Shown one piece after another: positions 1 to 64,000 of a DNA stretch of 64,000 nt. Under the pieces are notes generated by a model. The model saw only the letters and a list, made by a program, of their open reading frames with translations, ran no database searches and was not told the DNA's origin. A program made the position numbers and the translations under genes. The stretch's first letter is position 1. Every line of letters begins with the position of its first letter. This stretch comes from a candidate division FCPU426 bacterium. Its GTDB lineage: Bacteria > Oederibacteriota > PGYV01 > Palsa-1178. The stretch covers positions 1,024,001 through 1,088,000 of the forward strand of contig CAWIXE010000001.1 of assembly GCA_963840035.1 (NCBI GenBank), in the 5' to 3' direction.

Positions 1-1
1 G

Positions 2-1531
2 TATCTGCGGGGCATAGACAGGGTGATAGGAGACATGTGGAAAGCGGCGCACAGTTACAAGCTCCGGGATTACGAATTCTGTATTTATTCCGACCACGGA
101 CAGGAAGAAACCGTTTACTACGCGAATGAGACAGGCAGGTCAATCCAGGAAGCCATCAATTCAATATTTAAAAACACCATCATGTCAGCGGGCTGGAGGG
201 CTTCTTTAAAGGCTCACACGCATTATTCAAGGGCTGACCTTTTAAGGAACAGGCCGAAAAAAATAAAACCACAGCCGCAGCCGCCTGCAGACGCCCACGC
301 GGCGGTGGAGGCCATCGGGCCCGTAGGGCATATTTATCCGCCTGTTTCGCTTTCATCCGAGGAAAAGCAGCAGCTTGCCGCGGAGCTGGTGAAAAATGCG
401 GCCATACCAACGGTAATGTATTTTGACGAAAAAAACAGGGCTGTCGCCAGGGACGCGCAAGGAAGTTTTTTCCTGCCGGAAGGCGCGGACAGGATAATAG
501 ACAGGGGCCATCCGTTCTATGAAAGCACGGCAGAAGATTTAAAGAACCTTTGTCTTCACCCGGATTCAGGCGCGCTCATATTGCTGGGCTGGAGAAAAAA
601 CAGGAAACCACTGACATTTTATAATGAACACGGGAGCCATGCCGGGCCCGGCCCTGAGGAGACATCCGCTTTTGCGGTGCTTTCCGAAAAGGAGATAGGG
701 CATCCGTGGCCGCGTCCAATCACCATCGGGGATCTGCGCGAAGCCGCTCTGCGCGCGCAGGGAAGGCTCAAGGCCGGCGCCGCGCACCCGCACAGCCATA
801 AAAAACCGGAAGGGGTCATAAGGGTCATGAGTTATAACGTACATGGCTGCGCCGGAAGGGACGGCAGGATCTCCCCCGAAAGGATCGCGAGGGTTATTGC
901 CGCGCATGACCCGGACATAGTCGCGCTGCAGGAACTCGACGCGAACGACGCCGTACATCAGGCAGAAATAATAGCAAAGAGTCTTTCCATGTCGCACCAT
1001 TACCACGCTTCCGTATTGCTAAGGCACGGATGGCATGGCAACGCCGTGCTGAGCAGGTATGACTTAAAGCTTATTCACAGCGCCGGGCTAAAGAGGCTGA
1101 TGAAAACCAGGATCCTGGAACCACGCAGCGCGTTATGGGTTGAAGCGGATGTGGACGGGAAAAAAGTGCAGATATTTACCACGCATTTAAGCCTTTTCCC
1201 CGGGGAAAACCTGCTGCAGGCAAAGGACATATTAGGGCATGATTGGATTGGAAGCCCCAAAATATCCGGGCATGTAATACTGTGCGGCGATTTTAACGCT
1301 ACAGCCAGGTCAAAAACGTGTAAGGAGATAAAGAAAGTATTAAAAGACGCGCATCATGGCCTCAAAGGCAGGTACGGGATCAGGACTTTTCCGAGCATGT
1401 ATCCGGTGAGCAAGATAGACCACATATTTACCGACAGCGGCATTAAGACAATACCGGTATGTCATGTGATTTCCAGGCTTGAAAGAAAGGCCTCGGACCA
1501 CCTGCCGCTGATAGCGGACCTTGTCATATAA
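2..1531 (+). CDS. 5'-truncated fusion: alkaline-phosphatase-superfamily-like domain + endonuclease/exonuclease/phosphatase (EEP) domain
   Basis: Frame is open from the window edge. SDHGQ and HGSHAG motifs, then EEP motifs (MSYNVH, DIVALQE, GNAVLS, THL, CGDFN, IDHIF, ASDHLP). Confidence 0.85.
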   Translation, partial: YLRGIDRVIGDMWKAAHSYKLRDYEFCIYSDHGQEETVYYANETGRSIQEAINSIFKNTIMSAGWRASLKAHTHYSRADLLRNRPKKIKPQPQPPADAHAAVEAIGPVGHIYPPVSLSSEEKQQLAAELVKNAAIPTVMYFDEKNRAVARDAQGSFFLPEGADRIIDRGHPFYESTAEDLKNLCLHPDSGALILLGWRKNRKPLTFYNEHGSHAGPGPEETSAFAVLSEKEIGHPWPRPITIGDLREAALRAQGRLKAGAAHPHSHKKPEGVIRVMSYNVHGCAGRDGRISPERIARVIAAHDPDIVALQELDANDAVHQAEIIAKSLSMSHHYHASVLLRHGWHGNAVLSRYDLKLIHSAGLKRLMKTRILEPRSALWVEADVDGKKVQIFTTHLSLFPGENLLQAKDILGHDWIGSPKISGHVILCGDFNATARSKTCKEIKKVLKDAHHGLKGRYGIRTFPSMYPVSKIDHIFTDSGIKTIPVCHVISRLERKASDHLPLIADLVI

Positions 1532-1535
1532 ATAC

Positions 1536-1654
1536 AATTAAAAATTCAAAATTTAAAATTAATAATTATAGTGTGCTGTTGCGCTTACTATTATGATAAT
1601 GCGAGGAGCCTGCGGCGAGCCTGTTCCGCAATTTTGAATTTTTTAATTACTTTT
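1536..1654. repeat. Heptamer-repeat inverted element (AATTNAA type)
   Basis: aattaaa-aattcaa-aatttaa-aattaat ... aattttg-aattttt-taattac, starting just after the stop codon. Confidence 0.6.
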
Positions 1655-1730
1655 ACCCTATTTATCTATTATCCAATTCGCCTGTTTTGTGCTAATATAT
1701 ATCATAAAATTTGACTGCGATTGGAGCGAG

Positions 1731-2654
1731 ATGAAGATAGCCTGTATAGACTTTGAGACCGCGAACCCCTTCTGGGGCAGTATCTGCGCGGTTGGAATGA
1801 CAGTGATAGAAGACGGGAAAATAGTGCATTCACTCAACACCTATATAAAGCCGCATCCGGAGCACGGTGTTTTTAACAGGGACAACATACGCGTGCACGG
1901 GATAAAACCCGAGATGGTAAAAGATTCCCCTGAATTTAAGGACATATACCCTCAGATAAAGCCCTACATTGAAAATGGTTTTGTCGCCGCGCATAATTCC
2001 TCTTTTGACATAGTATGCCTAAAGGATGTCCTTACGCTTTATAACATTCCCATACCGGGCTTTGAATACATCTGTACCTGCGAGATATCAAGGAAAGCCT
2101 GGCAGGGGCTGAAAAACTACAGGTTAAAAACAGTGGCTACCCATCTGGGGCATAAGTTCAAACACCACGACGCGGGCGAGGACGCCGAGGCCAGCGCGAA
2201 CATCCTGATAAAAGCCATGGAGCAATCCAAGGCTGCCGACGTGCATAAACTCGCGGAAGAGCTTGGCGTGAAGGTAGGGGTGGTTAAGGCCGGGGAGATT
2301 CACATACTGAGCTCGGTTAAAAGCGCCCAGAAGAAACTTGACAGCGTTGACGCGGCCACTATCAAGGCTGAATCCGATAAATTTGACGAATCAAGCCAAT
2401 TTTATAACAAGGAAATAGTATTTACGGGAAAGTTCATGAACGGAGTAACCCGCAGGCAGACCATGCAGATGGCGGTAAACGCGGGCGCGAAACTTTCAAA
2501 TTATGTCCGCATGGCGACTGATTTCCTGGTCCAGGGAGCGGATGAAACAGGCGCGGAGAGTTCCAAGACAAGAAGCGCTAAGAAATACATACAGGGTGGA
2601 AGCAAGCTGCGGATTATTACAGAGGACGAGTTCCTTAGTAAAATAAAGATATAA
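1731..2654 (+). CDS. DEDDh 3'-5' exonuclease (DnaQ/Pol III epsilon-like) with C-terminal BRCT domain
   Basis: IDFETAN, AHNSSFD, HHDAGEDA; C-terminal IVFTGKF...NAGAK...TDFLVQG...IITEDEF. ATG 1731 follows GGAG. Confidence 0.9.
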   Translation: MKIACIDFETANPFWGSICAVGMTVIEDGKIVHSLNTYIKPHPEHGVFNRDNIRVHGIKPEMVKDSPEFKDIYPQIKPYIENGFVAAHNSSFDIVCLKDVLTLYNIPIPGFEYICTCEISRKAWQGLKNYRLKTVATHLGHKFKHHDAGEDAEASANILIKAMEQSKAADVHKLAEELGVKVGVVKAGEIHILSSVKSAQKKLDSVDAATIKAESDKFDESSQFYNKEIVFTGKFMNGVTRRQTMQMAVNAGAKLSNYVRMATDFLVQGADETGAESSKTRSAKKYIQGGSKLRIITEDEFLSKIKI

Positions 2655-2657
2655 TAC

Positions 2658-2760
2658 AGTCTCAATAATCTCAGAGGTCTCAATGATCTCAATGGTTAGA
2701 ACAGGCCTGTTTTTTGTCCCGACTATTGAGATCATTGAGACTTATGAGATCACTGAGACT
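2658..2760. repeat. Nonamer-repeat inverted element (TCTCAATGA type)
   Basis: agtctcaataatctcagaggtctcaatgatctcaat ... attgagatcattgagacttatgagatcactgagact; four 9-nt units per arm. Confidence 0.85.
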
Positions 2761-2775
2761 GCTTTCGAGGCACCT

Positions 2776-3315
2776 ATGGATCTAATAACCGAGCTTTCCG
2801 GCATTGATTCAAAACACAGGATAAGCGTAAAAAAGGCTGCTGCGGAAATTGTATTTCAGGGGGCCGGGCTTTATGACCTGGTTTTTGAGAGGGCCCTTTC
2901 AGCTGAAGGCGTCCTGGCAGAGCGCTGCGCGGAAAGCTGCGCGAGGGCCGCGAGGGAAATCCCGTCGCTGGCGCAAAAGCATAAGAACGAACTTGTCACC
3001 GCAATCCGTAAAAATCCAAAAGGCAACATGAGATACTTTCTTGCCTCCATTCTTATAAACGTCAATCCCGGCAAAAAGCAGGCTAAAGATTGCGCGCGTA
3101 TTATCCATAAGTGGCTCAATGATGAAGTGGGCAAAGGTGCAAAAGCGTGTTTTCTGGAAGCAATTGTATCGCTTTCCCGGAACAACCCGGATGTCCTGCC
3201 GCTTGCGCGGAAACTCATCGCAGAAGCATTAAAGTCTGATGTGGCCTCGTACTCGGCAAGGGCAAGGGTTGTAATGGGAAAAGGCAGGAAATTATCTATT
3301 AGCCGGCACTTGTAG
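2776..3315 (+). CDS. Hypothetical alpha-helical (HEAT-like) protein
   Basis: ATG 2776 after GAGG; helical pattern. The TAG stop lies within the GTAG of the following REP. Confidence 0.6.
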   Translation: MDLITELSGIDSKHRISVKKAAAEIVFQGAGLYDLVFERALSAEGVLAERCAESCARAAREIPSLAQKHKNELVTAIRKNPKGNMRYFLASILINVNPGKKQAKDCARIIHKWLNDEVGKGAKACFLEAIVSLSRNNPDVLPLARKLIAEALKSDVASYSARARVVMGKGRKLSISRHL

Positions 3316-3433
3316 AGCCGCCGCTTGCTGCGGCTCAAGGTTGGATTCGTTTTTTATGATGATGTTCGAACCTGTTTGGCATCTGCTGATAACAACAATA
3401 CCGACTTTGAGCCGCAGCAAGCGGCGGCTCTAC
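3312..3433. repeat. REPIN-like inverted pair of GTAG REPs (GTAGAGCCGCCGCTTGCTGCGGCTC)
   Basis: 25-nt unit at 3312-3336 and its exact reverse complement at 3409-3433; third copy at 4816-4840. Confidence 0.9.
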
Positions 3434-3453
3434 AAAAACTGTGTTATTTGCTT

Positions 3454-3602
3454 GTAGGGGCGATTCACGAATCGCCCAGAGGCAGGATGTGGTTTTGGAG
3501 ATTTTATATATGAGGGCTTAGAAAAAATGTAATAAGAAGTTTGAGATTACGGGTGAAAAAAGTGAATTCCCAACTTTTGGGCGATTCGTGAATAGCCCCT
3601 GC
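3454..3602. repeat. REPIN-like inverted pair (GTAGGGGCGATTCACGAATCGCCC)
   Basis: 3454-3477 and near reverse complement at 3579-3602; same family at 37097-37192. Confidence 0.9.
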
Positions 3603-3659
3603 AACAGCAAATAATCCAAAAACAAAAAAACCAGCCTGCAAAAACAGCTTTATTTTTAA

Positions 3660-4427
3660 TTAAAACCCAATCCCCACCCTAAACTCAAACTTTTCCTTTT
3701 TATTATCCAGCAGGTTCTCACCGAAGCCGTGGAAAAACTGGAAGGTCAGCATGGGCAGGATTTTTTTCGCGAAGGCCTTGTTTATGCGGAAGGTTATTTC
3801 CTGGCCGCCTTTTAGCGGGTCTATGAGGTAATCGCCGCCCGGGTATATCCTGATGGTCAGATCGTTCCTGTCAAAAATGTGCGCCAGTACATTTCTTACC
3901 GTAAACTGCAGTTCGTATATGCCCCGGTATTTGGCGATGTCTAAACTTGTGCTGTCATATCCAAAAGGAAACCATGCTTTGACCAGCCAATAGAGCTCGT
4001 GCTCGCCGGCTATGTCCGCGGCTGATGAGTATCGCAGGTAAACGTGGTTCCAGCCGCATGAGTCGCCGCCGCCCAAACCGTTAGACTCGTGTTCCACGCC
4101 TAAGTCAAGCCACAGGAGGTTTTCCCGGGATACGACAAAGCGGTAGAATAACTCGGGGTTGTAGTTTAAGTCCCTCATGGGCTGGGAATCAGCCCATAAA
4201 TCCCACATCATGAGCTGGGAGTAGGCAAAGTAGAAATCAACGTCCTCTATCATCTTAATCTTAAAACTTACTGAAAGTTTTGAGGCGTTAAAGCCAAGAA
4301 GGAAATAGTTGGACCTGTATCCCTCGGCGGCCCAGTGCGGCCCGTCGAATTCATTTACGTAGGCTTTTAAGCCGGAAAATGTGAAAAAAAATATGAGCAT
4401 TGCCATGTAAGTTGTTTTTTTTCGCAC
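3660..4427 (-). CDS. pldA: Outer membrane phospholipase A (OMPLA)
   Basis: Signal peptide; YFAYSQ, NYNPE, catalytic HESNG...S..WN, GFGENLLD, C-terminal Phe. Confidence 0.85.
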   Translation of the reverse strand: MRKKTTYMAMLIFFFTFSGLKAYVNEFDGPHWAAEGYRSNYFLLGFNASKLSVSFKIKMIEDVDFYFAYSQLMMWDLWADSQPMRDLNYNPELFYRFVVSRENLLWLDLGVEHESNGLGGGDSCGWNHVYLRYSSAADIAGEHELYWLVKAWFPFGYDSTSLDIAKYRGIYELQFTVRNVLAHIFDRNDLTIRIYPGGDYLIDPLKGGQEITFRINKAFAKKILPMLTFQFFHGFGENLLDNKKEKFEFRVGIGF

Positions 4428-4557
4428 GAGTGTCCCCCGGTAATTTTTATCAGATGATTATAAATTGAAGTAAGGGAGTTAGTCAAGGGTAATAATAAAA
4501 AGGGTGCCTTTTGCAATAGTGCGTAAATCAAATGCCGTCATCTTAATTGTTGTCCTA

Positions 4558-4606
4558 TTTTGTCAACGCAGTTTTGGTGCCTGACACCAAAACTGCGTTG
4601 ACAAAA
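4558..4606. repeat. Perfect 22-bp inverted repeat with 5-nt loop
   Basis: ttttgtcaacgcagttttggtg-cctga-caccaaaactgcgttgacaaaa. Confidence 0.95.
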
Positions 4607-4815
4607 GGTGCGGGCTGCGGGAATACCGTGGCAGGTGTTGATGTTTCGGGCGGACACATAGGTCCGCTCATGCGGGGGATTGTAATGATTAATTGCCTGC
4701 TTTGAGCCGTAATATCCGTCTTTGGCGGGCTTCGACTCACATGCAGCGGAGGTTAAAGGCATGAACTGTGTTTGGTTGGCACAATTAGGATTACAGTGAT
4801 AAGAATACCCGCCTT

Positions 4816-4840
4816 GAGCCGCAGCAAGCGGCGGCTCTAC
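4816..4840 (-). repeat. Single GTAG REP, identical to 3409-3433
   Basis: gagccgcagcaagcggcggctctac. Confidence 0.9.
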
Positions 4841-5003
4841 GAAAGGCAAAACAGGACAGACACCTTTTTTACCCAAACAAAACAGGGTGTTTTTTTATGT
4901 TGAACTCTTCCTTATATATATGGTATTATATGGCGTTGTTTTTAAGACGGGTGAAAAAACACAAGGCGCACTAAAAGTGCGTCTTAACATTTTGGAGGAT
5001 TAC

Positions 5004-6341
5004 ATGCAGAGAAGGATGCAAATTACGCTGTTTATAACGTTATGCCTTGTCATTTTTTCAGTATGGAAAATATGGCCGCCTTTTGACATGAAGGACAGCC
5101 AGGGGGAGATTTTGACAAAGGGAAAGATAAAGCTCGGACTCGACCTTCAGGGAGGCATGTACTTAAAGCTTGCCATTGATACTGAAAAGATGCCTGCGGG
5201 CGTCAAACTCGAGGAAGCCGTGTCGCGCGCACTTGAGATTTTAAGGAACAGGATAGACGCGCTCGGCGTGGCTGAGCCGCTGATTACCCGCGAAGGGGAC
5301 AAGTACATAGTAGTCCAGCTTCCGGGAGTCAAGGACCCTGAAAGGGCGCTGAATATTGTGGGAAAGACAGCGCTGCTTGAATTTAAAATGGTGGATGAAA
5401 GAAATAAAATATCGGACATGACCGACGCCAGCGGCAATACAGTCGCTTCGAAAATACCGGCGGATGTAAAGATCGTAGCGGACCGCAACGGCGAGCGCCT
5501 GGTTATATCAAACAAAGACCTCTTAACCGGAGCTGACCTTGTTGACGCCAAGGTGCAGATGGGGCAGAGCATGCCGGTTGTATGGTTCAAGTTCTCGCCG
5601 ACCGGCGGAACAAGGTTCGCTGAAATAACCGGAGACAATGTCGGCAGAAGGCTCGCCATCATTCTTGATGATAAGGTTTATTCGGATCCGGTCATTAAAA
5701 CCAGGATAAGCGGCGGGGAAGGCATCATAGAAGGAAACTTCACGCTTGAAGACGCGAGGGACTTATCGCTCATACTCAGGGCAGGAGCGCTTCCCGCGCC
5801 TGTAAAGATCATCAACAAATACGTCGTCGGGCCTTCGCTCGGCGCGGATTCCATAGCCAAGGGCCAGAAATCCATCATGATCGGCGCTTTAATCGTGGTA
5901 ATTTTCATGGTGCTGTATTACGGGCTCTCGGGCCTTATCGCGGATTTCGCCCTTTTATTCAACATACTTTTTGTAATGGGCATACTCGCGGCTTTAAACG
6001 CGACGCTCACATTGCCGGGTATCGCGGGCTTGACGCTGACCCTCGGTATGGCAGTTGACGCGAACGTCCTTATCCTTGAGAGGATAAGGGAGGAGATGAG
6101 GGGCGGCAAGACCATAAGGGCGGCAATAGACGCCGGATACAACAGGGCCTGGCTTACCATACTTGACTCGCACGTTACATCGCTTATCACGGCCGCCATA
6201 CTTTTCCAGTTCGGAACCGGCGCCATTCGCGGTTTCGCTGTTACGCTTTTCTGGGGCCTTGTAATCTCGCTTTTCACGGCGTATTTCATAACTCAGTCAA
6301 TATTTGACATGAGAAAACAATACAACAAACTCAGCATATAA
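5004..6341 (+). CDS. secD: Protein translocase subunit SecD
   Basis: LGLDLQGG, RIDALGVAEP, LRAGALPAP, VGPSLG, GMAVDANVLI.ERIREE. ATG 5004 after GGAGG. Confidence 0.97.
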   Translation: MQRRMQITLFITLCLVIFSVWKIWPPFDMKDSQGEILTKGKIKLGLDLQGGMYLKLAIDTEKMPAGVKLEEAVSRALEILRNRIDALGVAEPLITREGDKYIVVQLPGVKDPERALNIVGKTALLEFKMVDERNKISDMTDASGNTVASKIPADVKIVADRNGERLVISNKDLLTGADLVDAKVQMGQSMPVVWFKFSPTGGTRFAEITGDNVGRRLAIILDDKVYSDPVIKTRISGGEGIIEGNFTLEDARDLSLILRAGALPAPVKIINKYVVGPSLGADSIAKGQKSIMIGALIVVIFMVLYYGLSGLIADFALLFNILFVMGILAALNATLTLPGIAGLTLTLGMAVDANVLILERIREEMRGGKTIRAAIDAGYNRAWLTILDSHVTSLITAAILFQFGTGAIRGFAVTLFWGLVISLFTAYFITQSIFDMRKQYNKLSI

Positions 6342-6357
6342 TCCCAAGGAGGGTATA

Positions 6358-7284
6358 ATGATTGAAATAATTAAGAACCCAAAAATTGATTTTATCGGAT
6401 TAAAAAAGGTTACATACATAATTTCCATACTTCTGGTTTTAAACGGGCTCTTCGCGGTTTATAAAGTCGCCACAGGCAAGGCTAAGATGGGGCTGGATTT
6501 CACCGGCGGTGTTTCCATACAGCTGAAGTTTGCCAAGGATGTAAAGGTTGATGACATACGCTCAATACTTGACAAACAGAAAATGAGCCAGGCAGTCATA
6601 CAGCAGGTAGGAGCCCCGGCTGATAAGGTCATCATGATCAGGGTCGGGACACAGGACTTAAAGAGTGAGAACGCTTCGGGCGTCATAACGGATATTATAA
6701 GGACCGAAACAGGCGACACTCAGATGACCGTCCTGGAACAAAATGAAATAGGCGGAGTTGTAAGCGCCCAGTTAAAGGAAAAAGCCATGCAGGCTGTTTT
6801 TTGGGCGTTAATCGGCATATTGCTCTACATCTGGGTCAGGTTCAAGTTCAAGTTCGCGGTAGTGGCGACTGTGGCCACGCTTCATGACGTGCTTGCGGTG
6901 CTCGGGCTTTTGGTCCTTTTGAACAAGGAAATAGACCTGCTGACCATCACCGCGCTTTTAACCGTCGCCGGCTACTCACTTACCGACACTGTCGTTGTTT
7001 TTGACAGGATAAGGGAGAACATGAGGCATATTTTAAAGCAGACATATAAAGAACTTGTAAACATGTCTATTAATGAAGTTTTAAGCAGGACCATCATAAC
7101 GTCTTTTACTACCATAGTAGTTGCGCTTTCGCTATTTTTATTCGGCGGCGACGTGCTGCATGTTTTCTCGCTTACGCTGGTCATAGGCATCGTGGTGGGC
7201 ACGTATTCATCGGATCTGCTTGCCTCGCCTTTAATAGTGGACTGGGAAGAGTTTGAGAAGAAAAACAGGACGGGGATTAAGTAA
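6358..7284 (+). CDS. secF: Protein translocase subunit SecF
   Basis: GLDFTGG, HDV, GYSL.DTVVVFDRIREN, RTIITS.TT, GTYSS. Confidence 0.97.
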   Translation: MIEIIKNPKIDFIGLKKVTYIISILLVLNGLFAVYKVATGKAKMGLDFTGGVSIQLKFAKDVKVDDIRSILDKQKMSQAVIQQVGAPADKVIMIRVGTQDLKSENASGVITDIIRTETGDTQMTVLEQNEIGGVVSAQLKEKAMQAVFWALIGILLYIWVRFKFKFAVVATVATLHDVLAVLGLLVLLNKEIDLLTITALLTVAGYSLTDTVVVFDRIRENMRHILKQTYKELVNMSINEVLSRTIITSFTTIVVALSLFLFGGDVLHVFSLTLVIGIVVGTYSSDLLASPLIVDWEEFEKKNRTGIK

Positions 7285-7285
7285 T

Positions 7286-7376
7286 AATTTACAATTTTGA
7301 ATTTGCGATTTACAATTTGGTTTACCGGCGTTTTAAATTGTAAATCGTAAATTGTAAATAATAAATGGTAAATTGA
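7286..7376. repeat. Heptamer-repeat inverted element (AATTTAC type)
   Basis: aatttac-aattttg-aatttgc-gatttac-aattt ... aaattgt-aaatcgt-aaattgt-aaataat-aaatggt-aaatt; spans from stop codon to next RBS. Confidence 0.85.
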
Positions 7377-7383
7377 GGTTCAC

Positions 7384-8379
7384 ATGATCCTTCATATCAT
7401 CCTTGGGTTAATCAGTCTTATCATAATCCTTATTGCGTGCGAATTTTTTTCCAATTCCGCGGCGTGGGCGATTAAAAAATACAGCCTTGGCCGCGGGCCG
7501 GCCGGCAGGATTTTATCTGTCATGGCCACAGCGCTTCCTGAAACCATAATACCCCTGACTGCCCTGCTGCTGATTCCCGGCAGAAGCGGCGCTGAAATGG
7601 CGCAGGGCGCCATACTGGGCGCGCCTCTCATGCTATCAACGCTTGCCTTCGGCATAACAGGCATTACCGCGGCTGTATTATCCCTTAAAGATAAAACGCG
7701 CGGAGCTGTTATAGGCTCCGGACATACAGCCCTTCTACGCGGGCTCTTATTCTTTACCGTAACCTTCACACTTGCCATTATATTTTCCTGGTTTCACCCA
7801 GCGGCAAAAAAAGCCGCGGCTGTTGTCTTCCTCGTTATTTACGCGTATTACCTGCACCTTTGCGCGGCGGATAAGGTCGTTGACGCGGAAAACCAGGATG
7901 GACTCTATTTTTCCCCCGGGGCCAACCCGGCTGTACAGCTTGTAGTATTCCAGCTTGCGGCGGCGGCCGGCGGCATCGTGCTGGGCGCAGGGATTTTTGT
8001 GGACACTTTAAAGTATTTTTCAGCGGAATTCAGGATTGACGCATTTTTACTCGCGCTTTTTGCAGCGCCCTTCATAACGGAATTTCCTGACAGCCTGAAC
8101 ATTGTCAGCCGTTTGAAGCAAAAAAAGGACGATGCGGCGCTTTCCGGAATAGCGGGAGCGCTCGTTTTCCAGTCGTGCGTGGTGGTGTTTGCCGGGCTTG
8201 TGGCCACGCCATGGGATTTAAGCAATACCGCGAAAGTATCCGCGCTCATTGCGATAGTGTCGGCGGCTTACCTGGCAGCGTATATCAAAATATTTAAGAA
8301 GCTGCACGCCGCGGCGCTTATCGTGCCGTTTTTATTTTATATTTTATTCATATTGTTCGCTGTAAAAGGCGGATTTTAA
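7384..8379 (+). CDS. Sodium:calcium (CaCA family) antiporter-like protein
   Basis: About 10 TM segments in two halves; alpha-repeat-like ATALPET and ITEFPD. Confidence 0.75.
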   Translation: MILHIILGLISLIIILIACEFFSNSAAWAIKKYSLGRGPAGRILSVMATALPETIIPLTALLLIPGRSGAEMAQGAILGAPLMLSTLAFGITGITAAVLSLKDKTRGAVIGSGHTALLRGLLFFTVTFTLAIIFSWFHPAAKKAAAVVFLVIYAYYLHLCAADKVVDAENQDGLYFSPGANPAVQLVVFQLAAAAGGIVLGAGIFVDTLKYFSAEFRIDAFLLALFAAPFITEFPDSLNIVSRLKQKKDDAALSGIAGALVFQSCVVVFAGLVATPWDLSNTAKVSALIAIVSAAYLAAYIKIFKKLHAAALIVPFLFYILFILFAVKGGF

Positions 8380-8380
8380 A

Positions 8381-8809
8381 ATGGTAAAGGCCGCGGCTTG
8401 CTGCCTCATACTTCTGCACGGAGCCATGTTTTTTATTAAGAAACCCCGGTTTAAACTGATTTACCTGTACATCCTGGACGCGCTGTTTTTGGGGATTATG
8501 ATTATTTCAGGGTCAGGCCCGGCGCAGGCCCTTTTTTTTACCGCGGCTGCTTTTGCCGTGAATATCTTCCTGTGCGCGCCGGAAGCCGCCGCGCCTGAGT
8601 TTAAATTCGGGAAAGATGAGTTTTTATTGTGCGTTTTTGGCGCGGCAACCATCGCGTACGGAGCCTTCTTTGCGGCAAAGAATCCCGGGGAATTTTTACC
8701 GGACACACAAGGGCAGTGGCCTGTTACGGCGCTTTTTATGCTTTTATCCGCGGTATTCACCTTTGTTTATTTTATCTCCAGGCAGGAAAAAGGGGCGGCC
8801 CATGAATGA
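8381..8809 (+). CDS. Hypothetical membrane protein (~5 TM; weak NuoJ-like layout)
   Basis: Hydrophobic 142 aa, translationally coupled to neighbours. Confidence 0.6.
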   Translation: MVKAAACCLILLHGAMFFIKKPRFKLIYLYILDALFLGIMIISGSGPAQALFFTAAAFAVNIFLCAPEAAAPEFKFGKDEFLLCVFGAATIAYGAFFAAKNPGEFLPDTQGQWPVTALFMLLSAVFTFVYFISRQEKGAAHE

Positions 8810-10043
8810 AATAATGATCCCTGCGGCAATATTTTTCGCACTTATGGCGGCCTTTTTACTTTTTGTTAAAAATGACAATCCGGCCGCGTTCAAAATATTC
8901 CTTATAATAATAAAAGGAATGCTTATGTGGTCCATATTATCGGGGGCTTTCGCGGCGTCGCCGGGAGTGTTCGGGGCTTTTTTCACGCTGATGGCAGCCG
9001 TGGTTTTCGGATTTTACCTCCTGCCTGAAGGAAAAAACACCGGACGCAGGCGCCATTTTGCGGCGGCAGCCGGCCTTTTCGCCGCGGTCCTGATATTTTC
9101 ATCGGGTTGTTCGGGGCAGGGCGGAATGAAGTATCCTGCAATATCGGATTACATGGACCTGGGTTTTGTCCCTTCCGCCATATTAAGCGGCGAAAAAAAC
9201 ACCGTATATGTGGCAACTGAAAGGTCAAAAATAATATACCTGTATAACACCATGGAAAAAAAGAGGATCACATCAATAGGCGCGGGATACATGCCTGCGG
9301 ATATAAAGGTGTCAGGGGGCAAATTGTACTCCGCGAATAAAATGTCCGACACCATAACCATCCACGACCTTGAAACAGGAAAAGGGGTTAACATCGCGAC
9401 GGGAGGGATATACCCTTCGGCAATCGCTTTAAACCAAGCCAGGGGGGAGCTATACGCCGCGAACCTGGGCAGCAACAGCGTGTCCATCATAGACATAGCG
9501 TCAAACACACCGGCGGTAAAAGCCGTCATCAAAACAGGCAAATGGCCCTCAGACCTGTACGTTGCCCCGGATAACAGGTATGTTTATGTATGCTGCAAAT
9601 ACACGAATACCGTCCAGATAATAGACGCGGAGAAGCAGCTTCCGGTATTTACAAAAGTTGACACCGGCACCTCGCCTTCGCAGCTGCTTCCCATTAATAA
9701 CACTGATATTGCCATCATTAACGAGTGGGAGTACGCATATAACCATTCAAGCTCCGTAATTGTTTTTAACAGGGTGTCATACGCGCTTGAATACGACATT
9801 ATAGTCGATGGAGGCATTTATCAGGCGGCGCTTTCAAAAAGCCGCAGGTACATGTACATATCCGTGCCGCTGAAGGATAAAATAATATTTGTGGACATAA
9901 AGAAAAAACAAAAGGTATATGAGATACAGTTTAAGGATGACCTTCCCAAGTACCTTTCGCTTTCCGCGGACGGGTCGCTGCTTTATGCCGCAACCCAGCA
10001 GTCGAAAAAACTATTCATGATAAAGTTAAACGACCTCAGATGA
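8802..10043 (+). CDS. N-terminal ~3-TM segment + internal lipobox-like segment + YVTN/YncE-type beta-propeller
   Basis: ATG 8802 overlaps the previous stop. LYAANLGSNSVSIID and related repeats; ...VLIFSSGC after the TM region. Confidence 0.75.
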   Translation: MNEIMIPAAIFFALMAAFLLFVKNDNPAAFKIFLIIIKGMLMWSILSGAFAASPGVFGAFFTLMAAVVFGFYLLPEGKNTGRRRHFAAAAGLFAAVLIFSSGCSGQGGMKYPAISDYMDLGFVPSAILSGEKNTVYVATERSKIIYLYNTMEKKRITSIGAGYMPADIKVSGGKLYSANKMSDTITIHDLETGKGVNIATGGIYPSAIALNQARGELYAANLGSNSVSIIDIASNTPAVKAVIKTGKWPSDLYVAPDNRYVYVCCKYTNTVQIIDAEKQLPVFTKVDTGTSPSQLLPINNTDIAIINEWEYAYNHSSSVIVFNRVSYALEYDIIVDGGIYQAALSKSRRYMYISVPLKDKIIFVDIKKKQKVYEIQFKDDLPKYLSLSADGSLLYAATQQSKKLFMIKLNDLR

Positions 10044-11311
10044 TGACCGCGGAAAAAGCACTGCTTTTTGGGCCGGCGGCGGTATCCGGGGTGTGCGCGG
10101 TAATATTCCTCGCCCTGTACGTCTTTAAAAAACATATGGTTCCTGTGAAGCGGGCGCTGGCCGGGATTGCCGGGATAACCGGATTGATCTGCGGTTCCAT
10201 GCTGTGCCTTGAAATGACCGGCCCTGCGGCAGTAACCGCCATGATGGATGTTTCAAAACTTCCCCTGTATATAAGCACGCTCGCGTTTATGCTCCTGCTG
10301 TTTTCACTTTCGCACACCGGGGATAAAGGCCTGTACTTTTTAGGCTGGTCAACCCTTGCTTTTTGCGCGGGGATGTGTTTTTTCAGGCAGCACCCGGCTG
10401 TTTACGCCGCGATATTCATGGCTGCGGATTATGCCTTCAGCGCCGTTTCCGTAAATGAAAGCGCGCCTGAGGAACAGGGAAAAAGCAGGCCGGGCTGGAA
10501 GCTCTTCTTTTTTATTTCCGCCTCCATTTTCCTTTTTCTGCTTATCTCCTCGCCGGAAGGCGGAAGGGCACGCACCCTGGGGATAAACGGCTTCATAGTA
10601 TTCCTGTTCATGTCAGGCATACAGGCGGCATACGCTGCCATGCCGTCAGGCCGCGTTGAAGCCGGCGCGCGGGCAATATACGCGGCAGCGTGCCTCATAC
10701 AGGCTGCGGTAATGGTGTCGCTCTTTGGCATGTACGCGGGGCATTATTCGCCGGGACTGATGATACTTACATTCGCCTGCGTGGCAATATTATCGGCTTT
10801 TAACGCGCTCACTGAGGAAGACCACGGAGAATACACGGCCTCTGATTTCGGGGCCATAACAGCGCTGTTGGCGCTTTTAGCGTCGGCTAAGGAAATTGAC
10901 GGGTGGATGGTGGCCGCTGCTTTTTCGGCGGCGTCTTTTTACGCTTTTTCCGGCGCGGCTTTCGCGCACGACGGGGGCCGCGGAGGGCATACTGTGGCGG
11001 CTTTAAAATATTCTTTTGAAAAAATAAAGAATAATTTCTTGCCGCTTTCCGGTTCGTTTGCGGCTTTGATTGCCGAAGCGCTGGTTTTTGCGGGGTTATA
11101 CCTGTGGCTGCCTTCGGGAATGTTTGGAAGAACGGTTCTTATGATATCCGCGGCAATTTACCTTCCGGCTTTTTTAAACAGGCTTTTTTTTACGATGTCC
11201 ATGGTTTCAAGGACGGGATTAGACAGAAAAAAAAGGACTGTCCTTAATATGGCAGGCCTTAAAACCGGGCTCGCCGCCTTATTCATGGCGGCAATGCTCT
11301 TTAAGTGGTGA
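10040..11311 (+). CDS. Hypothetical polytopic membrane protein (~13-14 TM)
   Basis: Highly hydrophobic 423 aa; ATGA overlap with the upstream gene. Confidence 0.7.
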   Translation: MMTAEKALLFGPAAVSGVCAVIFLALYVFKKHMVPVKRALAGIAGITGLICGSMLCLEMTGPAAVTAMMDVSKLPLYISTLAFMLLLFSLSHTGDKGLYFLGWSTLAFCAGMCFFRQHPAVYAAIFMAADYAFSAVSVNESAPEEQGKSRPGWKLFFFISASIFLFLLISSPEGGRARTLGINGFIVFLFMSGIQAAYAAMPSGRVEAGARAIYAAACLIQAAVMVSLFGMYAGHYSPGLMILTFACVAILSAFNALTEEDHGEYTASDFGAITALLALLASAKEIDGWMVAAAFSAASFYAFSGAAFAHDGGRGGHTVAALKYSFEKIKNNFLPLSGSFAALIAEALVFAGLYLWLPSGMFGRTVLMISAAIYLPAFLNRLFFTMSMVSRTGLDRKKRTVLNMAGLKTGLAALFMAAMLFKW

Positions 11312-11314
11312 CGC

Positions 11315-11479
11315 GTGAGCGATAAAACCAAGGTGTTAATATACCTGATTTCAATAGGGCTTATGACAGTGGCCGCGTTTATCATGGCGCCTGTCTCCCT
11401 GACATCGGGTATTATGGCTGTGGCATTTGTGGTAAATATCCTGCTTTTCAGGGATATGTTCGGCGGCGGCAAGAAGTGA
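11315..11479 (+). CDS. Small membrane protein (54 aa), absent from the ORF track
   Basis: GTG-SDKTKVLIYLISIGLMTVAAFIMAPVSLTSGIMAVAFVVNILLFRDMFGGGKK*; fills the gap, with GTGA overlap into the next gene. Confidence 0.55.
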   Translation: MSDKTKVLIYLISIGLMTVAAFIMAPVSLTSGIMAVAFVVNILLFRDMFGGGKK

Positions 11480-12127
11480 ATGATATACTACTTTTAATCC
11501 TTGTTGCCCTGGTGTACGGCGTATACTACAGGGCAAGGCTGAAAGATATTTCCGCCCCTGTGGGAAGGAAAGCTGTTATTTTTTCAGTTGCTGCCGCTGC
11601 CTTTACAGCATGCGCGATACTCCCCGCATACGCAGACCGGATATGGGCCCTATATGATTGGAGCGGCGTGGATAGGGATGATAGCCGTTTATAATTACAC
11701 AAGGGAAATTAATGATCCCGCGATTTACCCGTACTACCTGCTGGCCGCGGGCGCGGTGTTTTCAGCCTTTATCCCGGGGATTTCAAAATTCACGGTTTAT
11801 ATTTTCCCGATAAGTTTTTTTATCATGCTTGCGCTCTCGGCAGCGGCATATAAACCTCTTCTCAATGAAAAGAACCCTGTTCCGGCTTTTATCTTCCTGT
11901 GTTTTACTGTTTTTTCACTCAAAGGCGTCATGCTGGAAAGCCTGACCCCACTTATAACAGTCCCTGTTTCGCTGCTTGTGGCGCTATTCTTATGCGTCAG
12001 CAAAGTCCAGCCAATTGAATATTATCTGGAAGAAAAAAACATGTACAGGGTCCTTGCCGTGCTGTATCCGCTGTTTTTACTGCAGTGTTTTATAGGCGCG
12101 GTTGTTAAGAATAGTCTGTTTCATTAG
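11476..12127 (+). CDS. Membrane protein, apparently split by a +1 frameshift near 11645
   Basis: ORFs 11476-11694 and 11588-12127 join into one hydrophobic protein (…DRIWPYMIGAAW…) if one G is removed from atatGGGccc. Confidence 0.55.
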
Positions 12128-12188
12128 CGCGGCGCAGAAAAGGGGTTAACCCATTCTCTGCGTTGCTGCAAATATTGCAGGAGGGCTT

Positions 12189-12488
12189 ATGTTAAGGCAT
12201 ATCCTTGTTTTTAAAATGAAAGAAACCGCATTGGGGAAGACAGGCAAAGAAAACGCCCTTGAGTTGAAACGTATTATTGACGGCTTGATGGGCGTTATTC
12301 CGCAGTTAAAAAAAATGGATGTAGGACTTGATATCAGGCACACACCCACGTCATATGAAGTGGGGCTGTATTCGGAGTTTGACAACATGGAAGACCTGAA
12401 AATATATGTGGACCATCCGGCGCATAAAAAGGTGCTGGAGTTCATAGGGCAGACGGTGGAAGACCGGAAAGTTGTTGATTGGGAATAG
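12189..12488 (+). CDS. Dabb family stress-responsive A/B barrel protein
   Basis: MLRHILVFK…L..L...IP…L.SEF....L..Y..HPAH…VVDWE; GGAGG RBS. Confidence 0.9.
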   Translation: MLRHILVFKMKETALGKTGKENALELKRIIDGLMGVIPQLKKMDVGLDIRHTPTSYEVGLYSEFDNMEDLKIYVDHPAHKKVLEFIGQTVEDRKVVDWE

Positions 12489-12508
12489 GATAAATTTACA
12501 ATAAGAAC

Positions 12509-13588
12509 TTAAAATTGCGAATTAATTAAATTCATTGATACAACCACATCCGGACTTAAAACCGGGGCAGTGGCGTAAAACAGCGCTTCTTTTTCCACCT
12601 TTTCTTCATTTCCCATATTGAGCAGAAGTGCCAATCCGGCGCCTGCCAGCATTCCCGCGGGGTAACCTAACAATACTGCATACCAACCGCCGTCAGGTGT
12701 AGTTTTATATATTTGACCCGTAATATATGCTCCACCTAAACCGCCTAGGACACCGCAGCCAAGGGTCAATAAAGCCCGGTTACCCTGCAAGGTGTTTATA
12801 TCCGCAAATGAATACATTTTTGTGTTTTCGGGAGGGTAGAGAAGTTTATCTGATACTATATCAGGCGTTATCATGGACCCGGACATTATCTGCTTTGAAT
12901 CCGCAGCCATTTTATCAAGTTCGGTTTTGAAGACCCGGTCAATGAAATCGTTAAAATAAGGTCCGGTACTGTAAATATCTTCGGGCTTATATGTTATAAA
13001 GCCTTCTGACCTGAATGTATACGTTTTTGTTGAGCTGAATTCCCGGATGTAGTAGATGCTTCCACGACCCATCATTAGCTTGATGTTCCCGCTTATAAAA
13101 AACGTGATGTTATAGCACTGCTGTTTTGCTGAAGGCGTGATATCAACCTCAAACCTGTTTATATTGCCCCACATAACGCCCGTACTGCGGCATAAGTCCT
13201 TTAATGCGTTAAAATTTTGAGTATCAAAAGTCAGTTCCCGGCCGCGGTATGTTTCGGATGGAGCCATTCCTATCTCCCTGAAGATACCGTACTTTGAGCC
13301 GTTTACCGCGAGTAATTCAGCAGCAAGAATGGAAAGTGGGACGCTTGTGGCATAAATAATGGTTTTCGTTTTCCTGTTATCGACAAAGGGAAAGACCGCT
13401 ATGGACTGGTTAATAGGGGGCGTTGTATTAGTCCGATTATAGCCGGCTAAAGGTTCATCAACTTTTACCTTATATGCCTTACGGCCTTCTTTATACTGGA
13501 ACGGATTCATTATGGAACATCCTGTCATGAAAAGCAGCAATAATAATCCGGCTGTAATCAAAATAATCCATGTCCGCAATTTGCCCAT
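12509..13588 (-). CDS. Hypothetical lipoprotein
   Basis: Lipobox MTGC; IAVFPFVDNR; C-terminal Gly-rich helices; AGGAGG RBS. Confidence 0.7.
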   Translation of the reverse strand: MGKLRTWIILITAGLLLLLFMTGCSIMNPFQYKEGRKAYKVKVDEPLAGYNRTNTTPPINQSIAVFPFVDNRKTKTIIYATSVPLSILAAELLAVNGSKYGIFREIGMAPSETYRGRELTFDTQNFNALKDLCRSTGVMWGNINRFEVDITPSAKQQCYNITFFISGNIKLMMGRGSIYYIREFSSTKTYTFRSEGFITYKPEDIYSTGPYFNDFIDRVFKTELDKMAADSKQIMSGSMITPDIVSDKLLYPPENTKMYSFADINTLQGNRALLTLGCGVLGGLGGAYITGQIYKTTPDGGWYAVLLGYPAGMLAGAGLALLLNMGNEEKVEKEALFYATAPVLSPDVVVSMNLINSQF

Positions 13589-13636
13589 CGGGTTGTCCTC
13601 CTTTTGTATAAACGGTATTATACTATAAACGGTACT

Positions 13637-13661
13637 GTAGCGGGCGCATAATATGCGCCCG
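13637..13661 (+). repeat. Single GTAG REP
   Basis: gtag-cgggcgcata-a-tatgcgcccg. Confidence 0.8.
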
Positions 13662-13671
13662 AGCAGTATGC

Positions 13672-14526
13672 TTATTTGAAAGCCGCCAGGAACTTTTCAG
13701 TGCTTTCCAGGTATTTGCCCTGCGTGATGTCCAGGTTTGTGTGCTTTTGGCCTTCCAGGGTACAGAAAGTTTTTTTCTTTGAACCGGCGGCGGCAAAGAG
13801 TTCCTTTCCCATGGCGTAAGGGAAGCAGTCGTCCTGCGTCCCGTGGAAATACAGCAGCGGCGCTTTGAGCCTTTTTATCTTTGACACGGGCTGGTCAGGA
13901 TAGTTTGACAGAAAGTCGTCAGCTTTTAAGCTGACTAAAAACCTTGAAATATCCGGCTGTCCGTCGGTCATGTGCGCTACCGCTTCTTTTCCTTCGGTAA
14001 ACCCGGCTTCCATGATGATACCGGTAATCGGACGGTTTACAGCGACTTCAAGCCCGGGTACTGTGCCGATGGATTGGGTATAAACAAAGACCCTCTTTGA
14101 CAAATCAGGGTGATCTTTTTTTATATAATCATATATGAAAATACCGTCTGACATGATGGCGGCAAATGAAGGGCTTCCGCCGGAATACCCGTACGCCCTG
14201 TAATCAAAACACACGACATTCTTCTTATAATGGCCGCACAGGAATTTTAAGCGGGACATTGACTCGCTTACGCTGCACATGTTGCCGTAGAAATACAGTA
14301 TGGTATCGGACGCGCCTTTGTATTTCATGATCACACCTGAGAGCGCGATATTTTCCGGGTTTTTTATTTCCACGTTCTTTAACGTCACCTGCTCTGATTC
14401 GTAATCAGGGGTTTTCGGGCATGTCTCAGGGAAAAAGAAATTGGATTCGTGCATGGTAATGGTGCAGGATGAGAAGATAAAGGACAGTACGATAAAAAGG
14501 GCGATTATTGCTATTTCGTCGCGCAT
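13672..14526 (-). CDS. Alpha/beta hydrolase, probable lipoprotein
   Basis: LYFYGN, FDYRAYG.S.G.P, nucleophile elbow TQSIG, HGTQDD, late His; FSSC lipobox. Confidence 0.85.
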   Translation of the reverse strand: MRDEIAIIALFIVLSFIFSSCTITMHESNFFFPETCPKTPDYESEQVTLKNVEIKNPENIALSGVIMKYKGASDTILYFYGNMCSVSESMSRLKFLCGHYKKNVVCFDYRAYGYSGGSPSFAAIMSDGIFIYDYIKKDHPDLSKRVFVYTQSIGTVPGLEVAVNRPITGIIMEAGFTEGKEAVAHMTDGQPDISRFLVSLKADDFLSNYPDQPVSKIKRLKAPLLYFHGTQDDCFPYAMGKELFAAAGSKKKTFCTLEGQKHTNLDITQGKYLESTEKFLAAFK

Positions 14527-14746
14527 AAATACCTCCGTAAGGTAGATTTCTAATTTCTTATTTCTAATTAATAATTAAGCAGGAACAATGCCTGAAAAAA
14601 CCCCTTATTTTAAAGGGGAAGTGTTTGAAAGCCGCGCAAATATAGGCAAAAAAGCGCAGGGATTTGCGCAACTAAAGGGCTGCTGCTTCATTATATATAT
14701 AGGCTTTGTTGTGTTATAATTAGAAAGACCAAAAAGGCGGGTAAAA

Positions 14747-17745
14747 ATGAAAAAAACCCTGTATATACTGATTCTGGCGTTTATTACATCCTTTATTTAT
14801 CCGGCTGCCGTTAATGTGGCCATAGACGCATCTACGGAGCTGCACGCCTATGAGAGGGATATGGCTTTTGGATCAAATGCCCTGGGCGAATGGACCGATT
14901 TTTCCCTGTATAAAAATAACGTATACCGCTTCCAGCAGGCGGGTACCAGGTTTCTGCGTTTTCCCGGCGGATCCAACTCAAATGAATACCACTGGAACGG
15001 CAACGGCAGTTATGACGCTGACAAGGTGTGGCATGTTGACAATAGCCCTTCGCCTGTTACTTTTAAGCGCGGATTTTACAACCTGGCTTTGCACAGGGGT
15101 TCGCTTTCAAAAGGCTATGGCAAGTGGGCCATGGTAACAGACGGCGATTTGACAACAACATGGTCTTCATTTCCGGATGAAACATTTGCCCAGTGGATTT
15201 ATATAGATATCCAGACAGCGTCATACGCAGGGGTTACGGTAAACAAGGCGGTTATAGACTGGGATACGCCCTACGCGGCGCAGTACAAAGTGCAATACTC
15301 CAACGGCAACTGGAACGGCATTGGGCAGTGGATGTACAATGATACCGCATGGACAGATACGTCAGCGGGGATTGTATCCGGCGCGGGCGGGCAGGAAACC
15401 GTAAACTTCAACCCTGTCAGCGCGAAGTATGTCAGGATACTCATGCTGGCGTCTTCAGACGCGCACAACCAGTATGCCATTAAGGAAATAAAACTGTATA
15501 ACGACGCCGTACAGCTTACCAAAAACCAGGCAAACGTGAATCAGTCGCCGTCAGTTTCGTCTTCCGTGGCGCTTGGTGATAAATTTTTTGAGAATGACAC
15601 CATGGATTTCGAACAGTACATATCCATATGCAAGTCCATGACCCCGTCAGCAATTCCCATGATAACGATAAATTTTTATACCGGCACCACGCAGGAGGCC
15701 GCTGACTGGGTCTACTACGCCAACATCCATAAACTGTATGATATAAAATACTGGGAAATAGGAAATGAGAACGCGGGCAACTGGGAAGCGGGCGGGCCGT
15801 GCCTGCCTGAGCGTTACGCGCAGAGGTTCATGGATTTTTATGACGCGATGATTGCCGTGGATAACTCCATAGTCATTGCCCCGCAGTTTAATACCATAAA
15901 TGACCCGGGAAATGTAACCATGACCGCGGGGACCAATAACCCGGGCGCTTCGGATTATTACATAAGGATTTTCCTGCAGTACCTTGCGGACCACGGCCGG
16001 GCTGATATATTAAAAGGGTTATCCGTCCACAGGTATCCGACCTGGATGCCTGCCACAGAAGCTGTACCGCTGGGCATGGTGGATTTGTGGGACGCGGATT
16101 TGCCGCGCGTTAAAACATGGATCAACAGCCTGTGTACTTACCCGGGCAATGTTAAAATATGGCTTACGGAGTATAACGACGGCATAGACAGTGCGTTTAC
16201 AAACCATTTCTCAAATTCGCTTTTTGTGACGTCATTCGTCCTGAATTATCTGAGGAATGGCGGGGATTACACCACTTTTTTCCGGCCTTTTGGGACGCCC
16301 GGCCCGGGCAGCAGGATTTGACAATCTTTTCGGATTTCGGATACCTGGAAGGCGGTTCCTTAAGCGGCGCTTTATCTGATAAAAAGTACCAGCCGCGCGC
16401 CTCTTTTTATGCTTTTGACATGCTTTATAATGATTTTTCAGCGGATGATTCTTTTGGCAACATAATGGTTACAGCGACTGCAAATAATAATTCACTCAAA
16501 GTATATGCGAACAAAAGGGGCGACCGCAAGCTTTCAGTGGCGCTGGTGAACACGGACCAGTCTGTAACAATGACGGCCAATATATCAATTGCTGGTTTCT
16601 CGCCGCTTGGGTCCGCAAATACAGCCGCATATTCCAGGCAGAATTACTCATGGGTGGCAAATGGCGCGCAGTCATATGCCGCACCTGACCTGGAGCCAAA
16701 CCGGGGAAACATGACAGGCGTTACCTCAAACTTTACCCAGGATATTCCGCCATATTCCATAAAGATAATAACCATGTATGATTCTTCGCGGGCCACGCTT
16801 GTGCCATCTTCCACGCCTACCATGCTTCCCACGCTGACATACACTCCTACGGCCATGCCAGTCGGCCGTGTACTGGTGGATGACTGCGAACACCCGACGT
16901 CCGTATACAACATGTGGGGAGGTAAGTGGGAGATTTATGGAGACGGGATTTCGTCATACCCCGCTGTTTTTGAATCAGTTACATGCGACGGTGACGGGGC
17001 AAACGGCTCAAGCTGCCATGTGCGCGTGACAGGGACGGTTGCCACAAGTTCCTGGGGTTTCGGCATCAACTGCCCGCTCAACCCTTCATGGGCCGCCACG
17101 GATGTGTCCATGTATGACGGCGTATTTTTTTATTACAGGGGCGACGGCGGCGCGGCAAGGTTTGCCATGGTACAGACCGACATGTCAGGATCAAATTACG
17201 GGGTTACTTTTACCACCTCGGTTACCTGGCAGTTTTATGAACTGCCGTTTACTTCGCTTACCCATTCCACATTCGGGCCTCCGGGCGGTGTCTGGACAGG
17301 CACGAACGTCCAGGGCATGCAGATTCAGATAAAAGACGGCTGGCCTGTCGGCGGTGAGAGGATACTCGACATGGACTATGTGGGTTTTTATAAAAACACG
17401 TCAACGCCCACGCCTACGCCTACAGCGTATATTTCGCCGACTTCAACGCCCACACTCCCGGCCATGAAAAATCTTGATAAGCTTTACGTTCACCCGTCTT
17501 CATTCAGGAAGGCCGCCGGAGACGAAAAAATATGTTTTTATAACCTTACGGAAAAAGCGACAGTGCAGGTATTTAACATGGCCGGAGAGATAGTGTTTAA
17601 GGAAAGCTCGGATATTGGCGAGGCTGTATGCTGGGATTTAAGCGAGCCCAGGAGGTATAAGAAGATGGCGCCCGGAATTTACATATACGCCGTGACAAAT
17701 GAAAAGGGCGAGAAAAAGACGGGGAAGGTGGCGGTAGTACGGTAA
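14747..17745 (+). CDS. Secreted clan GH-A glycoside hydrolase (GH44/51/79-like) with inserted F5/8C (CBM32-like) domain, CBM11/CIA30-like domain, TP linker and T9SS-like C-terminal domain; frameshift near 16310
   Basis: LRFPGG, YWEIGNE (acid/base), SVHRYP, WLTEYN (nucleophile). ORFs 14747-16321 and 16318-17745 join as …GPG(Q)QDLTIFSDFGYL if one base is added. Ends KTGKVAVVR. Confidence 0.8.
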
Positions 17746-17874
17746 TTTTCAATTCTAAATTTTCAATTTTCAATTAAACCAACAACGACAGGCATAATTG
17801 CGCTTGTAATTTGTTATTGGATTGATATAATGTCCTGTAATTTAATTGAAAATTCAAAATAGAAAATTGAAAAT
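17744..17874. repeat. Heptamer-repeat inverted element (AATTTTC type) enclosing a promoter-like TTGTAA-16-TATAAT
   Basis: aattttc-aattcta-aattttc-aattttc-aatt ... aattgaa-aattcaa-aatagaa-aattgaa-aat. Confidence 0.9.
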
Positions 17875-17883
17875 GGGGTTTTA

Positions 17884-18246
17884 ATGGATAACGCCGTACT
17901 GACAATAACCCACAGCTATGACGCGGACGACCTGACCATCGGCATACTTAAATTCCAGGGGTTTCTTAATTTTGAGTCATATGATATTGCAAAGATAAAC
18001 ATAAACAGGATGATAGAAGCCGGCATATTTAAGATAGTTATAGATCTGTCTGAGACGGGATATATAAGCTCCAGCGGGTGGGCGGTTTTTATCGGCGCGC
18101 TTGGTACTGTACAGGCCGCAGGCGGGGATATAAGGCTCGCCGGCATGACGGATGAAGTGGCGTTTATTTTTGACGCGCTGGATTTAAAGTATGTTATAAA
18201 GTCTTACGGTCGTATTGAAGCCGCGATAGAGTCGTTTAAAAAATAA
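17884..18246 (+). CDS. STAS-domain anti-sigma factor antagonist
   Basis: IVIDLSETGYISSSGW, GGDIRLAGM. Confidence 0.9.
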   Translation: MDNAVLTITHSYDADDLTIGILKFQGFLNFESYDIAKININRMIEAGIFKIVIDLSETGYISSSGWAVFIGALGTVQAAGGDIRLAGMTDEVAFIFDALDLKYVIKSYGRIEAAIESFKK

Positions 18247-18279
18247 TCAATAATTATTGACCATTGTCTTTTGATATTT

Positions 18280-18430
18280 GTAGTCGCAGGCCTTCGTTTT
18301 ACCGGCCTGCGCCTATTCGAGCAATTCAAAACCTCAAACCATCGACAGTTCACGCGAGGCTATCTATCGCATTTGCTTGCCGGCAATCCTTCATTTGGCG
18401 CACCCCGATGAAACGAAGGGGTGCGACTAC
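18280..18430. repeat. REPIN-like element (GTAGTCGCAGGCC…GGGTGCGACTAC)
   Basis: Inverted ends; sibling at 55415-55523. Confidence 0.85.
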
Positions 18431-18439
18431 AAAATAATA

Positions 18440-18486
18440 CGTTTCATAATAAAGCAATTTTAAAACGCATGTTTCATATTGAAACA
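18440..18486. promoter_or_regulatory. Candidate tandem enhancer-binding-protein sites
   Basis: Perfect TGTTTCA-tat-TGAAACA at 18470-18486 and degenerate CGTTTCA-taa-TAAAGCA 30 bp upstream. Confidence 0.55.
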
Positions 18487-18536
18487 AGGCGTAATTATAT
18501 TATCATAAAAAACCCAATAAAATATAGGCCTATTTA

Positions 18537-18552
18537 TGGCACGGCTATTGCT
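18537..18552 (+). promoter_or_regulatory. Sigma54 (-24/-12) promoter of the dnaK operon
   Basis: TGGCACG-gcta-TTGCT, exact match to TGGCACG-N4-TTGCW, 58 nt before dnaK. Confidence 0.85.
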
Positions 18553-18610
18553 TATATGATAGCGTGAGCAATATGAGCAATCAAATTGAAATCAAATGGA
18601 GGTGTTTTAT

Positions 18611-20554
18611 ATGGCAAAGGTTATCGGAATCGACTTAGGAACTACAAACTCCTGCGTTGCGGTAATGGAGGGCAAAGAGCCCAAGGTTATCGTAAACTCA
18701 GAAGGCAACAGGACAACCCCGTCTGTTGTAGGTTTTACAAAGACAGGCGAGAGGGTGGTGGGATTGCCGGGAAAAAGGCAGGCAGTTGCAAACCCGGAAC
18801 ACACCATATTCTCCATCAAGAGGTTCATGGGAAGGAAGTACAATGAAGTAACTGAGGAGACAAAGAAGTACCCGTACAAAGTGGCGCCGTCTGATAACGG
18901 GGACGCGCACGTGGAAATTGAGGGAAAGAATTTCAGCCCTCCCGAAGTTTCAGCCATGATACTTGCAAAGCTTAAAACAGACGCTGAAGCTTATCTTGGA
19001 GAAAAAGTTTCACAGGCTGTCATCACCGTGCCGGCTTACTTCAATGACTCACAGAGGCAGGCTACAAAAGACGCCGGAAGGATCGCGGGGCTTGAAGTGC
19101 TGCGTATTATCAATGAACCCACAGCCGCTTCACTGGCATACGGGCTCGACAAAAAGAAAAACGAAAAGATAGCCGTATATGACTTGGGAGGCGGTACCTT
19201 CGATATTTCCATACTGGAAATAGGCGACGGAGTATTTGAAGTAAAGTCGACAAACGGAGACACGCACTTAGGCGGCGATGATTATGACCAGCGCCTCATG
19301 GACTGGCTCGCCGAGGAATTCAAAAAGACCGAAGGCATAGACCTGCGCAAGGACAGGGTGGCTTTACAGAGGCTCAAAGAAGCGGCTGAAAAAGCGAAGA
19401 TTGAGCTTTCTTCAACCATGCAGACAGAGATAAATATGCCCTTCATCACGGCGGACGCGAACGGGCCCAAGCACCTTGTGGTAAACCTGACAAGGGCTAA
19501 GATGGAACAGATAGTTGCAGACCTGACAGACCGTACCATAGAACCGTGCAAAAAGGCCATAGCCGATTCAGGCATAAAGATGTCGGAAATTGATGAAGTT
19601 GTGCTTGTCGGCGGCATGACCAGAATGCCTTCAGTTGTCGAAGCGGTAAAGAAACTTTTCGGCAAGGAACCGCATAAGGGCGTAAACCCGGATGAAGTCG
19701 TGGCCATAGGCGCGGCCATACAGGCCGGAGTCCTGCAGGGAGAAGTTACGGACGTACTCCTGCTTGACGTAACCCCGCTTTCGCTCGGAATCGAAACCCT
19801 CGGCCAGGTATTTACAAAGCTGATCGAAAGGAATACGACCATCCCGACAAAGAAATCGGAAATATTCTCAACAGCCTCGGACAACCAGACAAGCGTCGAG
19901 ATACACGTGCTCCAGGGAGAGCGTTCCATGGCGCGCGAGAACAAGACCATCGGCAGGTTCCATTTGGACGGCATACCGCCGGCGCCAAGAGGCGTGCCGC
20001 AGGTTGAGGTCACATTTGACATAGACGCCAACGGAATACTCCACGTCCAGGCAAAAGACATGGCCACGGGCAGGGAACAGAAAATCACCATCACCGCGTC
20101 CTCGGGACTCTCAAAGGACGAAATAGATAAGATAGTAAAGGAAGCGGAAAAACACAGCGACGAGGACAAAAAGAAAAGGGAAGAGATTGACACGCGCAAT
20201 CAGGCGGAAAGCCTCGTGTACCAGGCTGAAAAGACTTTAAAAGAAGTCGGCGACAAAGTCCCTGAAGCGGATAAGAAAGAACTTCAGGAGCAGGCTGATA
20301 AGTTAAAGGAACTGAGCAAAAACAACGCTTCGCTTGAAGACCTGAAAAAGCAGATGGACGTTCTCACGGAAAAGTGGCATAAAGTATCAACAGCCATGTA
20401 CCAGAACGCGCAGGGAGCAAAAGGCGCACAGCCCGGCCCTGAAGGCGCGCCGGGAGCGGGACCTAATCCGGGAGCCGGAAAGAAAAACGGCGACGACGTA
20501 GTGGATGCCGAGTATGAGGTAGTTGACGAGGACAAAAAGAAGAAAAAGGATTGA
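18611..20554 (+). CDS. dnaK: Chaperone DnaK
   Basis: [35 protein letters not shown] 18611 after GGAGG. Confidence 0.99.
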
Positions 20555-20555
20555 C

Positions 20556-20633
20556 GATAGCGGATTGAAGATTGCGGATTAATAGGCATAAAGCGCTTAT
20601 TAATCCGCAATCAAATATCAACAATCTTCAATT
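20556..20633. repeat. Heptamer-repeat inverted element (GATTGCG type)
   Basis: gatagcg-gattgaa-gattgcg-gattaat ... attaatc-cgcaatc-aaatatc-aacaatc-ttcaatt. Confidence 0.8.
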
Positions 20634-20682
20634 ACAAAGGAAATAGGAACAAAAAAATAGCACAAAAGGAGGCAACAGAAGT

Positions 20683-20964
20683 ATGAACTTAAAACCGCTC
20701 GGAGACAATGTAGTCGTAAAACCGCTCAAGGAAGAAACCGTTAAGGGTGGCATCATCATTCCTGACACGGCAACTGAAAGGACTGAAAAAGGGGAAGTAA
20801 TCGCAGTAGGAACGGGCAAACTCCTCGAGAACGGCACGCGCAAAGCCATTGAACTCAAAGTAGGGGATAAAGTGCTTTATTCCTATTCAAGGAAGGAATT
20901 AAAGATCGACGGGCAGGAACTGGTTATCGTAAGCGAGGAAGACGTTTTAGCAATAATTCAGTAA
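20683..20964 (+). CDS. groES: Co-chaperonin GroES
   Basis: LKPLGD.VVV, GGIIIPDTA, GEVIAVG.G, KVGDKVLY, EEDVLAI. Confidence 0.97.
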   Translation: MNLKPLGDNVVVKPLKEETVKGGIIIPDTATERTEKGEVIAVGTGKLLENGTRKAIELKVGDKVLYSYSRKELKIDGQELVIVSEEDVLAIIQ

Positions 20965-21015
20965 AATTACCAATTACTAATTATAAATGACTAATAAAGG
21001 GCGTATCCCATTTAG

Positions 21016-22695
<1,680 letters not shown>

Positions 22696-22696
22696 A

Positions 22697-22896
22697 ATTT
22701 TCAATTCTAAATTTTCGATTTTCAATTAAATACTGCGGGCAAAAGGGGCGCGTGATGAGCGCGCCCCTTTTTAAAGAATTTAGTGTTAAAATAGGGGAAC
22801 AAAAAAAAGAGTCAAATCGTCTAAATTAAGGTCACTGGAATTATAAGATCTTTAAAGGAAGGGTTTTCAATTGAAAATATAAAATTGAAAATTCAA
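22697..22896. repeat. Heptamer-repeat inverted element (AATTTTC type) enclosing a terminator
   Basis: atttttc-aattcta-aattttc-gattttc-aatt ... aattgaa-aatataa-aattgaa-aattcaa. Confidence 0.8.
22741..22772 (+). terminator. Rho-independent terminator after groEL
   Basis: aaaaggggcgcg-tgatgag-cgcgccccttttt. Confidence 0.85.
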
Positions 22897-22904
22897 GGTG
22901 TCAT

Positions 22905-24077
22905 ATGCCCATAAAAGACTACTACAAGATACTCGGCGTGACGGAAAAAGCCGGGCCGGATGAGATTAAAAAAGCCTACCGGAACCTTGCCAAAAAATAC
23001 CATCCCGACACAAACCCGGGCAATAAAGAAGCCGAGGAAAAATTCAAGGAAGCAAATGAAGCCAACGAGACATTGTCCGACAAGGATAAGCGGGCTAAGT
23101 ATGACCAGATAAAGGACGCGCAGGCGCGCGGATTTGATTTTTCCCAGCACGCCGGAGGCGGCAATCCCAGGGGTTATTCCACGAACGGTAGTTTTGACTT
23201 TGGGGATTTGTTCGGGGATTTTTTTTCCGGGCGCGGAAATAAAGGCCAGGCAGGCGGAGCCGGCGGTTTTGAGGACATATTTGACATGTTCTCAAACCAG
23301 GGCGCAAGGCGCGGCTATACGCAGGAAGCTTACGAGGAAGAAGGCCGCGGCGAAAAGGGACAGGATATAACCGTAAGGATAGAGATACCCTTTACCCTCG
23401 CTATGGAAGGCGGGGAGACCATAATAAAAGTGCCGCGCGCCGTGGATTGCCAGCGCTGCAGGGGCACGGGCGCTGAACCGGGCGCGAAAGTGGAGCAGTG
23501 TCACGCGTGCGGCGGCGAAGGCACCATGCATTTTTCCCAGGGCGGATTCATGATTAACAAGACATGCCCCGCGTGCGGGGGAAAAGGCACAATCATACAT
23601 GACCGCTGCAAAGAGTGCGGCGGCTCAGGCGAAAAAGAGGAAACAAGGAAGATAAGGATACACATACCCTCAGGCGCGGCCGAAGGGGATAAGATAAGGG
23701 TAAAAAACGAAGGCAACATGCGTTCATGGAACAGGGAGCGCGGCGACCTTTACGTGGTATTTAAAGTTGAAAAGAGCGCTGTTTACGACAGGCGCGGCGA
23801 TGACCTGTACATGACAATAAAAATAAACCCTGCGCTGGCCGTGCTGGGCGGGGCTGTTGACGTGCCCACTCCCGAAGGACATGTGAACCTGAAGATACCG
23901 GCAGGGAGCCAGCACGGGACGCTGATGAAAATGGGCGGCCACGGGGCCATGAACATAAAGACGGGAAAAAAAGGAAATTTCTACGTAAAGGTAGAAATAG
24001 AGATGCCAAGAGCGGCGACACCTGAAGAAAAAGAAATAATGGGAAAATGGGCGAAAATAAGAAAATGGAATATATAA
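22905..24077 (+). CDS. dnaJ: Chaperone DnaJ
   Basis: J domain HPD, G/F-rich region, four CxxCxGxG motifs. Confidence 0.97.
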
Positions 24078-24123
24078 GTAAGAAGTAATAAACCGGAAGT
24101 ATTGATGGAAAGAAAAAAAACTG

Positions 24124-24237
24124 GTAGCCGCAGCCTTTAGGCTGCGAAAGGCCGGTATTGAAACCAAGCAAAGTCCTGCCTTGCGCAACCTGATCCGTCT
24201 TCGCTGAAGCTTCGGCGGACATGGAGGTTGCGGCTAC
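24124..24237. repeat. REPIN-like element (GTAGCCGCAGCCTTTAGGCTGCG…) with 31-bp nested insert
   Basis: Same arms as 38110-38181, but the right arm carries 24194-24224. Confidence 0.9.
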
Positions 24238-24259
24238 CAAATTCAACGGAGGTTGACGC

Positions 24260-25195
24260 ATGATTGAGTTAAAAAACGTCACAAAACGTTTCGGAAACAA
24301 GACCGCTGTTGACGACATATCTTTTGAGGTTAAAAAAGGGGAAATCATCGGGTTTCTCGGGCCTAACGCGGCCGGCAAAACCACTACCATGAGGATCATT
24401 ACCGGGTTCTTCACGCCCGCGCAGGGAAGCGTTACTGTCGCAGGCATAGACGTGCTTAAAGATCCACAGAAGGCAAAGGAAAAAATAGGCTATATGCCCG
24501 AGAACGTTCCTTTATATAAGGAAATGGAAGTCACGTCATACCTGAATTTTATTGCCGGGATAAAAGGGGTAAAAAAAGATGAAATAGCGGGCAGGGTTGC
24601 AAAGTCAATAATGCAGACCGGCCTTGAAGGCGTAAAGAATTCAATAATAGCCAAGCTCTCCAAAGGCTACAAGCAGAGGGTGGGGCTGGCGCAGGCTATC
24701 ATAAACGACCCTGAAGTGCTGGTCTTAGACGAGCCCACAGTCGGGCTTGATCCCAAGCAGATAAGGGAAATAAGGGAACTTATAAAGAACATGCGCGGCG
24801 AGCGTACCATAATACTTTCCACGCACATTCTTCCCGAGGTGGCAATGACCTGCGACCGGGTCATAGTCATAAACAACGGCAGGATCGTGGCGCAGGACGA
24901 GGTCAAGAACCTGACAAACCAGAAAGCCGCGAACATATACCTTGAAGTGGAAGCGCCGAAAACCCAGGTCATTTCCGAGTTAAAAAAGATAAAGGGAGTA
25001 GCCGATGTCAGGGAGGAAACAAAGGTCGATGACGGCGTGTACTCCTACGTGATTTCCACCGAAGGGGAAAAGGACATACGGCGCGAGATAGTGGCGAAGC
25101 TCGCCAAAAACGACTGGGGCCTGCTTGAGTTTAAGCGGCAGCAGGTATCGCTTGAGGATGTCTTTTTAAAGCTTGTGACAAAGGAGGAGCTCTGA
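24260..25195 (+). CDS. ABC transporter ATP-binding protein (GldA-like)
   Basis: GPNAAGKTT, LSKGYKQR, LDEPTVGLDP, STH. Confidence 0.92.
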   Translation: MIELKNVTKRFGNKTAVDDISFEVKKGEIIGFLGPNAAGKTTTMRIITGFFTPAQGSVTVAGIDVLKDPQKAKEKIGYMPENVPLYKEMEVTSYLNFIAGIKGVKKDEIAGRVAKSIMQTGLEGVKNSIIAKLSKGYKQRVGLAQAIINDPEVLVLDEPTVGLDPKQIREIRELIKNMRGERTIILSTHILPEVAMTCDRVIVINNGRIVAQDEVKNLTNQKAANIYLEVEAPKTQVISELKKIKGVADVREETKVDDGVYSYVISTEGEKDIRREIVAKLAKNDWGLLEFKRQQVSLEDVFLKLVTKEEL

Positions 25196-25196
25196 T

Positions 25197-25973
25197 ATGA
25201 ATTCAAAATTTTCCGCACTGTATAAAAAGGAACTCGCAATATTTTTCTCCATGCCCATTGCCTACGCGCTGCTTGCGGTGTTTGTGGCGCTCTCCGGCTA
25301 TTTTTTCTCAAGTATTGCCAATTATTACGCCATGGTATCCATGCAGGCTATGAGCCAGTACAACAGGGGCTCCATAGATTTAAATATCCTGCAGGGAATC
25401 TTCAGGCCGTATTTCAGCAATATGGTGGTTATTTTAATGCTGATGGTTCCGATCATCACCATGAGGGTCTTTGCGGAGGAAAAAAGGGAAGGCACTTCAG
25501 AGCTTCTTTTCACCTATCCTGTTTCAGACCTGACAATAGTCAGCGCAAAGTTCCTGGCGGCATATACGGTATTTGGCGTGATGATATCAGGGGCGTTAAG
25601 TTCCTTCATAATACTCCGGTTCTCGACGCCTTTTGAATTAGGCCCTGTGCTTGCCGGTTTTCTCGGGATGCTTCTTCTGGGGGCCGCTTTCCTGATGCTC
25701 GGAATTTTCATTTCATCCATGACGGAGAGCCAGATAGTGGCCGCGGTAATATCCTTTGGGGCGCTCCTGTTTTTCATGGTGCTGCCGTGGGCGTCGCAGT
25801 CGGTCAGCCCGTTCTGGGCAAAGGTAATAAACAACTTATCAATAGTGACGCACTTTGACAGTTTTTCAAAGGGCGTCCTTGACACCGCGGATATAACATT
25901 CCTTTTAAGTTTTTTCGCGGTATTCTTTTTCCTGACCTTACGGGTCCTGGAATCAAAACAGTGGAGGGGATAA
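25197..25973 (+). CDS. ABC-2 permease (GldF-like)
   Basis: KKEL..FF..PIAY, PIITMRVFAEEKREGT.ELL.T.P, KFLA. Confidence 0.9.
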   Translation: MNSKFSALYKKELAIFFSMPIAYALLAVFVALSGYFFSSIANYYAMVSMQAMSQYNRGSIDLNILQGIFRPYFSNMVVILMLMVPIITMRVFAEEKREGTSELLFTYPVSDLTIVSAKFLAAYTVFGVMISGALSSFIILRFSTPFELGPVLAGFLGMLLLGAAFLMLGIFISSMTESQIVAAVISFGALLFFMVLPWASQSVSPFWAKVINNLSIVTHFDSFSKGVLDTADITFLLSFFAVFFFLTLRVLESKQWRG

Positions 25974-25974
25974 T

Positions 25975-27543
25975 ATGAAAAATGAAAAAATTATGAATTT
26001 TATCCTCGGCGCCGGGATAGCGCTGGTAATAATCTCGGCGGCCACCGCGTTATTAATCGGGGAATTCAACCTGGCGGCAATCATAATGGCCGCGCTGGGT
26101 TTGGCGGGGATTGGTTTATATATTGCCGTGAATTTCAATAAAGTGAAAACAATAGCGTCAAATAAAGGGGCAAGACAGGGCACAGGAACTGTTGTGTACT
26201 CGGTTATAGTCATTTCAATCATAGTTCTATTGCAGTCCATACTGCTTACGCATTCCGCGAAATGGGACCTTACAAAGAATAAAAAGTATACGCTGTCAGA
26301 ACAGACCAAAAAGGTCCTAAAGAATATGAAGGCGGATGTGGAGGCGTATTACTTCTTCTCAGTTAAGGCGCAGAACCCTAATATTACGGATATTATGGAG
26401 CAGTATTCCAAACAGTCGGGAAAATTTAAATATCAGGCGGTGGATGCCGACAGAAATCCGTCTATTTCCGCGAGGTTCAAGGCTGACAGGTACGGTATAG
26501 TAGTTCTATACAGGAAAGACAACAATACACAGGAAAAAATAGACTTGCTCTCCGAAGAAGGGCTGACAAACGGGCTTATCAGGATAACCAGGGACAGCAG
26601 AAAGAAAATATATTTTACAAAGGGCCACGGGGAACCTTCGCTCGATGCTCCCATGAACGACAAGACAGGCTACAGCGCCATTAAGCAGGAGCTGGAGTCC
26701 TATAATTATCAGGTAGCAGCGGTGGAGCTTTTTACAAACGCCGCGGGAGTACCGGCTGACTGCGCGGTGCTGGTAATAGGCGGGCCGCAGACAGATCTTT
26801 TTGACCCGGAAGCGGCAATGATAAATAAATATATGGCATCAGGCGGAAAGGTAATTGTGTTTGAAGGCCCCATGGTAAGGCTGCCGAAGCTGGATGCCAT
26901 GCTGGCAGCGAAAGGGATTATTCCGCAGAATGACATAGTTGTGGATAAGATGGGAAAGATGTTCGGCGGGGATCCGCTGATGCCCATTATAAACACATAC
27001 GGCGTGCATGATATAGTTAACCCGCTCAGGGCGGCGGCTTTCATGCCCAACTGCAGGACCTTCGCGCAGAAAAACAATATCGCCGGCATAAAACTTACTG
27101 AACTGGCCATGACAAACCCGGGAAGCTGGGGCGAGACTGATATAGCCTCTGTCAGGAAAGGTGAAGTAAGCCAGACAGGGTCGGATTTAAAGGCGCCGCT
27201 TCCGGCAGCGATTGTTTCACAGGCGGATTACTCCGCGTATATTGAGCCCGGAGCAACGGCCAAACCCGGTATTATTTCCGAGGTTGTTGTTTTCGGCAGT
27301 TCTGATTTTATAAATAATACATTCCTTGGCGCGTCCGCGAATAAAGACCTGGTATTGAACGCTTTTAATTACATGGCAGGCCAGGGCGATACGATATCCA
27401 TAAAGCCAAAAGACCCTTCATTTGAGCCTCTTTTTCTTTCCAAGATGGGGGGGAGGATGCTTTTTATAATCCCGGTAATTTTTCTGCCGCTTTTATGCGT
27501 AAGCCTCGGGATACTTGTTTTTGTGAGGAGGAGGCGGTCATGA
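25975..27543 (+). CDS. ABC auxiliary component (GldG-like)
   Basis: WDLT.NK.YTLS.QT, IYFTKGHGE, VPADCAVLVIGGP, ANKDLVLNA..Y, C-terminal TM + RRRR. Confidence 0.88.
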   Translation: MKNEKIMNFILGAGIALVIISAATALLIGEFNLAAIIMAALGLAGIGLYIAVNFNKVKTIASNKGARQGTGTVVYSVIVISIIVLLQSILLTHSAKWDLTKNKKYTLSEQTKKVLKNMKADVEAYYFFSVKAQNPNITDIMEQYSKQSGKFKYQAVDADRNPSISARFKADRYGIVVLYRKDNNTQEKIDLLSEEGLTNGLIRITRDSRKKIYFTKGHGEPSLDAPMNDKTGYSAIKQELESYNYQVAAVELFTNAAGVPADCAVLVIGGPQTDLFDPEAAMINKYMASGGKVIVFEGPMVRLPKLDAMLAAKGIIPQNDIVVDKMGKMFGGDPLMPIINTYGVHDIVNPLRAAAFMPNCRTFAQKNNIAGIKLTELAMTNPGSWGETDIASVRKGEVSQTGSDLKAPLPAAIVSQADYSAYIEPGATAKPGIISEVVVFGSSDFINNTFLGASANKDLVLNAFNYMAGQGDTISIKPKDPSFEPLFLSKMGGRMLFIIPVIFLPLLCVSLGILVFVRRRRS

Positions 27544-28895
27544 ACGGAAAAAAAATACTGGCGGCGTTTATGGCGTTTGCGCTGCTTGGCGCGTATTACT
27601 GGTTTTTTGAGGTAAAAAAGAAGGCTGAGGATGAAAAAATAAAAGCCGAGGCCGCGCGTTTTTTTCCGGGGTTTGACAGTAATAAAATATCGGAAATAAC
27701 AATAAAAAGCCCCAAAGGCAAAATATTCCTGAAAAAAAGCGGTGTTACCTGGTACATGGAAAAACCGGCAAAATATGAGTGTGACACGGGTTTTGTTGAC
27801 AGCATAGCGGCGTCTTTCGCGGCGGCCATACCAGAACAAAAAATTGACGGGATAAAACCACAGGATTTCGGCATTACGGGGAATGACCCGTCAATCATTT
27901 TCAGGGAATTTACAGGCAAAACTTATGAAGTTGTTTTCGGGACTGAAAGCAGCGCGTCCCATTTAATGTACGCGGCAAAACCCGGCGAGGCAGGGGTAGT
28001 CTACCTTATACCCCATACGCTTATAGATTATTGCGAGAAAACCATATTTGACCTGCGTTATAAAAAAATCCTTAAAATGCCGGAAGCGGCCATAGATAAG
28101 ATAGCGGTCAACGTTAAGGGCAAGAAATACACCCTTGTTAATTCGCCGGCCGGATGGCGGTTTGAACCGGACACTAAGGAAAAAGTAAAAACTGATATGG
28201 CAAACAACATCATAAGAACTTTTAGGGAAAATGTTGCGAAGTCAATGGAAGGCCCTGAGGCAGCGGGAAAGCGCGGCATAAGTGCTTCTTCTGAAACAGT
28301 GGATTTTTATTTTGGCAAAGAACACGCGAAAATAGTTTTCGGCAGTGAAGATAAGAAAAAATACTCGGTTTATGCCCAAAACAACCAGATAGACGACATT
28401 TTGGAGCTTCCGGATTTCGTATACTTGAACCTGCCGGCCTCACGTGACCTGGCGGATAAAAGGATAACCGGTTTTAACCCGCAGATGGCTCGGAGGATAG
28501 AGGCAAACTACGGTGACAGGTCTTTTATCGCGGAGAAGCAGACAGATCCCAAAAAGCCGGATAAATGGAAGATAAAAAGCGTGAAGATAAGCAAAGTTGA
28601 GGAAGCAAAAATAAACGGATCATTAATAGCTTCTGACCTTGCCTGGCTCGAGTATTCCGAAAAGATACAGGTGAAACCTGAAGGAAACCAGGAGCAGCTC
28701 TACGGGTTTGTTCCGGGGAATAACGTTATAAGGGTATTTGATGATAAAAATGCCATGTTGGCCGAGTTTAACATCGGGAAGAAAGCCAATAAACAGGAGC
28801 TGGTATTTGTCAGGACAAATAACCCCGGGGTTATATATCTCACGGGATTAAGCGGAATAAATAATCTGAATCTCCCGGGTATGGAGGTAAGGTAA
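27540..28895 (+). CDS. DUF4340-like protein
   Basis: N-terminal anchor, repeated W....P / FG-type domains, usual position after GldG-like genes; ATGA overlap. Confidence 0.75.
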   Translation: MNGKKILAAFMAFALLGAYYWFFEVKKKAEDEKIKAEAARFFPGFDSNKISEITIKSPKGKIFLKKSGVTWYMEKPAKYECDTGFVDSIAASFAAAIPEQKIDGIKPQDFGITGNDPSIIFREFTGKTYEVVFGTESSASHLMYAAKPGEAGVVYLIPHTLIDYCEKTIFDLRYKKILKMPEAAIDKIAVNVKGKKYTLVNSPAGWRFEPDTKEKVKTDMANNIIRTFRENVAKSMEGPEAAGKRGISASSETVDFYFGKEHAKIVFGSEDKKKYSVYAQNNQIDDILELPDFVYLNLPASRDLADKRITGFNPQMARRIEANYGDRSFIAEKQTDPKKPDKWKIKSVKISKVEEAKINGSLIASDLAWLEYSEKIQVKPEGNQEQLYGFVPGNNVIRVFDDKNAMLAEFNIGKKANKQELVFVRTNNPGVIYLTGLSGINNLNLPGMEVR

Positions 28896-30269
28896 ATGAA
28901 AAAAACTTTTTTTCTGGTAATCGCGTTTTTTGCTGTTGTGGCATCTGTTTTGGCGGTGCAGTTTATTCCGGCTTCTTTTAAGGATCTGGCAGAAAAAGTG
29001 CGGCCGTCTGTAGTGAACATCTCAACCGTGAGCACCATAAGGACAGGCCAGGACGCGTACGGAGACCCGTTTTTTAACGATGATTTTTACCAGCGTTTTT
29101 TTGGAATGCCCAAGCAGCAGATGAAAAGGCAGTCGTTGGGAAGCGGTTTTATTGTGAGCCCTGACGGATACATACTTACAAATAATCATGTGGTGGATAA
29201 AGCTGATGAGATAACTGTAAAACTGTACAACCAGAAGGAATTCAAGGCAAAGGTTATAGGCACTGACAGGGAAACAGACCTGGCAGTAATCAGGATTGAT
29301 ACCAACGGTTTGACACCGATACTCATGGGTGATTCAGACAGGATAAATGTGGGCGACTGGGTTGTGGCCGTGGGCAGCCCTTTCGGGCTTGAACAGACAG
29401 TGACGCAGGGAATCATAAGCGCCAAAGGCAGGATTATCGGCGCCGGGCCGTATGATGATTTCCTCCAGACTGACGCGGCAATAAACCCGGGAAATTCCGG
29501 GGGCCCGCTTATCAACCTTGACGGCGAGGTCATCGGCATAAACACGGCAATCTCATCCACGTCAGGCGGTTATGAAGGCGTGGGGTTTGCCATGCCCATT
29601 AACATGGCGAAAAAATCATATTCTGACATCATAAGCAAAGGCAAGGTGGTGCGCGGCTGGCTCGGGGTTGTAATTCAGGAGATGACGCCTGAGCTTGCCA
29701 AACATTTTAAGGTCACGGACGGGGTGCTCATATCACAGGTGTATGCCGGAAGCCCCGCTGAAGAAGGCGGCATAAAACGCGGTGATGTTGTAACCGAGAT
29801 TGACGGCAAGAAGATCAAAAAATACCGCGAATTGCAGGCTGTCATCGCCGGCGAATCAGTGGGCTCAAGCGTGCCTGTTACCGTCGTAAGGGAAGGCAAA
29901 GAGATTAACCTCAGCATAAAAGTCGCGGAGCGCAACCTTGAAAAATTCGCGGAACAGCAGCAGAAAGAGTACGCGCAGGAGGCAAAAAAGGACCTTGGCA
30001 TAGTGGCAAGCGACTTAACGCCTGAAACAGCTGAGCGTTACGGCCTGGCGGCCAAGCAGGGCGTTGTGGTGCTGCAGGTGGAGGAAGGCTCCGCAGCGGA
30101 TTCCGCCGGGGTCATGGGCGGTGATGTCATACACGAGATGAACGGCAGGCAGGTAAAAAGCAGCGCGGATTTTGACGCGCTTGCGGCAAAGGTGAAAAAG
30201 GGAAGCCAGGTGGTGCTGCTTATAGAACGGGGAAATACGATGGTGTATCTGGCTTTTACGAATAACTAA
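28896..30269 (+). CDS. degP: Do/DegQ family serine protease with two PDZ domains
   Basis: SLGSGFI, TNNHVV, DLAVI, QTDAAINPGNSGGPL, RGWLGV. Confidence 0.93.
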   Translation: MKKTFFLVIAFFAVVASVLAVQFIPASFKDLAEKVRPSVVNISTVSTIRTGQDAYGDPFFNDDFYQRFFGMPKQQMKRQSLGSGFIVSPDGYILTNNHVVDKADEITVKLYNQKEFKAKVIGTDRETDLAVIRIDTNGLTPILMGDSDRINVGDWVVAVGSPFGLEQTVTQGIISAKGRIIGAGPYDDFLQTDAAINPGNSGGPLINLDGEVIGINTAISSTSGGYEGVGFAMPINMAKKSYSDIISKGKVVRGWLGVVIQEMTPELAKHFKVTDGVLISQVYAGSPAEEGGIKRGDVVTEIDGKKIKKYRELQAVIAGESVGSSVPVTVVREGKEINLSIKVAERNLEKFAEQQQKEYAQEAKKDLGIVASDLTPETAERYGLAAKQGVVVLQVEEGSAADSAGVMGGDVIHEMNGRQVKSSADFDALAAKVKKGSQVVLLIERGNTMVYLAFTNN

Positions 30270-30314
30270 ACCGGATTCTGAATTCTTGATTCTGGATTTT
30301 GGATTGAAAGGCAT

Positions 30315-30346
30315 AAAAAGGGCGGGTTATACCGCCCTTTTTTTTT
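30315..30346 (+). terminator. Rho-independent terminator after degP, preceded by a GATTCTG heptamer run at 30274-30306
   Basis: aaaaagggcgg-gttata-ccgccc-t9. Confidence 0.9.
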
Positions 30347-30351
30347 AGGCA

Positions 30352-30554
30352 CTGCGGCAGACATGGATGACACTTTTTTGAATTAGCGGCGGGTTTAAGA
30401 GACGAATATAGTTGATAATTTACAATGCGGGAATAGATTTGTATACGCTTGTTTGCTTCACGGCGGGCAGGTTTGATAGGGACATGGTAAACTTGTATTC
30501 AAATGGTTGCTCCCGGGGCTTAATCAAAAAGAGCGTCATCCATGTCTGCCGCAG
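30352..30554. repeat. ~200-bp MITE/REPIN-like element with ~29-bp inverted ends
   Basis: ctgcggcagacatggatgac (20 bp) is perfectly inverted at 30535-30554; the imperfect match extends further. Confidence 0.75.
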
Positions 30555-30714
30555 CTAAAACAGAAAGCATTGTTTAAGCAAATTTAGTAGTTTTGCTGTG
30601 ATATTATATAATAATAAAACGCAAAAACCTGTTAATGCATGCAGTGTGGAAAAATAACGCTTATTTCTAATGTTAAAGCGTGTGCATTGAAAATGTGTTC
30701 CTTATGGCGAAACG

Positions 30715-30743
30715 TTGACTAAAACCCATAATTCTGTTAAAAT
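30715..30743 (+). promoter_or_regulatory. Sigma70-type promoter
   Basis: TTGACT-17-TAAAAT with extended TG. Confidence 0.65.
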
Positions 30744-30831
30744 CATATATATTAGAACTTTTGAGTGTTTTTATTGTCTAAAATACATGCGGTTCTTCAT
30801 TATTATAAGCTAAACCGCATCGGGGCGTTTT

Positions 30832-33800
30832 ATGTTTATAAAACGGAATATAAAAGCATCCAGAATGATAAAAACAATGATTTCAATCGTTGTTGTTTTC
30901 ACGTTAACATTCATGTTTCAGTTTACATACGCAGCTCCAACCCCTAATACGAATGCTACTTACCTTGCCTGGGTTGACAGTTCAACCAATCCGCAGGGGC
31001 AAATACATATTTTTGGAGTCATCCCCAATACAAAAGTTACTGTGTACTCAACTCCTTTAAATGGGACAACAATTGCAGGCCCGACAACCATAACCAATAT
31101 TAACCTCCCGGTTGAAGGGTTTCCCATAGACTGGAGAAGTTTAAACGGCAATGTCCCGTTTGGTCAGATGTTTTTTAAGATTACTTCTGATTATCCTGTG
31201 ATATGGGAATCCGGAAACGTGAATATAGGATCAAATTTTGATTATGAAATAGGCGTTTTGTCATTAAACGGAACTTTAAGAGGGAGAACATTTTATACGT
31301 TCATGCAGCCTCTTTCAGCTGGCGGGGTGGCCGATGTTCTGACAGTGTTTAATCCGGATGCGGTACCTAAAAATATTACTGTTATGAAATGGAACACGGG
31401 TACAACAGCATATGACATTCCTGTTGCGGGAGGAACCTTTGCAGTGCCGGCTGGCGGGGTTTATACTTTCGCGCCTCCGGCGGCAACAGAGCTGGGATAC
31501 TATAAGGTTGTATCTGACAGCGATGTAATGATGTTTAAAGGTGTCGCGCAGAATTCTGACAATGACAATTGGTTTGAACACGGTTCTGACTGGATTTCAG
31601 GATCAAAAATAGGCACACAGGTTTATGGAAAATTTGGCGCTTTAGATACGAAAATGACCATAACAGGAATCACAGGGGGTATGATAAGTTACGACGTGTA
31701 CTATATGGATTATCCCGCGATGAATACATCGTCAACGGTATGGACGCTTTTAAGCAGCGGGGTAGTTGCGCAGGGCGCGGGTGCAAGTATAAATCCTCCT
31801 ATTAACGGCGGTATATTTAAGGTTATAACTACCGGCGGGGAAGTTCTGGTCGGCGGCGGTTCGACAATAATGACCAGTATGTGGGGCGATGGAGATTATG
31901 TTCCGGGATCCATAAACAAAAGCCCGCTCGATGTTGATTTTTATTTTACAACAGGAAACAACGGGAGCGGCGGCGGCGGCAATCCGGTTTGCTCGATAGT
32001 GTGCCCTACCGCAGGTACGTCAGTGAGCATATCTCCCGCAGGGCCGGTAATGACAGGACCCGCGACAACAGGGGCAGAAGACATGGCTGTGACATTTTCA
32101 GATCTGCTGCCGAACACCACTTATCACGTCACTTCAAACCTGCCTGTTTACTGTTTTTTTGAGAACGGCACAGGTTCTGAAAAAGCAATGACACTTTCTT
32201 ACATGACGGTGAAAAGACCCATCATGATAGACAAAAGCGCGAATGTGGCGCGGGCGCATGTCGGCGATACTATAACATACTGGATGAACTGGAAAGTTGA
32301 CGAGTCAAATACCATGCCATACCAGGCATATGCGTGGGATACAGTTCCAACGGAGTTTAGCATACTAAGCGTAAATCCGGCGCCTACATCACAGACAGGC
32401 AATTACATGTGGTGGGACTTGGGCGTAAGGAATGCCGGCGATTCAGGGGCTATGACAATTACAGCGCAGATAACAGCCGCCGCGATAGAAGGCGATACTT
32501 ATACAAATATCGGCATGGCATTTATGCCTGATACCATGCAGTTCCCGAACCAGTCTTCCGTGCCGATACTCATAGTGCCGCGGCAGCTGGAAGTGCTAAA
32601 AACGGCAAACAGGCCTTCTGGTACGCAGGGGGATACTGTGACATATTCGATTAACTACGCCAATACATCAGGCCTGGCGCTTACAAACGTTGTCATTACC
32701 GATTCTGTTCCTTCAGGGCTTTCATACCTTACATCCATACCGGCAGGCATATACACCCCGGCAAACCGGACCGTGCAGTGGTTTTTCGCGTCCATGGCTG
32801 ACAGGGCGTCAAATACCCTGACAGTGGTGGCGACTATTCTGAATACAGCCCCGGTAGGTTCGGTACAGACTAATTCGGTATTTTCTACAGCGGATCAGAC
32901 AGTGCCGGATTATTCCGAAGCGGATATTACGGTTTTGAATTCACCGCTTGACCTGACAAAAACCGCCAGCCCGTCTCAGGCTGTAAAAGGTGACACGATA
33001 ACCTTCACGCTTTCTTATCAAAATTTAACTTCCGGCGGGGCTTTTGCGGACAACCAGGGAATCAGCGTAAATTTTCATAATAATAACACAGCGGCAACAT
33101 CGCAAAGAATAAGCATGTATTATAATATTATTAATACAAACAATTTTCCCGTAGATATGCAGAATATCAGAATAAAGTACTATTTTAACGACCTTACCCG
33201 CGACCAGGATGGTTTTGGTTATGCGCAGGACTGGGTGTCGCCCGGGGTAACGCCCATACAGGGGGTTCAGGGGATAGGTTATACGGGGACGAATCTTGTG
33301 CATACGACAAAATTCGGAACTCATATGATTCCTGCAAACACTTCAAATACTGAGGCAAGGCTTTATATAAAGGATAAAAGCAGTTGGGTTAATATGGACA
33401 TGACAGATGATTATTCTTACGAAGGCGCGGCGACATCTACATACCACTACTGGAATAAAATTGTGGTTGAATATTATCTGAACGGCACCTGGATGGTTAT
33501 CCAGGGAGAGCCTCCGGGAGGGGTAAATGTCAACGGTGTTGTGGTAACAGATGATGTGCCGCCCTGTATCACCTATGGCGGCACTATAGGCGCGCCGGCC
33601 GGGATTTTTTCAGCCGGGACCATAACCTGGAATGTGCCAACGCTCATACCCTACGAAAAAGGTACTGTCCAGTGGTATGGCACATCAGACGCGACCTGCG
33701 GACAATATGTGACAAACGTGGCGCAGATAGCCGCACCCGGATACGGCCCGTATTCATCCAATGTCGCGGTTGTGAATTTCATTCCACCGCCGCTTTCAAT

Positions 33801-36475
33801 TACTAAAACCGCTTCGCCCTATCTCAACAGGCCTGGGGATACGGTTACATACTGGATTAATTTTATGAATAATAATCCGGCGCTGGATCTGGTTGGAGTA
33901 ACACCTGGAGTAACTCTACGTTCGGCAAATAAGGTATCAGGAACATTTCAAAGTTATCAGATGAATTTTAGGTTCTATAATAGTACCGGTAGCTCCATAG
34001 ACCCTACGAATTACAGGTTTATATATTATTTTAATGATAATCTTGCAAACTGGGGAGGAGCATCCGCGACAGGCATAACGTATCAACCGCAATGGAAAAC
34101 ATGCGGTTCATTATCGGCGTCATTTGTCGATATGGCGCCGGGATGTCTGGCAGGAAAATGCTGGCAGGCCAAGCTAATACAGTACAATACCGGATGCGGG
34201 TTGCTGGCTAATGGCAGTTACAATGAAATGCAAAACACATGGTACTGGCCGTCGTATTTACCAGAGTATAATTCCACTAACGACTATAGTTATTTGTTAT
34301 CGGACGGTGGAAATGCCGGATCAATTTATGCGCTTAACCCGAATATAGTCGTGGAACAAAATGTGGCTGGCGTATGGAAACTCGCGTACGGCATCTATCC
34401 TGATTTTCCGGCGCCGCTTTCAAATGTAAGCTTTTGGGACACCATCCCTGCGGACCTGCAGGTGCTTACGGTCAACGCTACCGGGCTTGGTTTTAGCGTG
34501 ACGGGAAATCTTATCAACACAAATATTGCCAGCATGCCGGGGCAGCAGGCATACAGCGTGACTGTAGTCGCGCAGGTCAGGGCCGGGGCGGCGCCAGGAG
34601 TTGTCACAAATACCGCGAACGTAAAACCGCAGGGCTTAAATAACGCCAGCGACGACGCGCCCATAGAGATCTATGTATATACGCCGACAAACACGCCCAC
34701 ATCCACGGCCACTTATACCAGAACAGCCACCGCTACACACACGCCGACTTCTACGCAAACACATACAAGGACGGCTACGCCCACAGACACCGCGACAGCC
34801 ACATATACCGCCACCTCGACGCCGTCTTATACGTTTACACAGACTTCAACATATACCATGACGCCGACATATACAGCCACACCAACGCAGACATTCACAT
34901 CCACACAAACCGACACGGCTACGCATACGCCGACATTTACGGGCACGCCGACTGCGACATTTACCAGGACTGCCACGGAAACTTTTACGCCAACCGCGTC
35001 ATTTACATTTACATACACGATGACGGCAACTCCTACCGTTACTTATACATTTACGGTCACGCCGACATCGACGGATACATTCACAATGACTTTTACCCCG
35101 ACTGCCACCGGGACATTCACGGACACTCCGTTCCACACGCCGACTTTTACTCCGACCGCCACGCAGACATATACTGCCACACCGACATACACTGCCACAA
35201 ATACATATACCCTTACAATGACCGCAACGCCCACTTTTACAGAAACAGACACACTGACATATACCCCCACTTATACGCTTACTTACACCAGGTCTTCAAC
35301 CCCCACGCATACAGTTACCTTTACCGACACATATACTTTTACCATGACACCCACATATACAGCCACGCCCACGCAAAGCAGCACTTACACATGCACTGAT
35401 ACATTGACCGCGACGCAGACATCAACGCCATCTTTTACGGCGACGCCGACATACACCCCCACATATACATTTACCGTGACTCCGACAGCCACGCAAAGCC
35501 CTACGGTGTCACCTACACCGCCGCCATACCCGTATATCATGAAAATTGAGGCTTTCAATACAGCCGGAGAAAGGGTAAAGATAATCGTGCAGTCGCCCAT
35601 ATCGGACAGGCCGGGTGATATTTTGCTGCTCATAAACGGAAAAACAACGGATATGTTCAACCCCGGAACACAGAGCCTGGAAATAAGCCTTCCGGGGATA
35701 ACCTGGCCGGGAAACCAGGCCGGAACATCTTCGCAGTTCTTCTGGGACGGGACTACTGATATGGGGCAGGACGTATCGCAGGGAATGTATTATATCAAAT
35801 TTGAAATAACAGACAGTTACGACCATGTCGTAACAAAGGTTATGCAGGTGCAGATAGTCCGCACGCAGGAACAGGTAAAAATATCAATCTTTAACAGCGC
35901 GGGAGAAGTTGTGCGCGTCATGTACGGGGACCACCTGCCGGCCGCGCAGGCTAAGCTGACTGTGGATAATACGGTAACAACGGGCGGCAGCGCGGAGAAT
36001 CATATTTTCATAGGCTACGGCGGCGGGCTTCATGTCATGTGGGACGGGAAAAATGAAACGGGCATAGCCGCGGCAACAGGGGTTTATGAGGTGAAGCTTG
36101 AAGTGGTAACCGCGGAGGGCTTAAGCACCATAGCGGCAAAATCAATAACAGTATTTAAGCTGGATAAAAACGACATTATAGCGGGGATAAAATCATACCC
36201 GAACCCCTACAGGCTGAAAAAAGGCGCGGTAAAACCGGCTGTTATAAGCTGGGCTTCGCCGTATGAAGGTATTGCGAACATTGGCGTGTATGATAAGGCC
36301 GGGGAAAAAGTACGTATGATAACCGGGCAACTCTCAGGGGGGCAGGCGTACTGGGACATGAAAAACTCTTCGGGCGAACAGGTTTCAAGCGGAATTTATA
36401 CCATCATAATAAACGCGAGAAGCTGTACAGGGAAATTCGCAAATGTCGGTTGTAAAGTTCGCGGTGATAAAGTAA
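30832..36475 (+). CDS. Giant secreted, apparently non-catalytic protein: N-terminal beta repeats, 4 DUF11 domains (2 carrying CBM3-like inserts), ~280-aa Thr-rich stalk, 3 FlgD-Ig/T9SS-CTD-like domains; +1 frameshift near 36430
   Basis: Signal peptide; (L/I)xKTA…GDT(I/V)TY…D.(V/I)P…TN.A repeats; [10 protein letters not shown]…DDYSY…GEPP; YPNPY…WDMKN..G..V.SGIY. The shifted frame ends VVKFAVIK* at 36475. Start may be 30865. Confidence 0.8.
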
Positions 36476-36563
36476 GGGTGTGTTTTGTACTACTCCTGTC
36501 TCCAATCTCCTGTCTCGTCTTTACTAATTCGGTGAATGTTATGGAGAATGTTCCAAAATCCCC

Positions 36564-36591
36564 TTGAAATTATACATTTAAGCGATATAAT
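36564..36591 (+). promoter_or_regulatory. Sigma70-type promoter
   Basis: TTGAAA-16-TATAAT. Confidence 0.55.
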
Positions 36592-36631
36592 ATAGGTGTT
36601 ACTTGATTTAAAGTCTTTTTGGGGGTGCATT

Positions 36632-37000
36632 ATGCCTGACGCTCAGATATATGTTGAAAAGAGAAAATACAAAAGAGTTGATAAAAGGATAGAAGTAACT
36701 TATAAAGTGGTATCCATGCCTTCGGAGATAGAAAAAATAAAAAAACAGGCCGATAAAAACGAGGCCGAATCTGCGAATATAAGCGTCGGAGGGATCCAGC
36801 TTATCAACAATGATAAACTTGAGCCCGAACAGATAATAAGGATAGAAATTATTATTGATAAGGCGCCCATGCCGATTATAACATTTGCGGAGGTAAGATG
36901 GAGCGCGAAGGACGACAACCTCGGTAAAAATAGAGCAGGAATTGAATTTTTGGTGCTGAAAGACGAAGATAAAAAGATAATTGAAGAATTGATAGGATAA
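36632..37000 (+). CDS. Stand-alone PilZ domain protein
   Basis: RxxxR (EKRKYKR), NISVGG, AEVRW, AGIEF. Confidence 0.9.
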   Translation: MPDAQIYVEKRKYKRVDKRIEVTYKVVSMPSEIEKIKKQADKNEAESANISVGGIQLINNDKLEPEQIIRIEIIIDKAPMPIITFAEVRWSAKDDNLGKNRAGIEFLVLKDEDKKIIEELIG

Positions 37001-37096
37001 AAGGCAGGCGTGTAACGGGATATTTAATTCCATTATATAATCGGCTTTTGGAACGCGTTTCGAATTCTATTTAAAAACCATGGTTGTGCGGTTTTT

Positions 37097-37192
37097 GTAG
37101 GGGCAATTCAGCCTCCTCCGCCAAAGCAGTTTTAGCTGCGGCGGCCGGGTGAATTGCCCGCCTTGTTTGGGCGATTCGTGAATCGCCCCTAC
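37097..37192. repeat. REPIN-like element with 39-bp nested insert
   Basis: GTAGGGGCAATTCA[37111-37149]TGAATTGCCC … GGGCGATTCGTGAATCGCCCCTAC. Confidence 0.85.
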
Positions 37193-37262
37193 AACAACAA
37201 ACCAAGACATGCAAATTAAAACGACATAATTTTTAAATACGGACAAATACAAGAGGTGAACA

Positions 37263-38102
37263 ATGAATTATTTTAAAACATTTACGTTAATGGCCATAAT
37301 GACAGCGGTTTTTGTCCTTGTCGGGAACTATTTCGGCGGACAAAACGGAATGATGATGGCGTTTGGATTTGCCGTGCTTATGAATTTCTTTTCATACTGG
37401 TTTTCCGATAAAATCGTTCTTGCCATGTACGGCGCTAAGGAAGTAAACCGCGCAGACGCTAAGGAACTTTACCTGACCGTCCAGAACCTGGCAACCCGCG
37501 CCGGGCTGCCCATGCCAAAAGTCTATATCATGAACACCCCCATGGCAAATGCCTTTGCCACAGGCAGGGACCCTAAGCACGCCGCGGTGGCCGTTACCAC
37601 AGGCATTCTTAGCATGCTGAATCAATCCGAGCTTGAAGCGGTGCTGGCGCACGAGCTTACCCATGTCAAAAACAGGGATATCCTCATTGGCACCATAGCC
37701 GCGACTTTTGCCGGCGCTATTACCATGATATCCAGGATGGCTTTCTTTTTCGGCGGCAGCAGGGATAATGACGGAGACTCAAACCCGATTGCGATGATAG
37801 CGATGCTGATACTCGCGCCGATAGCGGCGATACTCATACAGATGGCCATTTCACGTTCGCGCGAATACGCCGCGGACACGGGCGCGGCGGAGCTTACAGG
37901 AAAGCCGCAGGCGCTTATTTCAGCGCTGACGAACTTAACAGAAGGGGCTAAAAAAAGGCCGCTTGTGGCCGATGCGACAGCAACATCGACTGCCCACATG
38001 TTTATAGTGAACCCTTTTAAAGGCGATTTTCTGGCGAGCTTATTTTCAACACACCCCACGCTGAACCAGCGTAAGGCAAATCTGGAAAAGTTCAAAGGTT
38101 AA
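37263..38102 (+). CDS. htpX: Zinc metalloprotease HtpX
   Basis: NAFATGR, HELTH, SRSREYAAD, FSTHP. Confidence 0.96.
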   Translation: MNYFKTFTLMAIMTAVFVLVGNYFGGQNGMMMAFGFAVLMNFFSYWFSDKIVLAMYGAKEVNRADAKELYLTVQNLATRAGLPMPKVYIMNTPMANAFATGRDPKHAAVAVTTGILSMLNQSELEAVLAHELTHVKNRDILIGTIAATFAGAITMISRMAFFFGGSRDNDGDSNPIAMIAMLILAPIAAILIQMAISRSREYAADTGAAELTGKPQALISALTNLTEGAKKRPLVADATATSTAHMFIVNPFKGDFLASLFSTHPTLNQRKANLEKFKG

Positions 38103-38109
38103 TACGTTG

Positions 38110-38181
38110 GTAGCCGCAGCCTTTAGGCTGCGAAACGGGGAAAACAAATCCAGCCTTACGCAACCTGAAGGTTGCGGCTAC
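38110..38181. repeat. REPIN-like element (uninterrupted form of 24124-24237)
   Basis: gtagccgcagcctttaggctgcg … cgcaacctgaaggttgcggctac. Confidence 0.9.
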
Positions 38182-38211
38182 CAAACCTAAATACAAATTA
38201 CCGGAGGTTAT

Positions 38212-39564
38212 ATGTCCCGCGATTTTCGTGATATTTCGCTTAAGATCCTTAACGATGTCTTTACAACCCAACGCTGGGCCAAGGAAAACATTGAAGCCAA
38301 TATCAAGGACATCGACGTTGAGCACAACGACATACGTAAAATCTACGAGCTCGTCTACGGCGTACTCCGCAATAAAACCTACATTGATTTTTACCTTGAT
38401 CACTACATAGAAAAACCCGTCATAGACCCTTTAATCCAGAACATCCTTCGCATGGGTTATTATCAGATAATGCACATGGACTCCATACCGCCTTATGCCG
38501 CCATTGATGTTTCCGTGGAGATGGCAAAGCGCCACGGAAACCCCAAATCAGGCGGTTTTGTTAATGCGGTTTTAAGGAATGTGCTGCGCGAAAAGGACAG
38601 AGTAATTAAGATTCCCGGTGAAGGCAAAAAATCCGGCAATGACCGGATGGAGTATCTCCGGGTCAAATATTCATATGAAAAATGGATGACGGAATTCTTC
38701 CTGAAAAACTATACGGACGCAGACGCGGAAAAAGCGCTGGAAGCCGGCAATATAAAGCCCCCCGTCTACTTAAGGGTTAATACTTTAAAAACAGACACCG
38801 ACAGGCTAATGGTACTGCTTAAAAAAGAGGGATGCCTTACAGAGGAAGTAAAGCTGATTAAAAACTGTCTTATTGTAACGGAAGGCGATGCTGTGCGGAC
38901 GCCTTCGCATGAGGCGGGATTGTTTTTTGTCCAGGACCTTTCATCGCAGCTATTTGGCAGCCTTGTGGCGGCTGAAAAGGAAGAGGCAATTATAGACATA
39001 GGTTCGGCGCCGGGCGGCAAAGCGGCGTGTTTTGCCATGGATTCAAAAGGCAAAGCCGGCATACTCGCAATCGAGCCAAATGAAGTAAGGCTGAAAGTCA
39101 TGGAGCGTAATTTTGTGAGGCTGGGAATTACAAACGCGGAATTCATGAAACACGACGCGACAGTTGACATACCGGCGTTCCACGACAGGGCCGATAAAGT
39201 GGTAGTGGACGCGCCGTGCTCCGCCATGGGAGTCATAAGAAGGCATCCGGAAAAAAAGTGGTGCATGACCGAAGCGGAATTAAAGGAGTTCCCAAAAATA
39301 CAGCTGGCAATACTTAATACGGTGAAAAACTGGGTCAAAAAGGGCCGCTGGCTGTTTTACTCCACCTGCACGGTCAACCCCGAGGAAAACTCAAAACTGA
39401 TTGAAAAATTTCTGGCAAAAAACGATAATTTCAAGCTGTTTGATATAACGGACAATAATAAAAAACTCAAATCATACAAGCACGGAAAATTCTTCCAGTC
39501 CCTGCCTGGGAATAAGGATGGGATGGATGGGTTTTTTATGGCGATGTTAAAGCGGGTTAAATAG
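38212..39564 (+). CDS. rsmB: 16S rRNA m5C967 methyltransferase
   Basis: NusB-like N-terminus (ELVYGVLR, FVNAVLR), APGGK, VDAPCS, YSTCT, DGFF. Confidence 0.93.
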   Translation: MSRDFRDISLKILNDVFTTQRWAKENIEANIKDIDVEHNDIRKIYELVYGVLRNKTYIDFYLDHYIEKPVIDPLIQNILRMGYYQIMHMDSIPPYAAIDVSVEMAKRHGNPKSGGFVNAVLRNVLREKDRVIKIPGEGKKSGNDRMEYLRVKYSYEKWMTEFFLKNYTDADAEKALEAGNIKPPVYLRVNTLKTDTDRLMVLLKKEGCLTEEVKLIKNCLIVTEGDAVRTPSHEAGLFFVQDLSSQLFGSLVAAEKEEAIIDIGSAPGGKAACFAMDSKGKAGILAIEPNEVRLKVMERNFVRLGITNAEFMKHDATVDIPAFHDRADKVVVDAPCSAMGVIRRHPEKKWCMTEAELKEFPKIQLAILNTVKNWVKKGRWLFYSTCTVNPEENSKLIEKFLAKNDNFKLFDITDNNKKLKSYKHGKFFQSLPGNKDGMDGFFMAMLKRVK

Positions 39565-39640
39565 AATTTTCAATTTTATATTTTCAATTTTCAATTAACA
39601 GCGGGAACAAACCGCGTCGTCCTGCCTTTAATTGAAAATT
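39565..39640. repeat. Heptamer-repeat inverted element between convergent genes
   Basis: Near-identical to 45347-45442 but lacking 3 heptamers. Confidence 0.85.
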
Positions 39641-42600
39641 AATCTTTAATAACAAACAATTTGCCTTTCTTAGCCGTATTGCTTCCCGGGTTTACAATCA
39701 CAAAATAATATATCCCCTGGGATATTGTTTTGCCTAATTTATTCTTCATGTCCCATGTCGTCCTGACCGAAGTGCACATAATGTCTTTCACGCTCTCGCC
39801 TGAGAGGGTGAAAATCCTTATCATGGAACCCGGAACTATGTTGTCAAATTTGACTGTGGTGTCTTTATTGAGGTTATAAGGGTTTGGAAAGACCACCGGC
39901 CTGCTTCTCGGGAACAATGACAAATCCGAGAACTGGGGCGGGTGTTTCTGGAACGAGGGCGTATATACCAGGTCGTTATAATCCGTGCCGGCTCTGTTAA
40001 TTATCATCTCCTGGCCAGGAGGGTTGGAAGTGACGCGCACGCTGTACTCAATGCGTATCTCTTCGCCGGGGGGAAGAGTGAACGGGTCGCCATACTGGTC
40101 TAATGAAAGGTCCCAGTGAAGGTAAGTGGATGAGGAATCAGCCGCAAGGGGCATGGCGAATCCGATATTGGTAAGCGTTACGTATGTGGGCACTGAATCC
40201 CAGACTGATATGTTTGTAACGGGCGAATCAGTATTGTTGGTGATCAATATTGTATAGTTGATGACAGACCCCAGTTTGGGGTCCTCGCCAGCGGATAAAA
40301 GTTCTATTTTAATGTTAACCGGCGAAGGGAGAGGCGTTAAGGTTACGGTAAGTGAAGCTGTGGGTGTGGAAGAAGGCGTATAAGTCGGGGTATAGGTGCG
40401 CGTATCACTGGAAGTGGGCGTGGAAGTAAGAGTGCGAGTGTTTGTGGAGGTAGGTGATGCTGTGGGCGTGTTTGTGAGTGTCTTTGTGCCTGTGGCAGTC
40501 GGCGTATCAGATGATGTCGGTGTTGCTGTCTGCGTATCAGTAAGGGTCCTTGTGCCCGTGAAAGTCGGCGTCATGGTGGCGGTGGAAGAAGGCGTGGCAG
40601 TATCAGAAGATGTGGGCGATGGCGTGAAAGTCTGGGTCGCGGTAAAAGTGTTGGTCCATGTCCTGGTGACAGTCGGTGTATTTGAAGATGGGGTATCCTC
40701 GGGTGTTGAAGAAGGGGTGTGGGTCATGGTAAAAGTGGCTGTGAGGGTGTAAGTAAGAGTCGGCGTGGCTGAAGACGACATTGTGGGAGTCAGGGTAAAG
40801 GTATAAGTCCCTGTCGGGGTGTTAGTCGATGTCGGCGAAGATGAAACAGTAAAAGAAGGTGTGGCTGTAAAAGTGGCTGTTGAAGTCCAGCTCGGGGTAA
40901 AGGTCGGCGAGAAAATGGTGACGGTCCATGTGTCCGTTACAGTCGGAGTATAGGTGCGTGTCGGTGTGTTTGTGGGCGTTGATGACGATGTGGTTGTGTA
41001 TGAATAAGTGGATGTGTATGAATATGTGGATGTAGGCGTTGCGCTTTGCGTGGATGTTTTTGTGCATGTGGGTGTGGCTGTCAGGGTGAATGATGGAGTG
41101 GATGTCCTTGTGGGGGTAAAGGTCGGCGTTGTCACGCCGCAGGGTATATCTATTGATGACTGCGCAGCTATGGTATAAGTCACGCCCTGCGGAACGGCAA
41201 AAGCAGTGTTAACAACAGGGCCGCACGGGCCGCTGGCCACTGCGTACCATTGATAGGATATTGAGGAGCCCTTTAACATCTGAGTTATGACCGGCCATTT
41301 GATATCCCCGGCCGCGGTAACGGTGACGGAATTTGTGCCTCCGAGGTAATTCAAACCCGCAGGCAGCGGGTCATGTATCAGCGTGTTGAAAGCGGTATCA
41401 AGTTCCGTGCGCCAGGATGATACAACGTGCGCGCCTCCGGTGTACTGGGTGAATGCCGGGACAGAACCGTTGGCTATGCCTGCAAAGCCGGCTCTTATGG
41501 GGATACCGCTTACAGACAAATCCGCCGCTGGCGGAAAGTTTGTGTCGGTAATGTTCTTCTGGAAGATGCTGATAGTGTCGCCGTTTAAAACTATTTTTAT
41601 ATCCAGATTCTTCATGGATGTCGCTATTTTTGCCGTGCCTATGGCTGTCGCGCCGTTATATATCTGTATCCTGTTGCCGTCCCACTGGCTGTTAAACCTT
41701 ATGTATATGCCGTCCGCGACAGCAGTGCCGGCCGTATGCCTTACAACTACGGCAAAATCCTGCCCGTCCTGTATGTTTGCCCTGAGCTGAACTGTGCCAT
41801 TTATGCCGTGGGAATAATTATAGGTGTATATGCTGGAGTCAGCTGAAGTGGAAGCCTGAGAACCGTTAAAGGTCCAGGTGCCGGTTGCTCCGTATCTTTT
41901 TGTCCAGTTCCCGGCTGTAAATACGTTTTGCGATGCGTCTGCGGAATTGACAACCGAGCCGTTTAAACTTGTATAATCTATGATATATGTAAATGTGGAG
42001 TTCAAAGCCGGGGATGCATTGGTTGCCGTTTTAGTAATTGAAGCCGGCGCGGGCGGCGGAGGCGGGACATACGCGCATGTGACGGAAACAGTCGCGGAGT
42101 CCGCCACAGGCGATTCGTTGTCGCCGTATATAAAGGCTGTGTTTATCATGTCGGGGTTTACTATCCCGGAAGGGCAGGAACCGTTGACAGTAACCCAGTA
42201 TTTTAATTCAGCGCACTGGTTTACAAGCATGTTGCCCGCGTTTACTGTTATGTTCCTGCCGGATACGGTCTTGGTCGCCGAGTCAGAATCAATAAACCCG
42301 CCGAAGGTAACGCCCGTGGGAAGGCTGTCTATGACAAATACATTCTTAACCTGCCTGCCCGGTTGAGGCCCGTCTCCAAAAACCCTGCGCCAGGTATATC
42401 CGTCAAATTCCTCGACCAATACGTTAGAAAGGGATGGTTTAGTGCCGTTGCATGAGGTAAGGTTGATGGTCGTGACCGGGATTGATGTTCCGTCCCCCTT
42501 GGTCCAGTCCGGGGATATCGGATAAGGGAAATATGCAAGGCCGTTGCCGTAGCCAACCTGTGAATACGGCGCTGTAATTGGAAGCTGAGACCAGTCATCC

Positions 42601-45326
42601 GACCAGTCCTGCGCAGGCTCGCCGTTGCCTGCAATTGATACTGCGGTGACCAGCGGCTGAAGAGTGCCTATGCCGCCCGGGTAATGCATTGAAGTGTCAT
42701 TGTTAAAATATTTATGCAAAATGTGGGTTGGCAGCGAAGTGGAAGCCTGGAAGCCGATTATGAGCCTCTGGTTCCAGCAGTTGATAGCGTCGCAATTGGA
42801 TACCAAATCCTCGGTGGAAAGGCTTAAACCAAGCGTTCCCTCGTTGTTGACCGTTGTGACCACCCAGCCTGTCGGATTTGTCGCCGCGTTGTATACGCCG
42901 CGGTAGGTCGAATTCACAAAGTATGAAACCCTGTAATTCCCCCAGTCAATCCACGGTTCGGTTGCTTCGTGCGCCCCGCGTATGGTCAAAACTTTCCTGC
43001 CGGCCACAGTAAACGGGTTCTCGGCTATCGAGAATGTCACACCGTACCTTCCGCCGTTTATCCATCCGGCGCTGGAAGAATCGCAGTAGCTTATGGTATA
43101 AGTGATAGTGTCGCCCGGGTTAGCCATGTGGTTTGACGCTGTTTTTGTAAGGGCAAGCGCGGCAGCCACGATATCCACGCAGTTGGTCTTGCATATTTTT
43201 GTCACTTCATTGGGCTGGTCGTTGCTGGTCCAGCCTGTACCGTTCGTACAGGTAATGTCAGCTGTTGTGCAGTACTTCGAATTTGGAGCGTCATCGCGCA
43301 CCCTCACGACAAGCGTAACTCCGCCCATTGTGGCGTTTAAGTTTGAATAGCTGTGCAGCCCCGGCACGGCGCCAATGCTCCAGGTGATGGTTTTTCCTGA
43401 CTGCGTATACGGCCCCGTGGCGCTTGAAAAATCAAAAGCCGCAGGAAGTGTCTCTGAAATCACAACGCCTGTGGCGTCAGTTGAACTGTAGTTGCGGTAG
43501 TTTATCCAGTATGTAAGGATGTCGCCTGTAAAGGCGTAGGTCTTATTAATCGCCTTATAAATTTTCATGTTTGCCTTTTTATACTCGGGCGAAGCCAGGT
43601 TTATGTTATTCTCAACCGGGTCCGTATAATTGCCTGTTAAAACAAGCAGCCCCAGCATCCTGAACCATTCATGGAAATATACCGGGACGCCTGTTAAGTA
43701 CAGGTCGCCCTTTACCTGGGAATCCCATGTTACAAACAGTTCCCTGAGCATAGTTTCCATAAAGGCGAATTTTTGGGAGTTTAAGATGGCGGCCGAGGCT
43801 GAGCCCATGGTGTAATTAGTATGCCAGTCATTGGCCGCCCCGTTCATGACGCTGCCGTCGAGGAAATAGCCCTGCCTGGTTTCAGCGGCGCCTTTGAATG
43901 TCAGGCCGTAAGTACCCCATTGCATGCAGCGAGTGCCTGCCGCGTCCTCCAGGAAGTTGGCAACTTTTAAGGATGACAGGTATTCATAATTATTGCCGGT
44001 TGAGCCGTCGATTGTATGTGTGGATGGATTCCAAGTATTTGCCGCCGCCGGGTTGCCATAAAGCGTATAATCAAGGGCGTGCCTCCATATGGAGCGAAAA
44101 TCCTCCCCGTCGTTCATGTTCGCAAATGTAGCGTCTGTCGCTGTGGCGTTATAATACCCGGCGATAGGGTAAGCGTGTTTCGCGTTGAGCCTGCCCTGCA
44201 GCCAGAAGTCAGAGGCGGCGGCGCGCTCAAGCTGGTCGACATTGAACCTGCCGAAAGGAGTGCCGTTCCAGCGGAGATGCGTGGCGTCGGTTAAGTCAAG
44301 CGCCGCGTTGTTCCTGATAAGAGCGTCAGCAAACGCGCGCCAGTATGAAGGGCCGGTGTAATCGTAAAAATTTTCGTTTGTCGCGGCTGGGCCTTCGGTA
44401 AAACCGTAAGGGCCGTCCCATGGGTCTGTGGCCCCGTTAGGGGACGGCACAAAATTGGTGTTTTCGTTCTGGGTATTTCCGCCTTTATGATATCCGTCAA
44501 AACCTACGACGCCTGTAATCCAGTCCCTGGGCTGGTTAGTGTGGTCGTCGCCTAAATCCAGGGCTACAAGGTAGCGTATGGCCGCAAGCGCCATGTCCTT
44601 GTATTTGATGGCCTTTAAACCGCCGGTATTTGTTTCCGGGCCGTGGCCGCCCGTAGCGTAGTAACCGGTGAAATCGCCCCACTGATACCAGGCAAGCAAA
44701 AGCGCCATGGCAATATCCACGTCCCCGTCAGTTGCAGAGTCACCCGGCGGCGCGTAAACAGAAATGAAATGCTGCCCGAAATTCGCGCCGTTCGTGCCCC
44801 TGGAAACCCAGGAACCGTCTGAATACTTCATGGCGTTCATGAGGCGTCCGTTTTCGACAAGCCAGAACCAGATGCCGTCAAAAGTTTTCTTGTCAGCCAT
44901 CAACGCCGCGCACAAAAGCGCGTAACCCTGTCCCTCGGAGCAGTTGGCGTTATTCGCCTGGACATTTACCATCTGAAAATTTACCGGGTTGGCGTTATTT
45001 GCCAGCTTGTAATTGGGGGGCGCGCCGTCATAGGCAAACCTGTTTGCGAATATCTGCCACCCTTCGGCTATCCATTTTTCCATTTCCGCGTGCGACACGC
45101 CGTCAGGCTGGTGCGCAAAATCAGAGAGGGAATAAAGGGTCGCCTGGCCGCCGGCTTTATAGTTTTTAAACTGTGGAAAAGGCATGTTGGGCCCTGTGGT
45201 TAAGGGGTAGTTTGAATTTATGGTGACAGCCGCGGCGTTATATACGTTAATGGCGGCAAAAAAATCGCCGCAGGGAAACGTGAGAAATAACAAGGCTGTA
45301 ATGATTATTATTTTTTTAAAACGCAT
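39639..45326 (-). CDS. Secreted multidomain GH8-like hydrolase: GH8 + DUF11s with inserted CBM3-like and jelly-roll modules + Thr/Ser stalk + DUF11 + T9SS-like CTD
   Basis: Signal peptide; SEGQGYALL; SATDGDVDIAMALLLA..QWG; FPNPY…IFTLSGE.V…WDMKN..G..I.QGIY…KGKLFVIKD. Confidence 0.88.
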   Translation of the reverse strand: MRFKKIIIITALLFLTFPCGDFFAAINVYNAAAVTINSNYPLTTGPNMPFPQFKNYKAGGQATLYSLSDFAHQPDGVSHAEMEKWIAEGWQIFANRFAYDGAPPNYKLANNANPVNFQMVNVQANNANCSEGQGYALLCAALMADKKTFDGIWFWLVENGRLMNAMKYSDGSWVSRGTNGANFGQHFISVYAPPGDSATDGDVDIAMALLLAWYQWGDFTGYYATGGHGPETNTGGLKAIKYKDMALAAIRYLVALDLGDDHTNQPRDWITGVVGFDGYHKGGNTQNENTNFVPSPNGATDPWDGPYGFTEGPAATNENFYDYTGPSYWRAFADALIRNNAALDLTDATHLRWNGTPFGRFNVDQLERAAASDFWLQGRLNAKHAYPIAGYYNATATDATFANMNDGEDFRSIWRHALDYTLYGNPAAANTWNPSTHTIDGSTGNNYEYLSSLKVANFLEDAAGTRCMQWGTYGLTFKGAAETRQGYFLDGSVMNGAANDWHTNYTMGSASAAILNSQKFAFMETMLRELFVTWDSQVKGDLYLTGVPVYFHEWFRMLGLLVLTGNYTDPVENNINLASPEYKKANMKIYKAINKTYAFTGDILTYWINYRNYSSTDATGVVISETLPAAFDFSSATGPYTQSGKTITWSIGAVPGLHSYSNLNATMGGVTLVVRVRDDAPNSKYCTTADITCTNGTGWTSNDQPNEVTKICKTNCVDIVAAALALTKTASNHMANPGDTITYTISYCDSSSAGWINGGRYGVTFSIAENPFTVAGRKVLTIRGAHEATEPWIDWGNYRVSYFVNSTYRGVYNAATNPTGWVVTTVNNEGTLGLSLSTEDLVSNCDAINCWNQRLIIGFQASTSLPTHILHKYFNNDTSMHYPGGIGTLQPLVTAVSIAGNGEPAQDWSDDWSQLPITAPYSQVGYGNGLAYFPYPISPDWTKGDGTSIPVTTINLTSCNGTKPSLSNVLVEEFDGYTWRRVFGDGPQPGRQVKNVFVIDSLPTGVTFGGFIDSDSATKTVSGRNITVNAGNMLVNQCAELKYWVTVNGSCPSGIVNPDMINTAFIYGDNESPVADSATVSVTCAYVPPPPPAPASITKTATNASPALNSTFTYIIDYTSLNGSVVNSADASQNVFTAGNWTKRYGATGTWTFNGSQASTSADSSIYTYNYSHGINGTVQLRANIQDGQDFAVVVRHTAGTAVADGIYIRFNSQWDGNRIQIYNGATAIGTAKIATSMKNLDIKIVLNGDTISIFQKNITDTNFPPAADLSVSGIPIRAGFAGIANGSVPAFTQYTGGAHVVSSWRTELDTAFNTLIHDPLPAGLNYLGGTNSVTVTAAGDIKWPVITQMLKGSSISYQWYAVASGPCGPVVNTAFAVPQGVTYTIAAQSSIDIPCGVTTPTFTPTRTSTPSFTLTATPTCTKTSTQSATPTSTYSYTSTYSYTTTSSSTPTNTPTRTYTPTVTDTWTVTIFSPTFTPSWTSTATFTATPSFTVSSSPTSTNTPTGTYTFTLTPTMSSSATPTLTYTLTATFTMTHTPSSTPEDTPSSNTPTVTRTWTNTFTATQTFTPSPTSSDTATPSSTATMTPTFTGTRTLTDTQTATPTSSDTPTATGTKTLTNTPTASPTSTNTRTLTSTPTSSDTRTYTPTYTPSSTPTASLTVTLTPLPSPVNIKIELLSAGEDPKLGSVINYTILITNNTDSPVTNISVWDSVPTYVTLTNIGFAMPLAADSSSTYLHWDLSLDQYGDPFTLPPGEEIRIEYSVRVTSNPPGQEMIINRAGTDYNDLVYTPSFQKHPPQFSDLSLFPRSRPVVFPNPYNLNKDTTVKFDNIVPGSMIRIFTLSGESVKDIMCTSVRTTWDMKNKLGKTISQGIYYFVIVNPGSNTAKKGKLFVIKD

Positions 45327-45346
45327 TTAAACCGCCCTTAAACATA

Positions 45347-45442
45347 ATTTTCAATTTTATATTTTCAATTTTCAATTAACAACGGGAACAAACCGCGTCG
45401 TCCTGCCTTTAATTGAAAATTGAAAATTTAGAATTGAAAATT
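45347..45442. repeat. Heptamer-repeat inverted element (AATTTTC type)
   Basis: aattttc-aatttta-tattttc-aattttc-aatt ... aattgaa-aattgaa-aatttag-aattgaa-aatt. Confidence 0.9.
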
Positions 45443-48400
45443 AATCTTTAATAACAAACAACTTGCCTTTCTTAGCCGTATTGCTTCCCGGGTTTACAAT
45501 CACAAAATAATATATCCCCTGGGATATTGTCCTGCCTAATTTATTCTTCATGTCCCATGTCGTCCTGACTGTGGTGCACATGATATCCTTTACGCTCTCG
45601 CCCGAGAGGGTGAATATCCTTATCATGGAGCCCGGGACTATATTGTCAAATTTAACGGTTGTGTCTTTATTTAAGTTATACGGGTTCGGGAAAACAACCG
45701 GCCTGCTTCTCGGGAACAATGACAAATCCGAGAACTGGGGCGGGTGTTTCTGGAACGAGGGCGTATATACCAGGTCGTTATAGTCGGTGCCGGCCCTGTT
45801 AATGATCATGTCCTGTCCCGGCGGCGTGGAAGTGACGCGCACGCTGTACTCAATGCGTATCTCTTCGCCGGGGGGAAGAGTGAACGGGTCGCCATACTGG
45901 TCTAATGAAAGGTCCCAGTGAAGGTAAGTGGATGAGGAATCAGCCGCAAGGGGCATGGCGAATCCGATATTGGTAAGCGTTACATATGTGGGCACTGAAT
46001 CCCAGACTGATATGTTTGTAACGGGCGAATCAGTATTGTTGGTGATCAATATTGTATAGTTGATGACAGACCCCAGTTTGGGGTCCTCGCCAGCGGATAA
46101 AAGTTCTATTTTAATGTTAACCGGCGAAGGGAGAGGTGTTAAAGTTACGGTAAGTGAAGCTGTGGGTGTGGAAGAAGCCGTATAAGTCGGGGTATAGGTG
46201 CGCGTATCACTGGAAGTGGGCGTGGAAGTAAGAGTGCGAGTGTTTGTGGAGGTAGGCGATGCTGTGGGCGTGTTTGTAAGTGTTTTTGTGCCTGTGGCAG
46301 TCGGTGTGTCAGATGACGTAGGCGTGGCTGTCTGCGTGTTTGTAAGTGTCTTTGTGCCTGTGGCGGTAGGCGTGTCAGATGATGTAGGCGTGGCTGTCTG
46401 TGTGTCTGTAAGTGTCCTTGTACCTGTGAAAGTCGGTGTCATTGTGGACGTGGAAGAAGGCGTGGCAGTATCAGAAGATGTGGGCGATGGCGTGAATGTC
46501 TGCGTCGCTGTAAAGGTATTTGTCCACGTCCTGGTGGCTGTGGGAGTATTAGACGACGGTGTATCCTCGGGTGTGGATGATGGTGTGTGCGTCATGGTGA
46601 ATGTGGCCGTGAGCGTGGAAGTAAGCGTGGGTGTGGCTGAAGAAGACATAGTGGGAGTCAGGGTAAAGGTATAAGTCCCAGTAGGGGTATTAGTCGATGT
46701 CGGAGAAGAAGAGGAAGTGAAAGTAGGGGTGGCGGTAAAAGTGGCCGTCGAAGTCCAGCTCGGGGTGAAGGTCGGCGAAAAAATGGTGACGGTCCATGTA
46801 TCCGTTACAGTCGGCGTTGAAGTGCGTGTCGATGTATTTGTGGGTGTGGATGACGATGTGGCTGTATATGAATATGTGGATGTAGGTGTCGCGCTTTGAG
46901 TGGCGGTTCTAGTAAACGTTGATGTTGATGTGACGGTAGAAGATGAAGTCGGCGTCTTGGTGGGCGTGAAAGTAGGGGTTGTGGCCCCGCAGTTGACCCT
47001 GACAATTGTGGCGGCGATTATCGGGGTTATTATTCCCTGGGGATAAACCCTGACAGTGTTTGTTATATTCTGGCACGAGCCGGTGACCTGGCCCCACCAT
47101 GTGAAGGCGGCGGCCTGGTTCAGATTAAGCACTGCTATTGTCGGCCAGCTGACAACACCGGTATTTAAGGCAGCGCCGCCGGATCCGCCGATAAATGAAA
47201 CACCGGCAGGCAGGGTGTCAAGGACCGCGGTATTATAGGAGGTGTCAAGTTCCGAGTGCCATGATGTCAGCCAGTGGGTGCCGTAATTATCAGTAACGGT
47301 TCCGGGAATACCGTTTATAACGCCGGCGTAACCTGGCTGGACTGTCATGCCTGTCATGGAGACAGGCGTGGAGAATCCTTCAAAACTCTGCGTGAGAGTG
47401 TTGTCAATATAACATACAATAGTGGGGCCGTTTAATACAACTTTAAGGTCGAAATCGGCATTTATCAGGATGCTTTGAGTTGTGCCCACCTGGGTTGTAC
47501 CGTTCCAGAATCTCACCTCACCATTAACCGGCGGGTTTGGTTTAAACGTAATATGCACGCCGTTTGCCGGGCCGTTAACGCCTGTGTGCCTGACAGTTAT
47601 TCCAAATACCGCAAAATTCTGCATGTGCACACGCGCGATGATAACGCCGTTCGTTCCGTTTGAGGAATTGTTTGTCATGATTGTGCTTTGATTCGAAATA
47701 TTTGATATTTTTCCTCCAGTGACAGTCATGTTCGTAGCCGGGGTGTTGCGGTTTGTCCAGCTGGCGGCGGAAGTGAGCGGGTCGTCTATTATGGAACCGT
47801 ATGTGTTGGAATAATTAATCGTGTACGTTACTGTATCGCCTGTATTATATGTTGCCTGGCTTGCGGTTTTAGTCAGTGATGCCGGCGCCGGGGTCGAAGT
47901 CGGAACAGCGGCGCAGGTGATGGTCACGCGTTTTGCGTCAAAGACGTAGGACTCATTATCCGCGATAGCGAAGGCAATGTTATCGGCGTACTGGTCAAGG
48001 CCCGGGCAGCCGATGGGGTTTACAGTAGTCCAGTATTTTCTGGTCTGGCATTCATTGACAAGCATTGAGGCGGTTGTCCATTGCAGTGTCCTGCCACCCG
48101 GTTGTGTCCCTGCGGTACCGAGCCATCCACCAAAAGTAACCTGGGTGGGAAGAGAATCCGTAACAACGATATTATCCAGCTGCCTTCCGGGCTGCGGGCC
48201 GTTGCCGAAAACCCTGCGCCAGGTATAGCCGTCAAATTCTTCTATGAGGATATTATCCACGCTGTGCAAAGAGGTGTTCGTGGCATCGCAGGCTTCTTTG
48301 TTTATTTTTGTCACAGGCACTGATGTCCCGTCGCCTTTTGTCCAGTCAGGCGTTATGGGCCAGAATGGGTCATTCTGGGTTGCTGTTTCCCAGGCCGCCG

Positions 48401-50965
48401 CCTGAGACCAGTCGTCGGTCCAGTCCTGGGGATTATATCCCGCGGTGATTCTTCCTTTTATTATGAAAGGGGCAAGCGTATTGCCCATGTGTATTAATGA
48501 GGGAACACCGGCTACATTGAATAGTTGGTGTGTCGGTATGGTTCCGGCGTTTCCAAACTGAAGCATAATCCTCTGGTTCCAGGAGCCGCGCGCGTCTGTA
48601 CCGGGCACCAGGTCCTCGGTGACAACCTGCTGTGAACCGTTTGGAAAACCAGCCACATAATCCAGCGCGATGGTCCATGCCGCGCCGTGATAGGATGAGT
48701 TCAGGAAGTATGAAATCCTGTAATTCTGCCAGTTGATGACCGGCTCTGTCGCGGCGTGGTTGGCGCGCAGATAAAAAGTAAGCGCGTCGGTTGCCGTGCC
48801 GGGGACCGAGTCCACGGCAAATGAGAAATTAACCCCGGACCTGCCGCCGTTTATCCAACCTGCTTTTGATGAATCGCAGTACTGCAGGGTATAGGTTATA
48901 GTGTCCCCGCCGTTTGCTAGATATGAAGAGGCTGTTTTTGTTATGGTCAGGGCCGCGGGAACTATGTCCACGCAGTTGGTCTGGCAGGTGTCTGTTACTT
49001 CGTTGGGGATATCATTTGACCGCCAGCCTGAGCCGTTAGTGCAGCGGATGTCGGTTGTATTGCATATTTTTGTGAGGCCCGCGGTATCCTTAATGCGCAC
49101 CACGAGTGTAATGCCTCCCTGTGTGGGGACGATATTCTGGTTCTGTACGCCTGTGACGGTAAAAGGCCCCCATTCATAAACGTTGCCGCCGAGAGGCGTG
49201 GCTGCCGGAACAGACGATACAAAGTCATACTCTGCCGCAAGAGTGTCGCGGACTACCACGTTATTCGCGGTAAGCGTGCCGTAATTGCGGTAATTCATGC
49301 GGTATGTGATGAGGTCCCCTGCGAATGAATAAGTTTTATTGACGGCTTTATATACTTTCATGTTGGCGGTTGGCGCTATGTTACACGGGTTGGTATGATT
49401 GCCGGTTAATATCATGAGGCCAAGCTGCCTGAACCAGCCGTGGTAATAATGCGGCACTGAAGTGATGTAACCGTCCCCGGGGGTTGTGGCGTCCCATAGT
49501 ATCATGGCTTCCCTGAAAAAATCTCCGGCTAAGGTATAGTCGTTATTTTGTTTGGAACCTACGAGTATGCTCGGCGCGCCTGTCCCGAAATACCAGTTTA
49601 AGTGGAACTGGAAGGATACGGGATTTCCGTCCATGTCGTAATCATGCGCCACGCCCGCGGCGCCCTGATAGCTGATGGGCCCGGCATTCGCCCATTTGAT
49701 GCAGGGTATGTCGTTTTTGAAAAAATTATAAACTTTGAGAGCCGTGCTGTATTGATAAGAGTTGCCTATGGCTGTCGGCTGATGCGTGGTTGGGTTCCAC
49801 GTAGTCGCCGGGTCTCCAAACCACAGGTTGTCAATTCCTTTTCTCCACATGCCCCTGAAATCCTCGCCTTCGTTGAACCTTCTGAATGAAGCGGTCTGCG
49901 TGGCTTCGTTTACGCTGTATATGCCGACAACCGGGAACACATGGCTCAAGCTGAGCTGGTTTTGCAGCCAGGCATCCGCGGCTGAAGCGCGAAGGTATTG
50001 GTTTACGTTTGACCAGCCGCCTGTGCCGGGGGTATTATCCCTGGCAGCCCCGTATGACTGGAGCGCGCAAGCGAAAGTATTTAAATATCCTGAACCTGTA
50101 TAATCATAATAGTTTTCTGAAGGCCCGGCAAACTGCGGCCGCGCGCCGAATAAGGCAAGGCCTGTGGTCGTGCCCCAGGCTGTCGTTTCTCCTGAAAAAC
50201 CGCCGCCTGTGTTGCCGCCGCGCGCGTAACCGTCAAACCCAATATCTCCCGAGGTCCACTGATTGTCGCCTAAGTTGTTCCCTTCGTCTTTTTCTACCAT
50301 GAAGCGCATCATGTCGAGGGCCATCTGCCTGTACTCGATTTCGTTTCCGCCTGCCCCTGCCGCGCCTGTTCCGCCCGGAGCGTAATACCCGCTTCCATTG
50401 CCCCACTGTTTCCATGCTATGAGGGCTGCCATTGCTATGTCCATGTCGCCGTCAGCAGCGGTATCCGAACCAGTCCCGTATACTGCCGGAGCGTGGGAGC
50501 CGAAAACATAACCCGCGTCATTTACGGCTCCGGTTGAATATATTTTGGTCTTATGGAAATAACCGTTCTCGTTAAGATAAAACCATAACCCGTCAAAAGC
50601 GTCCTTGTCGCACATAAGCGCCGCTGCCAAAAGCGCGTAACCGTGGCCTTCAGAGCACCATGGGGAGGAGCTGTCCCTTATGAGCTGGACTGTCTTTCCT
50701 CCGTAAGTAATTGAACCGTTGTAGTTGAATTCGTTGGAATGTATCTTCCATGCCTCGCGGAGCCATTTTTCCATTTCAGCGTGAGAAACGCCGTCAGGCT
50801 GTACTGACGAGTCTGAAGCGATTTAATGCCATTGGCGTAATTTAGGAACTGGGGGAATGGGAGAACCGGATTTCCGGAATTGATATTTATGTTAATTGCT
50901 GAAAAGACAAAAATGGGCATAAGCATAGATATGATGACTGTAAGCGTTAAAATTTTATGTTTCAT
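45441..50965 (-). CDS. Paralogous multidomain GH8-like hydrolase; frameshift at 50816-50817 separates the signal peptide
   Basis: ORFs 50678-50965 and 45441-50774. Adding one A at 50816 gives SLSDSSVQPDGVSHAEMEKW, matching the paralogue's SLSDFAHQPDGVSHAEMEKW. SEGHGYALL, AADGDMDIA. Confidence 0.88.
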
Positions 50966-51026
50966 CCCGCAAACACCCTTTCATGATAAGAAATGCCGTT
51001 CTATTTTTGCGTGAAAGCACAACCGT

Positions 51027-51055
51027 ATTATACAAATATATCGCTTTTATGTCAA
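51027..51055 (-). promoter_or_regulatory. Perfect sigma70 promoter for the GH8 pair
   Basis: TTGACA-17-TATAAT on the minus strand. Confidence 0.85.
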
Positions 51056-51145
51056 TTGGTATACCGTTTAAGTAACCCAAAAATTTAGACACATATAATA
51101 ATGAAAGGTTTCGCTGTTTTTGAACGTAAAAGCCTTAAAAAAAAT

Positions 51146-51174
51146 TTGACATGGGCAGGATGCGGTGTTAAAAT
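51146..51174 (+). promoter_or_regulatory. Divergent sigma70 promoter for the sugar-binding protein
   Basis: TTGACA-17-TAAAAT with extended TG. Confidence 0.8.
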
Positions 51175-51200
51175 TATCAAAAGAAAATAGGGAGGTTTAC

Positions 51201-52491
51201 ATGAAAAAAACTCTGAAAACGCTTTCGCTCGCTGTATTTGTCCTTGTTATTCTCCTTCTTGTACTGACATCCTGCGGAAAAATAGGCAGCCAGGTTACTT
51301 TGCGCTGCGCTTACTGGGGTGACACTTCCGAGATTGAAATCATAAAAAGCAGCGTGGAACTCTTTAAGAAAAACAACCCGGGCATTGACGTAAAGCTTGA
51401 GAGGCTTCCTGCCGGGGACGCGTACACGGAAAAAATAATTACGCAGATAGCCGGCGGCAACCCCGTGGATGTCATGTTTGTCAATGCCGAGCAGTTTTAC
51501 ATCTACGCGAAAAAAGGCATACTGCTTCCTTTAAACGCCAACGTTGAAAAAGACAAGTTCCCTGTGGATAAGTTCTACGCAAAGATAATAGACAAATTCA
51601 CCGTTGATAAAAACCTCTATGTCCTCCCGCGCGACATCGCGCCTGTGTGCGTGGTGTTTTACAATAAAGAACTCTTTGACGCCGCGGGATTGCGGTACCC
51701 GACGCCTGAATGGAAATGGGATGACATGAGGGCCATGGCAGTAAAGCTGACCCAGAAGATGGCGGACGGCACCACTGTGTTCGGCTACGCGGACGAGTGG
51801 GGGATATGGGACCCTTTTGTTTTATCCAACGGCGGAAAATATGTGGATGACTTAAAGAACCCGAAGAAATGCCTCCTTGATTCAAAAGAAGCCATAGCCG
51901 GCCTGCAGTACAGGCAGGATCTTATTTATAAATATAAGGTAATGCCTTCGCCTTCGCAGCTTTCAGCCATGGGCGGAGTGGGAGCGGCTGACCTTTTCAT
52001 ACAGGGCAAGGCAGCCATGTTCCTCTCAGGCATCTGGAAGACGCCATATTTCAGGACGACCATGAAACAGAAATGGGACGCCACTGTATTCCCGAAGGGG
52101 CCCTCAGGCAAGAAGGGGTATTTAATCAGCGGCGGCGGATATTCCATACTTAAGTCAACAAAGCACCCTGAGGAGGCGTGGAAACTTCTTACGTATTTAG
52201 CCGGTGAAGAAGGGCAAAAGCAGCTGGCTAAGACAGGCCTCGCGCAGACCTGCCATTAAAGCCATAGCTGAATCAGCTGATTTCATAGACGGCAACCCGC
52301 CTGCTTCAAAGAAGTTCCTCTTAGACGCGGTCAACTACGGGTGTTTTGTGCCGGACAACGACCACTGGCAGCAGGCGTTAAGCGCCTCCATCATCCCGTC
52401 AATGGACAAGATATGGGCGGGAACAAAAAAACCCGCGGAGATAATGCCGGCAGTGGCGAAGGAAGTTACGAAGATAATAAACGAGGAATAA
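51201..52491 (+). CDS. Sugar ABC transporter substrate-binding lipoprotein; +1 frameshift at ~52248
   Basis: LTSC lipobox, FYNKELFD.AG..YP...W.WDD, F.QGKAAM...G.W. Removing A52248 joins the ORFs as TGLAQPAIKA. Confidence 0.88.
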
Positions 52492-52496
52492 AACCA

Positions 52497-52617
52497 GTTC
52501 GGAGTTCGGAGGGTGGGGTTCGGAGTTGATAGGCGGGTTTTAAAGTTGAGGCTAAGGGCTTTGGATGTTTGATTTTATTGTTTTTCTACTCCGAACTCTA
52601 CCCTCCGAACTCCGAAC
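52497..52617. repeat. Heptamer-repeat inverted element (GTTCGGA type)
   Basis: gttcgga-gttcgga-gggtggg-gttcgga-gt ... ac-tccgaac-tctaccc-tccgaac-tccgaac. Confidence 0.9.
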
Positions 52618-52625
52618 AGCAGTTA

Positions 52626-53087
52626 TTACGTGTTCGCCCTATTTTCAATCCACGCTATGTTTATTTTTTCCGTATGCCTTCTTGTGTCGGCTTCAAGCGT
52701 GTTCAGGACTTTTTTCAGCACGTCGGGGTCGCCTTTGAAGACTTCAAAAAACCTTCTCTCTATCATCGACCTCTCCACTTCGCGCGCGATTGTAAGCGCC
52801 TGTATGAGGGTCATGCCTCCAAAGGCGATGTTGTCTTTTTCTTTTTTGAGGTAGTTGAGCATGGTCTTTATCAGCTCTTCCTTGAACCTGTGGGGCTCAA
52901 GCACCAGCGCGCCTGACTCTACTTCCGCCTTTAACGTGGCAATGAGATCGGCGTGTCCGTTCTCTTCAAAAGCCACGGAATTCCAGAACTCCGAATACAT
53001 GGGGAATGTTTCCGCGTACGCGGAATACAAGTCTTTTAAGGCGGTTTCGTGGGCTATAAGAAGTTCGATTACGCTAGTGTCGGGCAT
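52626..53087 (-). CDS. Ferritin-like / rubrerythrin-type protein
   Basis: E…Y, FW…A.EE.GHA, second helical pair ending DT.RH; ATG 53087 after AAGGA. Confidence 0.75.
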   Translation of the reverse strand: MPDTSVIELLIAHETALKDLYSAYAETFPMYSEFWNSVAFEENGHADLIATLKAEVESGALVLEPHRFKEELIKTMLNYLKKEKDNIAFGGMTLIQALTIAREVERSMIERRFFEVFKGDPDVLKKVLNTLEADTRRHTEKINIAWIENRANT

Positions 53088-53100
53088 GGTTTTTTCCTTT

Positions 53101-53126
53101 GTAGGGGACGCGCTCCTGCGCGTCCC
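53101..53126 (+). repeat. Single GTAG REP
   Basis: gtaggggacgcgctcctgcgcgtccc. Confidence 0.8.
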
Positions 53127-53249
53127 GAATGTGGTTTTAAAACGGGGCATAGGGCCGATAATCGAAAATAGAGAATTGACCGGGGATGCCTTAAATTATA
53201 TAGATTATTGAGGCATCCCCTAGACCATATTTTCGCTTTAGCGAAAATA

Positions 53250-53336
53250 TGGTGCGGATAGAGGGACTTGAACCCACACAGCCTTGCGGCCACTAGAACC
53301 TGAATCTAGCGCGTCTGCCAATTTCGCCATATCCGC
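53250..53336 (-). tRNA. tRNA-Leu (anticodon CAG)
   Basis: GCGGATATGGCGAAATTGGCAGACGCGCTAGATTCAGGTTCTAG…GGTTCAAGTCCCTCTATCCGCACCA; long variable arm, encoded CCA. Confidence 0.97.
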
Positions 53337-53382
53337 ACGGTCTATATAATATTAAATATAGGGCATAAATGCAATAGTTATT

Positions 53383-53526
53383 TAGCCAAAAGCAAAACAA
53401 TCAGCCAATAGCCAATATACTTATAGCCATTAGGTATTGTGTCGCTTTGCGACTTCTATTATATAATTGCCGGCGACTTATCCCGCCAACCTTATTTATT
53501 GGCTAATTGTATATTGGCTATTGGAT
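53383..53526. repeat. Heptamer-repeat inverted element (AGCCAAT type)
   Basis: agccaat-agccaat-atactt-atagccat ... attggct-aattgtat-attggct-attggat; sibling at 57427-57597. Confidence 0.8.
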
Positions 53527-53548
53527 AAGATGTGATATAATAATTCCT

Positions 53549-54655
53549 ATGAAAACAGACGCATTTTACATGCAAAAGGCAATAGAGCTTGCGGCGCTTG
53601 GCGCCGGGCATACCACACCAAACCCCATGGTGGGGTGTGTTATTGTGAAAAACGGAAAAATAATATCGGAAGGCTGGCATAAAAAAGCAGGGTTGCCGCA
53701 TGCCGAGGCTGTTGCGCTTGAGAAGATAAAGGCGAAAGCCTACGGCGCCACACTTTACACAAACCTTGAGCCGTGCTGCCACAGGGACAAGCGCACCCCT
53801 CCGTGCACGGACGCCATCATAAAATATGGGATCAAGAAGGTCGTATCAGCCATGACAGACCCCAACCCGAAGGTAAAAGACGAAGGCTACCGAGTCCTGA
53901 GAAATGCCGGGGTAAAGGTTGTAACCGGGGTAATGGAAAAAGAGGCAAAATATTTAAACAGGTTCTTTATAAAAAACCAGAGGCAGAAGCTGCCTTACAT
54001 TATAATGAAAGCGGGCATGTCATTGGACGGGAAGATGGCGCTTGCAAACGGCGTGTCTCAGTGGATAACAGGGGAAGAATCAAGGGCTTATGACCAGATT
54101 TTGCGGAAGGCATGCGACGCGATAGCGGTCGGCATAGGCACGATCCTCAAGGATGATCCATACCTGGATTGCAGGATAGATAAAAGCAAATCTATAAAGA
54201 AGGTAATATTTGATACGCGCGGCAGGCTTCCTGTTAACGCCAATATTTTTAAGTATTCATCGCCATGCGATATTTTTGTGTTCTGCAAGTCCATGCCGGC
54301 CGCGAGAAAAAAGCTGTTTTTAAGCCGGGGGGTTAATGTTATAATCCAGAAAGGCAAAGGACTCATAAATATGAAGGCTGCCGCCGCGGAATTATACACA
54401 AAGGGCATATGCAGCCTGCTTGTCGAAGGCGGCGGGTCCATACACACGGCCTTCCTTAAGGAAAAGCTTTACGATGAAGCATGGCTTTATATCGCGCCGA
54501 TTATAATAGGCGCGGACGGATTAAGCGTCATAGGAAATACAGGACTTAAGAACCTGTCATCTGCCGTGCACCTGGAAAACACCGCTACTCTCAGGCTCGG
54601 GCAGGATGTGCTTGTAAAAGGAGATGTCTGTTATGTTCAGCGGAATCGTATATGA
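53549..54655 (+). CDS. ribD: Bifunctional riboflavin deaminase/reductase
   Basis: PNPMVGCVIV, HAE, LEPCCH…TPPC, SLDGK, VEGG. Confidence 0.97.
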   Translation: MKTDAFYMQKAIELAALGAGHTTPNPMVGCVIVKNGKIISEGWHKKAGLPHAEAVALEKIKAKAYGATLYTNLEPCCHRDKRTPPCTDAIIKYGIKKVVSAMTDPNPKVKDEGYRVLRNAGVKVVTGVMEKEAKYLNRFFIKNQRQKLPYIIMKAGMSLDGKMALANGVSQWITGEESRAYDQILRKACDAIAVGIGTILKDDPYLDCRIDKSKSIKKVIFDTRGRLPVNANIFKYSSPCDIFVFCKSMPAARKKLFLSRGVNVIIQKGKGLINMKAAAAELYTKGICSLLVEGGGSIHTAFLKEKLYDEAWLYIAPIIIGADGLSVIGNTGLKNLSSAVHLENTATLRLGQDVLVKGDVCYVQRNRI

Positions 54656-55223
54656 CAAGGGCCGCATAAAGACCATAAGGCAGGGAGCGGGCGTGAAGGT
54701 GTTTTCCATAGCGCTTAATAAGACAATACTCCAGCCTGAAAAAGGCATGTCGATTGCCGTTAACGGCTCGTGCCTGACAGCCACATCTTTTAAGGGCGTC
54801 AGGGAATTTACCGCGGACGTGACCGAAGAGACCCTGAATAAGACAAACCTTAAAAGCTTAAAACCCGGAAGCGAAGTGAATATAGAGTTCCCGCTTACCG
54901 CTGATAAATTTTTAAGCGGACACATAGTGCAGGGCCACGTGGACTGCCCAGGCGGGGTAAAGAAACTGGCTAAGCAGGGGGATAAAGCAACACTTACTGT
55001 AATTTTTCCGGCTGAGAACGGTAAGTACATTATAGAAAAAGGTTCTGTGTCCGTGGACGGCACGAGCCTTACCGCTTATAATGTCACGAAAAATACATTT
55101 GATGTTGCGGTAATTCCCGAGACTTTAAAAAATACTGTGATGGGGAATTATAAAACCGGAACGGAAGTAAACCTTGAGTTTGATGTGATAGGGAAGTATG
55201 TGGAGAAATTTTTAAGAAAATGA
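54633..55223 (+). CDS. ribE: Riboflavin synthase alpha chain
   Basis: MFSGIV, SIAVNGSCLT, GHIVQGHVD, KGSVSVDG.SLT, VNLEFD.IGKYV. Confidence 0.96.
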   Translation: MFSGIVYDKGRIKTIRQGAGVKVFSIALNKTILQPEKGMSIAVNGSCLTATSFKGVREFTADVTEETLNKTNLKSLKPGSEVNIEFPLTADKFLSGHIVQGHVDCPGGVKKLAKQGDKATLTVIFPAENGKYIIEKGSVSVDGTSLTAYNVTKNTFDVAVIPETLKNTVMGNYKTGTEVNLEFDVIGKYVEKFLRK

Positions 55224-55277
55224 TGCTATAGAACAGGGCAAAGGCGAAGGACAGAACCTGGTTGTTCTTGTTTTTTT

Positions 55278-55303
55278 GTAGAGACGCAGCTTGCCTGCGT
55301 CTC
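55278..55303 (+). repeat. Single GTAG REP
   Basis: gtagagacgcagcttgcctgcgtctc. Confidence 0.8.
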
Positions 55304-55320
55304 AGACGCCGGGTATCACA

Positions 55321-55410
55321 ACTGTGATGGGTAATTACAAAACAGGAACCGAAGTTAATTTGGAATTTGATGTTATTGGGAAATACGTGGAGAAGTTTTT
55401 AAAAAAGTGA
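55321..55410 (+). pseudogene. Orphan copy of the last 30 codons of ribE
   Basis: Encodes TVMGNYKTGTEVNLEFDVIGKYVEKFLKK*, versus …FLRK* at 55134-55223. Confidence 0.92.
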
Positions 55411-55414
55411 AGTT

Positions 55415-55523
55415 GTAGTCGCAGGCCTGCGTTTCATCGGCCTGCGCCTATATGAGGATTTCAAACACGCAAACGGCAGATGCCAGCGCGCGCACCCCGA
55501 TGGAACGTAGAGGGTGCGACTAC
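55415..55523. repeat. REPIN-like element, sibling of 18280-18430
   Basis: gtagtcgcaggcc…ggcctgcg … cgcacccc…gggtgcgactac. Confidence 0.85.
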
Positions 55524-55540
55524 AAAAATACAGGAGAAAC

Positions 55541-56023
55541 ATGCGAGTACAACAGACCGGCGGTTTTGCCGACGACAAGGCCCGCCTTGAAAAAACCAAG
55601 AAAAAAGCTGAAAACAAGGGTGTTAAAGGCGTTTTTAAGGATGTTGTAAACGAGTCCAACTTCATGAAGGAACTTGACGGCGCCGCTGAAGAGCAGGTTA
55701 AGCAATCGCTTGACCAGCTCCTGGAAGACTTGTCAGAACAGGCAAAAGTGCTTGCAAACCACAGGACTTTTGAGGAGCTTGACAAATATAAAAAGCTTGT
55801 AAGGAACTTTATGGACACGGCAGTCAAGAAAATATACGCGGTAAAGATATCCGACTCATCAAAGCTCATGGTAAAAAGAAAAAAAGTATACGTGATAGTG
55901 GAGCAGGTGGACGCGGAGCTGGAAAAACTGACCGTAGCCATGCTGAGCAAACAGGCGGAATCACTGGACCTGCTGGCTACGCTGGATAGGATACGCGGCA
56001 TGCTGGTGGATATGTATTCGTGA
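55541..56023 (+). CDS. YaaR/DUF327 family protein
   Basis: L..YKKLVRNFM..AV, VD.ELE.L…L.LL..LD.IRGMLVDMY; ATG after AGGAG. Confidence 0.85.
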   Translation: MRVQQTGGFADDKARLEKTKKKAENKGVKGVFKDVVNESNFMKELDGAAEEQVKQSLDQLLEDLSEQAKVLANHRTFEELDKYKKLVRNFMDTAVKKIYAVKISDSSKLMVKRKKVYVIVEQVDAELEKLTVAMLSKQAESLDLLATLDRIRGMLVDMYS

Positions 56024-56046
56024 GCGGAGCTCACGAGAGGGATAGC

Positions 56047-56170
56047 GAGACAAGAGACCGGAGACAGGAAGAAAAGGATGGCGGGACAAAAGATCGGAGA
56101 CAGCAGTAAAACGAAAGAGTCGTTTTAAGCTCGGTTTATCGTTTTACTCCTGTCCCCGGTCTCTTGTCTC
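56047..56170. repeat. Heptamer-repeat inverted element (GAGACAG type)
   Basis: gagacaa-gagaccg-gagacag-ga ... tc-ctgtccc-cggtctc-ttgtctc; related half element at ~36494-36520. Confidence 0.85.
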
Positions 56171-56204
56171 TTAAACTCAAACCAGACAACACACGAGGTG
56201 TTAC

Positions 56205-57419
56205 ATGAAAAAGATAAAATTGGCTTCTGTCGAGGATGGCATTAAAGAACTTAAAAAAGGCAGCATGATAATCGTTGTCGACGATGAGGACCGTGAAAAC
56301 GAAGGTGACATTATATGCCTTGCCGAGAAAATAACGCCCCATCAGATTACTTTCATGGCAAAGCAGGCTTCGGGGCTCATATGCCTGGCTATGGAAAGTT
56401 CCCAGATACAGAAACTTGAGCTTGACCAGATGGTCGCGCGTAACAAGGAATCCATGAGGACGGCTTTTACCGTGTCCATAGACGCAAGCGAAGGAATAAC
56501 AACGGGGATTTCAGCGGCTGACAGGGCGCTCACAATAAAAAAAGCAGCTTCAAAAAAATCATTGCCCGATGATTTTGTCAGGCCCGGACATATATTCCCC
56601 CTTGAGGCAAAACCCGGAGGCGTCCTGGAGCGTACCGGCCACACTGAAGCTGCTGTGGACCTGGCAAGGTTCGCGGGCGCTGACGTCAAAGCCGGCGTGA
56701 TATGCGAGATACTAAATGAGGACGGCACCATGGCCAGGATGGCGCAGCTTGAAGTCTTCGCCAAAAAGCATAAATTGAAAATAATAAGCGTGGAAGATAT
56801 TGTCCGCTACAGGCGTAAAAACGAAGTCCTTGTGGAAAGGCTTGTGGAGACGGCCCTTCCTACAATCTACGGTGATTTTAAGATAATGGTGTATACCGAC
56901 AAGCAGGGGCAGGACCTGCATGTGGCGCTTGTAAAAGGCGAGATAGGCCCGAAGGACGATGTGGTGGTCAGGGTGCATTCGGAGTGCTTAACAGGGGACA
57001 TTTTCGCGTCGTTAAAATGCGACTGCGGCGACCAGCTGCACGCCGCGCTCCACAGGATAAAGCATTCAAAAAAAGGTGTGCTGCTTTACATGAGGCAGGA
57101 AGGCCGCGGAATAGGGCTGGTAAATAAGATAAAGGCGTACAAGCTCCAGAACGAACAGGGGCTTGATACGGTCGAGGCAAATAAGGCGCTTGGCCTGCCG
57201 GCGGACATGAGGGACTACGGCATAGGCGCGCAGATACTTTATGACATCGGCGTAAGAAAAATGAAGGTAATGACAAATAACCCGAAAAAGATGGTGGGGC
57301 TGCGGGGCTACGGGCTTGAGATAACCGGCAGGGTGCCGGTGGAGATAAAGCCCAACAGGATAAATAAAAAATACCTGCGCACAAAGCGGGTAAAGATGGG
57401 GCATTTACTGCATGTATAA
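56205..57419 (+). CDS. ribBA: Bifunctional DHBP synthase / GTP cyclohydrolase II
   Basis: DDEDRENEGD, RPGHIFPL, GHTEA, RVHSECLTGD…CDCG, QEGRGIG. Confidence 0.98.
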   Translation: MKKIKLASVEDGIKELKKGSMIIVVDDEDRENEGDIICLAEKITPHQITFMAKQASGLICLAMESSQIQKLELDQMVARNKESMRTAFTVSIDASEGITTGISAADRALTIKKAASKKSLPDDFVRPGHIFPLEAKPGGVLERTGHTEAAVDLARFAGADVKAGVICEILNEDGTMARMAQLEVFAKKHKLKIISVEDIVRYRRKNEVLVERLVETALPTIYGDFKIMVYTDKQGQDLHVALVKGEIGPKDDVVVRVHSECLTGDIFASLKCDCGDQLHAALHRIKHSKKGVLLYMRQEGRGIGLVNKIKAYKLQNEQGLDTVEANKALGLPADMRDYGIGAQILYDIGVRKMKVMTNNPKKMVGLRGYGLEITGRVPVEIKPNRINKKYLRTKRVKMGHLLHV

Positions 57420-57426
57420 GGACTTT

Positions 57427-57597
57427 TAGCCATTAGCCAATAAACTTTAAGCCAATAGATAATGATGACGGGATGATCCAAGAAAAAATATGGATCATCC
57501 CGTTTTTTATTAGAAAAGCTGCAGCTTGTTTTACTGGATGGCATAAAAGTCGAAAATGACACATTATTCATTGGCTATAGTACATTGGCTATTGGAT
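57427..57597. repeat. Heptamer-repeat inverted element (AGCCAAT type) enclosing a terminator
   Basis: tagccat-tagccaa-taaactt-taagccaat ... attggct-atagtac-attggct-attggat. Confidence 0.8.
57468..57508 (+). terminator. Rho-independent terminator after ribBA
   Basis: acgggatgatcca-N10-tggatcatcccgt-ttttt. Confidence 0.75.
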
Positions 57598-57648
57598 AAA
57601 TCCGCAAAAAATACACTTGTACATACACCAAAATACCTGCCAAAAAAT

Positions 57649-57677
57649 TTGACAACACCTATACAATAAGCTATACT
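57649..57677 (+). promoter_or_regulatory. Sigma70 promoter
   Basis: TTGACA-17-TATACT. Confidence 0.8.
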
Positions 57678-57768
57678 TATATTGTAGGAATATAGGGCTC
57701 CTCATTATTAATAAGAGACAACTGGATGAGGCTTAGCCTATTTATGTTTCAAAAAGGGGTAATGAAAA

Positions 57769-60700
57769 GTGTCGCCATTGACATGGATATTAAATCTTCC
57801 AAAGACAAAACTTTTCAAAAAATACCTCAGATCATACCTGCTTATATCACTAATCCCGATTTTGATAATTTCTTTCGTCAGCATACTGTTTATTTTGTAT
57901 GTGAATTTAACTAATGCTGATAAGACAGTGCGCTCAATGCTCGGCGAGCGGGTGGAGAGGATAAAGCTCTTTATTGATTCCAAAAAACACGACGCGAAGG
58001 TAGCCGCGGCAGACCCTAAAATGACAAGTTTTTTCAGCAACATGCAGGCAGTATACAAGTCAGGCATCAAATCCGAAGTTTACAGGGAAAAATATGATTC
58101 ATACAAAGAGGATATCAGGAATATAGTGGATGACAATGATTTTTATGACGGTATGCTGATAGACCCGAAAGGAAACATTATAGCCACAAGCAAACTTGAA
58201 AACGACCTGGGCAGGAATATCATGAAAGGGATTGATGGAAACCGGCAACTGGACGCGGCGTTTAGCGAGACACTTAAAACCGGAAGGACAGCGGCAGGCA
58301 GTTTTGATTATTACGCGCCGTCCGGCCTGTACGCCATGTTCATTACGTCACCCATCATGGAAAAAGGAAAAATAATCGCGGTACTGGCGTTTCAGCTGAA
58401 AAACGACGAGATTAACGCCCTGACACAAGACAACAAGGGTATAGGAAAAACCGGCGAAGTGGTGGTGGGGATTAAAAAAGGCAGCGACGTCCTATTCATC
58501 AACTCTTTAAGACGGGATACAAAGGCTGCTTTTGTAAGGACTGTTCAAATAGGGCAAGAACACGGGGGGCCGATACAGCAGGCGGTTGAGGGGAAAACAG
58601 GAAGCGGAATACTGCAGGATTATGACGGTACCACCGTGGTTTCAGCGTGGGATTATATACCTGAAGTGCAGTGGGGTGTGGTTATAAAGAGAGACCTGGG
58701 CGAGGTTGTAGAACCCGCAATAAGTCTCGGGTTATTATTTATTGTGTTTGGTTTCGCGGCATTTTTAGTCGCGCTTATGCTGGCAGTAAAGACATCTGAA
58801 GAAACTACAAAGCCCATTGTAAGCCTTGCCGAGGCGGCCAGGCGCGCGGCTGCAGGGGACCTCCAGGTAAAGGCAGAGGCTAATACAAAGGACGAGCTTG
58901 ATGATATGGCTGAAAGTTTTAATTCAATGGTGTCAATACTAAAAGAACAATTGAAGAAAATTGAAAACTATCTGGATGTGTCCGAAGCGCTCATAGCGGA
59001 ACTCGACAAAAAAGGGACAATTATAAACGTCAACAATATGTTCCTGAAGATCCTTGGATATACGAAAGACGAGCTCCTGGGCAGGAATTGGTTTGATGTG
59101 TTTGTTCACACAAGCCAGAAGGAATTCGTGCAGGCCCCATTTGAAAAAATGATGGCCGGAACCGGGGAGAACATAGAGTATTTTGAAAATGAGCTGCTTA
59201 CAAAAAGCGGGGAAGCAAGGACCATATACTGGCATAATACGGTTAACAGGGATGACGCCGGCAAAATAGTATCAACGTTAAGTTCCGGCATGGATATTAC
59301 AAGGGTGAAAAAAATTGAGCAGGGGCTGACCCGGGCGGAAGCCAGGTATAAGGCGGCGTTTGAGCAGGCGGCGGTGGGTGTTGTTGATGCCACAAGCAAG
59401 GGAGTGCTGCTCAACGTAAACAGCGAATTTTGCAGAATCACCGGTTATAACCCGGAGGAACTTGCCGGAAAATCTTTTGGGCTTATTACACACCCTGATG
59501 ATGTAAAAAAGGATGTTGAAATGATAGCGAAAGTTGAAGCCGGGGAAATACCATGCTATTCTTCCGAGAAAAGGTATATACGGAAGGACGGATCGGTCAT
59601 ATGGGCGCATGTAAATGTCTCGCCTGTGGTAATCAGCGGCAGGATATCGCATTTTTTTATTGTGGTGGAGGATATTTCACAGAGGAAAGCCGCGGAAGCG
59701 GCGCTTGAAGAATCAGAGGCGCGGTTTAAGTCTGTTTTTGAAAAGTCGGCCGCCGGCATGTCGCTGACTGCCGCTGACGGCAAACTGCTTAAGGTCAACG
59801 GCTCCCTGGCGCGTATGTTTGGCTATACCGTGGATGAAATGCATTTAAAGAATTTCAGCGACATAACCCACCCGGATGATGTCGCTGACTCGAAAAAGCA
59901 GATAAATTACCTGCTGTCCGGTGAAAAGAAGACCGTGCATTTTGAAAAGAGGTACATACATAAAAACGGAAGCATTGTCTGGACGGATTTAAGTTCAACC
60001 CTGTTTAAGGGGGCAAACGGCAAACCGCTGTACCTTATAACTTCCATTATCGACATTACTGAAAAGAAAAAAATGCAGGAGGAGGTAATTGAGAGCGAAA
60101 AAAAATTCAGGTCAGCTTTTGAGCAGTCGGCCGTGGGCATGGTTTACTGCACGCCGGAAGGCGTGTTCTCAAAAGTCAACGGAAGGTTCTGCGAGATGAC
60201 CGGGTATTCGCAGGATGAGATAACGAAACTGAACTTCCGCGACATAACCCACCCTGAAGACGTCGACATGGACGTGGGGTACGCTGAAAAACTCCTGTCA
60301 GGGGAAATGGATTCATACAGCCTGGAAAAGAGGTATATTAAAAAAACAGGCGAAGTTATCTGGATAAGGCTTTTTACCAACATGCTGAGGAATGACGACG
60401 GATCCCCTAAAAGTTTTGTGGGGGTTATTGAGGATGTTACGGAAAGGAAAAAAGCTCAGCAGGAATTATCCGCGGCTGTCGAGGAACTCAAGCGTTCTAA
60501 CTCTGACCTGGAGCAGTTCGCGTATATTTCATCCCACGACCTTCAGGAACCGCTGCGCTCGATTGCTGGATATCTTCAGCTCATAGACAGAAAGTACAGG
60601 GATAAGCTCGACGCGGAAGGCGGGAGCTATATAAACTCTACCATAGCCGCGGCCGAGCGCATGAAAACGCTCATTAACGACGTGCTTCAGTATTCTAAGA

Positions 60701-61173
60701 TCGAGAAAAAAGGGGAGCCTTTTGCCCCGGCAGACATGAACGAGGCTGTGGCGCAGGCCATGCTGAATTTGGAAGGCGCCATAGAACGGAATAAGGTAAA
60801 AGTTATATATTCAAAGCTTCCTGTGGCTTTTGTTGATTTCGGGCAGATGGTAAGGCTGTTCCAGAATTTTATTGGCAATTCCATAAAGTTCAGAAATCAG
60901 GGTGAAGACCCTGTCATAGAAATAACATGCCGTGAAAACGCGCGGGATTATATTTTTAAGGTAAAGGATAACGGTATCGGCATAGACCCGCAGTACAGCG
61001 AAAGGATATTTGCCATATTCCAGCGGCTTCACTCAAGGCGTGAATACCCCGGTACCGGCATCGGGCTGGCGGTCTGCAAAAAAATAGTGGAACGCCACGG
61101 AGGAAAGATATGGCTTGAATCAGAGCCGGGCAAAGGCGCTGAATTTTATTTTACAATACCAAGCAGGAGGTAA
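57769..61173 (+). CDS. Sensor histidine kinase: TM-Cache-TM-HAMP-4xPAS-HisKA-HATPase
   Basis: DELDDMAESFNSM (HAMP), THP(D/E)D and EKRYI in PAS repeats, SHDLQEPLR, DNGIGI, GTGIGL. Confidence 0.93.
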   Translation: MSPLTWILNLPKTKLFKKYLRSYLLISLIPILIISFVSILFILYVNLTNADKTVRSMLGERVERIKLFIDSKKHDAKVAAADPKMTSFFSNMQAVYKSGIKSEVYREKYDSYKEDIRNIVDDNDFYDGMLIDPKGNIIATSKLENDLGRNIMKGIDGNRQLDAAFSETLKTGRTAAGSFDYYAPSGLYAMFITSPIMEKGKIIAVLAFQLKNDEINALTQDNKGIGKTGEVVVGIKKGSDVLFINSLRRDTKAAFVRTVQIGQEHGGPIQQAVEGKTGSGILQDYDGTTVVSAWDYIPEVQWGVVIKRDLGEVVEPAISLGLLFIVFGFAAFLVALMLAVKTSEETTKPIVSLAEAARRAAAGDLQVKAEANTKDELDDMAESFNSMVSILKEQLKKIENYLDVSEALIAELDKKGTIINVNNMFLKILGYTKDELLGRNWFDVFVHTSQKEFVQAPFEKMMAGTGENIEYFENELLTKSGEARTIYWHNTVNRDDAGKIVSTLSSGMDITRVKKIEQGLTRAEARYKAAFEQAAVGVVDATSKGVLLNVNSEFCRITGYNPEELAGKSFGLITHPDDVKKDVEMIAKVEAGEIPCYSSEKRYIRKDGSVIWAHVNVSPVVISGRISHFFIVVEDISQRKAAEAALEESEARFKSVFEKSAAGMSLTAADGKLLKVNGSLARMFGYTVDEMHLKNFSDITHPDDVADSKKQINYLLSGEKKTVHFEKRYIHKNGSIVWTDLSSTLFKGANGKPLYLITSIIDITEKKKMQEEVIESEKKFRSAFEQSAVGMVYCTPEGVFSKVNGRFCEMTGYSQDEITKLNFRDITHPEDVDMDVGYAEKLLSGEMDSYSLEKRYIKKTGEVIWIRLFTNMLRNDDGSPKSFVGVIEDVTERKKAQQELSAAVEELKRSNSDLEQFAYISSHDLQEPLRSIAGYLQLIDRKYRDKLDAEGGSYINSTIAAAERMKTLINDVLQYSKIEKKGEPFAPADMNEAVAQAMLNLEGAIERNKVKVIYSKLPVAFVDFGQMVRLFQNFIGNSIKFRNQGEDPVIEITCRENARDYIFKVKDNGIGIDPQYSERIFAIFQRLHSRREYPGTGIGLAVCKKIVERHGGKIWLESEPGKGAEFYFTIPSRR

Positions 61174-61177
61174 TCGC

Positions 61178-61621
61178 ATGGATAAAGAAATGCAGTCAGT
61201 CACTATACTACTTGTCGAGGACAACCCGGATGATGTCATTCTTACCAAGGAAGCGCTGAAGGAAGGGAAGATTAAGAACCACCTGTATGACGTCGGCGAT
61301 GGTGTCGAGGCCATGGATTTTTTAAGAAAAAAGGGGAAATATAAGGACTCGCCGCGGCCGGATATCGTGTTCCTTGACCTTAACCTGCCAAAAAAAGACG
61401 GCAGGCAGGTGCTTTCGGAAATAAAGGAAGACCCCGAGCTCAAAGGCATACCTGTTGTGATACTGACAACGTCCGAGGCAGAAGAGGACGTCATAAAGTC
61501 CTACAAACTTCACGCGAACTGTTATATCACAAAGCCCGTGAACCTTGACCGTTTTATCCATGTTGTAAAGCAGCTGGATGACTTCTGGTTTGACATCGTG
61601 AGACTTCCGAGAGGATGCTAA
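61178..61621 (+). CDS. Single-domain response regulator (Rcp1-like)
   Basis: LVEDNPDD, LDLNLPKKDG, ILTTS.AEED…SY.LHANCYI.KP. Confidence 0.93.
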   Translation: MDKEMQSVTILLVEDNPDDVILTKEALKEGKIKNHLYDVGDGVEAMDFLRKKGKYKDSPRPDIVFLDLNLPKKDGRQVLSEIKEDPELKGIPVVILTTSEAEEDVIKSYKLHANCYITKPVNLDRFIHVVKQLDDFWFDIVRLPRGC

Positions 61622-63223
61622 ATGGCTTCTGATAAGATTAAAGTAATTCTCATAGAGGACAATCCGTCTGATTCCTTGCTTATCAGGGAAAACCTGAGCC
61701 TGGAGGAACCCGGAGTTTTTTTGGTTACTATTTCCGAGCGTCTTGCCGACGGGATGAAGCTTATGGATAAAGAAGGCTACGATGTCGCCATGCTGGATCT
61801 GTGGCTTCCGGATTCGGCAGGCATTGAGACGCTTAAGCGTTTCAGGGACAAGTTCCCGGAAATGCCGGTAATAGTATTCACCGGCCTTGATAATAACGAG
61901 ACGTCGATCCAGGCGTTAAAGGCAGGCGCGCAGGATTATATAGTGAAAAGCCACATCGAAGGGGTGCTATTAACGCGATCCATCAGGTATGCCATAGAAA
62001 GAAAAAACATCAGGAAAGAACTTGATAAATCCAGGAACGACCTGGAAGGCATCATAGATAACGCGCCGCTTCTTATGTTTATAGTGGATAGCGGCATAAA
62101 AGTCCTTAAAGCAAATAAAACAGCAGAAAAGATTATAAAATTTCCGCGCGAAAAGATGGGCGGTATGGCCCTGGGAAAAGCCATACAGTGTGAAAACTGT
62201 TTTTCGGCGGAAATTGACTGTGGTAAAAGTGAAAAGTGCCGGACCTGCGGCGTCAGGCTTGTGATAAGCGAGGCTTTTAAAACCGGCGAGTCATACCACA
62301 GGATGGAAATAGAAAAAACCATAATTGCGGGGAATAAATCGGAAAAATCTGTTTTTTACATGTCTGTGGTGCCGCTTGAATTTGAAAACAAAAAGACCAT
62401 GCTGGTAAGCTTTGAGGATGTAACTTTGCGGAAGCGCGCCGAGAACGGCATGGAGGAGATTATCCACAAACTCCGAGACCTTGACGGCTTGAAATCAAAC
62501 TTTGTTTCCATGGTATCACACGAGCTGCGTACTCCCTTAACGTCAGTTAAAGGTTTCATTTCATTCCTGATAAACGGCGTGGCCGGGCCGGTTAATGAGC
62601 GCCAGGCTGAATACCTGCAGATAATAAGGGATAATTCGGACAGGCTCTTAAACCTCATAAACGACCTGCTGGATATTTCGAAGATGGAGTCAGGCACTTT
62701 CATGATTGAAAAACATTCATCGGACCTGGTTAAACTGCTGAAAAAAGTAATACGCGACCTCGGGCCCGCGGCCGATAAGATGAAAATACAATTTGAGGGC
62801 AATTTCAGCGGCCCGGTAATGACGGCGGACGTGGATGATTTCAGGATTGGGCAGGTTGCCAGCAACCTCATAAATAATGCCTTAAAGTTTTCATATGAAA
62901 ACGGAAAAATAACCGTAAGCGCCGAGGAAAAAAACGCGGGTGACATAAAAATGCCGGAATACGCCGGGGCTGCCATAAATGGAGCGCGCAGATATGCCGT
63001 TATCAGCGTTAAGGACGGCGGCAGGGGAATAGAAAAGGAACACCTGGCAAAGATTTTTGACAGGTTTTACCAGGTACATGGAATTGACCAGAAAGTTTTT
63101 AAGGGAATAGGCCTCGGGCTGAATATTTCAAAGAATATCGTGGAAGCCCACAACGGCGCTATCTGGGTGGAATCGGAAGGGAATAATAAAGGAACGGTAT
63201 TTAAGTTTATATTGCCTTTATAA
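61622..63223 (+). CDS. Hybrid kinase REC-PAS-HisKA-HATPase
   Basis: LIEDN…LDLWLPDS; SHELRTPL; NL..NA.KF; GIGLGL. Confidence 0.92.
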   Translation: MASDKIKVILIEDNPSDSLLIRENLSLEEPGVFLVTISERLADGMKLMDKEGYDVAMLDLWLPDSAGIETLKRFRDKFPEMPVIVFTGLDNNETSIQALKAGAQDYIVKSHIEGVLLTRSIRYAIERKNIRKELDKSRNDLEGIIDNAPLLMFIVDSGIKVLKANKTAEKIIKFPREKMGGMALGKAIQCENCFSAEIDCGKSEKCRTCGVRLVISEAFKTGESYHRMEIEKTIIAGNKSEKSVFYMSVVPLEFENKKTMLVSFEDVTLRKRAENGMEEIIHKLRDLDGLKSNFVSMVSHELRTPLTSVKGFISFLINGVAGPVNERQAEYLQIIRDNSDRLLNLINDLLDISKMESGTFMIEKHSSDLVKLLKKVIRDLGPAADKMKIQFEGNFSGPVMTADVDDFRIGQVASNLINNALKFSYENGKITVSAEEKNAGDIKMPEYAGAAINGARRYAVISVKDGGRGIEKEHLAKIFDRFYQVHGIDQKVFKGIGLGLNISKNIVEAHNGAIWVESEGNNKGTVFKFILPL

Positions 63224-63294
63224 AATGGTTAAAGTTGAACATTGTAAGTTGAAGGTTCTAACACAGAACAATGAACAATGAACAAAGGAGTCCT

Positions 63295-64000
63295 ATGCGC
63301 GAAGACGGTCTTATGCACTATCTGGACATCCCGGGTGTAATCGTGCTTTCCCTGGACAGAGAAGGAAATGTGACCTATATTAACGCGCGCGGCTGCAAAA
63401 TGCTGGGTTATACCCCTAAATATGTCATGGGGAAAAACTGGTTTGACAACTTTCTTCCTGAACAGGCTGGCAGGGAAGCAAAGAAATTTTATCTGATGGC
63501 CTTAAAATCCAAAAGAGACATACCGGCTGATTATGAGAATCCGATCCTGTGCAAGGACGGCAAAGAAGTCATAATCCTGTGGCATAATATTATTTTAAGA
63601 GACTCCCGCGGAAAACCAAGCGGAGGATTAAGTTCGGGAGTGGATATAACCGGAAGAAAAGACGCTGAAAGGGCCTTAAGCGCCAGATATAAATACGATA
63701 AGTTGCGGGCGGAAATATGGAAGGCGGCTTCGGATAAGACCATTGACCAGGATACTCTCATAAAGCGCATACTTAACGCGGCAGGGCCTGTAATGGGGGT
63801 TGACCGCGCCTGTTTTAATTCCGTGGATAGGGGCAAAATGACCTGCACGCTGGAGTGGAAGTTAAAATCCGTTAAATCATCACTTGGCGGAGGGGTACCT
63901 GTCGGCCTAGTAGAAAAATTCATATCAAATAAAACCATGGTTTACTCGGTAGAAAAAATGAAAAAGTCCATACCAAGTATTTTTTCACCCGTGACATCTC
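63295..64000 (+). CDS. PAS (+GAF-like) signalling protein, truncated by the window end
   Basis: ATG after AGGAG; LGY…GKNWFD.F…YENPI..KDG…WHN…SSGVDIT; open to the end. Confidence 0.85.
   Translation, partial: MREDGLMHYLDIPGVIVLSLDREGNVTYINARGCKMLGYTPKYVMGKNWFDNFLPEQAGREAKKFYLMALKSKRDIPADYENPILCKDGKEVIILWHNIILRDSRGKPSGGLSSGVDITGRKDAERALSARYKYDKLRAEIWKAASDKTIDQDTLIKRILNAAGPVMGVDRACFNSVDRGKMTCTLEWKLKSVKSSLGGGVPVGLVEKFISNKTMVYSVEKMKKSIPSIFSPVTS

Follow-up and report, generated by a model that had tools for sequence, protein, structure and literature searches.

Four glycan-binding and glycan-degrading proteins as candidate cargo of a type IX secretion-like pathway in a Goldbacteria-type bacterium

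Four large proteins, here called A to D, are encoded in a window of 64,000 nucleotides (the whole stretch of DNA analysed) and end in a domain reminiscent of the sorting signals in type IX secretion systems (T9SS), which raises the question of how they reach the cell surface in a host that is not a member of the Bacteroidota. A preliminary description treated the span 14747-50965 as one surface glycan-degradation system with a lineage-specific sorting tag. With a probability of roughly two in three (0.68), we consider A to D to be cargo of a type-IX-secretion-like pathway built on SprA and PorV-family barrels, with no canonical motor or ring detected, in a diderm of the Goldbacteria type. The closest relatives of the host are metagenome-assembled genomes (MAGs) titled Goldbacteria, a candidate phylum, which agrees with the initial placement outside the Bacteroidota, and the published neighbours of this group are Firestonebacteria and Elusimicrobia (PMC7031533). 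In the same report, cellulose particles captured Goldbacteria, which are described as having CBMs as well as GH5/8/9/44 enzymes. The presumed outer membrane is backed by pldA (3660..4427, minus strand), encoding outer-membrane phospholipase A1 and a marker of a diderm envelope, which matched Pfam PLA1 at 86.4 bits. The four genes do not form a locus; they are scattered among housekeeping genes, and those separating them include dnaK, groEL, dnaJ, an ABC transporter, htrA, an M48 peptidase and a 450-aa ORF (38212-39564). They count among about 100 putative cargo genes distributed over all three contigs of a genome that is 98.3% complete, and A to D would be cargo of a genome-wide system.

All four proteins have the features first ascribed to them: signal peptides can be read directly from the translations, glycan modules are matched by profiles in each, and T/P/S-rich stretches are found at the supposed Thr-rich linkers. 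What did not stand is their integrity, as only C is an intact ORF, while A, B and D (3/4 window proteins) each carry a single frameshift in this assembly. Cargo A (14747..17745, plus strand; about 1000 aa) has a signal peptide and a GH51-like barrel of the clan GH-A type with an inserted F5/8-type-C (CBM32-like) domain (42.7 bits), and two short T/P-rich linkers of about 30 aa each flank another domain before the type A-like C-terminal domain (CTD; 17482..17742, plus strand, residues 389-475 of the second ORF by an HMM based on the four tails). The first motif of this CTD is degenerate, with HPSS replacing PNP. The matches of A to PDB sequences are weak, at E 2.7e-8 for a CBM32-type glucanase module and E 2e-4 for the GH51-type arabinofuranosidase barrel that encloses it. 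The gene is read in two frames (14747-16321 and 16318-17745, split at about 16276-16321), the break falling on or close to the T6 run at 16276, and its orthologues form one open frame of 1010-1112 aa in 6/7 other genomes of the family. Cargo B (30832..36567, plus strand; 1911 aa in frame) consists of a signal peptide, DUF11 repeats (64 bits), two CBM3-like modules (CBM_3, 38.1 bits), a T/P/S-rich linker of about 290 aa (34672-35544, plus strand), two internal FlgD-Ig-like copies between linker and tail, and a terminal CTD (36193..36475, plus strand; residues 1788-1874 by our own HMM). Its last strand (KFAVIK and stop, ending at about 36475) lies in another frame and needs a frame change near 36415-36425; read in frame, the stop is at 36567, against 36475 as described earlier.

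Cargo C (39639..45326, minus strand; 1895 aa) runs from a signal peptide through a GH8-like domain, DUF11 repeats, a central region, a T/P/S-rich linker (40311-41159, minus strand) and a DUF11-like domain to the CTD (39642-39893, minus strand). Its full-length orthologues are of about 1860-1936 aa and 47-52% identity, and 23/24 genomes of the order have a match. Cargo D (45441..50965, minus strand) is a tandem paralogue of C in which the 3' ~920 nt are 98% identical at the protein level and the remainder 51%, and it also has DUF11, a linker (46113-47000, minus strand) followed by a DUF11-like domain, and a CTD (45444-45695, minus strand). The ORF of D (45441-50774) encodes 1777 aa, and the piece with the signal peptide, reaching to 50965, is in a different frame from the ORF starting at 50774, with the break near 50825-50835. 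Glyco_hydro_8 (PF01270, cut-off 24) matched C at 39.7 bits and D at 32.1 bits over only about 90/341 profile positions, and GH8 glucanases of the PDB match this GH8-like domain at E 7.6e-5. The single T/P/S-rich stretches of B, C and D are about 280-295 aa long.

The tail is a C-terminal beta-sandwich of about 85 aa in all four proteins, and its proposed likeness to the type A T9SS CTD and the FlgD-Ig fold proved to be homology, borne out by TIGR04183, FlgD_ig and PorZ matches and by the fold; the same matches place it in a widespread TIGR04183/FlgD_ig family, so that the tag is not lineage-specific. In a genome search, A (27 bits), C (25.0 bits) and D (24.8 bits) were above the TIGR04183 cut-off of 23 bits; in a whole-protein scan A scored 25.0 bits and C only 18.1 bits, under the cut-off. 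B had no TIGR04183 match and scored 50.8 bits with FlgD_ig (cut-off 27 bits). FlgD_ig describes a general Ig-like fold. The C-terminal end of PorZ matches all four proteins, and PNP, GxY and the basic last strand are conserved among 19 aligned tails. An AlphaFold2 model of the CTD (pLDDT 87.3) has seven strands, and its best Foldseek matches were PorZ (5m11; E 2.8e-5, TMq 0.71) and PorU (6za2), with a translocon complex chain (8gl8_D) and the RgpB CTD (5ag8) lower down and FlgD structures likewise among the matches.

An HMM built from the four C-termini found 48 ORFs genome-wide at E<=1e-3, and its iterated version 105; in 93 of these at most 5 aa separate the end of the domain from the stop, and in 100 at most 25 aa. 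The remaining five are four PorV-like fusion proteins and the frameshifted B. The terminal position is far from chance, and this is not an internal domain, even though 13 ORFs have extra internal CTD-like copies. A T/P/S-rich window was present in 77/99 CTD ORFs other than the PorV-like ones and in 48/1268 control ORFs, and a crude signal-peptide rule was passed by 70/99 and 432/1268, respectively; among the 29 that failed it, several have visible signal peptides further in or are frameshift fragments. The notion that the domain is usually internal or unlinked to signal peptides can thus be set aside.

No T9SS core gene lies in the window, as had been noted, and the candidates for the translocon are found beyond it. 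One ORF of 2165 aa matched the SprA model TIGR04189 at 188.2 bits (E 1.5e-55), just below the curated cut-off of 200, and a profile of 19 relatives from the phylum matched Flavobacterium johnsoniae SprA (6h3i_A) at E 3.6e-43. By sequence, it is a true but divergent SprA homologue, it carries N-terminal fn3 domains, and it was found in 95/99 genomes of the phylum. A CTD gene adjoining sprA appears split (818 + 250 aa). The genome also has 40 PorV-like ORFs, and all eight tested pass the cut-off of the PorV/PorQ family model NF033709 at full length (128-192 bits); no ORF reaches either equivalog cut-off, the best scores being 88 against 250 for PorV and 145 against 220 for PorQ. Barrels of this family occur in 51/51 high-quality genomes of the phylum in 7 to at least 34 copies each. 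For 23/40 PorV-like ORFs, the ORF immediately upstream on the same strand carries a CTD, where about 1-2/40 would be expected by chance with about 105 CTD genes among an estimated 3000. None of A to D has a PorV-like neighbour, the nearest being about 15 kb beyond the window.

A complete canonical T9SS was not found in the genome. The GldL, GldM and GldN models (TIGR03513, TIGR03517 and TIGR03523) had no match in it, and as they matched no genome at all, controls included, this absence rests on untested sensitivity. PorP/SprF (TIGR03519) exceeded its cut-off in 0/8 genomes, and Peptidase_C25 had no match here while being present in 2/7 other genomes of the family. Three GldK matches (26-35 bits; cut-off 350) are generic FGE-sulfatase lipoproteins that fit TIGR02171 better, with no gldLMN-like neighbours, and the matches of the PorU model NF033707 fall on CTD positions only (926 and beyond). 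A TPR signal resembling PorW/SprE was seen in one lipoprotein (104 bits).

These results have to be weighed against the view that a complete T9SS is present after all, with a motor, ring and sortase that have diverged beyond the reach of the NCBIfam and Pfam models or are encoded in unassembled sequence. We think this unlikely. The three motor and ring models have no positive control, SprA and PorV are divergent too and score under their equivalog cut-offs, and the PorW/SprE-like signal would fit a fuller apparatus, but GldM was found in 0/99 genomes of the phylum (by a model without a positive control), the assembly is nearly complete in 3 contigs, and the same search was able to pick up weak pieces of other families at 19-35 bits. 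C25 was moreover detected in sister genomes and not here, and the FGE-sulfatase lipoproteins lack adjoining gldLMN-like genes. An equally improbable explanation is that the CTD is a structural or adhesive FlgD-Ig-like module in contact with the surface or with glycans, carrying no sorting signal, and that the proteins leave the cell through a T2SS, in vesicles or by lysis. The strictly terminal position in 100/105 ORFs, the conserved T9SS CTD motifs, the ranking of T9SS CTDs as best fold matches, the phylum-wide retention of SprA and PorV-family genes and the excess of PorV-like genes directly after CTD genes all argue against it, although no T9SS model fits B as well as FlgD_ig does, 13 ORFs as well as the PorV-like fusion proteins have internal tandem copies, and FlgD structures are among the fold matches.

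Less probable still is that A to D are pseudogenes in decay and that this strain retains only a relic of the system. The frame disruptions mean that A, B and D could be dead in this strain, and the split gene beside sprA would be another such case. Each gene nevertheless has a single break in otherwise long open frames (475-1911 aa), the break in A is at a homopolymer, the orthologues of relatives are intact, and a 3-contig MAG would be typical of a long-read assembly with indel errors.

The pathway that we favor, with SprA and PorV-family barrels, would be a T9SS-like variant that either lacks a motor or is energised in another way and that serves the surface display of glycan enzymes. A to D would be exported by Sec, as their signal peptides indicate, and the C-terminal beta-sandwich, by its homology and fold, would act as a type A-like CTD in the periplasm. 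It may then be recognised at a giant SprA-type outer-membrane translocon with PorV/PorQ-family barrels, the genes for which are present. As the searches turned up no C25 sortase of the PorU type, the tail is probably retained and attachment to A-LPS would not take place; the cargo would instead stay on the surface with its CTD bound to a PorV-family barrel. For about 22 cargo genes, this barrel may be the one encoded immediately downstream, while A to D, which have no such neighbour, would use an unpaired one. The long T/P/S-rich linkers could keep the GH8-like, GH51-like/CBM32 and CBM3/DUF11 modules off the membrane, and the cell, itself attached to plant glycans, would bind them and break them down. 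With the GldLM/PorLM motor and the GldKN/PorKN ring undetected, energy coupling would be absent or come from something else. In Bacteroidota, the motor is required for type A cargo, and to our knowledge a motor-less translocon has no precedent, which counts against our explanation. No published description of such a system was found in the literature searched.

Compared with the Bacteroidota T9SS of F. johnsoniae and Porphyromonas gingivalis (PDB 6H3I, 8GL8, 5M11, 6ZA2 and 5AG8), the common elements are a Sec signal with a PNP/GxY/basic-last-strand beta-sandwich tail, a giant SprA homologue, FadL-like PorV/PorQ-family barrels and many glycoside hydrolases and adhesins among the cargo. Here, in contrast, the host is outside the Bacteroidota and the FCB group, the GldLM/PorLM motor, GldKN/PorKN ring, PorU sortase and PorP/SprF were not detected, 40 PorV-family paralogues replace one or few, and SprA has N-terminal fn3 domains. 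A barrel gene directly after its cargo gene recalls the type B CTD cargo of F. johnsoniae with cognate PorP/SprF-like shuttles, as described by Paillat et al. 2025 (PMC12618676), and by this analogy suggests that the pairs here are dedicated carrier or anchor pairs. The tail here is type A-like, though, with a barrel of the PorV/PorQ rather than the PorP/SprF family, whereas a single PorV is said to serve all type A CTDs of F. johnsoniae.

An eight-gene operon elsewhere in the genome, with one ExbB/TolQ-like and two ExbD/TolR-like proteins, a TonB-like protein, a giant TPR lipoprotein and a PorV-family barrel (NF033709, 106.2 bits), resembles in its ExbB/TolQ, ExbD/TolR, TonB and TPR parts the Agl-Glt core complex (aglRQS and gltC/D/E/G) as presented by Luciano et al. 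2011 (PMC3169522). It differs in being joined to the barrel and to a giant CTD-tagged Ig-repeat protein, and it has no shown link to A to D. According to Kamke et al. 2014 (PMC3909097), Poribacteria have TIGR04183 proteins and no Por structural genes; this is likewise a T9SS-type tail outside the Bacteroidota with the canonical machinery not found, but SprA and PorV-family parts were identified here, phylum-wide. Further parallels lie in Fibrobacter succinogenes, whose cellulases are reported to carry BTD/Fpm-1, a TIGR04183 tail (Raut et al. 2019, PMC6851124), and in Cytophaga hutchinsonii, whose cell-bound cellulolysis is described as T9SS-dependent (PMC11205867). Both belong to the FCB superphylum and Goldbacteria, as placed in PMC7031533, do not, yet they share T9SS-type tails on GH5/GH8/GH9-type enzymes with CBMs and surface cellulose degradation without cohesin or dockerin. 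By analogy with Cytophaga and Fibrobacter, the alternative to a cellulosome that was proposed for these proteins is plausible.

The four cargo proteins of the window (C1:1024001-1088000), A (14747-17745, forward strand), B (30832-36567, forward strand), C (39639-45326, reverse strand), and D (45441-50965, reverse strand), had been read as a surface glycan-degradation system with a T9SS-like sorting tag specific to its lineage. The tag is not lineage specific: the tail of these proteins, a C-terminal β-sandwich of approximately 85 amino acids (CTD), was related by NCBIfam and Pfam to the T9SS type A CTD, to FlgD_ig, and to the C-terminal ends of both PorZ and PorU. PNP, GxY, and a basic last strand are classical T9SS CTD motifs, and all three are kept in the tail alignment. 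The AF2 model of the tail of protein C (pLDDT of 87.3) had PorZ as its closest fold (E 2.8e-5), followed by PorU, a translocon-complex substrate CTD, the RgpB CTD, and FlgD. An HMM built from the four tails found 48 ORFs in the genome and, after iteration, 105 ORFs. The tail ended no more than 5 aa from the stop codon in 93 of these 105 and within 25 aa in 100, and the five non-terminal cases were four fusion proteins with internal copies, which resemble the PorV/PorQ family of outer-membrane barrels (PorV-like), and the frameshifted B. Among the 99 non-PorV-like CTD ORFs (median, 1007 aa), 77 had a T/P/S-rich window, compared to 48 of 1268 control ORFs, and 70 passed a crude signal-peptide rule, compared to 432 of the 1268 controls. 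The design of a T/P/S-rich stalk plus a tail is therefore genome-wide and not peculiar to the window.

The preliminary description was right in kind, but neither the lineage-specific tag nor the single locus that it proposed stood up to analysis. Housekeeping genes lie between the four cargo genes, which rules out 14747-50965 as one operon or locus. All four proteins are present, although in the genome as assembled (3.46 Mb in 3 contigs; completeness, 98.3%; contamination, 0.48%) only C is intact in the translated frames. A spans two frames (14747-16321 and 16318-17745), with the break at or near a run of six Ts at 16276. The frame of B stays open to 36567 while the conserved last strand (KFAVIK and stop, ending near 36475) sits in another frame, and the ORF of D begins at 50774 with the signal peptide (from 50965) encoded in a different frame. 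In the family, 6 of the 7 other genomes carry an orthologue of A in one open frame (1010-1112 aa, 69-74% identity). C has matches in 23 of the 24 genomes of the order, and its full-length orthologues (~1860-1936 aa, 47-52% identity) often occur as tandem pairs, as C and D do. The frame breaks in A, B, and D thus date from recent mutation or are errors of the assembly.

By Pfam, A contains an F5/8-type-C domain, which weak PDB sequence matches suggest to be a CBM32-type module within a GH51-like barrel; a PDB sequence search with the second half of A gave no match. B has DUF11 repeats and CBM_3, and C and D each combine DUF11 with a GH8 match that is partial but above the cut-off. A has two T/P/S-rich linkers of ~30 aa each; those of B, C, and D are ~280-295 aa long. 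C and D share 98% identity over the last ~306 residues (39642-40560 and 45444-46361, reverse strand) but only 51% elsewhere, which suggests a recent gene conversion of the 3' end that took in the linker or its end together with the DUF11-like domain and the CTD. Elsewhere in the window, an ABC ATPase with an ABC-2 permease, a GldG-type ABC_transp_aux protein, and a DUF4340 protein (24260-28895, forward strand) may form a GldA/F/G-like transporter set and are followed by an HtrA/DegP protease (28896-30269). Upstream of A, the region 8616-13588 holds several ORFs without a Pfam match (10040-11311, 11588-12127, and 12509-13588, reverse strand) beside a lactonase-type β-propeller protein. A to D look like ordinary cargo genes; it is the system behind them that is of interest.

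The genome encodes a single SprA homologue (TIGR04189) of 2165 aa on its second contig (C2:374859-381356), with a score of 188.2 bits against a cut-off of 200 and with fn3 domains at the N-terminus. A 19-member profile from the phylum matched the SprA of F. johnsoniae at E 3.6e-43, and the homologue was found in 95 of the 99 genomes of the GTDB phylum. A profile was required for this: single-sequence phmmer against the PDB returned only fn3 proteins such as titin. A single-sequence scan of contigs gave 141 pattern matches, none of which was a relative. Using a closer 8-sequence alignment, we found relatives with 37-46% identity in MAGs, at 18 loci. Four of these loci are titled Candidatus Goldbacteria or Goldiibacteriota, and the others are titled "uncultured Spirochaetia bacterium," "uncultured bacterium," or "bacterium," with one Methylomirabilis; one remoter relative (25% identity) is titled UBA9088. 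Goldiibacteriota is a candidate phylum of uncertain position in NCBI, and Doud et al. place Goldbacteria beside Firestonebacteria and Elusimicrobia (PMC7031533).

The neighborhood of sprA (C2:362603-384589) lies outside the window. Besides a CTD protein, it encodes a 771-aa fusion of a PorV-like barrel with Ig and OmpA domains, two TPR proteins (one of them TPR+PD40), LacI, a Wzy_C/O-antigen-ligase-like protein, a heptosyltransferase of family GT9, a membrane protein of 232 aa, and fn3 proteins with CTDs. Near sprA, only 3 bp separate two fn3 ORFs (818 aa and 250 aa); jointly they match single ORFs of ~1050-1100 aa downstream of sprA in relatives, which makes them probably another split gene.

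PorV-like ORFs are numerous, with 40 in this genome. All eight that were tested passed the PorV/PorQ family model over the full length, none reached the PorV or PorQ equivalog cut-off, and one matches PorV in the PDB (E 9.6e-5). No PorP/SprF was found in the genome, and this family was rejected as the source of the barrels, all matches being below 20 bits. A CTD ORF lies directly upstream on the same strand for 23 of the 40 (22 if a case with a PorV-like upstream neighbor is excluded). All 51 high-quality genomes of the phylum have PorV-like copies, from 7 to at least 34 per genome.

Other parts of the T9SS were sought in vain. The GldM, GldL, and GldN family models had no match in the genome, and GldM was found in none of the 99 genomes of the phylum, but this absence comes without a positive control, as the GldL/M/N models matched no genome searched, including the outside genome G099 (UBA9088), for which GldM was tried. 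No true GldK was found in the genome, and three GldK-like matches, which fit TIGR02171 better, were rejected as PorK. These three FGE-sulfatase-domain lipoproteins (C1:904898-905779, C2:947463-948779, and C2:780347-781573) score 50-73 bits with TIGR02171, a Fibrobacter succinogenes paralogous family, below its cut-off. Of the PorU model, only the CTD matched in the genome. Peptidase_C25 was not found in this genome and is present in 2 of the 7 other family genomes, as a full domain at G098:C10:37729-39003 and G096:C141:1230-2612, in large proteins whose open frames span 1508 and 1045 aa and which may be either PorU-like sortases or gingipain-like cargo.

From these genes and homologies we infer transport, retention, and a spacer role for the linkers. 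Cargo would cross the inner membrane by Sec and then, depending on its CTD, pass the SprA-type pore in cooperation with barrels of the PorV family; without a sortase, it would be kept on the surface by its tail. Approximately one-fifth of the cargo would be on a dedicated barrel encoded by an adjacent gene and the remainder, A to D included, on shared barrels.

A possible energy source lies outside the window in an eight-gene same-strand operon (C2:1329528-1343156). Its genes encode a giant CTD protein with Ig repeats (1861 aa), a barrel of the PorV family that has an Ig tail, a TPR lipoprotein of 1037 aa, one TolQ/ExbB-like and two TolR/ExbD-like proteins, a TonB-like protein, and a protein of 304 aa. 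The TPR lipoprotein gives a weak PorW/SprE signal (104 bits) amid generic TPR matches that are stronger. The complete set, with its order kept, surrounds the TPR orthologue in 11 of 19 relatives; 5 of the 19 stop at the end of a contig or locus yet are consistent with it, and 3 are partial. The identity of the TPR orthologue is as low as 31-34% in distant families. That this operon powers SprA-type export is speculation; it is comparable with the Agl-Glt core complex (PMC3169522).

We consider it possible, at a probability of roughly one in three (0.35), that a whole non-FCB candidate phylum, Goldbacteria and their GTDB relatives, exports ~100 surface enzymes and adhesins per genome via an SprA-type pore without the GldLM/GldKN motor-ring or the PorU sortase. 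Expanded, dedicated PorV-type barrels would hold the cargo, and energy, if needed, would come from the TolQ/TolR/TonB-type motor of the deeply conserved operon with its PorV-type barrel and PorW-like TPR lipoprotein. If this is true, the outer-membrane core of the T9SS would predate the Bacteroidota machine that surrounds it and would be more widely distributed. The combination of SprA, PorV family, and CTD across the phylum, without a detectable motor or sortase, is a natural test of which parts transport needs, and the many cargo-barrel pairs offer material for studying tail recognition. Where MAGs from outside Bacteroidota are annotated with a "T9SS sorting domain," the label may point to an export route that exists rather than to noise. 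The accessible text of Doud et al. describes Goldbacteria as degraders bound to cellulose, with GH5/8/9/44 enzymes and numerous CBMs, and makes no mention of a T9SS (PMC7031533); our findings suggest how cellulose-bound Goldbacteria display enzymes without cellulosomes.

In the openly accessible literature that we searched, we found no description of a T9SS for Goldbacteria, for Elusimicrobia, or for any other phylum outside the FCB group. Abby et al. have the T9SS in Bacteroidetes only (PMC4793230), reviews extend it to the FCB superphylum (PMC11205867), and BLAST hints are mentioned for Chlorobi, Fibrobacteres, and Ignavibacteriae (PMC5837995). Also reported are TIGR04183 without the machinery in Poribacteria (PMC3909097) and cellulases with CTD tags in Fibrobacter (PMC6851124). 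In F. johnsoniae, one PorV serves all type A tails, and cognate PorP/SprF shuttles exist for type B cargo (PMC12618676). Compared to the known T9SS, the Goldbacteria-type set belongs to another lineage and is missing the motor, ring, and sortase; its PorV family is expanded, and its type A-like cargo is paired with PorV-type barrels.

Follow-up and report, generated by a model that had tools for sequence, protein, structure and literature searches.

CBM3-family modules nested within one loop of DUF11 domains in a giant bacterial protein

The stretch of DNA analysed here (64,000 nucleotides, referred to as the window, in whose numbering all positions are given) contains a gene, gene A, for a giant protein in which CBM3-family modules are inserted within one loop of a DUF11 domain. 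Four DUF11 domains lie in tandem within gene A, and the third and the fourth are the interrupted ones. We consider it probable, with a likelihood of roughly 0.65, that the product of gene A is secreted, stays attached to the cell surface and binds a polysaccharide, most likely cellulose. What is new is the nesting of CBM3 in DUF11, which is a variant of a principle that has already been described: inserted domains in such folds are known from RrgA and GBS104, and split Ig domains from RTX adhesins.

Gene A (30832..36567, + strand) is an open reading frame without internal stop, from which a secreted protein of 1911 aa is predicted. An alternative start at 30865 yields 1900 aa, the same as the database copy P0002. 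The gene A family is small and consists of seven sequences; the six orthologues used for comparison are 46-66% identical. All parts of the gene listed in the following are on the + strand. The hydrophobic N-terminus (aa 12-34, 30865..30933), as read from the sequence, resembles a signal peptide, and a comparison of the N-termini showed that the six orthologues start with a similar hydrophobic stretch. It is followed by a conserved N-terminal head domain (aa 35-462, 30934..32217) and by two uninterrupted DUF11/CLIPPER units. Unit 1 (32218..32583; triad K468, D503, N559) scores 25.4 bits with Pfam DUF11, and unit 2 (aa 586-704, 32584..32943; triad K590, D624, N681) scores 59.1 bits over profile positions 2-100, the triad being present in 7/7 sequences in both cases. 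Unit 2 is an uninterrupted DUF11 of the kind that a preliminary description of this DNA had read in the protein. Downstream of the two split units, a Thr/Pro-rich linker of ~285 aa (34678..35535) was read from the sequence, the alternating Thr pattern of which is kept in orthologues. The C-terminal part (35536..36567) comprises three FlgD-Ig-like domains (Pfam FlgD_ig 50.8 bits in three stretches) and a putative T9SS-type C-terminal region, the tail of which is atypical.

As whole units, unit 3 (aa 705-985) and unit 4 (aa 986-1280) match Pfam DUF11 with 32.6 and 31.6 bits, respectively, in two stretches each (cut-off 24.6). The flanks were then scanned singly against the same model (PF01345). 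The N-flank of unit 3 (32944..33030), which provides the first two strands and K710 (codon 32959-32961), aligns with aa 706-733 to profile positions 2-29, and its C-flank (33526..33786), which contains D907 (33550-33552) and N962 (33715-33717), aligns with aa 899-977 to positions 32-107. In unit 4, the N-flank (33787..33879, with K992 at 33805-33807) aligns with aa 988-1016 to positions 2-30, and the C-flank (34414..34671, with D1203 at 34438-34440 and N1260 at 34609-34611) with aa 1195-1266 to positions 32-98. Because the matches end at 29/30 and resume at 32, both units are interrupted at the identical position of the DUF11 profile. Joined flanks cover the model once, with nothing lost or duplicated, and both units are complete DUF11 domains once the insert is skipped. 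The inserts are 165 residues (unit 3) and 178 residues (unit 4) long. An insertion of ~165-175 aa at one point in two repeats had been claimed in the preliminary description, and the scan of the flanks bears this out: the earlier coordinates (33025-33516 and 33877-34401) lie within a few codons of those determined here (33031-33525 and 33880-34413), and the sequence strings quoted at the time are found at their places in the translation.

The same split is retained in the six orthologues, and it also occurs in eight non-self cluster representatives among the 150 matches listed from a scan of 1.84 billion representatives; it is thus not a chance pattern. When unit 3 was modelled alone with AlphaFold2 (mean pLDDT 80.7, pTM only 0.65), strands were predicted at model residues 2-9 and 18-27. 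The N-flank (model residues 1-30) has pLDDT block means of 92, 92 and 86, and the C-flank (model residues 191-281) of 77-97, while low confidence is found inside the insert (residues 31-35, 49-51, 112-115 and 159-169). Rejoining of the flanks had been suggested as a check, and the two halves cover the whole Pfam DUF11 model and are both modelled with high pLDDT in unit 3.

Both inserts had been taken for CBM3 modules in the preliminary description. For insert 1 (aa ~734-898, 33031..33525), this is confirmed by Pfam, PDB sequences, fold and hhalign. Its score with Pfam CBM_3 (PF00942) is 33.8 bits (cut-off 22.4) in a match that spans only profile positions 1-43 of 83; CBM_3 matches 6/7 gene A orthologues. 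Seventeen PDB CBM3 sequences match with an E of 0.01 or lower in alignments that span almost the full chain, the best match being 2xbt_A (6.4e-9), and hhalign against a canonical CBM3 profile built from 124 domains of 88 proteins gives 99.4%. The proposed check of the fold by AlphaFold and Foldseek had the same outcome: ranks 1-17 are all CBM3 structures (TM on target 0.70-0.81, rmsd 2.6-3.8, ~157-173 columns), with 4b96 as the best match (E 1.1e-8, TM 0.81 on target). Insert 2 (aa ~1017-1194, 33880..34413) is a diverged CBM3 module, as judged by profile-profile comparison only. With Pfam CBM_3 it reaches 19.5 bits, which is below the cut-off of 22.4, and unit 4 searched alone by sequence against the PDB had no CBM3 match. 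Its family profile (7 sequences) aligns with canonical CBM3 at 98.3% (hhalign, E 2.5e-14, 144 columns), and hhalign against the insert 1 family gives 99.2%. The two inserts are 27% identical to each other (BLASTP, E 1e-5).

All four DUF11 units of gene A have a Lys/Asp/Asn triad that does not vary among the seven sequences (12 positions, each 7/7), and K, D and N are also invariant across seven diverse nested units. In the split units, the insert separates the Lys from the downstream Asp and Asn, of which the Asp is on the strand that comes next after the insert. DUF11 has already been published as the isopeptide domain "CLIPPER", a CnaA-like domain with an Asp catalyst, and the corresponding crystal structure 9IFR contains a Lys-Asn isopeptide bond (PMC12617251). 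A profile of the intact DUF11 units of the window finds 9ifr_A as its best PDB match, albeit a weak one (E 0.037), in an alignment that pairs Lys and Asp and has the Asn outside the aligned part. By analogy, the gene A units would be expected to form the Lys-Asn bond. The earlier proposal that the conserved Lys and Asn form an isopeptide pair is consistent with DUF11 crystallography and with the invariance of both residues (7/7) together with the Asp; the CnaB type named in it (transthyretin-like, Lys and Asn on adjacent first and last strands, Glu catalyst) had to be rejected, as the family is CnaA-like and the conserved acid is Asp (PMC12617251).

Two further genes with split DUF11 domains are found on the - strand of the window. 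Gene B (39639..45326) encodes a GH8-like region, one intact and two split DUF11 domains, a Thr-rich linker and a T9SS type A domain; gene C (45441..50774) is a paralogue of B with a broken 5' end, in which both split units recur (at 47880-48965 and 46980-47891). In unit 1 of B (42042..43163), DUF11 matches in two stretches, the C-flank starting at profile position 32. The enlarged, probably CBM3-derived insert is 213-247 aa long across the B/C family; hhalign of this insert against the insert 2 family of gene A gives 98.0%, and Pfam CBM_3 had 0/44 matches on the enlarged unit 1 inserts of B/C. Unit 2 of B (41127..42050) has a C-flank from profile position 31 and an insert without known family (162-202 aa across the family), with K, D and N each conserved in 44/44. 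An Atlas search gave a lead from this insert to ConA-like families, which is a candidate only. All six split DUF11 units of the window (A, B and C) use the same loop. The GH8-like B/C proteins have 271 relatives in species-representative genomes, among them genomes labelled Cytophagales, Fibrobacterota and Goldbacteria; by label, 40 of the 75 loci kept are from Bacteroidota, 13 from Fibrobacterota and 3 from Goldbacteria. We tentatively suggest, while regarding it as somewhat doubtful, that the DUF11 loop is a general socket for glycan modules in T9SS-type cellulolytic bacteria and that the GH8 giants carry, in their enlarged insert, a descendant of CBM3 which present family models overlook.

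For sorting, a protein was counted as T9SS cargo when a C-terminal sorting domain (TIGR04183 / PF18962) was found at or above the cut-off. Genes B and C reach 24.9 and 24.7 bits for the type A sorting domain TIGR04183 (cut-off 23). Por_Secre_tail matches 5/7 members of the gene A family at E up to 0.05; gene A in the window has a partial PorZ-CTD-like match only, and its C-terminus is ~20 residues longer than that of the orthologues. Surface display of the gene A protein is probable: the FlgD_ig and Por_Secre_tail matches in the family and the TIGR04183 scores of B and C speak for it, the atypical sorting region of this copy against it. An assignment of gene A to the RTX adhesins was rejected, as Pfam detects no RTX nonapeptide repeat or type I secretion family.

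In the reading that we prefer, the signal peptide and the conserved ~430-aa head would be followed by a stalk of four DUF11 domains (CLIPPER, CnaA-like Ig), each of which keeps the triad that forms a spontaneous Lys-Asn bond in the CLIPPER family. The last two stalk domains each accommodate a whole CBM3, in the loop that connects strand two with the strand of the catalytic Asp. The ~285-aa Thr/Pro-rich spacer, the three FlgD-Ig-like domains and the T9SS-type C-terminal region would serve as the tether to the cell. The chain would leave the Ig domain, form the CBM3 and re-enter to complete the Ig domain, and the Lys-Asn bond would staple the host domain together across its two halves, at the base of the CBM3, which would probably project away from the stalk axis. 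A stalk locked covalently in this way could bear force that is applied through the CBM3.

It is also conceivable, if rather unlikely, that gene A is mainly an enzyme and not an adhesin as such, with the head as an undescribed catalytic domain, the CBM3s targeting the substrate and the DUF11 domains acting as spacers. Within the family, conservation is highest in the head, where many Asp, Glu, Trp and Gly columns are invariant across the seven orthologues, and the head could be the real functional part; moreover, the same nested unit comes after a GH8 catalytic domain in relatives. However, the head (aa 35-462) has no match in Pfam, NCBIfam or PDB sequences, and the only leads obtained from the Atlas are weak and non-enzymatic.

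Several CBM3 subtypes are not known to bind cellulose. The inserts could likewise have the CBM3 fold without binding cellulose; they would then recognise another glycan, for example chitin, xylan or an exopolysaccharide of the cell itself, or have a structural or linker-docking role as in such non-binding subtypes. We judge this to be unlikely. The planar strip of CBM3 consists of aromatic and polar residues (W118, R112/D56, H57 and Y67 in CipA; PMC9586272), and the gene A family keeps the CBM3a strip residues only in part. The position equivalent to W118 is aromatic (W or Y) in 7/7 orthologues, which argues against loss of binding; a Trp at the H57-like position is found in 5/7 and an Asp at the D56-like position in 1/7, in loops whose alignments are ambiguous. 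What is invariant from one nested unit to another are residues of the core motifs and not of the binding face, and insert 2 as well as the B/C inserts are strongly diverged, with Pfam scores below the cut-off or 0/44 matches. On the other hand, cellulose-binding CBM3a/b modules of scaffoldins are among the closest relatives with a solved structure, the neighbours are GH8-like, and nested units are linked to GH8 enzymes: the relatives P0003, P0014 and P0016 contain complete GH8 domains (102-136 bits) along with a CBM_3 match, as does P0090, a truncated protein in which just the first half of the nested unit remains. The best relatives of genes B and C are MAGs labelled Goldbacteria, a phylum for which capture on cellulose bait is described in PMC7031533. 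From sequence, we therefore infer cellulose as the probable ligand of the gene A modules. Finally, an arrangement without nesting, with N-flank strands that belong to the preceding domain or are swapped between neighbours and with CBM3s in tandem between incomplete Ig domains, is highly improbable, given that the DUF11 model is covered by the flanks a single time and without a gap, that the preceding DUF11 units are complete by themselves, that Lys and Asp/Asn are co-conserved in every split unit (7/7 in the A family; in B/C, 44/44 at five of six positions), that both flanks have high pLDDT in the model of the unit alone, and that the same topology has been solved in GBS104 (PMC12617251).

Among known systems, the fibrillar adhesin of Acinetobacter with the CLIPPER/DUF11 domain 9IFR (PF01345) shares with gene A the Pfam family, the triad at matching spacing and the tandem stalk domains in a long secreted surface protein. 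As solved and described, CLIPPER is uninterrupted, whereas two of the four units of gene A are split by a whole CBM3 (PMC12617251); the main text and one supplement of that paper mention no CBM, cellulose or GH8. The nesting itself resembles the tip pilins RrgA and GBS104 (3TXA), where an adhesive vWFA domain is inserted in a CnaA-like Ig. The host domain of GBS104 is described as residues 137-211 and 587-717, with Lys188 before the insert and Asp597 and Asn692 after it (PMC12617251), and Pfam GBS104-like_Ig is touched by 2/44 B/C units. RrgA and GBS104 belong to Gram-positive sortase pili, and their vWFA binds host proteins; gene A, in contrast, has a CBM3 insert, a DUF11 host domain and a putative T9SS-type sorting signal. 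RTX adhesins (AhLap and others) share the design of a carbohydrate- or ligand-binding domain that buds off-axis from a split stalk Ig (PMC12077191), but have Ca-dependent BIg-type extenders and type I secretion, lack an isopeptide triad and bear lectin-like CBMs that belong to other families. With the CBM3s of scaffoldins and GH9 enzymes (2XBT, 3ZQW, 1G43, 1NBC, 4B96), the insert has sequence, predicted fold and core motifs in common. These canonical modules are joined to their neighbours by linkers, whereas both termini of the gene A CBM3 re-enter the host domain and its binding strip retains just some of the residues. Cytophaga hutchinsonii and Sporocytophaga myxococcoides have large GH8 proteins (CHU_1075, CHU_3440/3441 etc.), which are abundant on filter paper and have no known function for most of their length (PMC6247017). 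These resemble genes B and C and their Cytophagales-labelled relatives in the order of GH8, long regions and T9SS sorting domain; this likeness is based on loci from Cytophaga aurantiaca, Sporocytophaga MAGs and others, and not on the named CHU/MYP proteins.

Nested domains defeat ordinary scans, which report the host DUF11 as fragments and give the guest CBM3 a low score or none. Carbohydrate-binding capacity is therefore under-counted, and this affects organisms whose cellulose digestion still lacks an explanation. A self-locking Ig loop that takes guest domains of ~160-250 residues would also be a ready-made display scaffold for engineering. An isopeptide-stapled binding module would suit a gliding or surface-attached cell that works on an insoluble substrate under load. 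If the hidden modules indeed bind cellulose, they would anchor cell-bound cellulases through a covalently braced structure, and an anchor of this kind has so far been missing for Cytophaga and Sporocytophaga.

Gene A (ORF 30832-36567 on the + strand, 1911 aa; the database copy starts at a Met 11 codons downstream and has 1900 aa) encodes a protein on which Pfam recognises the families DUF11, CBM_3 and FlgD_ig. A signal-peptide-like start is followed by a head of about 430 aa (30934-32217, +), four tandem DUF11 domains (units 1-4; aa 463-585, 586-704, 705-985 and 986-1280), and then, C-terminal of these, a spacer rich in Thr and Pro (about 285 aa), three FlgD-Ig-like domains and a T9SS-type C-terminal region. 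Units 3 and 4 carry one insert each. Every flank of these two units was scanned separately against Pfam DUF11. In unit 3, the N-flank (aa 706-733) covers profile positions 2-29 and the C-flank (aa 899-977) positions 32-107; in unit 4, the N-flank (aa 988-1016) covers positions 2-30 and the C-flank (aa 1195-1266) positions 32-98. Both units are interrupted at the identical point of the model, no part of which is missing or duplicated, by about 165 residues (insert 1, in unit 3) and about 178 residues (insert 2, in unit 4), and the uninterrupted unit 2 matches profile positions 2-100 in one stretch. The preliminary description had placed an insert at one point of two DUF11 repeats; the flank scans bear this out with boundaries a few codons away from those first given, and the protein strings that it quoted were located where it had placed them.

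DUF11 has been renamed CLIPPER and its fold described as CnaA-like (PMC12617251, Protein Sci 2025). Unit 3, the sole unit folded, was modelled on its own with AlphaFold2 from a 7-row alignment (mean pLDDT 80.7, pTM 0.65). This model is most confident in the flanks, where pLDDT block means are 92, 92 and 86 over residues 1-30 and 77-97 over residues 191-281. It shows two strands ahead of the insert and eight or nine behind it, a count slightly above the seven to nine given for the CLIPPER family (PMC12617251). The residues that would have to come together across the split for the predicted isopeptide bond are co-conserved. Profile coverage, structural model and conservation are consistent, in an indirect way, with the two flanks forming one domain.

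Inserts 1 and 2 are CBM3-family modules, as the preliminary description had proposed, although the evidence differs between them: insert 1 is identified by Pfam, PDB sequences and Foldseek, insert 2 by profile-profile comparison. Insert 1 scores 33.8 bits on Pfam CBM_3 (cut-off 22.4), with a match confined to profile positions 1-43 of 83. With phmmer it matched 17 distinct CBM3 sequences in the PDB at E <= 0.01, headed by 2xbt_A (6.4e-9), then 4b97, 3zqw and 1g43, and also including 1nbc; the best five alignments run from chain start to chain end or near it. When the unit 3 model was searched against the PDB with Foldseek, ranks 1-17 were all CBM3 modules, the best match being 4b96 (E 1.1e-8, TM 0.81 on the target, rmsd 2.6). 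Insert 2 stays below the Pfam cut-off (19.5 bits), and unit 4 alone gave no CBM3 match in a sequence search of the PDB, but insert 2 aligns with insert 1 from end to end (27% identity, E 1e-5). Profiles of both inserts, each from 7 orthologues, were compared with a canonical CBM3 profile built from 124 domains of 88 non-nested matched proteins. The insert 1 family reached 99.4% (E 1.9e-21, 143 columns) and the insert 2 family 98.3% (E 2.5e-14, 144 columns), against 1.4% (E 0.036, 47 columns) for an unrelated neighbour insert used as a control. Because the canonical set had been picked with insert 1 as bait, the result for insert 2 is the more independent one.

In the CLIPPER crystal structure 9IFR, a bond links Lys715 and Asn806 beside Asp748, and such a bond confers thermal and protease stability (PMC12617251). 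Gene A carries this Lys/Asp/Asn triad in each unit: K468, D503 and N559 in unit 1, K590, D624 and N681 in unit 2, K710, D907 and N962 in unit 3, and K992, D1203 and N1260 in unit 4. All 12 positions are identical in 7/7 orthologues, and the three residues are also invariant in seven diverse nested units. A search of the PDB with a single intact DUF11 gave a chance match only; a profile built from the five uninterrupted DUF11 units in the window had 9ifr_A as its best match, which is weak (E 0.037) and aligns the Lys and the Asp, the Asn lying outside the alignment. In the split units, the insert separates the Lys on its N-terminal side from the Asp and Asn on its C-terminal side. The same order is found in the solved GBS104 tip pilin, where the domain comprises residues 137-211 and 587-717 with Lys188, Asp597 and Asn692, and CnaA and CnaB folds are both described as tolerating loop insertions of vWFA, thioester and CnaB domains (PMC12617251). 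Of the isopeptide bonds suggested in the preliminary description, the conserved Lys and Asn stand, but the likeness to CnaB does not, since the catalyst is an Asp and the class is CnaA-like.

Unit 3 was scanned against 1.84 billion cluster representatives, which yielded 156 matches at E <= 1e-3. Ordinary CBM3 and ordinary DUF11 proteins make up most of the 150 matches listed; among these 150, the protein itself aside, P0003, P0014 and P0016 align the whole nested unit in one piece, and P0020, P0027, P0049, P0118 and P0133 align it in two parts on either side of a larger insert. P0003, P0014, P0016 and the truncated P0090 have a full GH8 domain (102-136 bits) upstream of the nested unit, and in these four the nested unit itself contains a CBM_3 match of 20-29 bits. 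Six further matches that were checked proved to be canonical CBM3 proteins without DUF11. The gene A family has six more members (1860-1942 aa, 46-66% identity over aa 705-1280), two of which are named by their source only as uncharacterised TIGR01451 repeat protein. A single-unit query of the species-representative genomes gave 33 pattern matches, none of which was confirmed, so this family was not found in that collection. A tree of 33 nested units places unit 3 and unit 4 in separate groups, each with 100/100 support; their duplication is therefore older than the divergence of these orthologues. The tree did not resolve how either unit relates to the GH8-type units.

On the opposite strand, gene A is neighboured by two GH8-like giants, gene B (39639-45326, -) and gene C (45441-50774, -). 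Both consist of a GH8-like part, one intact DUF11, two split DUF11 domains (unit 1 and unit 2 of these genes), a Thr-rich spacer and a T9SS type A sorting domain, which scores 24.9 (B) and 24.7 bits (C) on TIGR04183 (cut-off 23). In all four split units, the C-flank restarts at DUF11 profile position 31-33. By eye, the translated spacers and C-terminal domains of B (39639-41100, -) and C (45441-46900, -) are near-identical, and the N-terminal halves are far more diverged, which suggests a recent gene conversion or partial duplication. Upstream of the first ATG of gene C (50775-51161, -), the frame stays gene B-like over about 16 codons, until a stop interrupts it. In its called form, gene C is without a signal peptide, and the 5' end of the gene appears to be broken or mis-assembled.

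The unit 1 insert of B and C is larger (213-247 aa), with core motif positions as in the CBM3 inserts of gene A. Pfam CBM_3 matched 0/44 members, and a canonical CBM3 HMM run against 422 locus ORFs matched no nested unit of the GH8 family; its sole matches there were an ordinary CBM3 in locus L006 and a weak stretch in locus L035. Compared directly with canonical CBM3 by hhalign, the insert reached 13%; against the insert 2 family of gene A it reached 98.0% (E 1.8e-13, 158 columns), and against the insert 1 family 88.9%. A value of 100% between the B/C alignment (A4) and a mixed alignment (A1) was discarded as non-independent because A1 includes two B/C-like rows. By the transitive link through insert 2, we read the unit 1 insert as a putative enlarged descendant of CBM3. 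The unit 2 split unit (41127-42050 in B and 46980-47891 in C, both -) has an insert of 162-202 aa across the family, which had no Pfam match. An Atlas search gave, as a lead only, the ConA-like families PelX_N, GH43_C2 and 3keto-disac_hyd (0.92-0.94); hhalign against one LamG domain reached 0.9%.

When species-representative genomes were scanned for loci with the full-length alignment of B and C, 271 relatives were found, and 75 loci were kept. By label, 40/75 are Bacteroidota; most of these are Cytophagales, and Cytophaga aurantiaca DSM 3654, Sporocytophaga MAGs and Aquimarina aggregata are among the 40. The others are Fibrobacterota (13), Goldbacteria (3), Spirochaetia (5), Methylomirabilis (1) and unclassified (13). 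The best matches to B and C (46-47% identity) include Goldbacteria-labelled and unclassified MAGs, which gives no more than a hint at the taxon of the window. Unit 1 was found in 74/75 loci and unit 2 in 55/75, with many loci stopping at contig edges. In 44 aligned copies each, the triad of unit 1 is kept as K 44/44, D 44/44 and N 35/44, and that of unit 2 as 44/44 at all three positions. The ordinary, strongly scoring CBM3 of L006 (L006:1980-2420, E 9e-49 to the canonical profile) lies in a 920-aa ORF of this locus, which comes from a Spirochaetia-labelled MAG. The locus also has two GH8-family nested units, the closer one about 5 kb downstream of this CBM3.

Among the 7 orthologues, the head of gene A is strongly conserved. 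It has no Pfam, NCBIfam or PDB sequence match, and an Atlas search with it was uninformative; the head may be a new domain with a binding or catalytic role. The C-terminal tail (36450-36567, +) is about 20 residues longer than in the six orthologues and matches the T9SS sorting domain only in part, and the sorting signal of this copy may therefore be altered. ORF 16318-17745 (+) also ends in a PorZ-CTD-like, T9SS-type region (33.8 bits), which points to several sorted surface proteins in the window. The genes around (SecDF, DnaK, GroEL, DnaJ, a GldA/F/G-like ABC transporter, HtrA, riboflavin) are ordinary chromosomal ones. The stretch directly preceding HtrA and gene A encodes the GldA/GldF/GldG-like transporter and a DUF4340 protein (24260-28895, +), with every gliding-family score below the equivalog cut-off. 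Immediately 3' of gene A there is a small PilZ-domain ORF (36596-37000, +), preceded by a strong promoter-like site (36564-36591).

The stalk of the gene A protein consists of four CLIPPER domains, all with the triad, and two of them host one CBM3 each. After folding, the Lys-Asn bond would shut the host domain around the chain segments that enter and leave the CBM3. This closure would give the module a covalently locked base, and tension on the module could not detach the first two strands from the Ig domain. The whole protein would be retained on the cell by its long Thr/Pro spacer and its T9SS-type tail, at the surface. The most probable ligand is cellulose, as predicted from four observations: cellulose-binding scaffoldin modules are among the closest solved relatives, GH8 domains precede the nested units in relatives, both neighbours are GH8-like, and Goldbacteria, which encode CBM3 and GH8, were captured on cellulose bait (PMC7031533). 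Against cellulose stands the planar motif known from CBM3a (W118, R112/D56, H57 and Y67; PMC9586272), which is only partly kept: a W118-like aromatic residue is present in 7/7 sequences, an H57-like Trp in 5/7 and a D56-like Asp in 1/7.

Each element of this architecture, including CBM3 itself, has been described already. CLIPPER isopeptide domains are known, as is the nesting of adhesive domains within CnaA-like domains in the tip pilins of Gram-positive bacteria (both PMC12617251), and so are split Ig domains of RTX adhesins that project carbohydrate-binding modules (PMC12077191). In the open-access literature and a supplement of PMC12617251, we found no carbohydrate-binding module nested in a DUF11 or isopeptide domain. 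As far as these searches reach, the combination of a CBM3 inside a CLIPPER domain with T9SS-type sorting and a link to GH8 is new. Large GH8 proteins such as those of Cytophaga and Sporocytophaga reportedly have no known function over most of their length (PMC6247017). The sequence comparisons suggest that such proteins in cellulolytic Bacteroidota and Fibrobacterota may hold hidden modules, both CBM3-derived and of other kinds.
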